Source: Amoebophrya sp. A120 (lineage: Eukaryota > Protista > Dinoflagellata). Taken from it: a stretch of DNA of 64,000 nt. The position numbers and the translations under genes were made by a program. Numbering within the stretch: the first letter of the stretch is position 1; every line of letters starts with the position of its first letter. The stretch spans positions 6,667,860 to 6,731,859 of the forward strand of contig CAJINV010000001.1 of NCBI GenBank assembly GCA_905178155.1. Direction: 5' to 3'. The notes below the pieces were generated by a model that worked only from the letters and a program-made list of their open reading frames with translations, searched no databases and was not told the DNA's origin. Shown one piece after another: positions 1 to 64,000 of this stretch.

Positions 1-297
1 CTCGATTGACCTTCCTTCCTTCCACTCAGTGGTCGCTGTTCATCATCCGATGACATCACATCATGGTTATCGTTATGCACGGCGCGCCGCGGGATGTTGA
101 CATAGATAGTACACAGAAAAGTCCACAACTACAAAACGCCCTATTTTCGCGGCGTGCAAGTCGGAAGAAAAGCGCTGCGATATGATGCACATCAGCTTCC
201 GATAAAATAATTGATTCCGTGAAGAAAATTTGTAGACTTGTTTCGAAGGAATGTTCCCTTGATGTAGGTCCGGCGGTCTTAAGCCGTTTCCAAATAT

Positions 298-1740
298 TCA
301 TTTTTTTTTTCCGATACTGATTGTCCTCTTGACGTCCTCCAGCGCTTCTCGGCCCCTTTTGTTTCCCGCGGCGATATTTCGCAGAGCGGCGACGAGGAAA
401 AGGAAGTGGGCGAAGAAGGGATCGTACCTGGTCGTCGAGAAAAAGATCGGTGAGAGACGTTGCAGCGCGCTGCAGAGAACAAACCCGAGTCCCGCACCCA
501 CCACAACATCGAGAACGTGGTGGACCTGCCAGTGCACCCGCCCAAACGCCGCCAGGAAAACTAGCGACAGACAGCACACAGTGGTTGTCAGACTCCTGCT
601 TGAGCTTGAAGACTCGATGCTGGAGGTCGACTGTTGTTCCTCGAAGAGCTCCAGAAAAGAGTAGTACACTGCGACCGCGACGCCGGTTGCACCCGCTGTG
701 TCGCCGGAGGGAAAGCTCGCGTCCGGGTCCAGAGCGATGAACTTCGAGAAAAATTGCACCCGGTATTCCCTCCGTTGGTCTTCGGGCACGAGGAGAAGTG
801 GTCTTCTTCTTTTCGTCACGTCTTTCACCACCATCACCGCCGCCAGACTGACGCTCCAGTACACGAGGACTCGGCGCGCGGCACTGATCGCGAGTGGCGG
901 CGTGGAAGAAAAGGTGGAGCCTCCTGGGGAGAACAGCAAATCCACGACACCACTAAAAACGATTCCCTCCTCCTGCCAGCAGGCCTCCAGGACCAACAAC
1001 AGTATGGAAACGGCGACCGGCCCGAGCACGTACCCCCACTTGCCCCAGAAAAATTCGAAACGCCCGGCCACCTGCAGGGCCGCCGCCGGTGTTTTCACTT
1101 CTTCCTTGGAAGTGCGTGCGAGCAAAACATACATGAAGAACGTCACCAGCCAACCCGCAAGTAGGAAAAGTGCCACTGTGAGACACACCAAGTTTACCTC
1201 CTGGGCTGTTCTCGCAGCTGCCAGTGGTCCGCCAGCGTTCTTTGGATTATTTGCTTGTTGTATGATCGTGGTCGTGAGTAGACCCGGGGACCAAATTTTC
1301 GGCCGACTATTCCACGCGTCGAGCACTAGTACCAGTGTCAGCGGACACATAACCAGGCACGGAGTCGTCGAGAAAAACATTCCCGGGAACGCAAAAGCGT
1401 ACTCGAGAACGCCCAAGTTGATGCGATCCGAAATGATGCGCGATACCCATTTGTCAGCCCGATCGAGCTTCCCGCCGGCAGGAGGCCACACTTGTTGGGA
1501 ATTTGTTGTACTGGTACTAGAGGATGAGGATATTTCATAACTTTTGTTGCGCGTTGAATTGTCACGACTGCGTTCCACCTTTTTCGCACTCGTAGTCGAC
1601 GATGACGCGGCCACACTTGTTCTGCGCCCGGACGTAAATGATGAAGACGCTTTCCTTCCCGTTGACGTTGCCGGTGTAGCTCCTCTCAGACGAGCTTTGG
1701 AGGATTTATCCCCGGTGGAAGTTGTCTTCATGGTATTCAT
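298..1740 (-). CDS. PAP2-superfamily integral membrane lipid phosphate phosphatase-like protein
   Basis: 480 aa ORF with several hydrophobic helices and the three PAP2 motifs: KDVTKRRRP (C1), SFPSGD (C2, normally PSGH) and GRVHWQVHHVLD (C3). Confidence 0.8.
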   Translation of the reverse strand: MNTMKTTSTGDKSSKARLRGATPATSTGRKASSSFTSGRRTSVAASSSTTSAKKVERSRDNSTRNKSYEISSSSSTSTTNSQQVWPPAGGKLDRADKWVSRIISDRINLGVLEYAFAFPGMFFSTTPCLVMCPLTLVLVLDAWNSRPKIWSPGLLTTTIIQQANNPKNAGGPLAAARTAQEVNLVCLTVALFLLAGWLVTFFMYVLLARTSKEEVKTPAAALQVAGRFEFFWGKWGYVLGPVAVSILLLVLEACWQEEGIVFSGVVDLLFSPGGSTFSSTPPLAISAARRVLVYWSVSLAAVMVVKDVTKRRRPLLLVPEDQRREYRVQFFSKFIALDPDASFPSGDTAGATGVAVAVYYSFLELFEEQQSTSSIESSSSSRSLTTTVCCLSLVFLAAFGRVHWQVHHVLDVVVGAGLGFVLCSALQRLSPIFFSTTRYDPFFAHFLFLVAALRNIAAGNKRGREALEDVKRTISIGKKK

Positions 1741-2548
1741 ATTTCAACTTTGTCGTACCGATGCTTATGTAGATTCTTGCATTTCCATATTCACTTCTGA
1801 TTCTTCGTTCGGATCCTGATCTCTTTTGCTTTTGTCTAGCAACAGTGTTTATGATCATGTAACTCAACTTAGTCCGTTATGCTTGACTCAGCAGTCGCCT
1901 GAAAATCAATTGTGTGCTCGCTTCTTGAGGCAAGCGAGTGACTGTTTACCATAGTGAGTGAGGGACTCTGAGTCACCTAAAAATCTAAGCGAAAAAAAAA
2001 TCCATATTGCATCTCAATCTGTAGATCTTCAGCACCGAAATGGATGCAAGACCTCTATGACGAGCATCAGAGGTAGTGCCTTCAGTCACCTCGAGATCCC
2101 GGTTCCAACTAACGAAAAAAGAGAACAACACGACAGCTGGGAAGAAGTCTTTTCACTTCGCGCTGCATCATCATACGAAGGACGCGTACTCGTTCACCGC
2201 CAGCAGCGGCACTAGCTCCGCCTCGAATTAGCAAAAATGAAGCAGAGAGTTATGGCGTGGATGATTCCGTGAGCATGGTTATCAGGGCACGAAGAAAAAC
2301 CGAATATCATCGGGAAAAAAAGAGCTCATATGCCTTTGGAGAACGTATGTCTGTGCAAAATCGTGGGAGGTAGAGGCAAACGTCACGACCGGATAAACTA
2401 CCACTTGACCAAAACACCTTTACTGAAGTGGGGGTAGACGAAAGAAAAAACACAAAGTGGGTCATGTGGTGATTCTTGTGATACTGATTGATAATTAATG
2501 ATATCGCTTTCACTTTCTTGCTTATCGTAACAAAAAGCGACACTACTT

Positions 2549-3624
2549 TTATGTGGCAGTGACGTCCGTGACGTTGAGCCCCAAGGCCTTCAGCGACTTC
2601 ACAAGCTTTTTCTGGTCCCGCCGCTCCTTCTTAATCGCCTTTGCCTTTTTCTTCTTCTCAAACTCGAGTTTGTCGGCAAAGCTCTGTTTGATGTCCTCGA
2701 GTTTTTGCGTGAGCCCTTGGTCATACACCACGCGCATTTCGTACCCCGAATTGTTCTTTCGCCGGACGTATTCCTCACGGAAAAGCCGCGCCCCAGTCGT
2801 GCTCATCCGATTCAGCTCCTGCTCCGCCGTACGTCGGGTTGTGTCTGTGTGATGTCGTAATTTCAAATTTCAAATGATAATGAATAATAAATTCAATTCG
2901 CATTTTGATTCTTTTAGGAATCAATGTATTGAACCGACATGAAAATCTATTGCAACTATATTTATTGAGAATCGTATGTTTTCGCACCAGACAGAGCAAT
3001 TCAGATGAAGTAACAAGAAGTACCTCTCGCCTGGTCCGCTGTTTTCTCGCCTGGCCGTGCGAGCGGGCGGCACCAGCGCACGATGTCGCGCGGGTCCCGC
3101 GTGTCGGTGACGTAGACCGGGTGCCACAAGGTGCTGGGCATCACGCCCTTGCGGTATTCCTTCATCAGGCGCTCGCCGTGCGACCCCTTGCCCCAGTGGT
3201 CCCGTTCCCCCTCACGTGGCAAGTTTCTGGCTTTTTCGTTCGGGTCCGATGTGTTCAGCTTCGCATTCACCACGACTGGCAACGCGGTGCCGCCACTTGG
3301 GATCTCCGGCTTCTTCAGGACGCTCACGTACCCATTGGAAGCGTGTATGGACGTCGCACCAGTGGCCGAAGAACTCCGTGTAGCTTTTGGCGCCGCCGCG
3401 GAAGGGACGCTGATACCGTTTGGGAATGTGAAATTCGCCTGCCTTTTCTTTTGCGCGAGGACTTCGGGAGGCTCCTCATCATCCAGATCTGCGGGCGAAG
3501 CCTCACCGAACGACACACTGTGCCGGTTTGGCGCACGGTACTTTCGGCCGATCACCTCATCCCAGCTCGTGGGCGTCCGCCCCGTGTCCGCGTGCAACGC
3601 AGAATTCGCACCGATGCGATACAT
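2549..3624 (-). CDS. Hypothetical two-exon protein with basic coiled-coil C-terminus
   Basis: ORFs 3001-3624 and 2549-2866 join in frame (..QAR-D-TTRRTAEQ..) across an AT-rich GT-AG intron at 2845-3023. Confidence 0.65.
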
Positions 3625-4014
3625 GTTGGCTTTGCCTCTGAGAATTTAAGTACAACACAGGTGTAAATGGTTACTTTTGTCCTAAGGGAGTAAATGATGA
3701 TGAGGGAGTTGAAAAGAGTTTATACATGCACCTGATGTAGTTTGATGTACTGTGTGACCGCGATAATTATAATAATAGTGAAACGGGTTTTGCCTCCCCC
3801 TTTGCTATAATCTATAGGAGGCGCTTAGAAAAATAATTCTAAACAAATGTGCTTAGAAGGTTCCGTCTAGAGGCGATGTGTAACAGATTGGGCCTTTCCA
3901 TTTTTCCTGTTCGCCATACCATCGCGCAGAATATTACTCCGCATGGTATGGCGCACAGAGTAGATGCCACGCATTTCATGGCATCGCGGGGACCAAAAAC
4001 CCTGCCGCGAACTC

Positions 4015-6240
4015 CTGGGCCATTACTATCCGGTCGGGTTAGGCTAAAATGATGGCCAAGAGCTCGCTGGCCATCACTTTCCGGCCCGTCGGGCCAAAGT
4101 GATGGCCAAGAGCTTCTCCTGACCCGTCTATCACTTTCCAGTCGGGCAAACAAGGAAATACTTAGTGGCCCAGTGCTCCTTGGCCATCCCCATCTCTTCG
4201 ACTTCCCGGCCGGGCAAAAGTGATGGCCGAGATTTTCTAGGCCATCGCTTTTGGCCATCATTTTTCCGGCCGCCCGGGCAAAAGTGATGGCCGTGAGCTC
4301 CCTCTGGGCCATCACACACTTTCCGGTCGGGCAAAAGTGATGGCCAAAAGATCCTGCTTGGCCATCACTTTCCGGCCGGCTTCCCGGTCGAGAAAAAATG
4401 ATGGCCAGGCTTCCATGGCCATCCCCATCGCTTTTCGCTCCCTCGGGCAAAAGCAATGGCCAAGAAGAGCTTCTTGGCCGTCGCTTATTTGCTTTTGGCC
4501 ATCACTTCCATCCCGGCGGGCCGGGCAAAAGTGACGGCAGAGAGCCCCTTGGCCATCGCTTTCCGGTCGGGCAAAAGCGATGGCCCGGAGCTCCGCGGCC
4601 ATCACACACTTCTCGCTCGGGCAAAAATGATGGCCGCGAGCTCCTTGGCCATCAATTCTCGCCTAGGCAAGCAAAGCGATGGCCACGAGCGCCCTTGGTG
4701 GCCATCATCTTTTCGGTCGGGCGAAGGTGATGGGCGAAAGCCCCCTGGCCATCACTTTCCGATCGGGCAAAAGTGATGGCCGAGAGCTCCTTGGCCATCA
4801 GTCTTGGCTGGCCATCGGGCAAACGTGACGGCCAAGATTTCCCTGGCTCTCACTTTTGCCCGTCAGCCACTTTCCGGTCGGGCAAAACTGATGGCCAAGA
4901 GCTCCCCGGCCATTATTTCTGGCCATCAGCCACGCACTTCCCGGCCGGACAAAAGTGGTGCCCGAGGGCTCCTTGGCCATCACTTTTATTTGGCCATTGG
5001 TTCCCGGTCCGCCGGGCGAAAGTGATGGCCAAGAACTCCTTGGCCAGCAATCACTTTTTGCCTTCGCTTTCTGGTCGGGCGGCAAAAGTGGTAGATGGCC
5101 AAGAACTCCTTGGCCAGCCGCGATCACTTTTCGCCATCGCTTTCCGGCCCGGCGGCAAAAGTGATGGCCAAAAGCACAAGCCCCTTGGCCATCACTTTTG
5201 GCCATCAGTCATTTTCCGGCCGGGCAAAGCTGGCGGCCAAGAATTCCTTGGCGATATTTATCTTCTTGCCATCGCTTTCCGGCCACGGCCGGGCAAATAA
5301 AAGCAAAAGGGATGGCCAGGAGTTCCCTGGCCACCGCTTTTCGCTCGGGCAAATGTAATGGCCGAGAGCTCCCTGCCCTGTCTGGCCATCACTTTTGGCC
5401 GGGAGCTCCTTCCTTGGCCATGGAGCTCCTTGGCCATAACTTTTGGCCATCACTTCCCGGTCGGGCAAAAGTGATGGCAGAGAGCCTCTTGGCCATCACT
5501 TCCCGGGCGGGCGAAAGCGGCGGCCAGGGCCTGCTTGGCCATGCGTCGCTTTTCGCCCGGGCAAAAGTGTTTCCGGTCCGTCGGGCGAAAGTGATGGCCA
5601 AGAGCCCCTTGGACATCACTCTGCTCGGGCAAAAGTGATTGATGGCCAATGGCTCCCCGGCCATCGCTTTTCGCTCGGACGGGCCGACGGGCAACCAACC
5701 AAGCAAAGTGATGGCCAGGAGCTCCTTGGCCACCACTTTCGGCGGCCATCAGTTATTTCCGGTCGGGCAAAAGTGGTTGGCAAAAGCTCCTCGGCCATCA
5801 CTTTCCGATCGGTTCGGGCAAAAGTGGTGGCCGCGAGCTCCTTGGCCATCACTTTTGGCCATCGCCTTTCGTTCGGGCAAAACATCACTCTCCGGCCGAG
5901 GCACGCAAAAGCGATGGCCAGGAGCTCCTCGGCCATCGTTTTCCGGCCGGGCGAAAGTGGTGGCCAAGAGCTCCGGGGCCATCGCTTTCGCTGGCTCGCT
6001 CGGGCAAAAGTAATGGCCGAGAACTCCCTGGCCATGCGTCATTTTTCGCTCGCCTCGGGCAAAAGTGACGGCCAAGAGCTCGCAGGCCATCACTTTAATT
6101 TCGGCCCGTCGGGCAAAAGTGATGGCCACGAGCTTCGTGGGCATCGCTTTTCGCTCGGGCAAAAGTGATGGCCCGAAACTCCTTGGCCATCACTTTTGGC
6201 AACCACTTTCCGGGCGGGCAAAAGTGATGGCCAGCCGGCC
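4015..6240. repeat. Tandem array of degenerate palindromic ~45-55 bp units
   Basis: Consensus GGGCAAAAGTGATGGCCAAG-AGCTC-CTTGGCCATCACTTTT-CCGGTC repeated dozens of times. The many overlapping ORFs here are artefacts of the repeat. Confidence 0.95.
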
Positions 6241-6660
6241 GCCAAAGCCGCCGCCAACAATCAAAATAGACTTTGCGGCTGGCCCCCCTCTGCTTTGCTT
6301 GCCGGGCGCGCAAAAGGGGCTGACGCCGGGCCGGCGTCCTGGATGCCGGACCGCAAAAGCGCTAAAGCGGCGAGGCCGCTAGGGCAAGCGCAGGCCGGCC
6401 CAGGCGCACCAACCTCCCTCGGGGCCCGCCGCCCTCCCATGCACAAAGCAAAACCGCACCAGTCCGAGTCCCGCGGCCCTGCTGGACGGTCGTGCCTGGC
6501 TCCGTGTAGTCTGTCCGCGCTATGCTTTTGCTTTCTCTTCCTCTTGCGGTGCCGCCTCCCCCTTTTTCTGAGGCGAATTCCGGGGCCTTTTGTGCCTATT
6601 TCTGTCTGTGCCATGCCTTCACCTTCTAACCAACCAAAATGGCGTGAGCGGTGCGCGCTC

Positions 6661-7247
6661 CTATCGCACGAAAAAAATATATCATACTCATATTCACGCG
6701 AATTCAACCATGAAAAATTGTCATTTTTTTGGAAAAAGCGCAACATTTTTGTCGAAAAACTCAAGTATTTCATCAGCGATTTTTTTTTCCGGCGACGAAT
6801 TTGCGGGGTTTGGAGGTAAGACCTGGCGTATTTTTTTTGGATGAGAAATATGCTACGCTATGAGTTGGCTGCTTGTAGTAGTTTCACTAGCTAGAAGGAG
6901 GCGGCTGGCACGGATACTCCCGCTGCTCTTGTCCAGACCTTGCTCTTCGTCATGATGCTCCTCGGCCCCACCTGGGGCCGAAGGCGACGATTCCGACGGA
7001 GTGGATGTGGCCAGCAGCGTTCCCGGATATGCGGCACCTAACCGCCTCTTAATAGCTAGTTAAACTACTACAGGCAGCCAAAATAGATAGATGCAAGATC
7101 CATGCCATTCCATCATCAAAACAAAACAAGGTACCTGACTCTGCCGGACACCGCGAAGATTTTTGAAAAGTCAAAAATTGAAAAAAATGCGCTTTTTGGA
7201 CTTTTTTCGGTCCGGTATGAGTATGATATATTTTTTTGGTGCGATAG
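6661..7247. mobile_element. Fold-back MITE with 32-bp TIRs and 3-bp target-site duplication CTC
   Basis: 6661-6692 CTATCGCACGAAAAAAATATATCATACTCATA matches the reverse complement of 7216-7247 at 31/32. CTC at 6658-6660 and 7248-7250. Inner arms (~6866-6905 vs ~7042-7082) are also complementary, and there is a central hairpin CGGCCCCA-cc-TGGGGCCG. Confidence 0.85.
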
Positions 7248-8041
7248 CTCCATGTGTAGAATTATTTTTCAAGCTACTAGCCCAGCGGGCGTCCGAGACG
7301 CCCGCGTCAAAGGGCTAGTATGTATATGAAAATGAAAATCTAAATTGATGAAGATAACGACATGTGAACGATCGGAGCACCACGCCAATGCTTGTTTGGA
7401 CGAGTACAGACGACGACACGTGCGCGCATGTGAACGAAAGAGAGAGAGAGGCTTGGTTCTTCTTGCTGGCTATTTATCAACCACCACGAGCACGAACGGA
7501 AAGGACAAAACGCACGTAAACTACCGGCAGCACCATTTGTTCCCGCACGGAGTACCAGAACGTGAGTGAGACGCCGAATATTCATCACTGCAGCGAGAAG
7601 AAACTGAAACACGCAAGGGACACGACAAGACATCGACAGACGACCAAAACTATGATCACACCTGGGACGACCGATCAGCAAGTTGTAACGCAACCTCTGA
7701 TGTGATCGTGCCTTCGGATTTTACAACGTGCACCACAGAAGTAAATGGAGTTTTGAATTTCTCTTCTCATCTAAATCTGTGCTCCGAAACCTACTAAATT
7801 GAAAATCGAGATGTTTCCTCAACAACTACAAGAACTGCCAGGGAGCAAAAAATTATCAGGTGGAACCAGTGACGAAACAGATTACAGGTACTTATTTGCC
7901 TGGGGAAGTCCAACGAACTGCTCCTGCTCGACCGTATCGAATCGGAATCGTGCAGCTCAAAAAATTTGTAAAAGCGAGGGAGGGGGGATCTAGAAACGCT
8001 AGAGGACAAGATCTGAGTTGACTACAGGGTTTGGTGTATCT

Positions 8042-10342
8042 TCAAAACTGGGCTGGCTCCAGGTCCCGCTCATACAACGGCGTGGTCGGCGAAAAAGTTG
8101 TACTACTTGATGTTGATGAGCGCGCCTCGGGACCTCCAAAAAAATCTTTCTCTGTTGCAATTCGCTTGAATGAAACACTCCATACGTAGACCATGAGTGC
8201 GAGCGCGTAACAGGAGTAGAGTAGCTGCGCAATGATATCCCAATCCACGCTATCGTAGATTTTCTCGGGGAGTTCCCATTTTTTCTGCTCAATTTCTCCG
8301 TCTTCGTCTACGCTAGTGACGGCTGAATTCCGAGCCTGTGCACTAGCGGAGAAGGCTCCCTCGATAAAGTCGTCCTCGTCATCCGTTTCGGCGAGGTCCA
8401 CCGGAACGTTCTGGTTCACGAGCAATGGTGCCATTTCGGCTCCTTCGGCAGTTATTTCTTTTTTAGTTTCTGCCTCCTCGGTCGGGCGGTGCTCGAACTT
8501 CTTAAACATGGCAAACCTTGTCGTCATCAGCATGAGTCCCATAAACGCGGAGAAGAAGCCCGTGGCCATGAAAGTGAGGTAGTGGGCGTGGCCGCCACGC
8601 AGCAGCCCGTCTTGAAAGAGAATCATGAGCACGCAGGTGAGCAGCGGGAACACCACGCCGAGCATGAATCCCATCAGCTTCGGGATCCACAGTCCGTACT
8701 GCTCCCATTGGTCGCGCCGGTTTTGGAAAAAGCCCGCGCGCCGGCGCGCCGCGTGCAATTCCGAGTATCGTTTCTGCCAGTCCTTTTTCACGGTGGCGTG
8801 GTCCTCCGGGAGCCCCATCTGGTACAGCACGTCGTACGTAATGCCCTTCTTCTGCAGTTCGGGGTCCAATTTTTGCCGCACCTTTATGGCGTTCTCAACT
8901 GTTACATTCTCCAGTGTTACATGGATTTGTCATGCAAGAATGGGAAAAGTGAAAGGGGGGAGGTTGCATCTGTAGCATTACAAATTCCGAACAGATTTGG
9001 GTGCTGTTTAGCCATTCGCAAATTTGTCATGCGAAGCAGCTTGATCGTGTGGATCTTGTTGATGATCATTTTGCATGACAAATCATGTAACAGTTGAGAA
9101 TGTAACGTTTGAGAACGCCATAACCTTCGCGTCCGCCTTCGCATCGAGGTCCTCCTCCGATACATTGTAGTCGTAGACCAGGTATGGATTGTAAAAGTGT
9201 CTGGGTCTGGAAGGTTGCAACTTGTCATGCTATTTCTGGATTATGCAAAAATCTGTGTTGCATAAGTGCCAAAAGCTGTCCACTTTCGACCAAGTTGGCA
9301 GGGAGTTTCTCATGCAGGATAGGCATGGTAGGGATCTCACAGAATCTGTCATGCTGGGTCTCGCATTCCAGACCTCATGGCTCATGGAAAATATGCATGA
9401 CAAATGTAGAAATTTTCCAGACCCAGACATTTTTGCATTTGATACCAGGTCCCCGAGCTCCTTCCAGCAGACAAAGAGTATCAGTGGCTGCAGCATGGTC
9501 GGGAAGCCGCCCGACAGCGAGTCCCGGTTGTGGACCCGCACGAAAAACGTCAGCAAAAAACCTATCACCTTGAACAGCAGTAGCAGCATGCCCAAGACTT
9601 TGCTCCGGTACCGCATCTCGACGAAGGTGGCGCAGACAATGAAGAGCGGCATTTCGATGCAGTAGGCGACAGGGTTGGGAATTACGAAGGAATGCGTCAG
9701 GGAATTATGGTACAACTCGAAGGCGAGGTCCCGGCACCCTCCAGCACCCCCCAGATATCGCTGAATAAAGGCATTCGCCGGCGCGGCCCCTATCTTTTCG
9801 TACTGCCTTTCCTTGATCCGGTCCGTCAGCATGCAGAGACTCCACATGAAGGTGCAAAACATGGTGTGCATGAGTGTGATCACCGGAAAATAATGTGAAT
9901 CGTTCTGGCCTTTCGGACCGCAGATTATCTCGCGGAGGGGCGGCCCGTCCTTTTCACTTGTATTATTCAGACGCTTGTTGGCTATCTGCCTGTTATCCTG
10001 GTGCTGGAACTTGTTCCGTTCCGCATCCTCGGTGTCCACAATGTGCCGGACGATACTCAGTATGATGCCCTGTCCTGCGTGCTTCATCTTTTCTCTGCGC
10101 TTCTTCCTGGCTTCAGCCTCCACCGAAGGCCGCTCTTTATTACTTACTCTTTTCTCAGCCTTTCCCTGCGCCTTGCTTTTTCGGCTGGAGCGATCTTCCA
10201 CTTGGCCAGGAGTTGTTCCTTCATCAGGCACAGCAGCAGCGGCTCCGTCGTCTCCTCCAAGAATGTGCGTTGGTGTTGCCTCGTTGTCCTCTGGCTGTTC
10301 TTCCGTTGCCGGCGGAGTAACAAGGGCGCCGGCTTCTGACAT
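8042..10342 (-). CDS. Rhomboid-like multi-pass membrane protein, probably catalytically inactive (3 exons: 10342-9446, 9178-9125, 8881-8042)
   Basis: Removing introns 9179-9445 and 8882-9124 gives a continuous frame WKELGDL-VYDYNVSEEDLDAKADAK-VRQKLD. Rhomboid-like segments: PVITL, LTHSF, ATFVEMRYRS, DSLSGG (cf. GASG) and HAHYLTF (cf. AHLGG). Confidence 0.55.
8882..9124 (-). other. Inverted-repeat introner intron E1 (GT-AG by sliding into the TSD)
   Basis: Arms TTATGGCGTTCTCAA..GTTACATTCTC..TTGTCATGCAA (from 8884) are complementary to 9071-9123. Flanking direct repeat CCT at 8881-8883 and 9124-9126. Removing 243 nt restores the frame. Confidence 0.85.
9179..9445 (-). other. Inverted-repeat introner intron E2 (non-canonical GT-TG)
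   Basis: Arms GGTATGGATTGTAAAAGTGTCTGGGTCTGGAA and TTCCAGACCCAGACATTTTTGCATTTGATACC. Direct repeat ACCAGGT at 9177-9183 and 9444-9450. Removing 267 nt restores the frame. Confidence 0.85.
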
Positions 10343-11339
10343 TTTGATTCTCAGACCCACGCTCTTCTTCCTAGTGGTCTGGTGAATTAGCCGCGCCGAT
10401 CAGGTGATTGTGATTCAATTACGATGGATCTGGTGGAGGTGCAATTAGAATTAATGAAACAAGCAGTAGAGTCGTCGAGACGCCTTCCGGAGGCGTCTGG
10501 TGGAACTCTGAAAGATATTGCGCTGAAGAAGTTCTACTTCCAGGTGAAACACTACGCAGTAGTGATTTTGGCGTACTGGTTGCGCGGGTGCGCGTTTTAA
10601 ATTATTGGGAGGGGAAACAAACAGCCCTGACGATTGAAGAATAACGAAAAGACGAAATAAATGCCATCCTCGGTCGTGTTGCAGAAATTGTGAAACAAAT
10701 TCAAATAACTCCCTGTACTTGTTACACTAGCCAACAGGAGGAGTTTGAGTTTTTCTCCATAAACGATGCACGACGACGATCAGTACGATGAAACACATGT
10801 TGAAACCTACCAAAAATCTACACGGACGGACGCAGTGAACGAAAACCTCAATATTTATGTGCAACACCACAGCTGCTGCATGCACCGCAAATAAAACTGG
10901 AACGATTGAAATAACTTCGCACTAAGGTGCATTCGTGTGGCCAAGCGACCAGGCCAGCACAAAGGGTCTACGCGTCCATATTATGTGGCTGAAACGACAC
11001 GCCTGACGAGAACGATGAGACGACTAGGGAACAGTTCCTGATCCTGCGGCAAAAACTCTATTGCTACATGGATCCGGTTATTTATTCTTGCCTTGTGCAG
11101 CAAAGTGCTGCCGAAAAGCATCTGAAAACAGCCTGGCCATCGTGATTCAGATTCTGTACCGCTTGAGTTCAAAATATCTACCTGCTCCGTTTGAGTAACT
11201 GACACTGTTGAAGCGATGCGCAGCGCTGCGAGCTCATTCAGAATCAAAATGCAACTCCAATTTTCTAATTTTCGAAACTCCTAAAAGTCAAGTTATCTTC
11301 TTGTCGTCTTCGACTTGCTGCTCATACTTCGCGCGATGC

Positions 11340-13106
11340 TCAAACTTCGTCACCCGTTCTGAACTCCCTTCCGCGTCGTGCTTGACTGATGGCGTCACGG
11401 GCGTCCTTCAAGCTCTCGAGTTCTCGACCGAGCCTTTGTTTTCCGCTTTCTTTGTCCCACCAGGGTGCTGCACCTGCACGTCTTGATGTGGTTGCGGGTG
11501 AGGAAACAAGCGCCATGTCTCGGAAGAAAAGAAAGGAATCAGGGGCAGTTAGTGAACGGCCGCCGCGGAGGTGTCTTTCACTTTCTTCGGGAATCGGTAT
11601 GACAACGTCGCAATTCGGGGACGTTCTAATTTTTCCTTGGCGTGGCGCAACAGGTGACAAGTCGCTCTGGTTTCTCCACATGTCAATGTCTCTGCTTCCG
11701 TTACCGTTTTGGAGTCGACACAAGCGAATCAAGGCCTGAGACTCCGCTACCCAGTGTCTGAAGCCATTGTCATTGAACAGAGCCTCATAGTCATCGCGCT
11801 GTTCGCGGGAGTCTGTAGTATACAACTGACTACGGTTATCACCCGCGACGCGTCCTCGCGTACCTTGCTGATTTTCGCTTTCCCGGACCCGTATTGCTTC
11901 TTCGCTATCTCGTCCTATCGTGCTTTCTCTCTCCTCGCTCTCGGGGGACGAGGGAATCACTGAAAGGGGTATCATTTCCACCTCTAAACTTGACGAAGAA
12001 GCGGAGCTTTCGTCGTCACCTGGAACCGGCGCACGGTGTGCAGCCTCGGAGCTTCTTTTCGTCGACGATCCGGAGACCGAGGGTGCGATGCGGTCCCGGC
12101 GCTTCATCCCTGAAGAGGCGCCGCCACTCCTGCCACTCCTGCTTGAAGGTCTCGGCCCACCGTCTGCGACGCGACCCAGCACCGATGGTGTTATCGACCG
12201 CACAGGATCGGCGGCTCGCTTGGGTTTAGACTTGTTCAGCAGGGCCGCGGCCTTCACCGCCCCACCTGCGGAGGAGGCATTTTTGCTGAGCGAGGCGCGC
12301 TCCGCGATGTTTTTGAAAAAAGGCTCGCCCTTGTAAAGGTAGTCTGTAAAGTGTCTTCTCGCGATCTCCCGCTTCGCGTCCTCGACGAGACGGTCGTGAT
12401 CGACTGGAACCTCTCCTGCAGGAGCACCGTCAGCCTTATCCGTTTCGTCAGCACCCAGCACCGGACTGTCGTCATCGGCCAACTGCGTTTGGTAAGAAGT
12501 TGGAAGAACCCCTATCACATCGGCAGGGCGGTCTTCAGGGTGCAGCAGCAGCGGCGCGGCCGCGATTGCCTCCTGCTTCGAGGCAAAGCGCAAGCCCCAG
12601 AAATCGTTGTCGTCTTCGTCTTTCCTTGCTCCGTCCGTATCTGGCTGGTCTTGCTCTACTATGTCAACCGGTTCGTCTTGCTTTTCAGCGACGGCCTCTT
12701 CGGTCGGCTCCTCGACCTCTTCCGGGTTTTCCTCCACGTGTTTTTCCGCCCCGCTCTCGACGTCTTTTTCGTCCTGCTCCCCTTCTTCTACAACGACGAG
12801 TTTACTTTCCTCTTCCACTGGTGGTTCCTCAGCCTCGTCCTCCTTTTTCTCTTCTTCAACGGGCGCCTGCTCCTCGTCCTTTTTCTCAGTGTCGTCCACG
12901 ACTTCTTCGGGGGGTTTCTCTTCCTTCTCTTCGTCGGTGCTATCGCAGCAACCGCAGCAGAACCCCTTCATCGGGTGGCCATCGTCTGGATGCTCGCCGT
13001 GCTCCTTGTCGGCTTTGGTAGCATCTGCCTCTGCTCCGTTGGGAGTTGTAGCGGCATCGCCTTCGGCGTTCTCGCTCGCCTTGGCCTTTGCACAACAATT
13101 ACCCAT
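11340..13106 (-). CDS. Acidic low-complexity protein with N-terminal myristoylation/palmitoylation motif
   Basis: Long ORF. The first ATG gives MGNCCAK, followed by FCCGCC and an E/D-rich tract. The 3' end may be spliced further. Confidence 0.65.
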   Translation of the reverse strand: MGNCCAKAKASENAEGDAATTPNGAEADATKADKEHGEHPDDGHPMKGFCCGCCDSTDEEKEEKPPEEVVDDTEKKDEEQAPVEEEKKEDEAEEPPVEEESKLVVVEEGEQDEKDVESGAEKHVEENPEEVEEPTEEAVAEKQDEPVDIVEQDQPDTDGARKDEDDNDFWGLRFASKQEAIAAAPLLLHPEDRPADVIGVLPTSYQTQLADDDSPVLGADETDKADGAPAGEVPVDHDRLVEDAKREIARRHFTDYLYKGEPFFKNIAERASLSKNASSAGGAVKAAALLNKSKPKRAADPVRSITPSVLGRVADGGPRPSSRSGRSGGASSGMKRRDRIAPSVSGSSTKRSSEAAHRAPVPGDDESSASSSSLEVEMIPLSVIPSSPESEERESTIGRDSEEAIRVRESENQQGTRGRVAGDNRSQLYTTDSREQRDDYEALFNDNGFRHWVAESQALIRLCRLQNGNGSRDIDMWRNQSDLSPVAPRQGKIRTSPNCDVVIPIPEESERHLRGGRSLTAPDSFLFFRDMALVSSPATTSRRAGAAPWWDKESGKQRLGRELESLKDARDAISQARRGREFRTGDEV

Positions 13107-14098
13107 GCTACGGGTCGTGCGGAAAGAAGGAGTGTGCACAACGAGAGCTTTTTTACTTTTTTCGAAGTAGAGGGTGTGATACCAAAATGCAACCAGGCAT
13201 CTTGGTAAACGTTAATGATATCCTAAACGGACAATATAATGGGATTTCTAGTGGGCATGCAGCTGGTGAGGTACAGGTAGCTAAAGTACTGAGAGAAGAC
13301 ATGGGTGGAACTGTAAATCACGCATTCGCACTAACTAGGCTGTCTAAGTAATCGATACGTTCTATTCATCTCGTAGAAAATACCATACCACAATCACTTG
13401 TTTGTCCAACCTGACTTAGCTAAGGGCTAAACAATGACATCCACGACAACGAACGAAGACAGAGAAAGGGACGTGGATAATACGAACGACAACGAGCAGC
13501 ACGAAAAGAATTGTAGTTGTACGAAGAACGAAGAAACGAATTCAAACCAACACGATATAGGCCAGGATGAGGCCAGAAAGTTCATTTGTCGAATGGAGAC
13601 GGAATACTGGCAGTGCGTTCGTCGACAGTCAGTAGGCTACCCCTAACAATTGGGAATTTCGAAAAGTGCATACTTAGCTCACTGCGGAAACACTTGGACA
13701 GGGTGAAGAGAGAAACCAAGCCCCCCTGGTCGCGATAAACGACTGCCATATTGCAGGAACGCGACGGCAAGAAGCTCTGACGCAGACGCATTTCAATTTG
13801 ACATTCAATTTCTGTCTCCTCCAGCTGAATGGATCTTGCATTTATTTCATTTCTCGACGAAGCTCTCGGTGATCCTGCTTTCGCCCCTATCATTTGTTGC
13901 ACGAAGATGTGCTGAGGCTGACAGTTCGTCACAGGCGCCTTCTTCAAGATGCATTTCAGATGGGTGCTGATGAAACAGTGGTAGTCGTGACTTAGATTTA
14001 GTTCATACAAATTGACACAGTGTCCGCACACGATCTGATGGGTCAACACCATTTTTCGTGGTCTTCATTCACAAATTGCACATGCGGCCCAGACGACC

Positions 14099-15398
14099 GT
14101 CATATCGTCTTCCCGGCTGCGGCGGACCCGGCCCCTTTTCCACCCTCGTCGGAAACAAAGACGTGCTGTTCGGTTTTCGAGTTGGTTTTTTTTGTCATGC
14201 TCGCTGATACTCAAGAAAGATACAACCGCGCGAATTACTAGTTCGTTGTAGATTATGACTGATCAATCTCCATGGTGTGAACAAGAAGAGAACAACAACA
14301 GTAGTACGTCCTGCATGTGCTTTTGGTAGTTCTTTTTGAAATTCTCGAAGCGATCCGTCATCTCCTTATCCGGATTCCAGTGGGGCATTTTGGTCTTCGT
14401 GGGCATACTCCTTGGTGTTGGCGGTACGCGCAACTGGATGTCGCGACGATAGCGGTTTCTGTAGATGAAGTGTTGACGTGAAATGTTAGTTTACTCACTG
14501 CAACTACTTACGCCGGATTCTGATTTTCAATCTTCTCTTTCATCGTTTTCTAGAACTCGCTGTGTGAAAGGCGAAAGTGGCTTCACTATTACTGAAACTA
14601 AGTGAAAGCATACCGGAAAGCAAAAGAATGGTATAGTACGAATTGGCCCCCATTTTCGTGAGCAGCGTTTGTCTCTTCGCCTCCTGCCTGCCCATGGCGT
14701 TGGGATCGCCCAAGGTGCCCTTGCACTGCTCGAGTCGCTTCAGAAGAAGCCTGTTTTCTCGCGTTATCCTATCTGACTCTCGGGTATGCAGCTGCGCGTG
14801 CAAACTCTTCTCCGCTTTCACTGGGTGCAGGAGATCGATTTTCCTGAGTTGATTTGCGTTTCCTTTAAACCAAAAGCAACAAGATGAACTACAACAGGAC
14901 TGCAATTTCAAAAAGTCGTTTTGTTTCGCGTGGTACAGAGAATGTGGCTCCCCTAATTCGAAAAATATATCGCAGCATCAACACCGCTGGAAAAGTGCAG
15001 TTTTGATTTTCAAAACGTAGTTTACCTTGTGTCTATCTCGAGCATTTTCTGCAGCAATATCCTGTTCTCCAACTGAATCTCGTTTGCTCGATTTCTCTGC
15101 AGCTCTCGTGTATTGGTTTTGTACTTGAGGTGTACGTATCTGGTCGGCTCTGTCGTGTCCACGCAGGGCTGTTGTTGAGGCGGTTTCATTTGATCATGTT
15201 GTATCATGACCGACAACATTGATTGGTACCTACATCGCAGTTAACTTTTCGTTTTCATTCATTCAAACTAAAGTCATGCTATGATGGTACCTTGACAGTG
15301 GCTAGATGCCGCAGATGAGACTCGTGCTTGGCTTGATCTTCCTTTTTCTGGAGGATGCGATTGCATACCTTCACGTTCCAGATGTTGGCGTTCTTCAT
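14099..15398 (-). CDS. CFAP97/KIAA1430-domain-like flagellar protein (multi-exon)
   Basis: Spliced product HLRHLATVK-PCVDTTEPTRYVHLKYKTNTRELQRNRANEIQLENRILLQKMLEI, plus a second ITRENRLLLKRL repeat, resembles the KIAA1430/CFAP97 signature. GT-AG introns at 15169-15290, 14844-15025 and 14459-14639 restore the frame. The last exon is tentative. Confidence 0.65.
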
Positions 15399-17127
15399 GG
15401 TTTCAGGATCAACTGCGACGTCGCAATGAACCTGATGCTCGTGAAACTTGAAAGACCGCCTTCGCACACGGGCCGACTGTCTGGTTTGTTCTACTTCTGC
15501 TCCTGTCGGGTACAGCCGCGTCTTCTTGCAGATTGTGTTTCGTTTTTGCACTGGAAACAACAGGCGAGCGGCTCTTCTTTGCGTGGTCGAAACTTGTTCT
15601 CTGAAGATCGTTGCTCGGTGGTTGTTCCCGTCGTCGATTTCCAAGAAATCCGGGGCTTCTTAATATGCGATGTGGCTTCGTGTTTTGGCAACAAATCGTT
15701 TGTCGAAAATGTGTCGGAGATGTGCAAATCGACCCGAGCGTCACTTCACAGGAAAAGAAGTCCTCACGAAAGCCGCCAGCTGTTGAAATGCTGCGGTTTT
15801 GCGATCTCGACCTAAGATGAAGAGATGAAGTTGGTCCTCGCTGCGGACAGTCCGTTGAACGTGCGTATTTTAGCTTTTGCTTCCCTCGTTGACGTGAGCG
15901 TTCAGCAAGAAATAAAGCTGCTCGTGCGAAACGTCGGCTCTGCCGGTGCCTTCTACTTGGATAGCTTTCCTTGTACTCCCCAATGTTTTGCTCAACACCT
16001 GGTTTCCCTACGGCTGTAGAAAGACGGCAGGAGAGGAGGACGCACCCACTGCTGGCACACCCAAAAGTCAGAAAACAAGGCGCTTCTGCCACTACTGCTT
16101 CCCCTTCCCGGTGACCGGAATCGGAGACTATTGCGAGACAGGTTGTCGTTACGTGCTTCAGGGGTTGGAATTTGCTACCGGAGTTTCTTCTGGTTCGTTG
16201 GTTGATGCGTCCCCCGTTCAGACAAAAGACTTTCTTGCGTCCCCCGTTCAGGCAGAAGGACGATCCAAGCCTGCAACCAGTTCAAGACGTCGGGTCGAGA
16301 CGGCTAAACACTTGATGAAAACTCCAATGAGTCTTCAAAATATCGTAGGTCTAAGCACGCGGCGTCTCGTTTGAAGATGCTCTACTTGTTCCCGACGATA
16401 ACGCTCGTCTCTGGAACAAATCCTTATCCTATCGTCCTCCGGCGCCCAGGACGATGGTGTTTCAGTTACTACAGATACTGTCCTGCAGATATAGTCACGT
16501 TTCGTTCAGACAGGACCTGCTCTTGCTGCAACGTCAAACTGGTTGTGGTCGTCTTGTTCAACGTCCAGATTGCTCGTGGTAGCCACGACGAAAAACGAGC
16601 CGGTAGCAAATGACCGTGCGTGTCCAGGGGTGGTTCACTTGAAGATGAAAGGGACTGGGACCAGGAGCAGGTAGGGTTATATTCTGCGTAGAGATTTTAC
16701 AATTCGATCTCAAAACTCGCACCGGTTGTCAGTGCGTCGCAACAAATTCTTTTTCCAAGAACCCAAAAAATCTACATTCAGAAGAGCGCAAAAACCTGAA
16801 ACCACTACTGCATTGGATAAAATCGCAGAAGTCGTCGTGGTGGCAAGAGAGATCGTCTTTTCACATACCTGAGCTTCACACCTACGATCACCAAAAACAC
16901 AGTATTCACGACCACTCAGTAGAAACAACATACTTAGAGACATGTTTACAATGAAAGATTACGCGATTGATTCCGATTGGACACCAAAAGAAACACCAGG
17001 CACTCGTCGCACGCTCCCGGTCAAACACACTAGCGATAACCCTCAGCCTCTCCCCGAAACAAGTCGAAAACAGAAAGATGATGACATCAAACAGGAACGA
17101 AAACCAGGCGTGCGCAAGCACACACAG

Positions 17128-17202
17128 TCACGAGTTTCGATGCTGGCCTCACGAGTCGTACGCCTCACGAGTTTCGATGCTGCCTCACGAGTTTCGATGC
17201 TC
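17128..17202. repeat. Short tandem repeat of (C)TCACGAGTTTCGATGCT units
   Basis: Four TCACGAGT units, three of them followed by TTCGATGCT. Confidence 0.8.
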
Positions 17203-19448
17203 GCAATGCAGCTAGCATGGAAACTCGTGCGGCGTGCCACTATCCTACTACTGCGAGGAGCGAACATGACGACAATTCTTCTTCGGCAAGAAAGTGTTGC
17301 CGCATGAGTTGAAGTGGCGGTCCTTTGTTTCCGCAGTCAATGATTTTTTTTGTCACCATGGTCACTAAATTTCAACCCTGTCATCTTTCGCTGTTCTTTG
17401 CGTTTGCTAGATACACTTACACATGTAAGTATGCTTCTATGATAAGAAATGATTGAAGTAGAAGCAAATAATTGAAGAACTTTCTGAATCGATCGGGATC
17501 GATCCTGTTTTGGAATGGGAACTTCTTGCCTGGTCCATTCACGACCGGGACTGCAGTTTATCTGACCGGTAGCCCAGTGAAGATCAGAATCCCGCCGGCA
17601 CTACAGCTCTCAGCAGATGGAAAAATCCTCGCTCGTACGCCACTAGTACGGTTAAAAGGCATAAAATGCATGCGTAGGTCCTGAAAAACGAACTTGAAGA
17701 ACTGGTTGGTGCAAAACTATTATTAGCATCACCCTCGTCGGCCAAGAACCCGATGAAGAAGCCTGACACGGTGTTTCTGTCGTAGCTGTAATTATATCCG
17801 GCGGCGTGCCCAACCCTCCGTCTCCTGAAGAAGGCACGAGACAGCGCCAACCACAGGGTACACAACAGAAAAACGATTGCAGAGTAAGCCAATCGTTTCC
17901 GCTCGGCTCGCTCCATCATGGGCATAGAGCGCAGCTGCGCTGACAAAGGCTAGTAGTTTCCGGGAACTTGTGCGCGCATAAGAAAGGGAATCACACCAAC
18001 ACAAGATTTTCAAACAAATGCATTGAAAGAGGAAAGAGTACTTACCTTTAGTTCTATCGCAATATCATTTTTTTGGTCGCGGGAATCTACGCAAAAAGAA
18101 ACTGCATCCAGTGATGATTTTCATTCACATTTGGCAAATTGTTTGCAAGGGTGATAAACACTATGCAGCATATTACGGGCACATGCAGAACTCCCTGCTC
18201 CGCTACTGATTTCCAAAAAATTTGCAAACAAAAGCAGAACCGAAAACATTTATGCTGCACCATCAGACCGATGCCGATCTAGCCCTAGGGATGATTGATG
18301 GCGCGTGTCCGATCACCAATCGGGTTCTTATCGAAAACCTTAGACTTACCGAAAGCGTCACTTTTTTTACCATACCGATTCTGTTGCATGGGAGAGACAA
18401 AAGAAGAAGTGTGACCGAAAAATAAAATTGAATATCTACTTCTTGCCGCGCTGAAATAAAGCTGTTTGATGAGTCTGACCGATGAGGAAAAGCCGATACT
18501 TCTGCTTGATCTTTGGCCTCTTGCTCTTAGATAGTCTGTTCTTTTTGTAGAAGTCAAATTATTGACCAAAAATATGTGAGCAGTTGCGACACCGACGTTG
18601 CCGGATCTCTGTGGCTATGTGAAGACAATGCTTTCATCGCAGGTGAAAAAGAACACCGAACTACTTAACACAAAGCGGTAGTAAGCGCACGCGGCGAAAT
18701 CGATTTAACTTTAAGTGAGAACCTTTCGGTATACCATTCCATTCGTAGTTGACCTGTTGCGCATTGACCAAGATGAATCCGCAGAGCGACGACGCAAGCT
18801 GCAAAATCAAGGGGGTACGTACAACGGCTGGGATAGCAGAGCTCTCGATTTTTACCTGAGGAGGTCCAGATCGCTGCTAGGCTCCGGAGTTGTAGCTACG
18901 GGCGGCCCATACATCCCACGCTGCTGCATATGGAAATCAAAATCGAGTCGACCTTCGTAACTCTTCGAAAGCGCTGGCATGCTAGTGACCGCGGGGGTGC
19001 AGTCGATCGGCAATATCGGTGATACTTCCTATGAGTACTACGGGGCTCGGTGGAAATACAACTGGGTACAACCAAAAACGCTGTCAGAGGCTTTGTTGGA
19101 AAATTTGCATTGCAACTCGATTACGATTAGTACAGCTACAACAGGGGAAAAAAGTTCTTCTTCAGTAGAGTTTCAATTTGGTAAATTAATAATGACTCGA
19201 GGGCACAGATCTAGTATAGTAAGTTCTGGGAACTCGAACGTGATTGGATATCTACGTTGGAAATGGAAACTTTAAAGATTTCGTAGGTGTATAGTTCTCC
19301 GAGGTGTAGGACTTCTGCAGGAAGATACGAAGCGGCTGCAGCGATGAAAATCCTTTGTTACAGTTTCTCACGTCGCGGACGAATTACTTTTTCTTGGAAA
19401 CACCAGTCCATCCAGCACGAAAGGACGACGAAGATTCCCCTTCACCAC

Positions 19449-21851
19449 TCACGCAGCCACGGTTGTAGCTGCCGAGTTGAGGAACTCGTTGACGTGGTCT
19501 AGCTCGCGGCCTAGTTTCTGCTGAAAGAATTCGAACAAGTTCTCTTGGCCAAACGCAGCCGGCGTGAGGATGCGCTCCGTGCGGCTGAGTTTCGGCAGCG
19601 TATCAAGGTAGTTCACGAACACCGGACAGTGCTTGCGAAACGGCGTCGGCGAGGGAAATTTCCGCTCCTCGGCGTCCACGAAGGCGAGGATGTTGCCCAG
19701 GGAATGCAACAGACTGCCCACGCCGCCCTTGTTCAGCAGAAGTTGCTGCGTCTGCTTCTCCGGATTGTCGGCGCAAAGTCGCGCCAGGCGCTTGGTCAGA
19801 CCAAGGATCCGCTTCAGCAATGGGGAGCTGAGAAGTGGTGGCTCTGCACCGGACATCTTCGACGACGAAGAGGAGCCGCCAGAAAACGCGTCGACCTGAC
19901 AAGCATATTGACGGAACGTAAAGAAAATTTTGCATCTTAATATGGTTTTGCGTACCGACACCGAGCGAGGAGCTGCATCTTTCTACGCCATCAATCCATG
20001 ATTCCGGATCGCGATGGATGCAGCACCGATGCATCATTATGCCTGAGCCACCTATTTCCAATACGAGTATCATTTATACCTTCGACCCCTGATGCGAGGA
20101 CGAAGAGGCTGAGTGTATCGTCGACTTTCCGAGCTCATCCGTGGGCGTAGAGGCAGTGGTGGATGCGTTACTGGATGCCGAGTGATCGATGGTAATCAGT
20201 GGTATACGTCGGTTGTGTATCTTCTTCTCGAAGCTGTTCAAGTCTGCAAACGCGGACTGCAGGTTGCGATACCTTTATTTGGTTTTGATGTGTCTTGCTC
20301 CTCATCCATATCGCAGTCGATCTTGCATAGCAAATACACGAATTTGATTTTCTCATCACACGCGACGCGCGGCGCGCTGTGGCTGCACTATGGATGTGCA
20401 CAGACCAATGAAGTTAGATAGGCAAAAAGTTGCTATCGTCGTGTACTTCTTAGGTGGTGGCACGTAGTTGCGAATCTTGAGGTGCTGCATCTGCATCTTT
20501 TCATCCACAAAATTGAACAGCTTTTGCTGCTTCTGCTGCTGCTTACGGACTCGCTCTGCGACCACGCCGTGGCCATCCAAATCCACGTCGTCCAGCGGCG
20601 ATGTAGGTGTTCCGACCTTTGTCGATAGAAAATTCACTACATTTTCGAACCACACGATACGAAAGCGAAACCAGCATGATTAACGTCAATCTGTGCAATC
20701 CAAGAACTGGTAGAACATAAGATAGAAGTAAGTAGGCAGAACTTCAAGCTGAATTTTCCTCTTGCACACACACGAAGTACCTTTTCCAGGTCACTCATCT
20801 CGCGCGCCACTGATACTCTGGCGGGCAGGGAAAGACTGCTCGGCTGCGCCCAGAACGATCGTCTTCGCGCCGCGACTTGCTCCCCGTACTTCTGTTTCCT
20901 CGCGACATGGAGCAATTTCCGCTTGGACTCGACGGTGTCGATCTCGGCCTTATTTGGCGCCACGTAGTTGCCATTGCCATCAAGAAAAAGACCTTGCACC
21001 GACGTGGGGCGCAGTGTCCCACCTGTTTTCGTTGTGCGCGCCTTCTGTGAGCCGTCCCGGCCATCCTCGTCTTCTGCCGCAGACTGAGCTGTTGACGCAA
21101 CCGCGTAGTTGTATGTTGCGAGTGCGCCGCCCAGCGCGACAGCGGCACGCCTGCGCGTTCGTGGCACGCCAGTGCTACTCTTCGGTCGTACGGTCAGGGT
21201 TGTGCCTAAGAAACTCGAGGAGGAGCTGGAGCTCGTGCCCGTTTCCGCTAGCACACCTCCCGTCTTTGGACCCCACAAATTACCCATCAGGACACCGCCG
21301 GCCTGTTATGGAAATGAATCATGTCGTACCTTGAATTCAACATTCATGATTATGAAATCGGGAAAAACTCTTATGCTTGTGGTCAGTGGAACAGAACAAG
21401 ACGAGTTCTGTAGTACTGTTGCCGGTCGGCTTCTGGATGGCTGGACCGCTCTTCGGGAAAGGTACTGCACATCTTCAAGGGCGAGCTGCATCAACGGGAC
21501 AGCTGCAGTGGTCATCAGCGTGGGAGTGGGCGCCCGCCCCGCGCTGCTGGCGCTCGGCGGTCGATACTTTTCCAAAAACGGACTCTTCTTTCGTCTGCGC
21601 GCCCGGAACCGTTGCTCTTCACTGGCCTCGTCGTCTGGCCCGTCCTGCTCCCATGGCGCCTTGCCGTACTCCCCGACGAGACGAACTTTCCGGCCATTCG
21701 CTTCCGCGACCCCGCCACTCGCTGTTAGAAATTGCGACCCCGGTTTTGACGACGACGAGTTCTCACCGAGCGTTTCGGTCTCCGAAGCCGACGCCGAGGA
21801 CGGGTAGGCCGTGCTCGCAGCGCTCGGCCGTGCAGCAGAACCCTGCTTCAT
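19449..21851 (-). CDS. One or two multi-exon hypothetical genes
   Basis: GC-rich coding-like blocks (21851-21330, 21302-20780, 20640-20450, 19900-19449) separated by AT-rich spacers. Exon structure unresolved; no recognisable domain. Confidence 0.4.
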
Positions 21852-23174
21852 GCTTTTGATTCTGCCTTCGGTTGCTGATCACAAGCACACGAAAAAACCT
21901 GAAATAACCACTGGATCTTTTTCTAAAAGAGTCAGAAGCTCAGCTCGCTCTATGAATCTGTTGTTCGGGGGCCTCTTTGTGGACAACCGCGTCCTACTCT
22001 CTCCTCCGATCGAAAAATAATTGATATTGAGTTTCGAACGATACTGTGCGACGAAGCAGGTAAGAATCACTCGTTTTTCCACTCACACATCAGTTCTCAC
22101 GTGCGGTCACGATCCTGCCAGCCCAACCTGACCCCACGTTTGACCAAAGGATCGCACGAAAAAGAACGAAAAGTGATCCTCAAAAAGTATGCGACATCCA
22201 GCGGAAAAACAACGACAAAACCCCCGATGCTGATGTAATTAATTCCTTCTCGTATTGAGACGAAGTTGCATAAATCGTACAGTAGCAGACGACGATTCTG
22301 ATCGTTGTTGTCGTTGAGCAGTCTTTGCATACACTGAAAACGATGTCGACCTCATGATCTAATAATGCAAAACATCATTGCACGCAAATCATGGGAACGC
22401 CGGATCATCAGTTCTCTGCTTCTGCGTGTCGGTATGTGGAAAGCCTTCCTGCGATACACTCGTCGAGGTCAGTCGCATCTATCACCAACCGCGCAATGTC
22501 TGCTGGTCCCTCGCTTTTCAGCATTCACTGGACAGATGTTCAAAGTGGCTTTGCAAGTGTACACAAATTTCCAAAACTTCTCACATACTACCTGAGTGAG
22601 GCTTTTTCTTTTACTTTTTCTGTATGGAGGTCTACATAAGATTGCAATTCTGCTGGTTTGCTTCCGGTACTTTCGCAATGTATGATTTCAGAATCTCTTT
22701 TCGACATTTTTTGTGACAGCGACGTCAGAGACGAATCTCAGATATCCCTATCTACAAATTTCACAGATGTTCATCATGCTGGCTGCAGACACTTTTTAGT
22801 GATCGGATCACGCTCAACGAACTATTCGTGTTATTGCTCTTTGTGTAGTTGCTCCTTTGAAGCCGCGTGAGAGATCTTTCCGGCATCGAATTTCGCCGCG
22901 CAATCGCATGCCGCCTCCGCCAAGCTCTTTCGGCGCATGCCACCCAGGAAGTCCCCAGGGGACGGATCGTCCCTTGCGATGGTGCGCTTTGAGCAGTCGG
23001 GTCGTTACAAGGAATGCAGGTCGCAGCAAGAATGCACCTGGTCGCACTGTGGTCGGCGGACACAACGGCACCTCCCGACAGGCCCCTACAAGTAGTTGCA
23101 ATAGTCGCACCACGAGTCCGCGACGCTCAGTAGAGTTTGCGACGTATTCCGCTTGCGCTGAATCACGAGCGTCC

Positions 23175-26100
23175 CTAGCCCGAAACCAATGAAGTAGGTG
23201 AAGCGTCTCCACCGACCACCATCCGCCTCACTAGCACTCGCTCTTTAAAAATGTTCGGCCCGGGCCAGCTCTTCATGTACATGTCAGGAGAGGCGGCTGA
23301 CACGGTGTGCTGTTGGGTCTTCCTCGAGGGGCGCTGTGCCACCTGCTGCAGCTCATGTAAGATCGTAGTAATGGGCGTGCGGCACCACGGACCCATCCGC
23401 GTTTTCCGAGCCGAAGCCGTAGATTTTGACGGTGCGGCAGGCCTGCAAAGCCAGGAAAACCCCGTTGACGCCCTGCTTTGGCATGGTCCCCCGGTCCAGG
23501 TTGCGTACATGGTCAAGCGCAACACTTTCCAACCAGGCGGGACTGAGAAAGCGCACGTCCTTGAATTTGACCTTGTCCCGCGTGGGGTGCGCTACGTTGG
23601 AATAGGCACAGCACGGGTTCGGCGTCTTGATGAAGAATTTCTTGGGCCGGTGCAGGTGCGACAGCCACCAGTTTACGTCCGGCTCCTTGTAGAGCGTCAC
23701 TAAGACGATGGTGGCCTCCAGGTCTTGCTTCGGGATGATCCCGCCACAAATTTTGGACCAGTCCGTCGCGCCGCCCATGGCCTCGGGGTACAGAAACCGG
23801 AAAGTAGTTTTGCTCCCGACGTCATCCTCGAACCCAACCTGTGTTGCAGCTGCAAAAAAAGTGACGCAGCGGTATGTCACGAAGGCGCGAATGTTACTTC
23901 ATCTGTAAAAAGGAGAAGCACTGTTTGTGGCGCTCGAGACCGGATTTTCCAAGGGACAGCAGGGTCGGAAAGCCCGGAATATGTGAGCGAATTCACAGTC
24001 ACTTTTCGATCATACAGGTCAACTGACGCAGCACAAAAGGCTAAGTGCGCCCGAAGGTTTTTTTGATCGCGAAGAAGTAAAGGGAACAGAAGGCAAAACA
24101 TTGTCAAGAGATGAAGCGCGGTGCGCAGAATGATTGTGCGGTCGGTCAGGTCAACAGGCACAGCTTGGAGCGCAATCAATGCCCGTTGGTTTTACCGACC
24201 ACATAAGCTTGTTGTAGCAGCTGTTATCAGTTCACTCGCTTATGCGAAAAAAAGCTGAGCGAATAGTTCACAGTGCGAAGGGGAAGGCAGAATCCAGAAG
24301 CGGAAAAAGAACGGCGATTTTGTATGATCAGACAGGTCAACAGATGCAACTGCGAGTTATGAAGAACTCCCAGTTATACCGCACCCGTTGGTTTTTCTGA
24401 TCTTGTTGCTTTAGCAAGTCCGATATCAATTCAGAGGTCTATGAAGGAAGACGGACCAAACAGTTCTCGGTGCGGACAATCAAATTTTCGGTCGAGGAAA
24501 ACACAAATTGATAAATTGCATTTATACCGTTGGAGCACATGAAAAGCGAAACACCGCTTCCTGTGAGTCTATTTCGGGCCCGAGTGCACTGCCCTCGAGG
24601 TTGCCGGAGCTGCCGACCACGGCACATGATTCGTAAAGGTACTTGGTAGACGGCGCCGAATGTTTTTCGATTACGCATCCCTCCCCCGGGGTATCGCCGA
24701 TGAGACCGACTATGCTAGTCGACGGTGCGTCTTTACCGAACCACTTCTCGAGGATATGGTTGCGCGGGGTCGTCCACCCCTGATGCACATTGGATTTCGT
24801 TAAGAAAGGACACACGTCTGTTTCGAACGGCTTGTCTTTGTCCGTGTGCGGCGACCCCGACGAATTCTGATCTTCACCACCGGATCCAGGCTCGCAGGAC
24901 TTGAAGGGCTTCCCCGTCCGTTTTTGGGCGCGGTCCGGGCCAGCGAGGCAAAACCACCGCTCGAGGGCGTCTCGGTCCACAGTTACCTGCCTTTGGAATA
25001 CGAAATGCAATTCGCCTCAAGAGTGGTTTTCGAGGAACAGGAATTGCAAAATTTAAATTTAAATTTAGCATATAGGAGCTTTAAGGTTAGTCAAGGGAGC
25101 TCAGGATCGTTTGCATCTACAACCATCTGGTTTCAAACCATACAAGGATCTCATTCTGGGACATGATAGACATGAATTGAACGTAGCCTCCGACGCCAGT
25201 CTGGTCGATAGGCGAAGTGGCACCTAAAGACTAGGCGCCACCTGCACGGCGACACAAACAGCTTTAATGGCGACGATTTTCTTTTTGGAAGTTCTACGGA
25301 GCGACCCTACGCATGTAGGGCGTAGCGCGCTGATGCGAATGCGATTCTTCCGAGATGAAAGAATTTGCGTGCTTGGTGCCAATTGGAGACTTTCTTGCTC
25401 TTCATTTTAGCTGCTGGCGACAAAGAATCAGAAAGAACAACTCAACCGATCGCTGTCGATAAGCATAACATTCTGACTTCATGAGGTTGACACTATCGCT
25501 AAAGCAAAGCGCCGCGATCAGCAAGTGAAGGCAAATTAAGGGGCTTGAAAACAGTATCTATTGAATACAAGATGAACAGCCTGACACTGCTTACCTTCGA
25601 ATGTTCCTTGTGATGGTACTTCTCTTCGTAGACCAATCCGTAGTTATTCTTCAGCTCTTTGTTGTATGTTTCGAGCTCCTGTGGGGTGTATAGGGCTTCT
25701 GCAACTTCCCTCCGTCGTTTCATCTTTCTCTCGTGCAGCAGCTGTGCCTCTGTTGGAGCGGCGGATGTAGTCATTCCCTCCGATGATGCTTCAGGAACAC
25801 CTCCTGGCACGAGGACGCCAGCTCCTGGGAGGTGTTCATCAGATGATACCCTACTGTGCGCATATTGCGTGGCCCCCGCCGGTGACAAAGTAGAAGTGCT
25901 TGTTGTGGCTGTCAAGGACTCGCGAGGCAAGACGTCGTCCTGCTCCTGCGTAGTAGAAGCACGCACGCTCCCTTCGTCCGTCGTTGGTTTACTCGTCGCA
26001 CCTCCACCTCCTCCGCGTAAGCGCTTTGTATCCACTGCAAAAGCATCGCACTCGTATGAATTGCAGGTATGCATGACAAATGCAAATCTGGCTTCCTACC

Positions 26101-26550
26101 CAAATCTGCATTACAAATTCCAATTTTCTTCCTGATAAAATTTGTGATGCGATTTAAATTTATACTAGTACGATGGCGATACTTTTGCAATGCATACTTT
26201 GCTAGGGGTAGCGATAGCAGCACGATGCCACCCTCATCCACCTCGCCCTGCAACGAAGGTGGATCCCCCACCGGCGACAAGGCAGAGAGCAGATCAGTCG
26301 GAAGCAAGATGCCGTGCACAATGACCAGCCACACAAGCGCAAACAGCCCCGAAAACAATGCCCCGCACGCGACCCATAGCGCAACCCGCTTCGTCAGGGC
26401 CTGGCAGAGCGAAGGAGCACTCGCAGCAGTGGGCGAATTTTTGTCGTCCTCTTGGTCTACTTCTCCGAGAGCTCGGCGAACTGGTATACCACGGGTCGCG
26501 CCATCGGTTGGCAGTATGACACCGCCTGACGAGGGAGAGTTCCAGCGCAT
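23175..26550 (-). CDS. Glycosyltransferase family 29 (sialyltransferase-like) type II membrane protein
   Basis: N-terminal TM ([23 protein letters not shown]). Sialylmotif [34 protein letters not shown]|[12 protein letters not shown] is split by GT-AG intron 23839-24527. Motif [24 protein letters not shown] and motif III HYYD are present. Other introns: 24987-25594 and 26064-26197. The 3' end is unresolved. Confidence 0.85.
26064..26197 (-). other. Short introner-family intron E4 (predicted GT-TG)
   Basis: Ends GTATGCAT/ATGCATAC. Shares GCATTACAAATTCC (26108-26121 = 8975-8988) and AAATTTGT(G/C)ATGCGA with E1. Removing 134 nt joins the TM exon to ORF 25499-26074 in frame. Confidence 0.65.
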
Positions 26551-27089
26551 CACCGATCGCAATAAGCAAACCACACTAGCAAAGCGAATTGAATTACGCG
26601 AACTGAGTTGCGACGAGGAAACCCAAAGACACTGCAGACCAACTTGTACTTACTATGGCTGTGCCGCACACGAGCAAAATCCCAGAACAATGCCTCGGGC
26701 GAATAATGTCGCAACCGGAACTGCGATGCTCTTGCATGAACCTTCATGCTTTAGATTTCTTCGAACTTCTTGTCAGTATATTTCATTCTGGTATGGGATG
26801 GGGTATAAGATTCTCTAACGCTACCAAAAGGATGAAAAAGTATGTGAGGACGACTACGTGAAAATCGAAGACCAATATCTAAGTGGTCTTCTTTCCCGAA
26901 GTCATCCTATTTTGTCTCTCACGCAAGCGAAAGCGCCACATGTGAGAACGTCTGTTGTCGTTTGAAAATACTTAATAACGTATTTCGTCTACTCTCGTGT
27001 CAGTCGTGCAACGAGTAGCGGGAGACTAAAGTAAAGTCTTGACGACGGATGATCGTTAATAGTGATGTTCAATTTCTAAATTCTTGGTT

Positions 27090-29495
27090 TTAGCCTGCTG
27101 AACTGCTAATTGCCTGATTATCGTGAATATCCTTCAACGAATGCGGACGGTTCGGAATTCTCTTCAAGGAACGCGAACTTTCATGAGAAAGAGAATGTCT
27201 GTTAAACATAACATCTTCATCGATGTCTAATTTAGATAAAGGTTGATACCAATCTGAATCATCCACCTTGAGCTCAAGCCCGGCCTTCCAGCCCTCGCTG
27301 TTATCCGACGTCGCATGAAAGGCCGAACGCGGCGGCGTTGATCCGGGGGTAACATAACCGGGATTGCATTCCGTGCTGCCTTCTCGGCTTGGTAGAGTGT
27401 CCCCCGGAATGGGGTGTCCCGTCGTCGTTAGGGCCAGCTTTGCTTTTTCCCCGCGGTTGAGCCGGGTCAAAACGTGCTTCTCCCAGACGGAATCTACCGC
27501 TTTCTGGGCCTTTGCGACCTCCGCAAGTGCCGGCTTGAGTGTATTTTCGATGTCGCTCTCCCCTGTCAGGTCGCGTTCCGCCATGAATTGGCTGATCTTA
27601 TACGCCCCTTGCAGCATCCGCGCCGCCTGATCGCGCTCCTGCTGTTGCTCCATTGGAAAAATTTGCGAAAGGACGCAGTACAAAGGTATCATGTACGTCT
27701 CGAGTTCCACAATCTTCTCATTCAGTCGCGAAACCAAGGCATTTGCTTCCTGTTGTCGCACGTCCGTCACATCCCGCTTGTCCTCTTCCACCTGCTCATT
27801 GCATGATTCATCGTCCGATCCTAGGATTTCGAGCGGTGCAAGATCGCCGAATTGTTCTTTGCCCGTCTTACTGCTCCTCGAAGACCCGAAACTTCTCTCG
27901 GACCGCTGAGGTGACACGGGCGAGATTGGAAGAGATACGCCCCTCTTCGCCGGAGAAGCTGGAGAGAGCGACAACTCGTCGTCTGTGAGCAATGCCGACT
28001 CGGTGGCCGGAACGACGGTCGACACTGTCGCAGATGAAGAGTGTCGGCATAGGCTGGGCTGCTTGAGCGGGGATCCTGTTCCGTCCAGCGGCTCCTCTTC
28101 GGGCTGAAATTCATCCTGCAGCACCACCGCACCCGGTTCGGCACCTGGCTCTTCGCTCAGCACCGAGCTCGCAGGCGAAACATGGCGAGAAAACGACGAA
28201 CTTCTGCTCTCAAACGGTCCTGAAAGTCCCACTTCTGCAGCTTTGACTTCTTCACTAGCAGGAGGTGTGATCACAACATTTTCTTCGTTAATACAGGAAA
28301 GCTGTTGAACCCCTGCGCGCGCCGCACGGCTCTTGGAGGGAGATCTACTTGAAGAAGAGGCGGACCCGCAAGAGGACCCGCGTCCTCGACCTCGTCCTCG
28401 TGCAGACGCAGTAGAACGCCGTCGAGGCGAAGTACTAGAGCGCTTCGGCTTCGAGGACTGGACTGTCGTGTGTGGTGCATGTGGATGTGCCTCTGGGGAA
28501 CGCGAACGACTTCTTCGGCCCCTGATTTTATTCTGTGAACCGGCTGCGTGCGTTCTGTCTTGCTTGAGCTGCGGCGGGGAAGTTTTATTTCCAACGCCGG
28601 CAACGGGATTCGCATTCGTCCAACCCGCTGGCATACTGACTTCTTGCTTCTCCGGCGACTGAACCGCAGTTCCGGTGGTGCCGAACATTTCCGCCACCAG
28701 CGATTGTGCCGCCCTCGCCAGCAACTTGCGGCGAATCTCTACTATGGGACCGCGGTTGTAGTACCTTTCTTCCTGGCGCCTCCGTTGCCGGTCAAGGTTG
28801 TTGTAGTCGCTACTCCACAGGCGGTTTGCAGCACGTAATCCTCTCTTCTTCGGACCCGGAGACGGCGCAAGAAGAAACTCGTCCAGAGTCTCCAGCTTGA
28901 GCTTCCCCTGCTGTGTCCTTGAATTCTCTCGTACGGGAGCAGCCTTCTTGGTGCTTTTTTTATTCTTCATGTCACCCGGTCGCAGGGTTGATTTTCCCCA
29001 TTTTGCCATGCCAGATGTTTTGCGGAGTTGCTGTTCCTTTTCAACCACGTCAGCTACTTGCTTCGCCCACGCCTCACGATCTTCCAGTCCCGCGCGTGGC
29101 GGGGGTAGTTCGTTCTCCGCACGATCGAATTCCGCTTGCAATTCCATGAGATCAATGAGCGGGCATCTCCCAGCTTCTTTCTGACGACCCGTTGCCGTTC
29201 CAGCGGGCTGGGCGAAAAGATCCTCCACGCCCTGCATCTGTGCAACTTTCACAAGGGAGTCCGTCTTTTTTTGTAAAAACGGGCCAAGAACTTTGCGCCA
29301 GCACGGTTCTGCAACGTTTCCGTTTTGATTTTCCTTGTCGTCGGCATTCTCCAGGGCCAGGCAGCTGGACGCTACATTTTTGTGATTCAACAAGCCGGAG
29401 GGCGTCCTCGGAATGGCAACAGCAAAGCTACGGGATACGCTGTAGAGAAGAATGAGAATGACATTTTTCATTGCCGCAGCAGTAGAAAAATACAT
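27090..29495 (-). CDS. Hypothetical protein with possible signal peptide and Ser/Arg-rich disordered middle
   Basis: 801 aa single ORF; MKNVILILLYSVSRSFAVA is signal-peptide-like. No recognisable domain. Confidence 0.7.
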   Translation of the reverse strand: MYFSTAAAMKNVILILLYSVSRSFAVAIPRTPSGLLNHKNVASSCLALENADDKENQNGNVAEPCWRKVLGPFLQKKTDSLVKVAQMQGVEDLFAQPAGTATGRQKEAGRCPLIDLMELQAEFDRAENELPPPRAGLEDREAWAKQVADVVEKEQQLRKTSGMAKWGKSTLRPGDMKNKKSTKKAAPVRENSRTQQGKLKLETLDEFLLAPSPGPKKRGLRAANRLWSSDYNNLDRQRRRQEERYYNRGPIVEIRRKLLARAAQSLVAEMFGTTGTAVQSPEKQEVSMPAGWTNANPVAGVGNKTSPPQLKQDRTHAAGSQNKIRGRRSRSRSPEAHPHAPHTTVQSSKPKRSSTSPRRRSTASARGRGRGRGSSCGSASSSSRSPSKSRAARAGVQQLSCINEENVVITPPASEEVKAAEVGLSGPFESRSSSFSRHVSPASSVLSEEPGAEPGAVVLQDEFQPEEEPLDGTGSPLKQPSLCRHSSSATVSTVVPATESALLTDDELSLSPASPAKRGVSLPISPVSPQRSERSFGSSRSSKTGKEQFGDLAPLEILGSDDESCNEQVEEDKRDVTDVRQQEANALVSRLNEKIVELETYMIPLYCVLSQIFPMEQQQERDQAARMLQGAYKISQFMAERDLTGESDIENTLKPALAEVAKAQKAVDSVWEKHVLTRLNRGEKAKLALTTTGHPIPGDTLPSREGSTECNPGYVTPGSTPPRSAFHATSDNSEGWKAGLELKVDDSDWYQPLSKLDIDEDVMFNRHSLSHESSRSLKRIPNRPHSLKDIHDNQAISSSAG

Positions 29496-30205
29496 GTATG
29501 AATGTTAGTTGTAACTAGTCCAACTTCTAGGTTCTTGGTAGTGCTAGTCGTGAGTCGTTTCGACGTAGAAATTGAAATTGAAATAACAAGGGTTAAAATG
29601 AAGATGAACTGTGTTTCGACCAATACTTGGAAAACGAAAACAACAACAGCTCCTAAATTAGCGGTGCTCGCTTTTTTGATGTGATGGACAATCAATGTCG
29701 TCCTAATCCTACGGCACTACTGAAATTTCTGATGGTAGTGGTAGTCGAAGTGCGGAGATTTACTAGAAGAATAGCAATAGTTGCTGTGCGCTATTTTTGT
29801 TCTTAATGTCTGTCACAACCGATGATATGAGAAATTGAAATAATCGCAAAAAAATTCTAAAACGCGCGACCGAGTCGGTGTATAACTGACACGGAGGCTA
29901 TTCTAATCAATTCTTTCCGGATCGTAGTTGAATACCGATACAAGAAGCGAAGAGATTGAAATCGAAATGTACTTATTCCTGTTTGACAAGTTGTTGAACA
30001 AATTTGAAATTCAATGCTAGACAAATACGAAGATTCAGTCGGAGGCTAACGTCACGTTTTGCACTTCGGATAAGACGACAATATAGAATTTCCAAATTGG
30101 TAAAACAAGTCAGTAAGGTGGATCATCTTGATTTTCTAAGATGAGGGAATCTTTAAAACTACGAGGGTTGTCGATAGATTCGGTCAAGGGCGATCGCTGC
30201 TGGTT

Positions 30206-30448
30206 ATGGTTTGGTGTAAAAGTTGAATGAATTTCAGGTCACAGGCGTCATCACCGAGTGGCTATTGGTTCTCCTCCTATAGATCGCAATCACACGTTTG
30301 AATTTTTTCAATTTTGGATCTATGTATTGCATAGAATGGTTTGGTGTAAAAGCTGAATGAATTTCAGGTCACGGGCGTCAACACCGAGTGGCTATTGCTT
30401 CTCCTCGTCCTATAGATCGCAGTCACACGTTTGAACGTTTTTCAATTT
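30206..30448. repeat. Intergenic tandem duplication, 130-bp period, two copies
   Basis: ATGGTTTGGTGTAAAAG(T/C)TGAATGAATTTCAGGTCAC... starts at 30206 and at 30336. Confidence 0.9.
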
Positions 30449-30885
30449 ATGTGTCTAGTATGATCAAATTTCCGCGCATGCAAGGTAGCAACCGACCCGA
30501 GACAAAACCGCTTGAAAATGAAAAAACGCATACTCTACTAACCTTCGTCGAATCTCATCGCTCAGTTGGCAGTAGGCTGTAAATTCACTAGACCGAATGA
30601 GTACTTTAGCAATCGCGCCTTTGCGGATACGACAGGTTGCGACTCTTAACTAAGCACAGTAATTGCGAGCTTAGCACATCTAGAGCAGAGTCTGCCTGAG
30701 GTTCGCCTTCGCTCAAATTTCACTCGTAGAACGCGATAAACGTCGTCTCCAATCCACTTCATCTTCACAGGCGGTGGCTGATTCTTCGCTAATGCTACAT
30801 AATTTCATTTGATTTCTGTCGCTATTCATTTCCAATTTGTCGCTTACGCAGGATCCACATTGAGCGGAAGTGAAAAAACGCATGT

Positions 30886-31614
30886 TCACTTTTTCTTCCT
30901 TCTTTTTCCGCCAGGACCAGCACCTGATGCTTTCCGAGCCTCCATGGCTAGTTCCAATGGAGTCTTCTTCCGTGCGGCGGAAGCGGCTGCTGCGGAGGGT
31001 GATATCGCCGTACTAGACTCTCCTGTAACAACGACTGGCACAACTGCCCACGGCAAACCGTCATTCTGTGTGCTTGTTGCACCACTGTCTTCTAGCTGAT
31101 TGATTTGCGCGTCTCCCTTCCGGCTAGCTCTGGCAGTTTCATTTCCCCCGGAGGTAGATGCACGCTCCATATCAACATCCACATTCAAGTTGTTCGTCGC
31201 GTTTGAAGCAGAGGCTGGACGACTGCCGATTTTCACGGACGAGCCGAGCAATCTGCCTCCGGCAACCCCCCCTCTTCCTCGCTGTAGTAGCGACGACGAC
31301 GAGGAGGGTGAAGCTGAACCATCCAGATGATTGTTGTCGCCGAAAAACTCCTCGTCCTCTCGCCTCCGTTTTGCTATTCTCTTCAACTTTTTCTTCAGTG
31401 CCCCGGCCGCGTTTTCAAGGACCGGCTCCTCCTGTTTCTTCTTTTCCTGTTGCTCCTCGGCACGACGTCCCACTCCTTTCGTCTCGCCGCCGCCCGGTCG
31501 CGACGCGAGCTCCCGGACCTGCTCTAGTACCGCCTGGTCCGGTTCCGGACTGTCCGCAAAAAGCCCGTAGACCGCATCGGCCTCGGGATCATCACAAAGC
31601 TCGAACTGGATCAT
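30886..31614 (-). CDS. 3' exon of a hypothetical protein with C-terminal basic NLS-like tail
   Basis: 242 aa ORF ending GGKRRKKK. Upstream exons near 31760-31880 are unresolved. Confidence 0.5.
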   Translation of the reverse strand: MIQFELCDDPEADAVYGLFADSPEPDQAVLEQVRELASRPGGGETKGVGRRAEEQQEKKKQEEPVLENAAGALKKKLKRIAKRRREDEEFFGDNNHLDGSASPSSSSSLLQRGRGGVAGGRLLGSSVKIGSRPASASNATNNLNVDVDMERASTSGGNETARASRKGDAQINQLEDSGATSTQNDGLPWAVVPVVVTGESSTAISPSAAAASAARKKTPLELAMEARKASGAGPGGKRRKKK

Positions 31615-32683
31615 GAGGGGTGGGTGTTTCTGCCGTTAATATTGGAGAAGCAGGAGGTAAAATTGTAATTCTAATTGTTCCACTCTTGTGCTACTTACTC
31701 TGAGTCTCAGCAAACATGTACATGAAGATACATAAAAAGCACAGTGACTGCTCACATCCGCGATTCTTCCTCGACGGCTGTCTTACACATGTGGCTTCAT
31801 CAGGCCAGAAATCTGTTCTGTTTCGTTTCTTTGTGAAGACCATCATCGACATTGACCTTGACGAGGAAAGGAATACATTGATTGGATCGTACTAGTCATG
31901 ATGGAACCTCTAGCAAATTTACGTTGTTTTGTCCGGCCTTCGCCTTTACTATCGCCTGTCCTCATTTACATTTGCTCCAGCATGATCCGTACTCAGTCGA
32001 TTTCAGTAGTTAGTTTGACAATTTCGAGATCCAGTCAAGATCATGATATTTTCGATTTCGTTTCAAGCACTGGTCGAGATGATAAAGCCACTCACATCAC
32101 GATAGACATCTTTGCATCCACACGACAGGACTTCATTTCAGTTTGTGCTTGTTCTTCGTTCATTTTTGTTTCCTGATCGGCTCATCTAACGGATCGATTT
32201 TTTTTCCTGCTCTTGTCTTCAGCAGCGTACGAGAAAGTGAAAGAACATCATTACCATTAGTGCAGCGGCCACCGCATAAGTCATCAAGTCTGCATGTCGA
32301 CCCTGAAAGAGAGGAAGACACGAGAAGTTTCCGTAAGTTTCATTTTCTTTCATGGGGGTAGGAAAATCTTCGCCTCGAAGTCCAATAGATCCAATCAAGT
32401 TGTTGCGGCTTAAACTCTGGGAGGTAAAAGTTACGGTGCCAGGCAGTAAAAATTCCTTCGAACGGCACAAGCAGTCTCTAGAAAAAACCACACAGCAGCT
32501 CGTCCTTGCTGTATTCTCATTTTTCGTGTGATTTTGCCGACCCCTCCGTCCGAGGTTTCGTTCGTCAACAACACGATGCGCTTCTTCGAAGATGTTTTTG
32601 TCCTCAGTGAAACAGGCAAGGGAAGGTCGTGGTTTTTGTAACGGAGGCGCCAGTGATTGATCATGATCTCAGCGATGGTTCGT

Positions 32684-34933
32684 CTAGAACCGAAGCGGCA
32701 CTCGCACCATGGTGTTTATGTCGAAGAGCGCGTAGACCTCTATGCCGGTCTCGTCGAGCTTGATTCTGTAGGGAAAGCTTCTTGCTTGCCCGGTTTCCTT
32801 GTCAATCTGCGAGTCCCACATTTTTATCACCTTCCCGGGGCGCCAGATCCCGCGCACCTTGGCCTCCACAGCGCTGCCGAGCCCAAACCGCAGCTTTTTC
32901 GGTACCACGCAGTCGCGCAACCCCTTCATGAGCAGTTCCCGTGGGGGCAGGTTTTTCCCGATCAGGACCATTTTGCTGACCCGCTCCTTCTCCGGCTCCC
33001 GCCACGTGGAGGAGGTGAGAAAATTTGCATCCAACAGCATGTGCACGCCCTGGAAAACGAACTTCTCGTGGAATCCCTTGACGGCAAAAACGCCCTTGTA
33101 GCGGTACAGTCGGCTCCCGCACGTTTGGATGAGACGCGCCACCCACTCCTCCAATTTGCCGAGGAAAAACACGTCTCCGGGCTTCATCTGGATCCCCATC
33201 GTGGCCACGCGGGTTGGGTCTTCCGGCTCCATGTTCTGGACCATGTTTCGGTACAAGATCGCCTCCTCATCCCGCTCTTCATCCTCGACTTCCTCGTCCT
33301 CGATCTCCTGGTCCTTTTCCTCCGTGTCATTTTGTTTCTTATCTGCCGCTAGGTTGGCCGCACTGTCGTCCTGCTCAACCTTCTGCCGCTTCGCAGATGG
33401 CTCGTCCTCCTTCGCTTCCTCTTCGGCTCCTACTTCGGCACTCGCAGGAGCGGCTTTGCTCTTCGGAGAACGAGCGGGCGACTTGCTGATGTCTTTCTTC
33501 GCTTCTTCTGGTTTCTTGTTCTCTACTGCACTGCTGTTCTCCTGTTCACCACCAGTCGCCGCTTCATTCGAATCGCCTTCCTTGCCCCCAGCACCGACTT
33601 TGACCTTCTCGACCGTGACGAACTGCAATTTCTTTCGCGAGACCGGCGCTGCAGCAGCGGCACTTGCAGGCTTCTTGAGCAATCCCTGGTTAGTACCCGC
33701 CGCGCCACTCGCGGCGTTGTTCACGTCGGGCTGCTTTCCGCCGAACAAACCCAACGGGTCCTCGATCTTGGCCCCCTTGTAGTCGAACATCTTCGCGAAG
33801 CCGGCCGCCAGCGGGTTGCGCCGCGCCTTTTTGAAGTACTGGTCCGCGGCCCCGGCGAGGTCCGCATGCGCGGTGGGGTCGTTGGGTCCGCCCCCGTTCG
33901 GCGCGTTGGCCCAGAACTCCGCGATGCTGCTGTACTGGTCCGCAGCTTCCTTGGCGAGTTTCGAAAGTGAGAATTGCTCTAAATTAATCAGCAGTTGCGG
34001 GTCCACCTTGCCGTACCGACACTCCACGATGTCGGCGACGGAGTTCACCTCCCGCAGCTGCGCCGTGATGTCCAACACGTCGTCGCCTGGGGGCAGCATG
34101 TCCGTCTTGTTCAGCAGAATGCGGTCCGCAAACGCCAGCTGCCGCGCCACCGGGTTCACCTCGTCCGGGTTGATTTTTTTCTTCTTCTTTTTTCCGTCCT
34201 CATCCTCGTCCGCGTCCCCGTCGGCCAGCATCAGCATCGCCGGTTTGTCCTCCAGCGCCAATGCGTTCTTCTTCACGGTGGCGGCTAAATCATCGTCGTC
34301 GTCCTCCGGGTCCGTGCTGGTGGGCGCTTCCTCCAACAGCGTGCGCACGCGGGTGGCGTCGGTCACGACCAGCACCGAGTCCACGCGGCAGCGGCGCCGC
34401 AGGTCCTCGGAGTGGTAAAAGGTCTGCACGATGGCCGACGGGTCGGCCGTGCCGGAGGCCTCGATCAAGATGCCGTCCAGTTTCTCCGCTTGCACGATCA
34501 CCTGCGTCACGGTGGAAACCAGGTCTTCGCGGTAGGTGCAGCACAGGCAGTTGCTCTCCAAGCTCGTGACCTCCTCCGCGCTCTCCATCTTCTTCACCAC
34601 CAGGTCCGTCTGCAGCGTCGCCTCCCCGAACTCGGATTCGATCACGGCGAATCGGCCGCGGTGGACCGACTGCAGAATGTGGTTCAACAAAGTGGTCTTC
34701 CCGCTCCCCAGCGGCCCGCAGACGATGGTCACGGGCAACTTCAGCTTCTCCGGAACCTCGTACATCGCGAGCTTGCTCTTCGGCCCGGCATCCTGGTCCA
34801 TCTGGTCCCGGATGTCTGCGGCCTGCATCTGCTGCTGCCGCAGCTGCTGTCCTGCCGTCCCCTGCATGGTTGCGAAGTTTTGATGTCTTAGATAGCTGTT
34901 TAGTAGATTACCGATTGGTATTGCTGTTGTCAA
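32684..34933 (-). CDS. COG0523/CobW-family G3E GTPase (ZNG1-like metallochaperone) with CobW_C domain
   Basis: Walker A GPLGSGKTT, IESEFGE, CLCC metal motif, IEASGTADP, NKTD, and CobW_C LYRYKGV...FQGVH...SKMVLIGKNL. The real start is probably the ATG near 34867. Confidence 0.92.
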   Translation of the reverse strand: MTTAIPIGNLLNSYLRHQNFATMQGTAGQQLRQQQMQAADIRDQMDQDAGPKSKLAMYEVPEKLKLPVTIVCGPLGSGKTTLLNHILQSVHRGRFAVIESEFGEATLQTDLVVKKMESAEEVTSLESNCLCCTYREDLVSTVTQVIVQAEKLDGILIEASGTADPSAIVQTFYHSEDLRRRCRVDSVLVVTDATRVRTLLEEAPTSTDPEDDDDDLAATVKKNALALEDKPAMLMLADGDADEDEDGKKKKKKINPDEVNPVARQLAFADRILLNKTDMLPPGDDVLDITAQLREVNSVADIVECRYGKVDPQLLINLEQFSLSKLAKEAADQYSSIAEFWANAPNGGGPNDPTAHADLAGAADQYFKKARRNPLAAGFAKMFDYKGAKIEDPLGLFGGKQPDVNNAASGAAGTNQGLLKKPASAAAAAPVSRKKLQFVTVEKVKVGAGGKEGDSNEAATGGEQENSSAVENKKPEEAKKDISKSPARSPKSKAAPASAEVGAEEEAKEDEPSAKRQKVEQDDSAANLAADKKQNDTEEKDQEIEDEEVEDEERDEEAILYRNMVQNMEPEDPTRVATMGIQMKPGDVFFLGKLEEWVARLIQTCGSRLYRYKGVFAVKGFHEKFVFQGVHMLLDANFLTSSTWREPEKERVSKMVLIGKNLPPRELLMKGLRDCVVPKKLRFGLGSAVEAKVRGIWRPGKVIKMWDSQIDKETGQARSFPYRIKLDETGIEVYALFDINTMVRVPLRF

Positions 34934-35999
34934 CGAACAAATGATTGTGTCGGAAGTAGTCCGGCGAGCTACTTACTTTCCAGGAGGATCAAAAAACAAA
35001 CGCGGTACTTCAAAAGTCTACGAACCAAATTGGCTAAAAAGGAGTTGTTTGTCTTTCGTTGGAAATTCTAGAATAATGGTCCCACATCATGCGCATATTG
35101 CTTTGCCCTTCTACTGTGGACATGCATGGAGAACGAGTTTCGCTGCAGAGAATATGTCTTCATGGGATGGGTGATCCTTTAGCTTTACTGACGAGCTTGC
35201 GATCCTGGGTGAAAAATAAGCGGAATCAAAAAGTTTTACATGCTTACGTCGATTTTATTTTGAAGCATCAAGAAAGGCAAATTAAGATCGGCTGCTCATC
35301 GAATAGAAGCCGTGAACAGGAAGAGCTTGTTACGTTGCATAGATCTTTATCTTTTTCGTTTCATGGCTTTTCTGTATTTCGGGCCCACCCTTTTGTGATA
35401 CGTACTGCTCCATTTGCTGCTGTACGAAGTGTAGTACTCAGAAGGGATTACTACACTTGACTTTGTGATCCTGAAAAACGAACATACATCAGCTAGTAGT
35501 GCTATTGACATGTCAACATCAGTTGGTGCGTATAAGAAGCTCAAGGTGCTGACCGCGCTTGCGGCAGCATGATCTTGTACTTCTTGTCTTTTTCCAATTT
35601 GAATTTTAATGGTTTCGCGCAAAAATCCGAGAAGATCTTTTCAGAGCAGGTCTAAACCTGAATTTGACAAACAATTTAAAAGACTTTCCCTTTTTCCGAT
35701 TTGGATTTATTCTCCTATAAAATTCGAAACATGCCGCGTATTGATGCGCTTTATTTTCGATGTTTATTCATTACATGCCGCTTATTGATGCGCTTTTTCA
35801 TCTTTTTGTTTTTTCGCTTCTACGAGAATAAGATATAGTCGTCCGGTTTCGTGTACTAATGGCTCCAACACCACACGCAGGTGCGTACGGATCCCTGTTG
35901 GATCTTCATGATTGATACTCATCATGTGAAGAGAAGTATTCAACGGAAGATGAAAATCACAATAGAAGTGTTAAATTTTGGCTTTCGCTATTGCCTTAT

Positions 36000-36279
36000 T
36001 GTTGACTAGAGCTTTATGCACACAGCATGCAATGCGTGTTCAAGCTCCCCTGCGTGGTTCCATCGATCTTGATCTTCAGCACAGTAACGATCCTAACCGT
36101 TTAGCTTAGTCGTCTCGTCGTCTTTGTGGTCTGGTTGACCAAACCAAACGAATCAATCCATCTTGAAACACCACCTGTATACAGATGTGAGTCAGTACTC
36201 CGCTCTGAATCATTCCAAACAGAAAGATGCGAACTCGACCGCTATTCGTATGCTGTGAATGTGTTCAGAATTCCTAACA
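36000..36279 (+). repeat. 5' LTR
   Basis: TGTTGACTAGAG...TTCCTAACA, direct repeat of 42002-42281. Confidence 0.97.
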
Positions 36280-36293
36280 TTCTGATTCACACT

Positions 36294-36310
36294 TGGTGCC
36301 GCCGGTGAGA
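36294..36310 (+). promoter_or_regulatory. Putative primer-binding site, possibly for tRNA-Leu
   Basis: TGGTGCCGCCGGTGAGA is complementary to a tRNA-like 3' end TCTCAC-CGGCGGC-A-CCA. It lies 14 nt downstream of the LTR. Confidence 0.6.
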
Positions 36311-36435
36311 CCGGTAATCGCGAGCCAACGAACAACTTCGCCATCCACAAGTCCAAATTTTTCCGTCGGAACACCATCGGCATCTACACGCAAAAATCTC
36401 TCTTTGGAATAGATTGATTTACGAATCCCGACGGT

Positions 36436-37602
36436 ATGCCGACGGTAGATCGGAAGATCATCTGCCCGGAGATAAAGAACTCCGAGGGCTGGACGATGTG
36501 GAAGCATAAAATCAAATCGATGATGAGCATGGTATTGGAATTGGACGCACAATGGCAGGCAATTTTGAACGACAACACCCAGCAGACGAACTTTCAAAAT
36601 GTTCAGCCTGGTTTGACAGCACAGCAAAAGCAAGATGTGTTTTCCCTCGAGTCCACATTTTTGAATGCATTGCAAGACGACGCAGCAAAATTGATCACGA
36701 ACAGCCAGACAGTGGGTTTTGTAAAATGTTACTTCCTTCTGTCATCGCACTGGGATCAGAAAGCATCTTCAATTGACAGTGACACAACCAACAACGAATT
36801 GATTACTGTCTGCTACGACATGGAGAAGGATGGAGATTTTTCTATTTGGATCTACGCAGAAAAGTACAGCAAAATCCTCCTTCTGAAAGACAGATACCCA
36901 GATGCGGCTGCGATCAATCGTCAGATGTGGGATGTCCTCAAATTCCGACTTGACCCGACTTGCATGAAGACAATCATGGCGGAGATCAGAAACTTGAACA
37001 GTACTACTGCGACTTGGGAGAAAGAAGGACTGGCAATGGTGATGGATTTCATCAAATCAGGCAGAATGAATATTGAAAAGGAACAGCAAGCGACTTTGCA
37101 TTTAGCACGATCGAACGTCGCCCCCGCGAACGCAAACCCCAATGCGTTTCTTGCTGGTGCATCGTCATCATCTGCTTCTTCTTCTTCCAACAAAAATTCC
37201 AACTTCATCGTCGCACCGGAAGGCGCGACCTTCGAACAGCAATTGATGTGTCAATCCATCAATAACCAAACCGCTTTAGTTATGATGAATAAGGGTCACA
37301 AAGGACAGGGAAAACACAACAACAAAAACTACAATTCCAATACCTATGCGAATCGAAATCAGCCCTATGGTAACAACGCGCAGAATCAAGGAGGCCTCTG
37401 GTGTACGTATTGCCAACGTCCAGGACATGACGTTCACTACTGCTATCGCAAGAAACGCCAACAGGAGAAGAACACTGCCCCACCACCCGCGAACAACTAC
37501 GGCAACAACCACAAGAAGGGCGGTGGTGGTGGCAAGGGCGGTGGCAAACACGGCGTGAAGAAAGGTGGCTACAAGTCTCACCAGAAGGGTCGCAAGTGGT
37601 GA
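36436..37602 (+). CDS. gag: Copia Gag
   Basis: 388 aa with zinc knuckle CTYCQRPGHDVHYC (CX2CX4HX4C) and a basic C-terminus. Confidence 0.92.
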   Translation: MPTVDRKIICPEIKNSEGWTMWKHKIKSMMSMVLELDAQWQAILNDNTQQTNFQNVQPGLTAQQKQDVFSLESTFLNALQDDAAKLITNSQTVGFVKCYFLLSSHWDQKASSIDSDTTNNELITVCYDMEKDGDFSIWIYAEKYSKILLLKDRYPDAAAINRQMWDVLKFRLDPTCMKTIMAEIRNLNSTTATWEKEGLAMVMDFIKSGRMNIEKEQQATLHLARSNVAPANANPNAFLAGASSSSASSSSNKNSNFIVAPEGATFEQQLMCQSINNQTALVMMNKGHKGQGKHNNKNYNSNTYANRNQPYGNNAQNQGGLWCTYCQRPGHDVHYCYRKKRQQEKNTAPPPANNYGNNHKKGGGGGKGGGKHGVKKGGYKSHQKGRKW

Positions 37603-40600
37603 CATAAGGACCACGATTCTGCTGATGATGTCGATGATAAATCGATGCTGATGGATTCAAATCACGATGTAAAAATCGATGTTGAGTTGGAATCAAATTT
37701 CGTTGATGTGTCGAAGAACACTGATGAAAAGAGCGATGTATTTGATGACGACGACAACTACTATTCGTGCTTTTACACAAGTCACGATGCTACTAGTTAC
37801 AATCAAAAATCGTTACTGTGCAAGATCGATCAATCAATGCCGATTATAGAGTGCAAGATCAACAAATCCATTTTGGATGAAGGTTCGGCAGAGGAAAGAA
37901 AACAGAGGACAAACAGGGATATCCTCGACAGTGGCACTACTCATTACGTGTCGAGTGTGCTTAGCGATTTTGTGTCCTTTCGCTCCAATCCTGTGAAAAT
38001 CAATGGAGTCGGAGGCACTTTGCAAGCGAAAAATCCTCCAAGGATAGGTAGGCTGAAGACGAATCGACTTGGTTACTCAGTAGGTATTTTTCACAGCGCT
38101 TTGCCCGTGCGCCGCCTTTTACCTACAACCACCCTGAACGCAATGGGTTGGTCAGTAAAGCTAGAACCAAAAGCAGTAGCCAAGTCTGAGATAGTTTCAA
38201 GATTCGCAGATGTCGCAGTGCCATTAGAAAATAACCCGCCTGACTTACCATTTTTGCCTGATGGTGAGCTTTTCGGCACGGGTGTGGCTTTATACTGCAG
38301 AGAATTTGAAGAGGTTTTGTCAGAGGAAGACGCTTTGTCTGCGTCGCGTTTTGGTTGCAATCTTTTCACACCTGATTGCTTATCCAACTGCTGCAAAAAG
38401 CGCCGCGTAGGACAGCTCGATGAGTCTGCTTCTATTTTCACTGGAGATGCCTTGGCCGACTGCGTAGAGGATTTTGAGCATTTATGCTACTTGTCCAAGT
38501 TAGACCGACACCGAAGACGTGGCCACATCCATGTCCCAGGTGAAGAGGTGTTTTGCCCTGAATGCGCCCTCGCAAAGGGTGGCAGGTCAGGTGCTAGGAA
38601 AGAACGACCACAGAAGTACTCTGATCCAACACCGCTAAAGCAACTTGATGCTGACTTTTGGGGTCCAGTCAAACCCGTCAGCTTGACAGGCAATTCATGG
38701 CTATTGATTTTCATTTGCCCTGCTGTTGCGCGTGTGTTTGAGTTCAAGTTGAAGCACAAAGATCAGGCCTACGCAGTCGTAGAACGGCTAATCAAGCAAC
38801 TTCGCGCATCGGACAGCATCGACTTGACAGATAAGGTCGTATGGTTTGTCCGCAGTGACAACGACCCCACGTTCAGAGCAAAGAAGTGGGAGGATACGCT
38901 CCAAGCGCTCTCCGTTTTTCGGCAGCACTCAGTCCCATACGTACCACAGAAGAATGGTGTGTGCGAACGCTTCATGGGTACTCTGGGTCCCGGTTTAAGG
39001 GCTAATCTAGTGGGTGTCGACTTGAGACTTTGGGATTATGCCGCTTCTTACTTTGTATACACGTGGAATCGCTTACAGCGGAAATTCTACAAGCGCGCCC
39101 CTCAGTTCAATGGTCTCTCACCTTTGGAAGCTTGTCGACAGAGGAAGTCACTGCAAAATGACCGGAAAGTTTCTCGCACAGAACCCCAAGAGCCCGATGA
39201 GATATTGAAGACTTCGAATTTTGACTCCAGGATGCGTCGCTTCGGTTGCCTCGCTTATTTCCTGAGACAACCAGTAGAAGGGGTCAAGAAACTTGTAGAG
39301 AAGTACACGAAAGGAGTCTTTCTTGGGTATTGCGATCAGTCCTCATGCTATCTAGTTGGAACTTACGTTAAGGATGATCGATACTCCAAGGCCGGCGCTT
39401 TGCGCTGGGCAGTTTACGAAACAAACGCCGTGAAGTTTGTCGAGTCAGTTTTGATCGACAATGTTGACTCTCTACGCCCAGGGTACCGCGGTGGCGTCGT
39501 AGTTTCAGACGACCAGCTCCTGCAGACTATCTGTGGCTCGAAGGACAATGCCCGGGTGGTTGGTTCTGATCGGGATTGTGCTCCTGTGCGCAAAAATCCG
39601 GGTGGTTCAGAGGTCTCAGGTTCTGGGGGGGTTGGCGGGTCCAACTCCCTGCCACTTTTAGAAGTCGAGAAAGCAGCTTCACAAGAACACGCTCATAACG
39701 CATCCTCTGCCTCGTTCAAAGACATCAATCTTCAGTCAAATCAGCATGCCAGTGGTGACAATTCGCAAGTACAAAATCCGCATTCCGCACCTGATTCAGT
39801 TTCATCGCGCGCGCCCGCCCGGAACACGGTTGAACACCATGAGCCAGACCCTGAAGTGGTCTTTGGTCGCGAAAAGACCAAGCGCCCGCGCGGTAGGCCC
39901 AAAGGGGCAAAGGACAAAACGCAACGCACGCGAAGAACAAAGCAGCAATTGTCCGAAGCCGAGAACTCAGATGCGTTTTATGCCGACTTTGCAGAAGTGA
40001 TCAATGATTGTTATGTATGTGACAGCGTCGTAGACGATTTCGAAGAGGGTGAAGAGTTAGTCGAAGCACTTCCACAGTTCGCGAACGTTGCCGCGATGAG
40101 CTCGCCAGATGCGCCGCACTGGTTAGAAGCCAAATCCCTCGAGAAGTGCAAGCTTGAGGCGTTTCAGACGTGGAGAGTGCCTACTCCAGAAGAGTTAGAA
40201 CGCGCTAAGACCACAGGCGTGGTCCCGATAGCATTGGTGCTTAGCCGCAAGCGCTGTGGCAAGTTCAAGTGCCGTGCTGTCGTCCTAGGTAATCTCTACA
40301 AGCCCGGCGGTGAGTTAGAAGTTTACGCGCCCGTAATCAGCTTTGGAGCCTCGCGCTACCTGCTGATCGATGCCGCCGCGCATGGTGATGCCATAATTTT
40401 GTTTGACATTGACAACGCATTCGTACAGAGCTTGATCGATTCGGAAATTTTCATTCGTCTGCCAAAGGAATGGCGTGAGCAAAACGACGATGGTATTCGG
40501 AAGCTAGTTCGTGCCCTTTATGGGTTACCACAATCCCCGAGGCTGTGGGCAAAGCACTACGAAAAGAAGTTAGTCAGTCTCGGTTGGACACAGTCAACAG

Positions 40601-41811
40601 AAAAAGGGTTGTGGAGAAAGCTCTCCAAGGCCACAGGCAACAACTTCCAGAGTTACAAGAAGTTCAGTAAGTATATGAAGATGGGAGTTTATGTAGATGA
40701 CAACACCGCAACAGGCCCGGACGAGCACGAGCTTAGGCATGAAGTCAGTTTGATTTTGAAAGAGTTTCCTGGCAAGATCATTGAGCCCGAACACCAACCA
40801 AATGGCGATCTTTTGTATGATCAGCTCGGTGCAGATGTCCACTACAACCCGAACAAGTACAAAGTACGTATTTGCATGCAGAGTTACATCCGAACAAAAC
40901 TAGCTCCGAAGTTTGGCATGGTTGGTTGTAAGAAAGTTGACAATCCATGCTTCACCGAATCAGCTCTGTACGATACCGCCTCGCCCGAAGTGAAATTCCC
41001 GTTGCGGGAAGCTGTAGGTGCCCTGCAATGGTGTGTAACGATTTGTAGGCCCGACATCGCGCAGCCCGTTAACTGCCTCGCAAAGGTAGCAAGCAAGCCC
41101 TGCACCAAAGCAATAGTCGCATGCGTAAAGAAAGTTTTGCGCTATGTCATTCACACCGAAGACGTAGGCATCGACTACTCACCCGAGAACGAACAAAAGT
41201 TCAAGCAGGTATACGGATCACTTCTGCAAAAGGGAGAAAAGTTGAAAGACTGGAATCTCTTCACCGACGCAAGTTTTGCATCTTGTTTTGTAACGTTGAA
41301 AAGCACGTCTGGCGCTCTGCTGTACTACAGAGGCGCCCCCATCGTGTGGAAGACCGCGCGCCAATCGGTCAGAACGCATTCCACATTCGAAGCAGAGTTT
41401 GTAGCTGGCTCTGATGGACTGATCATGTCCGAGACATGCACCTTCAAGGGTTTTCTTGAAGATCGCGATGCTAGCGAAGACCTTTGGATGGACAATCAGA
41501 CCGCCATCACGGTCGCCAAGACGCCAGGCGATGCACAGCGCCCGCGTAGCCGCCACGTTGCCCTGCGCTACCACAAAGTTGCGGATGAATGCGAAAAGAT
41601 TAAGTTCTGTCCCACTGAGCACATGAAAGCTGATTGCCTCACAAAGAACAACGTGCCTCGTGACGTTCGAGATCACGTCTTCCACCACAATCCGCACATG
41701 ACGAACAAGAGGAAAGTGAAAGTGTCTGAAGACCCTGAGGAGGTCGACGCTTGTTTCACAGTGGTAGGCGTGCCCGGTCTCTTCTTTTCACTTGAAGACC
41801 TTTGGGCTTAG
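37603..41811 (+). CDS. pol: Copia Pol (protease, integrase, reverse transcriptase, RNase H)
   Basis: PR ILDSGTTHY; IN HRRRGH..CPEC, DADF, RSDND, NGVCER; RT FDIDNAF, LYGLPQSP, YVDD; RH FTDASFA, EAEF, DNQTA, ADCLTK. The frame is open directly after the gag TGA. Confidence 0.96.
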   Translation, partial: HKDHDSADDVDDKSMLMDSNHDVKIDVELESNFVDVSKNTDEKSDVFDDDDNYYSCFYTSHDATSYNQKSLLCKIDQSMPIIECKINKSILDEGSAEERKQRTNRDILDSGTTHYVSSVLSDFVSFRSNPVKINGVGGTLQAKNPPRIGRLKTNRLGYSVGIFHSALPVRRLLPTTTLNAMGWSVKLEPKAVAKSEIVSRFADVAVPLENNPPDLPFLPDGELFGTGVALYCREFEEVLSEEDALSASRFGCNLFTPDCLSNCCKKRRVGQLDESASIFTGDALADCVEDFEHLCYLSKLDRHRRRGHIHVPGEEVFCPECALAKGGRSGARKERPQKYSDPTPLKQLDADFWGPVKPVSLTGNSWLLIFICPAVARVFEFKLKHKDQAYAVVERLIKQLRASDSIDLTDKVVWFVRSDNDPTFRAKKWEDTLQALSVFRQHSVPYVPQKNGVCERFMGTLGPGLRANLVGVDLRLWDYAASYFVYTWNRLQRKFYKRAPQFNGLSPLEACRQRKSLQNDRKVSRTEPQEPDEILKTSNFDSRMRRFGCLAYFLRQPVEGVKKLVEKYTKGVFLGYCDQSSCYLVGTYVKDDRYSKAGALRWAVYETNAVKFVESVLIDNVDSLRPGYRGGVVVSDDQLLQTICGSKDNARVVGSDRDCAPVRKNPGGSEVSGSGGVGGSNSLPLLEVEKAASQEHAHNASSASFKDINLQSNQHASGDNSQVQNPHSAPDSVSSRAPARNTVEHHEPDPEVVFGREKTKRPRGRPKGAKDKTQRTRRTKQQLSEAENSDAFYADFAEVINDCYVCDSVVDDFEEGEELVEALPQFANVAAMSSPDAPHWLEAKSLEKCKLEAFQTWRVPTPEELERAKTTGVVPIALVLSRKRCGKFKCRAVVLGNLYKPGGELEVYAPVISFGASRYLLIDAAAHGDAIILFDIDNAFVQSLIDSEIFIRLPKEWREQNDDGIRKLVRALYGLPQSPRLWAKHYEKKLVSLGWTQSTEKGLWRKLSKATGNNFQSYKKFSKYMKMGVYVDDNTATGPDEHELRHEVSLILKEFPGKIIEPEHQPNGDLLYDQLGADVHYNPNKYKVRICMQSYIRTKLAPKFGMVGCKKVDNPCFTESALYDTASPEVKFPLREAVGALQWCVTICRPDIAQPVNCLAKVASKPCTKAIVACVKKVLRYVIHTEDVGIDYSPENEQKFKQVYGSLLQKGEKLKDWNLFTDASFASCFVTLKSTSGALLYYRGAPIVWKTARQSVRTHSTFEAEFVAGSDGLIMSETCTFKGFLEDRDASEDLWMDNQTAITVAKTPGDAQRPRSRHVALRYHKVADECEKIKFCPTEHMKADCLTKNNVPRDVRDHVFHHNPHMTNKRKVKVSEDPEEVDACFTVVGVPGLFFSLEDLWA

Positions 41812-42001
41812 AAAGGAACTTATATACGCCGGAGCCCCTTGCGCTTTTTCATGCCGTAGCCATCCTGATCGCTTTTGAAAGAAAAATTTGTGATCCACCA
41901 TTCTGCTTTGCTTTTTCATTGCAAGCTTCTGGTGGTGATTTTGTCGTACAGCTTTTACTTGCTGCGATTTTCGAAAAACGGCTTGCGCTTGGGGGGGGGA
42001 A

Positions 42002-42281
42002 TGTTGACTAGAGCTTTATGCACACAGCATGCAATGCGTGTTCAAGCTCCCCTGCGTGGTTCCATCGATCTTGATCTTCAGCACAGTAACGATCCTAACC
42101 GTTTAGCTTAGTCGTCTCGTCGTCTTTGTGGTCTGGTTGACCAAACCAAACGAATCAATCCATCTTGAAACACCACCTGTATACAGATGTGAATCAGTAC
42201 TCCGTTCTGAATCATTCCAAACAGAAAGACGCGAACTCGACCGCTATTCGTATGCTGTGAATGTGTTCAGAATTCCTAACA
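42002..42281 (+). repeat. 3' LTR
   Basis: Direct repeat of 36000-36279, preceded by a polypurine tract. Confidence 0.97.
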
Positions 42282-43981
42282 CTTATACATAGTAATTTTT
42301 CGCGCCGTGTGCTTTTGCCTCTGTCGTGTTCAATAGCGGCCTGAAAGTGCAAGTGGCCAGCTCGTCCAGCTCAGCAATGATATCAGCTCAGCGGTATTTT
42401 TTTCATTGTGTATCAATCTATATTTTTTTCATCGTTGACGGTATAATCTAGGGTATCCAGCACTGCAAAACTAGTGCGATACGTTTGCACCATTATAGAG
42501 TAACAGCAAGGTGTGGGCAATGCTCAGCTCATTTGTTCTACCGGGACGCTTGTATTAAAGGAGCAAGTATTTGTTCGCAATCCAGAATAGTAAAGTGATC
42601 GTAGTAGTAAAGCGATTATATATAATTTTAGCAACTGCGAGAAGATCTAATCTCCTAGAAGGAGTTCGTCGCTCTTTCAGCGAGAGTGCAGATAAGTATT
42701 GCATTCGACCAAGCAGTCAAGTTAGCACTAGGCTGGGACCATCGTGCGGAAAATTTAGAAGAAACTCCTACCTTACAACCTTCACCTTCGTGGACAAAAA
42801 AATTTTAGTTTTAGAGCGTTCATATATGATGCCGGCGCGCTTGAAGATTTTACTGCCTGGTTGGTCGTACAAAAAGGAGAACGCGCGACAGGCTTCTTCT
42901 AGCAGGTGAGGACGCCACGCAGTTCTTGACGTATGTAGTGAACCATACGAATGTTTTTGACATTTTATCGCCAGCATTGTTCTTTCGTAGATGCAGAATG
43001 CAGTAGTGGGGCTGCTACTATAGCTCATTCTGGTCGTTGTAGTTAAAAATACCAAACTGGTGCACCCTTTGGGGATGATCGTCTTTGGAGACTTCTCCTC
43101 CGGTAGTGCGAGGTATCGGCGCTCGCGAACCCATGGAGAGCCATACCCCAATCCGGAAGACGTAGTGCGGGTCTCTGTCACACCCCGAAATCAGAGTGGC
43201 GCGAGACCTCAGGATCCATCCGGTGAAGAAGGAAAACAGCACAGGGTGGGTGGGTGGGAAAAGCGCGAAATGGCGCCCCCCCCGATCATCTTCATGTCGA
43301 ACTTCTCAGGTTTTGGTTACCGTAAATACTGGACGCGTTGTCCACGCCCATAAAATATCGACCGACCAGCGGTCGGCCTTGACTCACAGGCTCGCAAGAC
43401 CACAGCTGCCCGGTCATACATTTTATGCACTGATCCAACCACGGACGGATCACCCTTTGGGGATGATCGTCTTTGGAGACTTCTCCTCCGGTAGTGCGAG
43501 GTATCGGCGCTCGCGAACCCATGGAGAGCCATACCCCACCGGCGGAGACGCAACGCACCAAAGCAACCCCGAAGAACCCTACAGACCCCACGCTGGAGAT
43601 GAATTTGGGGAACCACAAGCGCCCCCATAGCGAGAGCGGTGCGGCGATACCGAATGCTACCGAAGCCCGCAAAAGCAGAAACAATAGATACTGATACCGG
43701 AAAGACAAATACAAAAGAAGAAGAGATGGTGGTAGAACACACGGATAAATCAAAATACATGCCCACTCAGGCGGGCGGGGCCCACCGACAAAAGAAATTG
43801 CGTAGATCCATCGATAGCTTCACATCAGCATAAAAATCCTAGAACTAGCCATGATCCACATAGACGTAAACTAATACCCAAGTTCTAGAAAAGGACCGAG
43901 CGGAACGAAAGAGGAGCCCAGGGAAAGCCAAGACGGCCCCGGAGCAATAAAGCCGAACCCGAAAGAATAGCCGCGACGGCT

Positions 43982-44812
43982 CTACTTCTTCTGCTTAGCC
44001 TCGTGGATCTTCCACGACTCTGACGGGTTGAATCCCGTCCATCCCATCCGCTCCACGGTCTGGCGAATAAATTCCTCCGACTCCGGGGGGTCATGGCTGA
44101 AACGGCAACCGCTGCCGAATTTGCAAACGCCATTCTTGAGAAAGTTCGCGCAAACCCCGGGGGAACCCGATCCGCGGGCCCGCTTCGCAGCGGGACCATC
44201 CTCCTCCACGCTTTTGTTCTTCTTGGACGCCGCACGGCTGCGGCGGATCGCATCAATCTGGATAAACAGCAGCGAAGTCATAAAAGTCCAAACCCGGAAG
44301 GCGTACTCTTCCAAAGTCTCCACCTTGGGGGGTTCCTGCGCAATATTCTGCGCCGCGGGGGCATCGCCATACTCGTCTTCGACGATCAGCTCACTCATAT
44401 CCCCGAAGACCTCATTGATGTCTGACACCGCGAACGGGTCCGCGGAATATTTAACATAAAGATTGAGACCCCAACGATTCGCGTGCTCCACCGGTTTCCC
44501 GCAGAGGATTAGGCAGGCGGCAGCGAACTGCACTACTTCTTTCAGGTCTTTGAACTTAATAGTTCCCGCCTCCCGATTCTTCAGGGCCCGCATCCACTTC
44601 GCAAAAACCACCACAGTCGCGACCACCAGCGACGCAAGGCCCTTCTGCTTCACAACTGCTTCGACCACCTGCTCTTCGTCAGCAGCTGTCTTCAACGCCT
44701 TATGCAGCATGCCCCCAAAACTCGCCAAAAGAGCAACATCCTGCTTCCCATTCTCCCCCGCAGGGCCCGCCTGCTGCGCCTGCTGGTCAAGAAGTTCTTC
44801 ATCCCCCGCCAT
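43982..44812 (-). CDS. Gag-like protein with CCCH zinc finger
   Basis: 276 aa ATG-initiated ORF inside the split-repeat element; CANFLKNGVCKFGSGCRFSH = C-x8-C-x5-C-x3-H. Confidence 0.75.
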   Translation of the reverse strand: MAGDEELLDQQAQQAGPAGENGKQDVALLASFGGMLHKALKTAADEEQVVEAVVKQKGLASLVVATVVVFAKWMRALKNREAGTIKFKDLKEVVQFAAACLILCGKPVEHANRWGLNLYVKYSADPFAVSDINEVFGDMSELIVEDEYGDAPAAQNIAQEPPKVETLEEYAFRVWTFMTSLLFIQIDAIRRSRAASKKNKSVEEDGPAAKRARGSGSPGVCANFLKNGVCKFGSGCRFSHDPPESEEFIRQTVERMGWTGFNPSESWKIHEAKQKK

Positions 44813-45512
44813 TTTTGAGAGTGAAATGAAAACTGAAACTACTGCTGACGTGAAAATACCAGTACGCTATCGACGAATGTCAAGCTGTCGAGGTCGGATA
44901 GGACGCTCGTGTTCCCTGTAAGCAAATTCGAAAAGACCGGGGGAGAAAAATCCCACAAGCGCGTAGCTTTCAAAATTCCAATTTATCGAGGACCCAATGG
45001 CGCATTTAGGATAAGCCCTGCCCTCGGGAAGCAAGTAAAATAGCACAACCCTATGAGAAGGATCCCAGATTTGTAACGCTCAGAAGGACCCCAAATTTCT
45101 AAAGACAGAGCAAGGAGAGCATTGATTTCGCGAAAAGAATATGCGAGAGGAGATTTACTCACGCTGATCTTGGTCTTTCTTATCTCGGAAAATTCTCGGC
45201 CCATGGCGCTGGACACTCGCAAGCCAAAAGCGGCCACGCTATAAAACTTCACAACAGGAACCGCCCGAAGAATGCCCAGCCTTTCCACCTCACGCCTTCC
45301 CTCTTTTAGGTTTAACGGGTTCAAACCGCCAGTGCCACAAAGCCGAGAAAGTTTGAGATGAAGAAAAACCAAGACCATCGCGAAAGAAATCCAAACTCGC
45401 AAAAAAAAACTCCAAGGTCATCCTCATACCGAGGATAAATATATAAGCCTCTCGAATAAAGAGCCTACTCGGTCGCGCTCGCCGCGAACCCAAAAATAGA
45501 AAGCGCTCCGGC

Positions 45513-45641
45513 CAGGCTGACCTCATGTCAGCCTGTCGCACCGGCAAAGAAAGCGAAAATCTGGCCAGGCCGACCTCCCGCCGGCCTGTCTCACCAGAAA
45601 TAGAAATCTCAGCCCAGCCAGGCTGACCTCGTGTCAACCTG
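45513..45641. repeat. Three tandem 53-bp units, each with a 9-bp stem-loop
   Basis: CAGGCTGAC-ctcat-GTCAGCCTG at 45513, with variants at 45566 and 45619. Confidence 0.85.
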
Positions 45642-46006
45642 TCTCACCGGGGAAAGCGAATACTCAGCAAAACTCGATCAGATCTATGCTACCATCGGCA
45701 GGGGCGCAACACCCTGAAAACCCAGTAGGACACAGACGAAATAACAGGAGAAAAAGCGCGAAATGGCGCCCCCCCCGATCATCTTCATGTCGAACTTCTC
45801 AGGTTTTGGTTACCGTAAATACTGGACGCGTTGTCCACGCCCATAAAATATCGACCGACCAGCGGTCGGCCTTGACTCACAGGCTCGCAAGGCCACAGCT
45901 GCCCGGTCATACATTTATTCTTTTTTTACATACTTACATTGTAATCAAAAGACCAATCGCGTGCTGGCAGCTTCTTTATTAGGCGGGCGAGTGACTGTTG
46001 TACGTG

Positions 46007-46861
46007 CTAATTGACGAGTCCCTGAGAGTAAGTCGTGGCTGGCAAGCTCGTGTCAAAAAACCAGTCCGCCTCGTGATCGGCCATGATCGTTTCGACCATG
46101 GGCTCCGTCAGATACACCAAGGGGTTCGAGCCGTCGCGATTCTCGGCCAGCAGCACCGACAACATGGTACTGCAGGTCTTACCCTCCCCCGGAATGTGAT
46201 AGGTTCTGCTGTGCGCCTCCCGAAAGGCGGCGGCCGGTAAGACGTTTTGCCCAACAAAGAGGCAGCGCGTGGCCTCGTTCACCGAGTTCATGTCCCATTG
46301 CAGCGCCCCGTTGCTCGTGCTTATCTTCGGGCGCTTGAAAAAGAACAGCAGCTCGTCGGTGTCCTCGCACCACACCTCTTCGCCGACCCATTCGTGCTTG
46401 CTGGTCGGGTTCTTCAGAAAGGAGGAGAGCCCGTTCTCTTTGAAGACACTGTTGTGGTACTTGTTGCGCTGGGTGACCTCTTTCACCTTCTTCCCCCTAG
46501 GGTCCTCCTTGCACAGGTAGAGTTTCTGCCACTTTTTCGTGACAGCGATGATTCGCTCGGTTTTTGCATCCTCGCAGCACGCGTAGGGGTGGGTTTTCAG
46601 CGTATTGGCCAGAAAGCCGTCGACGAATTGCTTGGTCGCGTTTTCCAGCGAAATCTTCTTGGCCGTCGGGTCAGGAGAAGTGCCGCACAGCTTCTGGACC
46701 TTTTCCTCGCTCGACATTTTCTGGTCGACGCCCCCCATCTTCTTGCTCTTGCTTGGGGTGACAGCTTGATAGAAGTCACTCCTCTCAGTCCTCGTGGTTG
46801 TACAACCGCCATGGTCGTGGGACGAAAAAGTTCTTGTCGGGGAGATTCTTTCCGTCGTCAA
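46007..46861 (-). CDS. Hypothetical protein
   Basis: 284 aa ORF with GC3-rich coding-like pattern; no recognised domain. Confidence 0.6.
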   Translation of the reverse strand: MTTERISPTRTFSSHDHGGCTTTRTERSDFYQAVTPSKSKKMGGVDQKMSSEEKVQKLCGTSPDPTAKKISLENATKQFVDGFLANTLKTHPYACCEDAKTERIIAVTKKWQKLYLCKEDPRGKKVKEVTQRNKYHNSVFKENGLSSFLKNPTSKHEWVGEEVWCEDTDELLFFFKRPKISTSNGALQWDMNSVNEATRCLFVGQNVLPAAAFREAHSRTYHIPGEGKTCSTMLSVLLAENRDGSNPLVYLTEPMVETIMADHEADWFFDTSLPATTYSQGLVN

Positions 46862-47742
46862 GAAGGTCGCCGTGGTGATGGAATCGATAGCACAAGGTGG
46901 TTATAGTCCTCTACAGCTCCAGATCGACGAGCAGATGAATCAGAATTCGGAAACGATGGAGCCGGCAAGTCAATTGTTTGAATATCAGCTGGACAAAGAA
47001 AAGGGATCAACTGAAAATGTACGTAAAACTTCTTCTCGAGGAGGTAGAGGAGCCCAGTAAAGAGTTGCACTTGTGAAAACCTAATGCACAACTTCGAGAG
47101 GGATCCCAACTGTGTAAGCTTCGCCTTCGCGAACAAACATGCACAGATTGACGCGAACACGACTAGTGATGTTGACACGCATGGTGAAAAAGCTATACCC
47201 CGCAGGGGCAGGAGTTGTCCGAATGGTGAAGAAGAAGATGTTGTTCTTTTGCAGGACTATGCAAACAACATGCAGTGAAGCGAAAGAATTCTTCGAGATC
47301 ACATGTTTGAATGAAGATATGAGCATCAAGCTCTCTGGACGGGAACGGGATGCGCTTAGTCATGATCATTCCGACGCGGTCGGAAGGTCCAACTTTTATT
47401 GTACAGAAAAACTAAAAAGAGGTGCGAAAGTAATACACTCGGAATTTACGCACCACACAAGAACGCCTCGACTTCATATTCATCTTCTTTTTCATCCCAT
47501 CAGGGTGGGTATAAGATGAGAAAGATACTTGGTAGGTGAGCATTGATTCCGCTGTGTGCGTCGACTGAATGAAGAAAATAAGGAGCCGTGGGTGGCGGGT
47601 AGCATTAGCAGTATGCAAGTATATGAGTAGAAAAAAAAACATGTTGAAGAGTGAAACAACTACAACGGTTACCACGGTAGCTTTGCTTAGCATTAACATT
47701 ATGTTGACAGATAAACCCGAAAAAAGAACTAAACCCAGCCCT

Positions 47743-49604
47743 TTACGTCTGCGATGAGAGCACCTCGTGCGCAAACTCCTCGAACTCGATCTCTCCGGAG
47801 CCGTCCGCGTCGGCGATCTCGAGCATCTCCTCCGCCTCGTCAGCGGTCATTGCGTTTCCCACCCCCTTCATCAGCAAGCGCAACTCGTTGGCGGAAATGG
47901 ACCCGCCGCCGTCTCTGTCCATCAGGTCGAACGTTTCCCGGAGCTCCACCTCGGTGAGTGGCGGTTTTCGGAACAGAGCCATCATGTCCAGAAAGCGCTG
48001 GAAATCCCAGAGGCCCACGCCCTCGGGATCCGACTGGTTCACCGCCCACTCCATCTCCTCGGCGTCTTGGCCTGTGATTATTTCCATTTTGGCAGAAATT
48101 GATATGTGTCTGTGTATGTGTTCGCTCAAGCAACATACACCTTACTTTAATCATGCCCATGATCATCTCTTCGTTCGCCGCAGTTTGACATCAACAGCAC
48201 AGATTTATGTCCAAATCGTGAGGAGCAGGAACATAGTTAAGCTTAGGCTCTCTGTTGAGACTGAGACAGCACGAGGATCGGGATCTGCATAACATCTATA
48301 TTGCAGCACTCCAAAATTTCTACCTTGTCCAATATGTTCCATGGCTCTGGCGACCTGTGGTGGGGTGAGCAGCCCCTCGCCGAGCGTATCGACCAGGTGA
48401 AAACCGCGGGCAAAGTCGGAAAGTTCGAAGGGTGCGAAGGTGTACTTGTTTCGGATTTCGTACTTGTAGAAGTGGTAGAGCTCGGTATGGAGCTGTCAGG
48501 TTTGAAATCGTCAAAGTTGAAATAGTTTGTCATGCATAAAATGCAACACAGAAAGTGCCTGTCTTGCAGAGTAGGCAAGGGAAGCAGATTGTCAGCCTGT
48601 TTCGGGGTAGAAATAGAGCTGCTAAAGTAGCACGACAAAAGGCGTCTTCCTTACCCAAACAGCATGACAAATTGGATTCCGGTGCTCCGAAAATTTGTCA
48701 TGCGCTGCTTGAAAATTGGTCTTCCAACTGGTATCCATTTTATGCATGACAAATCATTTCAACTTTGTCGATTTCGATCCTGACACTCCCATACTCGGCT
48801 CGGTCGTCGTAGTCCGCGAAGGGATCGTAGTCGAGTTCCGCCAGGGGTGCCTTCAGTCGCACGCTATCCGGTACGGGGGCATCGTACTCCTCTCCGTCGC
48901 TACCGACCAAAATGTCGAGCGGACCCGGAAGCTTCATACTCGACAGGCTGCGCAGGCTGCGTGCGCTGCCCCCCAGCGGCGACTTGGGAGAAGGCTTTGG
49001 TTGCACCGCCGCCTCGTCTTCGCCCGCAGCGTTGTTTTCGGGTGTCGGTGGTTTTGAAGATGCGGCGGGTGCGGTCTCATCGCCAGCGGGGACGCCTTCG
49101 GTTGCTCCTTCCGTGGCATCGGCAGCTCCGGTCGTTTCCTCGGCGGGTGCTGCTGCCTCTTGTGCTGCTGGTTCCCCCTCAGCCCCACCCTCGGGTGACG
49201 CCTCCACAGCTGCTTCCTCTGCGCCCGCAGCCTCGCCGTCAGCCCCGGCGTCGTCGGCTGTTGATTTGGAGGAGAAAATTTCAAATGAAACGTGTCGCAC
49301 TTGAATATCATTTCAATCTTCTGGCAGGGTTTTGACCTAAAACGAGCCTCTTGGACTATGTCTGATCTCACACTGTGGTGGGCCTACCGTATCCTCTCAA
49401 CATCTCACTTAGGTCGCCGGGCTTTCGCTTTGGCGTGTAATGCTACTAAAACTACTTATATGCAAAAACCAAATAAAAAACCACTAGCAAATCATCAATC
49501 TCAATACCCTGCTTCTCAGCAGCATCCGCTGCTTCTGCTTCCTTCGCTCCCTCTTCCAGCAAGGTGGGAGCAGGCTGCTCCGCCGTAGCTTCTGGATCTG
49601 ACAT
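47743..49604 (-). CDS. Calmodulin/centrin-like EF-hand protein with acidic Ala/Glu-rich N-terminal extension (4 exons)
   Basis: EF-hands DRDGGGSISANE and DADGSGEIEFEE, plus degenerate DTLGEGLLTPPQ and DPEGVGLWDFQR. Introns 49258-49507 (GT-AG), 48482-48794 (introner) and 48072-48323 (GT-AG) give one open frame. Confidence 0.85.
48482..48794 (-). other. Inverted-repeat introner intron E3 (non-canonical GT-GA)
   Basis: ~60-nt complementary arms (48485-48543 vs 48736-48794). Direct repeat CTCGG at 48481-48485 and 48794-48798. Removing 313 nt gives DYDDRAELYHFYKY in frame. Confidence 0.88.
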
Positions 49605-50392
49605 GCCTTCTGCCGCGGTGATTCAAAAAAAAAAGACTTGGTGATAGTAAATGAAAACAAAGTGGAAAAGCGGGTGTGATTGCAACGATGAGTGGGTACC
49701 TGCCAGATGTTTTTGTTGAGATCAGCGTCTCCTTGAGCTTGAGCTTTGCGAGGTCTTTGCACGAGAGGCTTCTACTGAAGATCAGTCTGCACGATGCGGA
49801 GACACGACACGATTGCTGAAAAGTGGACGTTCTAGATCAATGTTTTCACTACTTATGCTCCGTTTTAATATCACGATGAGAGTGCGTTGCACGGTTGAGT
49901 TCACGACTAGAGGTTGAGCTGTACGATGACCGAAGAGCAATACTAGCCTGCGATACTAGTAGTAGAACGACTACTTTGATGTGCGCACGTTTTTTGTTTC
50001 ACAAGACTAAGTGGCACGCTTCAACAGCTGTTTTCGTCTGTTAAGCGCACCACGTACGAACAGCTTTGCACTTTTACTTTTATCGGCGTCCCTTAGCTAG
50101 TGGATCGCTCTTTTTTTTTGGTGATTTCTCCCGTCTGCGCCGTTCATAGAAGTTGTACAGCCGTTTTGAAACTTTAACTTTTTGTTTTCAGCAGTCTCTC
50201 GCAGTATTATTCTGTTCTCTAGCTCTACCTTTTGCAGGCATAACGAAATTTTGTGCAGATTCTTGTTTTCACCATAACTCTCAATCATAATCATGCTCAT
50301 TGAACAAGCAAACATACCCATTTTGTATACTTACTGCAGCAAACGCAAAGACAGAAATGCAGAGAAAGGCGTGCGGGGCCACCACGATATAC

Positions 50393-53300
50393 CTAAGATG
50401 AACACCCGACGACCCCATGTTGTCCACCCGCACCGGCCGACCCCGTCGCGGCCCTATCCTTCCGTTCGAGAGCGACACATTCGCGGATCAAGGCCTCCCG
50501 CTCGCGCAGCTTCGCGCGGTAGGTGCTCAGTGCCTCGAACTCCTCGCGTTTGGCCTTCAAATTACGAAAATGGTTCTCGTAATCCTCCCCCACCTGGTCC
50601 ACCGTGTCGTACACGGACTCGAGCAGTTTCCGCTTCTCCGCGATCAGAATAGCGTGCTCCCGGTCCCACAGGTGACTGTGCGGCTCCCAGTTGGTCATGT
50701 CCTCCCGCAGGAGTTCGTCCTGTTCCGGTCGTTCCCCAGCAGTCCGATTGAAATAAAAGTCCGTAGTGCTGTTTTGGAGTTGCCTGCAAAACAGTTCCTC
50801 GAGCTCCAAGAGGAGCTGCTCTTCGATGCATGCATACAGCTCGTCTCGCTGCAGCCGATCTGCCTGAAAAGCTGCCTCTGCTTCAGTGAAGCGATCGGTG
50901 CAGTTTGCAATCTGCACTGTGGTTTCGTGAATTTTCTCTTCCCACTCCTCTAGCTCTAGCAGAAGCCCGCGCACAACCGTGTACCAATCCTGTTTCCGCT
51001 TTTGGCTCTGCTTCTGCGCTTTACTTCGAAGAGAGGATGTTGATCTCGACAAAGAATCATTCTTCTTGTTGCTGGAGCTATTTGGTGCGCATTCAACCGT
51101 TGTCGCAACATCTTCTTCAGGCAGCGGCTCAGCCTCGGCCGTTTCCAGGCGGCTTTTGCAGTCTACGCACCGTGCGTTTTCGTAGGTGAGTCTCTCGCGC
51201 AAGGCTTGCAGCTTCCGCCACTCGGTAGAACTCAAGTCCGGATTGCATTTTAGAATCCGCTCCTGGCGCACACGATCGAACTCTGTCTGCACAAACAGAA
51301 TGCGCCCGCCAAGCTCCTCCTGTGCATGCTTTGCGACCTGGAACTTGTCCACGTGGCCGACCTGCACGTGCGCCTGCTGCGTTATTTCAGGGAATACACA
51401 TGGCTCGTCCTCTATTTTCGGGTACAGATCATACTGACACTGAGGTGCGGGATTGCGGTCCATTTTTGTATCACCTAGTTGTACACAGTCCTTCAACGGG
51501 AGGCTCCGCAGGTTTGCCAGATGCCAGAAGTAGAAGGCGGAGTCGCTGGGAAACGTACTGTCGTCTGTCGATGCGTTCGCGTCGAACTGGAAACGGTCCC
51601 GCAGCGCGCGCTCCGGCGACCCGGACCAGGCCCGATACGGTCCGTCAAAAATGGGCTGCAAGCGCCGCACCAACCGGACCGTGAGAGGACACCGACTTGC
51701 GCGCGCTTGCAATTGGAAGAGAGCGGTGTCCAGGATCCGGTGCTCGCTCAAAGCGGTTGTACTATTGGCGTTCCCTGTGGCTCCAGCGGTAGTTGTTCCA
51801 GACGCGTTAGACGAGGAATTTTTACCGCTCTCCGAAACCTGCTGCACCGCAGCCGGTACCGCTCCTGGAGTATGACTGTGCCCAAGAACGGCACGCGCAT
51901 TCACCCACGGCATCCCGAAGAGGGCAGCTTCGCGGCGCTCCTTCCGCATCAGATCGAAGTTGATGGAAGTGGTTGGGGCACGGGAGGACGTGCAAGTTTT
52001 GTTGATCAACGAGTCGCCCTCGGCAAACCCAGCCCCTGCCCTCGCCGAAACTCCTGCCGTCCTTTGCTCAGACGGCAATTTGTTCATCTTTCTCGTAGAG
52101 GCCATGGACGACATTGTCGAAGGTTCTCGTTCCAAATTGCGCTCGGACGAGTGCGCGCCACCAGCTGTCCGCGTCGACGAGGAAGAACCACTTCCAGCGC
52201 CGATAACCTTTTCTGTGTCCCTTTGCACAATCCCTGCGGCCCGGAGCGCGAACAGCATTCGTACGGACGCGCTGTTAGAGAATCGAACTAGTGTACCCTC
52301 GCCGGTTGCCATCTTCCTCGTCGGTTGTAGCGCGTCCGCGGTGCAGGGTGCTGTATCTTCCTCGTCATCGTCGCCGGGGAAAATGTTGAACCGGTAACGA
52401 TCCGGATCAGAAGATGTTGACGCACTGGAGTCAATAGGTCTACTTGCAGATCCGCCATTCATCGATTTGCTCGTGGTACCTCCAGGAACGAAGCTACCGC
52501 TCGTACTAGGTTCTTGGCCTTTCCTCTCTGAACTCGATAAGGATGAAGACCCATTTCCGCCACCTTCCGGCGACGTCGCTGTGGTGCTCACCACCAATTC
52601 GAGCTTGAATGGCGAAAAGATCTGCGAGTCAGCAATTGCAGGGGCAGAAAAGCCACAAGCATCGCGAACCTCCGATAGCCCGTTGGCGCCTAGGCAGAGC
52701 AATAGAAGCAAGCACTGTCGTTGTTGCAAACTTTCCGCGAGTTCGCTGGTCTCACCATCACCTTGAAAATGTTCCGCCAGTGACAACAACCACGCAAGCA
52801 GAGCTACCGGCTCGTCGCTTTCAGGTTTTCTGATGCTGGATGCGGGCAACATCGTGACATCATGTTCTTTTTCCCCGACGAGCAAGCTAGCATCGCGTAG
52901 CGCTTCGCCGCTTTCGTCCGGAAGCGGTTGTAGTTCCGTCTCGCATTTCTTATCATCTGCAAGCTTTCCCATCGCGGAACGAATGGCTGTTCCCGCGGCT
53001 GCAGTCGAGGCCTGCAGCAGCCTTGCCGTGCCTGACAGCAGAATCATTGAAGAAGAATCGTCGTCATCTCCTTGCGCTTTTAAATCAGCAAAAATTCCCT
53101 CGGTCGCTATGTCGTGCAAGGTGTTGCCTGAGGCAAGCGGGTCGGTAGATGTCCCGCTAACGGTCGGTTCAAACTTGCGTATTCGCTGGGTACGGAGAGA
53201 CCTAGCGCGGCACTGAAAATTATCTTGCAGCAGTTCGCTTCCATTTTCATCGGCATGGCCGTACTTTTCACCGAAATGAGAAAACTCAGTGAGACAGGCT

Positions 53301-53995
53301 TCCAGCAAGTTCCAATGGGCGTATAAGCTCCGGAGTAGATGCTGGCGGAATCGTGTCGGTTTTTCAAGTTGCTGCGGGTGTACCATAGAGCATGGGTCGC
53401 CGTCTTGACTACTAAGATCATTTTTTGAAGAAGCCGCGCCGGACAGCGCCATCGAAGATTGTTCCCAGGTGAGTAGCTCCAAGACGAAAACGATCATGTT
53501 GAGCGCATCGAAGGCCAGCAACACATGCGCTGAAAATTCGTCGCTGCTCGCCTCCTCTGACAAAACTTCGCTTTTCCTGGGGTTGCCTGACAGGGAGCGG
53601 GAAGCACACCTTTTCAAATCGACACGCAGATTGATCGCCTCTTGCCAATCAATCGCGAGGCGCGTCGGCAAGACACCTTCATGCGTGAGGCGGTCGAGTA
53701 GGGTCGAACTCTGGCACAGGAGCTCGTTTGAAGCGGCAATTGCGGAAGAACTGCAGCTTCCTGGATCGTCTAAACTGGTGCCGTTTTGCCCGCGGCCTTG
53801 CAGGTGCAGGTGTTCTCGATTTTGCCGGGCTGCCATCGTTGCAATGAAACCAAATAGAATAATCTGGCGCTGCACTAGTATTTGGATTTGGTTTGCAGCC
53901 TCTAGTTCTCCGCCTGTCGCACGGACTGGTGATCTTCTCGCTTTCTCTACATTTTGGATTGGTTTTTCCGTGGTGCGCCTGCAGCTGCACCACAC
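50393..53995 (-). CDS. Large hypothetical protein with C-terminal coiled coil
   Basis: ~1200 aa uninterrupted ORF with an E/R/L-rich heptad-like C-terminal third. The probable start is the ATG near 53836. Confidence 0.7.
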   Translation of the reverse strand: MWCSCRRTTEKPIQNVEKARRSPVRATGGELEAANQIQILVQRQIILFGFIATMAARQNREHLHLQGRGQNGTSLDDPGSCSSSAIAASNELLCQSSTLLDRLTHEGVLPTRLAIDWQEAINLRVDLKRCASRSLSGNPRKSEVLSEEASSDEFSAHVLLAFDALNMIVFVLELLTWEQSSMALSGAASSKNDLSSQDGDPCSMVHPQQLEKPTRFRQHLLRSLYAHWNLLEACLTEFSHFGEKYGHADENGSELLQDNFQCRARSLRTQRIRKFEPTVSGTSTDPLASGNTLHDIATEGIFADLKAQGDDDDSSSMILLSGTARLLQASTAAAGTAIRSAMGKLADDKKCETELQPLPDESGEALRDASLLVGEKEHDVTMLPASSIRKPESDEPVALLAWLLSLAEHFQGDGETSELAESLQQRQCLLLLLCLGANGLSEVRDACGFSAPAIADSQIFSPFKLELVVSTTATSPEGGGNGSSSLSSSERKGQEPSTSGSFVPGGTTSKSMNGGSASRPIDSSASTSSDPDRYRFNIFPGDDDEEDTAPCTADALQPTRKMATGEGTLVRFSNSASVRMLFALRAAGIVQRDTEKVIGAGSGSSSSTRTAGGAHSSERNLEREPSTMSSMASTRKMNKLPSEQRTAGVSARAGAGFAEGDSLINKTCTSSRAPTTSINFDLMRKERREAALFGMPWVNARAVLGHSHTPGAVPAAVQQVSESGKNSSSNASGTTTAGATGNANSTTALSEHRILDTALFQLQARASRCPLTVRLVRRLQPIFDGPYRAWSGSPERALRDRFQFDANASTDDSTFPSDSAFYFWHLANLRSLPLKDCVQLGDTKMDRNPAPQCQYDLYPKIEDEPCVFPEITQQAHVQVGHVDKFQVAKHAQEELGGRILFVQTEFDRVRQERILKCNPDLSSTEWRKLQALRERLTYENARCVDCKSRLETAEAEPLPEEDVATTVECAPNSSSNKKNDSLSRSTSSLRSKAQKQSQKRKQDWYTVVRGLLLELEEWEEKIHETTVQIANCTDRFTEAEAAFQADRLQRDELYACIEEQLLLELEELFCRQLQNSTTDFYFNRTAGERPEQDELLREDMTNWEPHSHLWDREHAILIAEKRKLLESVYDTVDQVGEDYENHFRNLKAKREEFEALSTYRAKLREREALIRECVALERKDRAATGSAGAGGQHGVVGCSS

Positions 53996-54099
53996 TGAAG
54001 ACGAACCTGAAATAAACGGCAGCGGCGATCTATTAGGTTACCAATTAGAGCTGCATACACTGCATGTCGATATATTTACTGCTTAACGACACATAGACG

Positions 54100-56150
54100 A
54101 ACCTGCGCCGCAAACAGGCTTTATAACATTGTCAATCAAGCCCACGCCGCCAGCGGGCAGACGTGAAAAGGCAAGCGAAAGGGATTCAAAAGACCTTGAC
54201 GACACCAATCACTAGTTACTCACTGAACAACGAACCAGGCCGGCCGCGCGGCCACCAAGGTAAGTGGTTGGACGCCAACCATGGAAAGGGCGGCAGGAGC
54301 CGCGACAATCTGAAGATGAAGACGAACCACGCGGGGGCGCAGGCAGCTGCTGAAGCTTGGCGCGGGCTGCGTCGCGACGCTGCATGCACCGCCCTCGCGC
54401 GCCGGGCCATGCGTAGCGGGAGAAGACTACGAATGCAGTAGAGGCAGGCGGCCACCGCCAAACAAAACTGCGATCGAACGGGGCGGGGGACGCCGGCTAA
54501 AGGCCGCCACCGACCACGGAAGGAAGCGCCGGCAGTGCACATGCCGAAGAGCCGGCGCGTGGTTGCCGTGTCGGTCCGCTGGGTGCGTGGACCGGTTGCG
54601 GGCGGCCGCTCGCTACTTGGATCTATCAGACAGCGAGGCCGGCCGGCGGCCCGGGACAGGGGCTGAAGGCCTTCCCTTGCTGCGCCCCGGCCACCACATT
54701 TACCACCGCCGGGCCCGCCGCACGCCGCCGGCTCGGCCGCGCAGGAAACAAGTAGGGGCCGCGCCGTTGCCCCCGCGGGCGGCCGACTGGCACCGGCCTG
54801 GCCGGACGCGCCACGGACTCGCCTGGGCGCGCTGCCGAGGAGCGCCCATCGCCCGCGCGCGGCTCAATATGCTGGGCCTGCGTCCCCCGCGTCAGACAGG
54901 AACCACTTCCGGGGGCGGCCGGCGAGGTTAAGGGCGCCCCGCTTCTTACCGCCCGCGCCCGGGAGCGTGATCGCATTGCGCCATGCCTACGGGCAGCCCC
55001 TTGCCGGGCAGCAAAGGGGCGGCCCAAACCAAGCCCAACCCCGCCAGGGGCCTCCGCCGGCTCCGCTGCGGCCGGCGCTTTCGGAACGGCGCCCCGCGGC
55101 GGGATTCAACTGCTTTCAACGCTCGGGCCGCCGATGAAAACCGCCTGGCAACCACCGAACCACACGCCGGCCCCGCGAACTTGCCGCAGATACGCTGCCG
55201 CGTCTTCAGTCGCTTCCCGCCGAAGGCTGTACGCTTCGCCGATCGCGATCAAGCGCACAACGCGAAGAAGTTCCAAAACGCTGTCGCCGCCAATCTCGAA
55301 AACCGGATGGCTATGCGCAAGCCCTCGCGGCGCAGGCTTGCACCGGAGCGCCTTGGCTGTGCAAGGTGATGCCGGTGGTCAGCAGGGCTGCCGCGGCGCC
55401 AATCGCCGCCCCGACAAATTAACGCCAGGACGCCTTGGCCCCAATACGGCCGCGAGATAGCCTCAACAGCCATGGGGGGTCTTCCGCAACCGAACGGGCT
55501 TGGCTGGAAGCGCAGCGCTTCGCTTTCCCCGTCCGTGTCCTGTTACAATATCGAGGAGCGCACGCTGGTCCAGGTTTGGGCAAACGCGGCGGCGCAGGGC
55601 CCCCCAAGCGCACCCGTGGGGCCGCTGCCCCTCCATGCCAGTCGCAGTTCACAGCGTCTCGAAAATTGCATCACGGAGCCAAAGCGTCGCATTAATATTC
55701 ACCCGCAGCCCAGGCACTGGACCGCTGCCGCCGGTCTGCCTCTGTCTTCGCCCGTGCTGCTGTCGTTAGACGGAGACAGATCATCCCGCCAGCTGCGCAA
55801 AAGTTCGAGAGCGACGGGCCCGACACGGCTCGCCACATCCTTGGCAAAATCCTGCGCGTACTGACTGGCTGAATTTTCCAGATACGTCATGGCCTCACAT
55901 ATCCCTCGCGCCTCGCCGCTAGCCTTAAGATCGTGCGCGCCCCGGCTCTTCGCCAAAACACACCAGGGTCGGGCCTTCGCCAAAATGCCCCTCCAGGTCG
56001 CGGCGCGCAGTGTCTTCGCAATCGCGAACAGGCTGCATCGTCGCGCCCTCCTTGCCACCAGCTCAAAAAATGAGCCCGCGCGGCTCCTCCGTCGCCTTTG
56101 GACGCGCTGCGATAGATGTATTAGGGCATACGCAGACTAGACAAAAATGG
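54100..56150. mobile_element. GC-rich island, probably a decayed retroelement remnant
   Basis: Abrupt rise in GC and no coherent ORF. Faint minus-strand fragments recall Gypsy RNase H/integrase (AVEAISRPYWG; EATEDAAAYLRQ..WFGGCQAVFIGG). Confidence 0.3.
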
Positions 56151-56585
56151 TCGAGCCAGCGTTATGCTGAACACAGGTGACGCGTCAATCTTTCCGCGAT
56201 AGATTCCTCTTTCAGTGCGGGCACGTGGAAGTGTGAAGGTGAACGTAGAACATCAAGCCGGAGTTCTTGTTTCTTGATTTCATCGCGCACTGACATCATA
56301 AATCGTACCAAAATTCTCTTCGTAGAAGTGCCTCTTCCTTCAGAAACATTGAAGCCGTGATCATTTGGTAATGTTGGATCATAGCTCTTTGAATATTGAC
56401 GGTATTGGGCACAAACCCAGCTCCATCTTCGGAGGACAAAATGTACTGATCTGCGGTCTTGCCTCTTGGCAAAGTTAGTCCCTACAAGGTAGAACTTGAT
56501 GAAACAAACTCACTGGGCAGCAGACCTCAGTGATATTGGTAACAAGAAACCTTTAACATTTATGTCTGGAGGCGGCTTGCCTATC

Positions 56586-58774
56586 CTACTGCTCCTTCTC
56601 CTCCTGAGCGATTCCCTCCCCCTCTCCTTTTTCACCAAAGCGTTTCTTCCAGGCTCGTCTTCCTTTCAGGTTCAGTATCATGTTGGGATAGGACACGGGC
56701 ACCACGAAGGGAAAATCGCGGTCCTTTGCGCGGAAGGTGTAGATGAAGGTGTTGGCCACGTAGTTCTCCCCGCTGCGGAAGTCGTGAACGTTGGCCTTGA
56801 CGAAAACCTGGGCATACTTCCCCTTAGTATACACCACATGGCTGCTGTAGTTGAGAGACGCCCCGATGGGCACCGGTTTCTTGAAAACCGTGTCCTCAAT
56901 CACAAGCCCTTGAAAAGACACCCGCGCCTCACCCTCTGCCACATGCGAGTTCGCGAAAGCGCGCACATTTTGCACCCTGTGTGAAAATTTGATTTTGTTT
57001 TCGAGAGCAGGGCAGTACAAATCGTAAATCATCAACGAAGAAGAACAGCACCACGTCGGAGGAAAAAGCAAACAGCACCACAAACAAGCAATCAAAACTT
57101 CTCTCTGTTGTAGTACGCGAGTTCATAGGCCTGTCGCATGAGCATGCCGCCAAAGATTTTTCCGCCCGCGTTTTGCCCCTGGGGCTGCGTTTGGTAGGTG
57201 GACCGCAGGTTGGTTTCGGCAATGGGCACGGTCGCGGGTGCGGTCGACGCTGGTGTTCCCTCTTCGAGGACGTATTCCGCTTTGCGCGCGACCGAGTCCA
57301 GCTCCGCCTTCTGCTTGTACATGTAATCAAAAATGTCCCCCACCGGCATCACCTGCCGCATCCAGCCTCGCGTGTACATGCGGTGCAAAAATTTTGCTTC
57401 TTCCGCGGACGGCTCAAACTTGTCCAGCGTGGTTTTGCTTGTCGAGGCCCGATGCTCCTTCTTCCGCAGACCCTCGGCGAAAAGCGCGTGGTCTTCTTCC
57501 GTTTCACACTTCAACGGGTTTATTTTCACCCCCTTTCGCTCGGGCGACAACGCGACAAACACAAAGTCGCCCTGTAGCATCAGCGTTCGTTCGGATTCCG
57601 GAGGAAGGAGCGCCTCGACGGCCTGCGTTGTGTTGTTTTCGTGTGGCAGCTTTTGTAGCGGTTATTGCGAGCATCAACATGTCAGTGATATTATATTTTA
57701 GCATACTTAAACGTGCAGAAAGCCAACCATTTCATCTACCCCTTCCGTTCCTAGTCCCGTGTACTCGAAGCCGAACCGGTCCGGCGTCGGATTGCGCTCT
57801 GCGATTTGGTACAGCCGTCGCATTGCGATGCTGGTCGTGGTTTTCAGCCGCGAAACGGGCACCGTCTCGTCTGGCTCGCTGGGGCCCAGCTCGTGCGGCT
57901 GGACAGGGCTCTCCCACCCTCCGTCGGCCGTCCACACTTTGAGCCGGATGATCATGGAGCTGTTGCCCACCCAGATCAGTCGTCCCTCCAGCCAAAAATC
58001 CCTGTTGCAGCCCTCGATGTTGGTGAGGTGGTCGTTGATCAGAATGCCGTCGACGCACGCGGTCACGTTGTCGGGAGAACTCACGCGCCGCTTTCCCAGA
58101 TAGCAGTGGCGCGACGCCACGTCGCCGGCGCCACTGTCCATGTCCTCGAGTAACTTTCCAATCCGTACCCCGCCGTCAAACCGCATGTACTCTCGACGGA
58201 CCACCTCGTCGCTGCTAATCCGGTACCGTACCAAAGCGCTGGACTGCCGGGGCGTTTTCTCGTGGATCAGAGTCGGGTCGTAGGGCAGCATCGTATTCAC
58301 CTCTCCAGCATCCAAAATCGAAAACGCGGAAAAGGAACGCTTCTTCGGGTTGACGTTGAGCGACGAAAGTTGATGGTGTTGCTGTGTTGTACAACCATTG
58401 CGTGTGGTGACAGAAACGTTTCCATTCGCTACCGGCGTCCCGAAGCCAAATGATCTTCTCGTCCTGGAGGCGGAAGGCACGGTTGACGAGGAGGACGTTG
58501 CGGGGCACCACCCGAGTGGCTGGGACGAGGACAACGATTGCGTTAATTTCGCGTTGGATCGAGCGAGGGCAAGACGGAATGAGGGATGGTGCATGCGTTG
58601 CTGTGCAAATCGCTGCATCGTGGCTGCGCAGGAACGAGCGGACATTGTCATTGTCTGTGTGATGTGAAATGCTTTGTCTGTTTTCGTTCCAAAATTGAAC
58701 AAGTACGGCCGATGCTTGAGGATGTTTGACTTCGATAAGTTAGTCTTAGTGCTAGTAGAGTTTCTTTGGTTCAT
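56586..58774 (-). CDS. Acyl-CoA thioesterase, ACOT9-like double hotdog fold, with probable mitochondrial presequence
   Basis: GGVRIGKLLEDMD, VTACVD, VGNSSM, QNAGGKIFGGMLMRQAYELA and FKKPVPIG. Introns ~57572-57727 and 56977-57116 (GT-AG). N-terminus is R/S/T-rich. Confidence 0.9.
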
Positions 58775-59808
58775 ACGACCGCTGAGCTACGTAGAAAACA
58801 AAGACCGGCTCCCGCTACCAGCACGACTAGGGCTCGAATATATCACCAGGCAGCTTCGCAGACAATGAAAAGCATTAACATACTGCACTTATCCGTATCA
58901 TCTGTGGTTTACCGATTTTTTTTTCTCAGTGCCGCCTCGCGCGGCTGCAGGATTGATCTTCATTTTTGTGTGTACGATGCCGATCTTTCTGTAGTAAGCA
59001 GAATAAATCTGAACTGGTCCTTCGTGTCTGCCTCTGTAGGGCGGAACAACAAAAAACCGTCAATCTCAATCGTGTGGTTGGTGCTCTACCAACCAGCAGG
59101 CGAAGCGTGCACATTTCCGATTTCAGATTTTCTTGGGTGCGGGTGCGCAATGTGAAACGTATGGTCAAAGGTGGTGGCATCGGGGACAAAACGTGATGGT
59201 GCAGTTGATGTGTGTTTGCAATCTGTGTCTGAGACTAGATCACAGGTGCGTGGAGTGCGATTTGCTTTTCGGAGGCGGGATACGTAAACCGAATGAAGCA
59301 GATTCAGATAGTGTGGTACTGTGGGTACAGAACCTGAAAAATGTATACGTTTGGCTGATACTTAGTGGGACCAGTGAGCGAAAAACTCGCTCTCGATAAT
59401 GGGGACAATCTACTGGCTCAGCAGATGCGACGAGGGCAAGGGGAAAGATACTGGGAAATGAAAAAATGCGTAAAAGAAGGGCCTTGATCGCGGAGGATGG
59501 TTAAGGCACGGAATGGGGAAACCAAGAAACGCCAAATCAAATGCTTATACTTGCGAATAAGTTTAGTAAAATCAAAATCTCTTTCAAAAAAGGAAAAGCT
59601 TAGCGTCGTACTTAGATGGGATTGGTGGAACTTGAACTCGAAAAGAAGTACGTAGAAATGGCATAAGATTGAAGAAAACAAAAAAAAATTGAATAATGCG
59701 CGTTACAAGAATGAACTGACGCTAGTGCCGCACGACGAAGGCTAATAGTCGCAGCTGCTGCAGTCTCAAATTTACTTCCTTTCTTTGTCTTCCCGCTTCG
59801 TTTTGCTT

Positions 59809-62800
59809 CTATCCAGCGAAGTTCATGAAATCTTTACTGGAAAGCCCACCGAGCGATGCCTGTTTACCAGCAGTACCATTCGATGACCTTGGTGCGAAGC
59901 TGCCTTCCTCGGGGTTGGGGTAGAAGTCGTTTGCGCTGCTGGGTGGCCGCACTGGGACGCCCCCTTCCGATCTCAGTACGTCCGAGCGCTTCCGCGAAGG
60001 TGGCGATTGCGCGGCGGAACTTCGGCTTTTCTTCTTGGAAGACCGGCGCGCTACCTCCGCAGCTACTTGCTCCGGCGCGGCATCCGGGTACGTGTCAACG
60101 ATGTCATCCGCCTCATCGACCGCGGCGGCCAGGGCCGCCACCGAAGGCCGCTTCTCCTGCGTGAGCCTTTGCACGGCCGCTTTGTCCGCGGGATCGGCCG
60201 GGAGGGGGAGTTCCTTTTCGAGTTCCGTGGTGTGAAGGATATCGGCGTAGGCAGCGGCCACTGGCTCCTGCAACCCGAGCTGCTGCAACGTTGCTACCGT
60301 GCCCTCCCGCTCCTCAGCGGTGGACCCGGGCACGTGGAGCGCCTCATCTGCTTCCGTCATACCCATGGGATGGAGCTGCGGTGTGGCCGCCATCCCGAGC
60401 AAACTCGGCCGCGCTTGCGACTTCGCACTCGCACGAGCACCAGTGGTAGGACCATCTTCGCCCCCCAAGTTGGGAATTTGCGACGCCCGCTTTTGTTGTA
60501 CTGGCACAACACCCGAGGGCATCGCCCGGAGGGTGCTGCCGCGGAGCTGCATGTGGTCGCTTAACCGGAAGTCTCCACCGGCGTTCATGTCCTCCAGCTG
60601 GCTTGGGAGAAACAGGTTAGCGCCGGTGGGGTCCTCTGCGAGGTCGTCTGGGTGGGCAGCGGCGAGCTCTTCCGCGATTCTCTGCGTGAGGAACCCCCGC
60701 ATTTGCGCGTACGTGACGCCTTCGTAAGTGCCAAAGTGGAGCGTCAGCAAGTTTCGGTCGCCCTCGTCTGGCGGTACTCCAATTACGTCGTCGTCCGACA
60801 ACCCCATGAAATCCATCTCGTTGTCGCCTTCACTTATCGAAGTGACGTCTTCATCTGCTGCAGCTTCGCCTTCCGGAGCCACGGGCGGCCGCACGCCTGC
60901 CACGGACGGTATTCGCGGTGCTGCGCCGGACGGCGCTCGTGCTGCGACAGACGGAGGCCGTACTGTAGCGGACGACGCTCGTTCTGCGGCAGACGGAGGC
61001 CGTACTGTAGTGGATGGCGCTCGTTCTGTGGCAGACGGAGGCCGTACTGCGCCGGACGGCGCTCGTGCTGCGATAGACGGAGGCCGCACCACTGCGGCGG
61101 ACGGTAGCCTGCCGGATGTACTAGTAGTTGCAGCAGCAAGTTCCGCCGCAGCAGTAGCCCCCACGCCCGGCAGTTGTCCGGCCTGCAACGCCTGCTCCGT
61201 TTTTCGTTTGGTCAGGTTTTGTTGCACGTCCCCTTTTGCGATGTGGGACTCCGCGGCGGTGGCCGCGGCGAGTCGCATGCCCACGGAGACGGCGAAGTCC
61301 TCGGTGTAGCCGAGTTTCTTCAGCATCGTTTCGAATTGCTCCGCGGTGTACACGTGCTGCATGGCCTCCATCACCTGCAGCAGGTCTTTCACAGAAATCG
61401 CCATTTTCTCCTCCCTCTCCGCGTTGTTCGCCTGCCCGGCACTGCTTCGCGCTGCGGCAGACACGGGGATGAGGATTTCCAACTTCTTCTGATCGTCCTC
61501 GAACAGGATCTTCAGCGGCTCGTGCACTTTCTCCGGGTTCGCGGCGGCTTCCTCGATCTGCACCATGGTCTGCTGTACCTGCTGCTGCGAAAGCCCGGTT
61601 TTCTCCAGCAGTTCCCGCTGCCGTTGTCGCTCTTTCTCTTCCGCCTCCCGGCGTTTCTGGTCCTTCATGCATTCTACGACGAAGAAGCTGCCGATGATGC
61701 CCGCCAGAATCAAAACCACGCAGATCACGATGCACACGATGGCCCCCGTGGAGCAGGGGCACTCCGGGTCGCCCAGGGTCGGCGTCTGGCCTTCTTTTAC
61801 TTCAGGCAACTGCGGAGGGGCGGGGAACCGGTCGCACTCACCGTACTCCCAGTCGCTGAAGTCCCGCTGCAGGGCCTGCTCCACCGGATTTGCGGGCGCT
61901 GCGACCTCGCTTTGCTTTTTTAGAGGGTCCGGAGAAAATTCGCCGCCGTAGCCTTCCTGCAGCACAATGTCGCCCTTCTCCGCGGCAAGAAGGCACAGCA
62001 ACGAGGCCCGCTCCTCCAGCCGGTGCAAGTTCATGGCGGTGTGCAGCTCGTGCAGTCCGTGGCTACTGGGACTTCCAATTGCGGGAGACTGCTCCATCGT
62101 CGGATTTGTAGGCCTGCGGTTGCCACGCGAAGGATCTTTTGTCGTAGGACCCGGTGGTGCTGCTGTCACAAGAGGAGCTTTAGTGGTTCCCATTTCCGGG
62201 CTGCCAATCGGGGGCTGCGCAGTTGTATCCGCTGTGCTTGTGGGGGAATCTGTCGTGGTCAGTTCTTCTGGTCGACGCGCCGGCCCCTGGGTCTGATGGT
62301 CTCCTTGCTCGTGAACGCTTTCAGCCTCGCTTCGGATAGGAGGGGCGTTGGTCGTCGGCTGGTGCGGTTTAACAGTGTTGACGCCCACTGCATCATTCGC
62401 TAGCCCAGTTGCCCTTCCAAGCTGCTCGTCCGCGACAGAGAGGCCCTGGCTTTGCAGCGCGTCTCCGGTCGATTCCCACCAGTTCGAACTGCTGCGAGTC
62501 GTTGCGGCGTTCTGCGAGTTGTCGTTCCACCAGTCGCCGCTCTTCCTCGCACGAGTTCTTTGCAAAACCCGGGACAGCAGGGATTTAGACGAGGTCTTCT
62601 TGTTGAGGAAAGAAGAAGAAGAAGAACTACCAGTCTCGTCGTCTGCCGCATCTTCTTCTAGCACGACTTCCTCGCCCCCAACTGGTTCCTCGGGTTCGAC
62701 AGCAGCATCGTCCTCGACGCTACCCTCTGGCTCGGTCGGTGCGGGACCCTCGAGTTCTTTCAATTCGGGAGAGAATGCGAGGTCCCAGGCGATACCGGCG

Positions 62801-64000
62801 GACCAGTACATGCATTCGGGGTCCTCGGCACAGGCCAGCTCGCAACTCCGCGGGGAGAAATTCCGTACCTTCACGCCGTACCGCGCCGCCCGCGGGTTCA
62901 TCTCCTCCTTGGTGTACCGCATCCGGCCCGTGCTCTTGTGCTCCCCGCAGCGGCTGCTGGGCAGAGGGGCATCCTGCAGATCTTGGAAGTAGACCGGCTG
63001 CTTTGCCGGCGGCATGAAGTAGTTCTCCATCGTCTCGTTGCGGACACAGGTACCCACCTGGAAGTTGTCGGTAGTGGTCTGGAGGAAGGATCCTGGAGAC
63101 AGCGCCAGCGGATCTTTCTTTGCGTCGTACGGATCCGACTTTTGTTCATGATCCTGTTTATTTCCCTTGCCTTGTGCTCCTTTCGCCGGCTCGCCGCCAG
63201 CAATGGAGGCGGCCTTGTCTTCCTTGTCACCCGCCTTCTGTGCGGACATGTCTTCCGTCCGTTCGTCGTCCTCGTCGAGCTCAGTTTCCGCGCTGTGCCG
63301 ACCGGTCTCTCCGCCCCAAGTGTCCGTTACCGTTTGGGTGCTGGTGAGGGCTCGGATTCCGTCCACCGGCTGCGCAATCACGTCCGACGATGCGCTGTGC
63401 ACAGCTCCTGCGTCGCGGCATCCGTCTCCACTGTCACTCAGCACCTGCCATGAAACGGGTGCGGAAGCGTGTACGAATTTGGGACGCTGCATCCACCCCA
63501 TCAAGTTCGTCATGTCCAAACTCGGATTGTCGCTTTCCGATTTCCTTGGTGATGCCTGGTGTAATGAAGAATTGAAATTTTCTCATTCTTTCAACTCGGA
63601 CGTGCAGTAGTAATCGTCCACAGTGAACAAAGCGATTGAAAGTACTTAAATCGTAAATTGAAGAACTCGTGAACGAAGCGATAGCAATGAATCTGCAGCT
63701 GCATCTGGCACTGACTCCACCAACTACATTCAGTCATGAAAAGATGAGAAAGAAAAGTTGCATTGTACCATCTCGAGCATGCTTGCAGCGGCTCGGTCGT
63801 CGAGAAACCGTCGTTCCGGCAGCGTGAAGAGCAGTAACTCCATAACAGCCCCCAGCGCATCGGGAATGGTGCCGTATTGCATTGCGACGTTGGCAATGCC
63901 GGGTCCGTGATACTGCACCCTCGTGCGGCCCCCGCGGAGCGCCAGACTGCCAGCGCGCGACGGGATCTCTTGCCAGTGCCCGTCCCAGGGCAGCTCGTCC
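59809..64000 (-). CDS. Large single-pass membrane protein with Cys-rich PAN/apple-like ectodomain segment (5' end beyond window)
   Basis: 1236 aa ORF plus an upstream exon joined by GT-AG intron 63556-63768. Contains SCELACAEDPECMYWS, a T/P-rich stalk, TM AIVCIVICVVLILAGIIGSFFVV, and cytoplasmic VRPPS repeats. Confidence 0.7.
60880..61100 (-). repeat. Coding minisatellite, ~39-42 bp units encoding VRPPSxAxRAPSxx
   Basis: GACGGAGGCCGTACTG..GGACGGCGCTCGT recurs about 5 times on the + strand. Confidence 0.85.

What the first reader, a model, noticed from the sequence alone, without database searches (positions are those of the whole stretch)
8882..48794. A fold-back introner family with one 'hairpin + 3 nt' excision rule and a fixed-distance internal box
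Seen: four introns (E1 8882-9124, E2 9179-9445, E4 26064-26197, E3 48482-48794) are inverted-repeat elements. E2, E3 and E4 start GTAT and end ATAC + 3 nt (CTG, CGA, CTG). E1 is TTAT..ATAA. In E1-E3 the 3 extra nt duplicate the upstream exon (AGG, CTG, CGA). The outer ~40 nt of the arms differ between elements but are complementary within each. An invariant TTGTCATGC/GCATGACAA box sits about 40 nt inside both ends of E1-E3 (8927/9073, 9222/9395, 48527/48744) and recurs internally. Known: Amoebophrya has non-canonical IR introners whose splicing mechanism is unresolved. Inference: the element carries a GTAT donor in both orientations, the 3' site is set by RNA geometry rather than AG, and the box binds a transposase or splicing factor acting as a ruler.
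Basis: partly seen in the sequence, partly recalled or inferred. Interest (0 to 1): 0.85.

Follow-up and report, generated by a model that had tools for sequence, protein, structure and literature searches.

The report
Hairpin transposon introns without splice signals
Small hairpin-shaped mobile elements sit inside genes of a likely Amoebophrya parasite, and the three with transcript cover are cut out exactly; this is a known kind of intron, but related copies show that it needs no GT or AG and suggest it is likely cut at one fixed spot beside the hairpin, a point the literature leaves open.

Summary
The elements are real, but their anatomy was misread. E4 starts at 26029. Spliced contigs lose E3 plus one TSD exactly (313 nt) and E1+E2 together exactly (510 nt); E4 has no RNA cover. 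In 47 copies from a related organism the G is host sequence (29 of 94 ends). In 20 exon-embedded copies, GT is possible in 7 and GT-AG in none. The box is real, shared by families with unrelated arms and more conserved than its spacers. It is degenerate, repeated, either orientation, and 33-49 nt from the ends, so not an invariant ruler. This is the known Amoebophrya A120-type introner (Farhat 2021; 5-bp TSD and TA/TA termini in Gozashti 2025). The fixed register and the shared box were not found in print. The scan has noted similar introns in other genomes.

The parts
8885..9122 (-). E1 element, 238 nt, TAT..ATA ends, arms of about 40 nt
   Evidence: 87 DNA contigs part from it behind 9122; 36 family copies 76-86% identical
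8880..8884 (-). E1 TSD copy, gene-downstream (AAGGT on the sense strand)
9123..9127 (-). E1 TSD copy, gene-upstream; offers a canonical GT..AG register (intron 8882-9124); the fixed register would be 8881-9123
9128..9177 (-). short exon between E2 and E1 (54 nt between the aligned contig pieces, with TSD letters)
   Evidence: table 8; frame restored
9183..9444 (-). E2 element, 262 nt, TAT+7 nt+AAAA end type; inferred intron 9179-9445 (GT..CTG), no AG register
9178..9182 (-). E2 TSD copy (CCTGG sense); second copy 9445-9449
26029..26196 (-). E4 element, corrected ends, 168 nt; TSD at 26024-26028 and 26197-26201 (CAAAG sense); inferred intron 26025-26197; no RNA cover
48486..48793 (-). E3 element, 308 nt; TSD at 48481-48485 and 48794-48798 (CCGAG sense); 313 nt removed from RNA; inferred intron 48482-48794
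6662..7246 (.). E5, fifth TAT..ATA element, 585 nt, TSD GCTCC at 6657-6661 and 7247-7251; no box within 1 mismatch; apparently not in coding sequence
8927..9081 (.). four boxes in E1 at 8927(+), 8975(-), 9024(+), 9073(-): two inverted pairs, cores 45-46 and 91 nt from the ends
9222..9403 (.). boxes in E2 at 9222(+), 9307(+), 9346(+), 9395(-)
26071..26150 (.). boxes in E4 at 26071(-), 26108(-), 26142(+); the outer ones face the opposite way from those of E1-E3
48527..48752 (.). boxes in E3 at 48527(+), 48630(-), 48662(-), 48695(+), 48744(-)

Best explanation
These are copies of several likely non-autonomous DNA transposon families with TAT..ATA ends and 5-bp target duplications that sit in exons and, where transcripts cover them, are removed exactly with one duplication's worth of bases, likely at one fixed register one base before the 5' TAT and four bases after the 3' ATA, and likely by a spliceosome that reads the hairpin rather than GT and AG. 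SHOWN: ends, TSD length, exact removal of E3 and of E1+E2, no need for G, GT or AG in related copies, shared box. INFERRED: (1) Insertion by an unknown DDE transposase making a 5-nt staggered cut (about 0.85). (2) The fixed register N|TAT..ATA-NNNN (about 0.55). It puts the element's invariant TA at +2/+3, where this genome's canonical donors have GTA; because both ends read TAT inward, it works in either orientation. (3) Spliceosomal chemistry, with the long stem bringing the sites together and the 3' cut measured from the stem base (about 0.55). (4) The box is a DNA-level binding site for the mobilising protein, repeated inside the element, rather than a splicing ruler (about 0.5).
For: Termini and TSD: 5 of 5 window elements. 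In 47 copies from loci L002-L039 the 5-bp repeat is perfect in 30 and within one mismatch in 42; lengths 3, 4, 6 and 7 are perfect in 0. Exact removal. No dinucleotide rule: of 20 copies with a confident sense strand, 20 break the frame or carry in-frame stops if kept; GT is possible in 7, GT-AG in 0, and 3 have no register starting with G. One of those three interrupts a SEL1L gene, where removing element+5 nt matches 76 of 84 homologues without a gap. Register, lower bound: in L030 only the upstream TSD copy's 4th base gives the B-box cysteine. PF22586 matches at E 8e-6; orthologue P0095 reads LCEDC and 167 of 184 motif instances have C. Upper bound: in L013 only the downstream copy's 5th base gives the E of the closest homologue, P0002 at 93% identity. 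Six RNA-supported canonical introns in the window all start GTA. Box: within the E1 family, non-anchored boxes have a mean consensus share of 0.916 against 0.792 for spacers; 12 of 12 other-family copies carry at least one box.
Against: The register rests on two copies from a related organism without RNA. The upper bound rests on one homologue at a variable column: 52 of 82 others have Q, which does not discriminate. In L027 the homologue has P, matching neither copy and one base change from the upstream one. cDNA cannot place the cut within the 5-nt repeat (both=5). Farhat et al. call the splice sites variable relative to the hairpin. E1 can be read as canonical GT-AG at a different register. 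No transposase-bearing copy was found; the longest copy is 585 nt. Arms show no covariation within copies: 34.0 of 38 against 34.1 for shuffled partners, p=0.81, so selection on RNA pairing is not shown. The RNA label of X1-X3 is the tool's guess, and all three come from one sample.
Confidence: 0.55

Rival explanations
1. Same transposon introns, but the cut floats within the 5-nt repeat, taking GT or AG where one is available (as at E1) and other positions otherwise.
For: Farhat et al. describe variable sites. E1 has a GT-AG register. TSD mismatches at positions 2-4 were synonymous in 6 of 9 cases, as expected if both copies are sometimes exonic.
Against: 6 of 9 against 46% expected is not significant, and that count included mis-stranded loci. 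In L030 any cut before position 4 would replace a zinc-binding Cys.
Confidence: 0.2
2. Removal is non-spliceosomal: a structure-guided endonuclease and ligase measure from the stem and release a circle, as proposed for Euglena nonconventional introns.
For: Neither terminal dinucleotide is conserved. U1 snRNA was not detected in Amoebophrya. The inferred geometry, with a 3' overhang 3 nt longer than the 5' one, resembles the Euglena code N3-CDG..CH'G-N5-6.
Against: The inferred register aligns TA with the GTA of local canonical donors. Nearly all spliceosomal proteins and U2, U4 and U6 are present. The Euglena CAG/CTG motif is absent.
Confidence: 0.17
3. The box is an RNA signal (branch point or binding site of a splicing factor) that sets the 3' site as a ruler.
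For: Conserved above the spacers. On the sense strand it reads U-n-A-C with the variable base in the n position, like the yUnAy branch consensus (consensus recalled, not from a call). One canonical intron carries a copy near its 3' end.
Against: Distance varies from 33 to 49 nt and orientation flips in the E4 family. On average about three copies per element occur in both orientations. E5 lacks it. A tight 43-47 nt distance is not significant in independent families.
Confidence: 0.12
4. The junctions are reverse-transcriptase template-switch artefacts across a strong hairpin between direct repeats; the elements stay in the mRNA.
For: Strong hairpins with 5-nt direct repeats are the classic setting for this artefact (own knowledge).
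Against: The skipped form is the main contig, at depth 383-441, and also skips the canonical introns. Retention would break the reading frame in 20 of 20 related copies and in E3.
Confidence: 0.03

Closest known systems
Introner elements among the non-canonical introns of Amoebophrya sp. A120 (Farhat et al. 2021, PMC7789003; read: abstract, sections 10, 11 and 16, passages, supplement legends without figures)
   Same: Repeated non-canonical introns with terminal inverted repeats, 3-5 nt direct repeats (5 bp in Fig. S19 legend), hairpin fold and no transposase. The A120 IR motif TAT+7 nt+AAA matches E2, E4 and E5.
   Different: That paper leaves the border unknown and variable and reports no internal motif (TTGTCATGC: 0 hits in its supplement). 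Here the TSD is uniformly 5 bp, the register is bracketed, and a box is shared across families. E1 and E3 lack the AAA run.
A120 introner families in Gozashti et al. [quoted passage not shown]
   Same: TIR DNA introners of about 150-320 bp with TIRs of about 30-55 bp; the same termini and TSD as annotated for fam38.
   Different: Most A120 families there have automated TSD calls of 2-5 bp or none, and no splice register. Family identity with E1-E5 could not be tested, because no sequences were seen.
IS3EU/GingerRoot DNA transposons (PMC10045372, PMC12730594; passages read)
   Same: TA..TA termini; fungal members end TAYGG..CCRTA with TIRs over 30 bp, like E1 and E3.
   Different: Their TSD is usually 6 bp; here 6 bp fits 0 of 47. 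No transposase is available for comparison.
Euglena nonconventional introns (Nomura et al. 2025, PMC12501133; read: abstract, sections 8 and 12) and hemistasiid diplonemid non-canonical introns (PMC12621601; abstract, section 10)
   Same: No GT-AG; base-paired ends; cut sites at fixed spacer lengths from the stem, with a longer 3' spacer; MITE origin proposed.
   Different: Different motif (CDG..CH'G, spacers 3 and 5-6, against TAT..ATA with inferred spacers 1 and 4); unrelated lineage; tested genetically there, only inferred here.

Membership tests
Amoebophrya introner element (Farhat 2021) | Intron supported by RNA junctions | tested here: met
   E3 313-nt skip; E1+E2 510 nt; E4 not covered
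Amoebophrya introner element (Farhat 2021) | Terminal inverted repeats forming a hairpin | tested here: met
Amoebophrya introner element (Farhat 2021) | 3-5 nt direct repeat at the borders | tested here: met
   5 bp in 5 of 5; within one mismatch in 42 of 47
Amoebophrya introner element (Farhat 2021) | Repeated in the genome | tested here: met
   DNA depth 185,940 over the E1/E2 bin against about 28 outside; 122,151 at E3
Amoebophrya introner element (Farhat 2021) | A120 IR motif TAT+7 nt+AAA | tested here: met
   met by E2, E4 and E5; E1 and E3 share TAT only
MITE / non-autonomous TIR transposon | TIR, TSD, short, non-coding, high copy | tested here: met
MITE / non-autonomous TIR transposon | Cognate autonomous element with the same ends | not testable with these tools
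   no genome held; none among 52 copies
IS3EU/GingerRoot | TA..TA (TAYGG..CCRTA) termini | tested here: met
IS3EU/GingerRoot | 6-bp TSD | tested here: not met
   0 of 47, 0 of 5
IS3EU/GingerRoot | IS3-like DDE transposase | not testable with these tools
   no coding copy found
Canonical U2 intron | GT/GC..AG ends | tested here: not met
   only E1 of E1-E4 has such a register; GT-AG 0 of 20
Euglena-type nonconventional intron | N3-CDG..CH'G-N5-6 code | tested here: not met
   ends are TAT..ATA; code

The most novel reading that the evidence does not exclude
All TAT..ATA introners of this lineage obey one code, N|UAU..AUA-NNNN|: a U1-less spliceosome accepts any base at intron +1 and any terminal dinucleotide, reads the transposon end as +2 to +4 of the donor and counts four bases past the stem. 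That would make any insertion in either orientation a perfect intron, converge on the Euglena geometry, and pair with a single pan-family box that reveals one mobilising protein behind many apparently unrelated families.
Probability: 0.35. Interest if true: 0.8.

Novelty: new member of a known kind. Interest (0 to 1): 0.52.

Why it matters
More than 60% of introns in these Amoebophrya strains are non-canonical, and their borders and splicing route are stated as unknown. Because cDNA cannot place a cut inside a perfect repeat, copies whose two TSD copies differ are the natural readout. About a quarter of copies are of that kind (12 of 47 with one mismatch), so existing genome and RNA-seq data could settle the register at once. 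A fixed, G-free register would show how far spliceosomal site recognition can relax and why these transposons invade exons freely. It would also allow correct gene models. A shared internal motif gives a bait for the missing transposase or splicing factor.

Tried and rejected
(1) Whole genome: none held, and the metagenome records behind the loci are not held either, so no genome-wide count and no transposase search was possible. (2) Raw RNA reads of run X7 laid only 3 reads: not informative. No RNA contig covered E4, so its removal is untested. (3) Viral scans gave one hit each; L001 was read and is a chance match, L040 was not inspected. (4) Symmetric target (first and last TSD base complementary in 5 of 5 window elements) fails in the larger set: 15 of 47. 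(5) Synonymous bias of TSD mismatches: inconclusive. (6) A stop-codon argument for L013b came from a wrong strand call and was dropped. (7) L032 had no homologue; L027 was ambiguous. L008, L022 and L006 mismatches were not resolved by homologues. (8) Arm covariation: none. (9) Rfam: 0 hits in the window. PDB search of the B-box half: one weak unrelated hit. (10) The p=0.0002 for boxes at 43-47 nt included the six ends that prompted the idea; without them p=0.09. (11) Print searches. The motif search listed 20 of 236 papers, none on introners by title. Roy et al. 2023 is not held. Figures of Farhat's supplement (S19-S25) and two A120 rows of Gozashti's table were not seen and may bear on the register or the motif. 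(12) Ribosomal bypassing and RT artefact were considered and rejected.
Full report
Setting. The host genes lie on the minus strand; removing each element plus five bases restores long reading frames. The host is likely an Amoebophrya of the A120 type. This is inferred from the match of E2, E4 and E5 to the published IR motif TAT+7 nt+AAA and from dinoflagellate homologues of related loci. No genome was held.

Anatomy. A scan that assumed no terminal bases found five elements with a flanking direct repeat and complementary arms, all TAT..ATA with a 5-bp repeat: E1 8885-9122, E2 9183-9444, E3 48486-48793, E4 26029-26196 and E5 6662-7246. No other repeat length from 2 to 8 fits any of them. DNA contigs of other copies part from the window exactly at these ends: 87 behind 9122 and 42 behind 26196; 145 behind 48793 against 83 one base later. 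Arms are alike within an element (68-88%) and near background between elements (42-62%, baseline 46+-7%), so these are several families, each with its own inverted repeat.

Splicing. Contigs of X1, X2 and X3 (one sample; the RNA label is the tool's guess, but they skip canonical introns) skip 313 nt at E3 with five letters of ambiguity, and the DNA run does not. Contigs of X1 and X2 lose 510 nt over E1 and E2, leaving 54 letters. E4 is not covered. Among equivalent registers, E1 has GT..AG. E2, E3 and E4 have GT one base before TAT but end CTG, CGA and AAA; E2 has no AG register at all.

Larger sample. A metagenome scan with a 21-mer from E1 returned 38 loci of one assembly, from a related organism: E1-family copies are 76-86% identical to E1, and one exon is 67% identical to an A120 protein. 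An unanchored scan and a scan anchored on TAY..RTA that did not use the TSD gave the element list. I dropped one duplicate locus (L026), one low-complexity hit and one cut-off element (L014), added two copies and corrected L016's ends, leaving 47. One more copy (L028b) was added for the later tests. The 5-bp repeat is perfect in 30 of 47 and within one mismatch in 42; 3, 4, 6 and 7 bp are perfect in none. The base before TAT is G at 29 of 94 ends, and both ends have G..C in 8 of 47. For 20 copies whose strand was called confidently by a codon model (several lower-confidence calls later proved wrong), all 20 would break the protein if kept. GT is available in 7, GT-AG in none, and three offer no register starting with G. 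One of these lies in SEL1L, where removal of element+5 nt aligns without a gap to 76 of 84 homologues. An element-borne GT donor is therefore refuted; for these copies removal is inferred from the proteins, not from RNA.

Register. Let k be the number of TSD bases kept from the upstream copy. In L030 the copies differ at position 4: the upstream base gives the Cys of a B-box CxxC, the downstream base gives Gly. The orthologue P0095 has Cys, as do 167 of 184 motif instances in 71 of 79 hits, so k is at least 4. In L013 the copies differ at position 5: the downstream base gives the Glu of the 93%-identical homologue and the upstream base gives Lys, so k is at most 4; this bound is weaker, since most other homologues have Gln. 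L027 supports the upstream base at position 1 but is ambiguous at position 5. At k=4 the intron reads N-T-A-T-G/C, and the six RNA-supported canonical introns in the window start GTAC, GTAC, GTAA, GTAC, GTAG and GTAT. So k=4 is the one register that puts the element's invariant TA where canonical donors have it. It is an inference from two copies plus a motif match.

The box. It is enriched beyond chance (as an 11-mer, 9 exact hits in 1,561 nt of element against 0 in 62,439 nt outside). Its core lies 43-47 nt from all eight ends of E1-E4, reversed in E4, with a second inverted copy at 91 nt from the right end of E1-E3. In the E1 family 65 of 74 ends have it at 43-47 nt, but half of these were selected by the search and the rest share descent; the exact 9-mer is found at 45 of 74. 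Boxes are better conserved than spacers, 0.916 against 0.792. All 12 other-family copies carry at least one box. Their positions are 33-49 nt in 15 of 24 ends (null 7.5, p=0.0002) but 43-47 nt in only 5 (null 2.5, p=0.09). The picture is a degenerate, repeated, orientation-free motif that begins where the arm ends. That resembles subterminal transposase-binding repeats of MITEs (PMC1636448, seen as a search listing only) more than a splicing ruler. Nothing here tests binding.

Mechanism. Most likely a DDE transposase, not found here, inserts these elements with a 5-nt stagger. The transcript folds into a long stem, and a spliceosome in which U1 was not detected cuts one base before the stem's UAU and four bases after its AUA, restoring the exon exactly. 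Rivals are a floating register, a Euglena-like non-spliceosomal route and the box as an RNA signal.

Comparison and verdict. The class is published: Farhat 2021 and Gozashti 2025, whose table gives 5-bp TSD and TA/TA termini for A120 fam38. The ends resemble IS3EU but the 6-bp TSD is not met. The fixed register and the shared box did not appear in searches or in the supplements read; unseen figures and one paper that is not held may contain them. Earlier notes of this scan report similar signal-free hairpin introns in other genomes; none matched this sequence. Verdict: new members of a known kind, with a corrected anatomy and a simple test of an open question; interest 0.52.

Noticed in passing
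window:36000-42281 (+): Full-length Copia-like LTR retrotransposon: 280-nt LTRs identical at 277 positions, TSD CTTAT, a 394-aa ORF and a 1402-aa RVT_2 ORF in one frame separated by a single TGA (possible read-through). It also makes a 5-bp TSD.
   Followed up: partly
window:6865-7081: A second 40-nt inverted repeat (88%) nested inside E5; possibly an inserted element of another kind.
   Followed up: no
window:4200-6200: Array of palindromic repeats of about 45 nt in both orientations.
   Followed up: no
window:14192-14200: The one exact box outside E1-E4 lies near the 3' end of a canonical GT-AG intron (14166-14307).
   Followed up: no
window:14166-15290, 48071-48322, 49258-49507: RNA-supported canonical introns start GTA and end CAG, with A/C-rich 3' ends and no pyrimidine tract.
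   Followed up: partly
L028:346-564: A copy with one end TGT instead of TAT and a perfect 5-bp TSD; table 5c also shows ends beginning CAT and TAC.
   Followed up: partly
L030:346-432 homologues P0096-P0098, P0129: Near-identical B-box halves preceded by unrelated sequence, suggesting different introns at about the same site in related strains.
   Followed up: no
L002-L039: Element plus TSD length is a multiple of three in 13 of 20 exon-embedded copies, driven by the 235-nt family.
   Followed up: no
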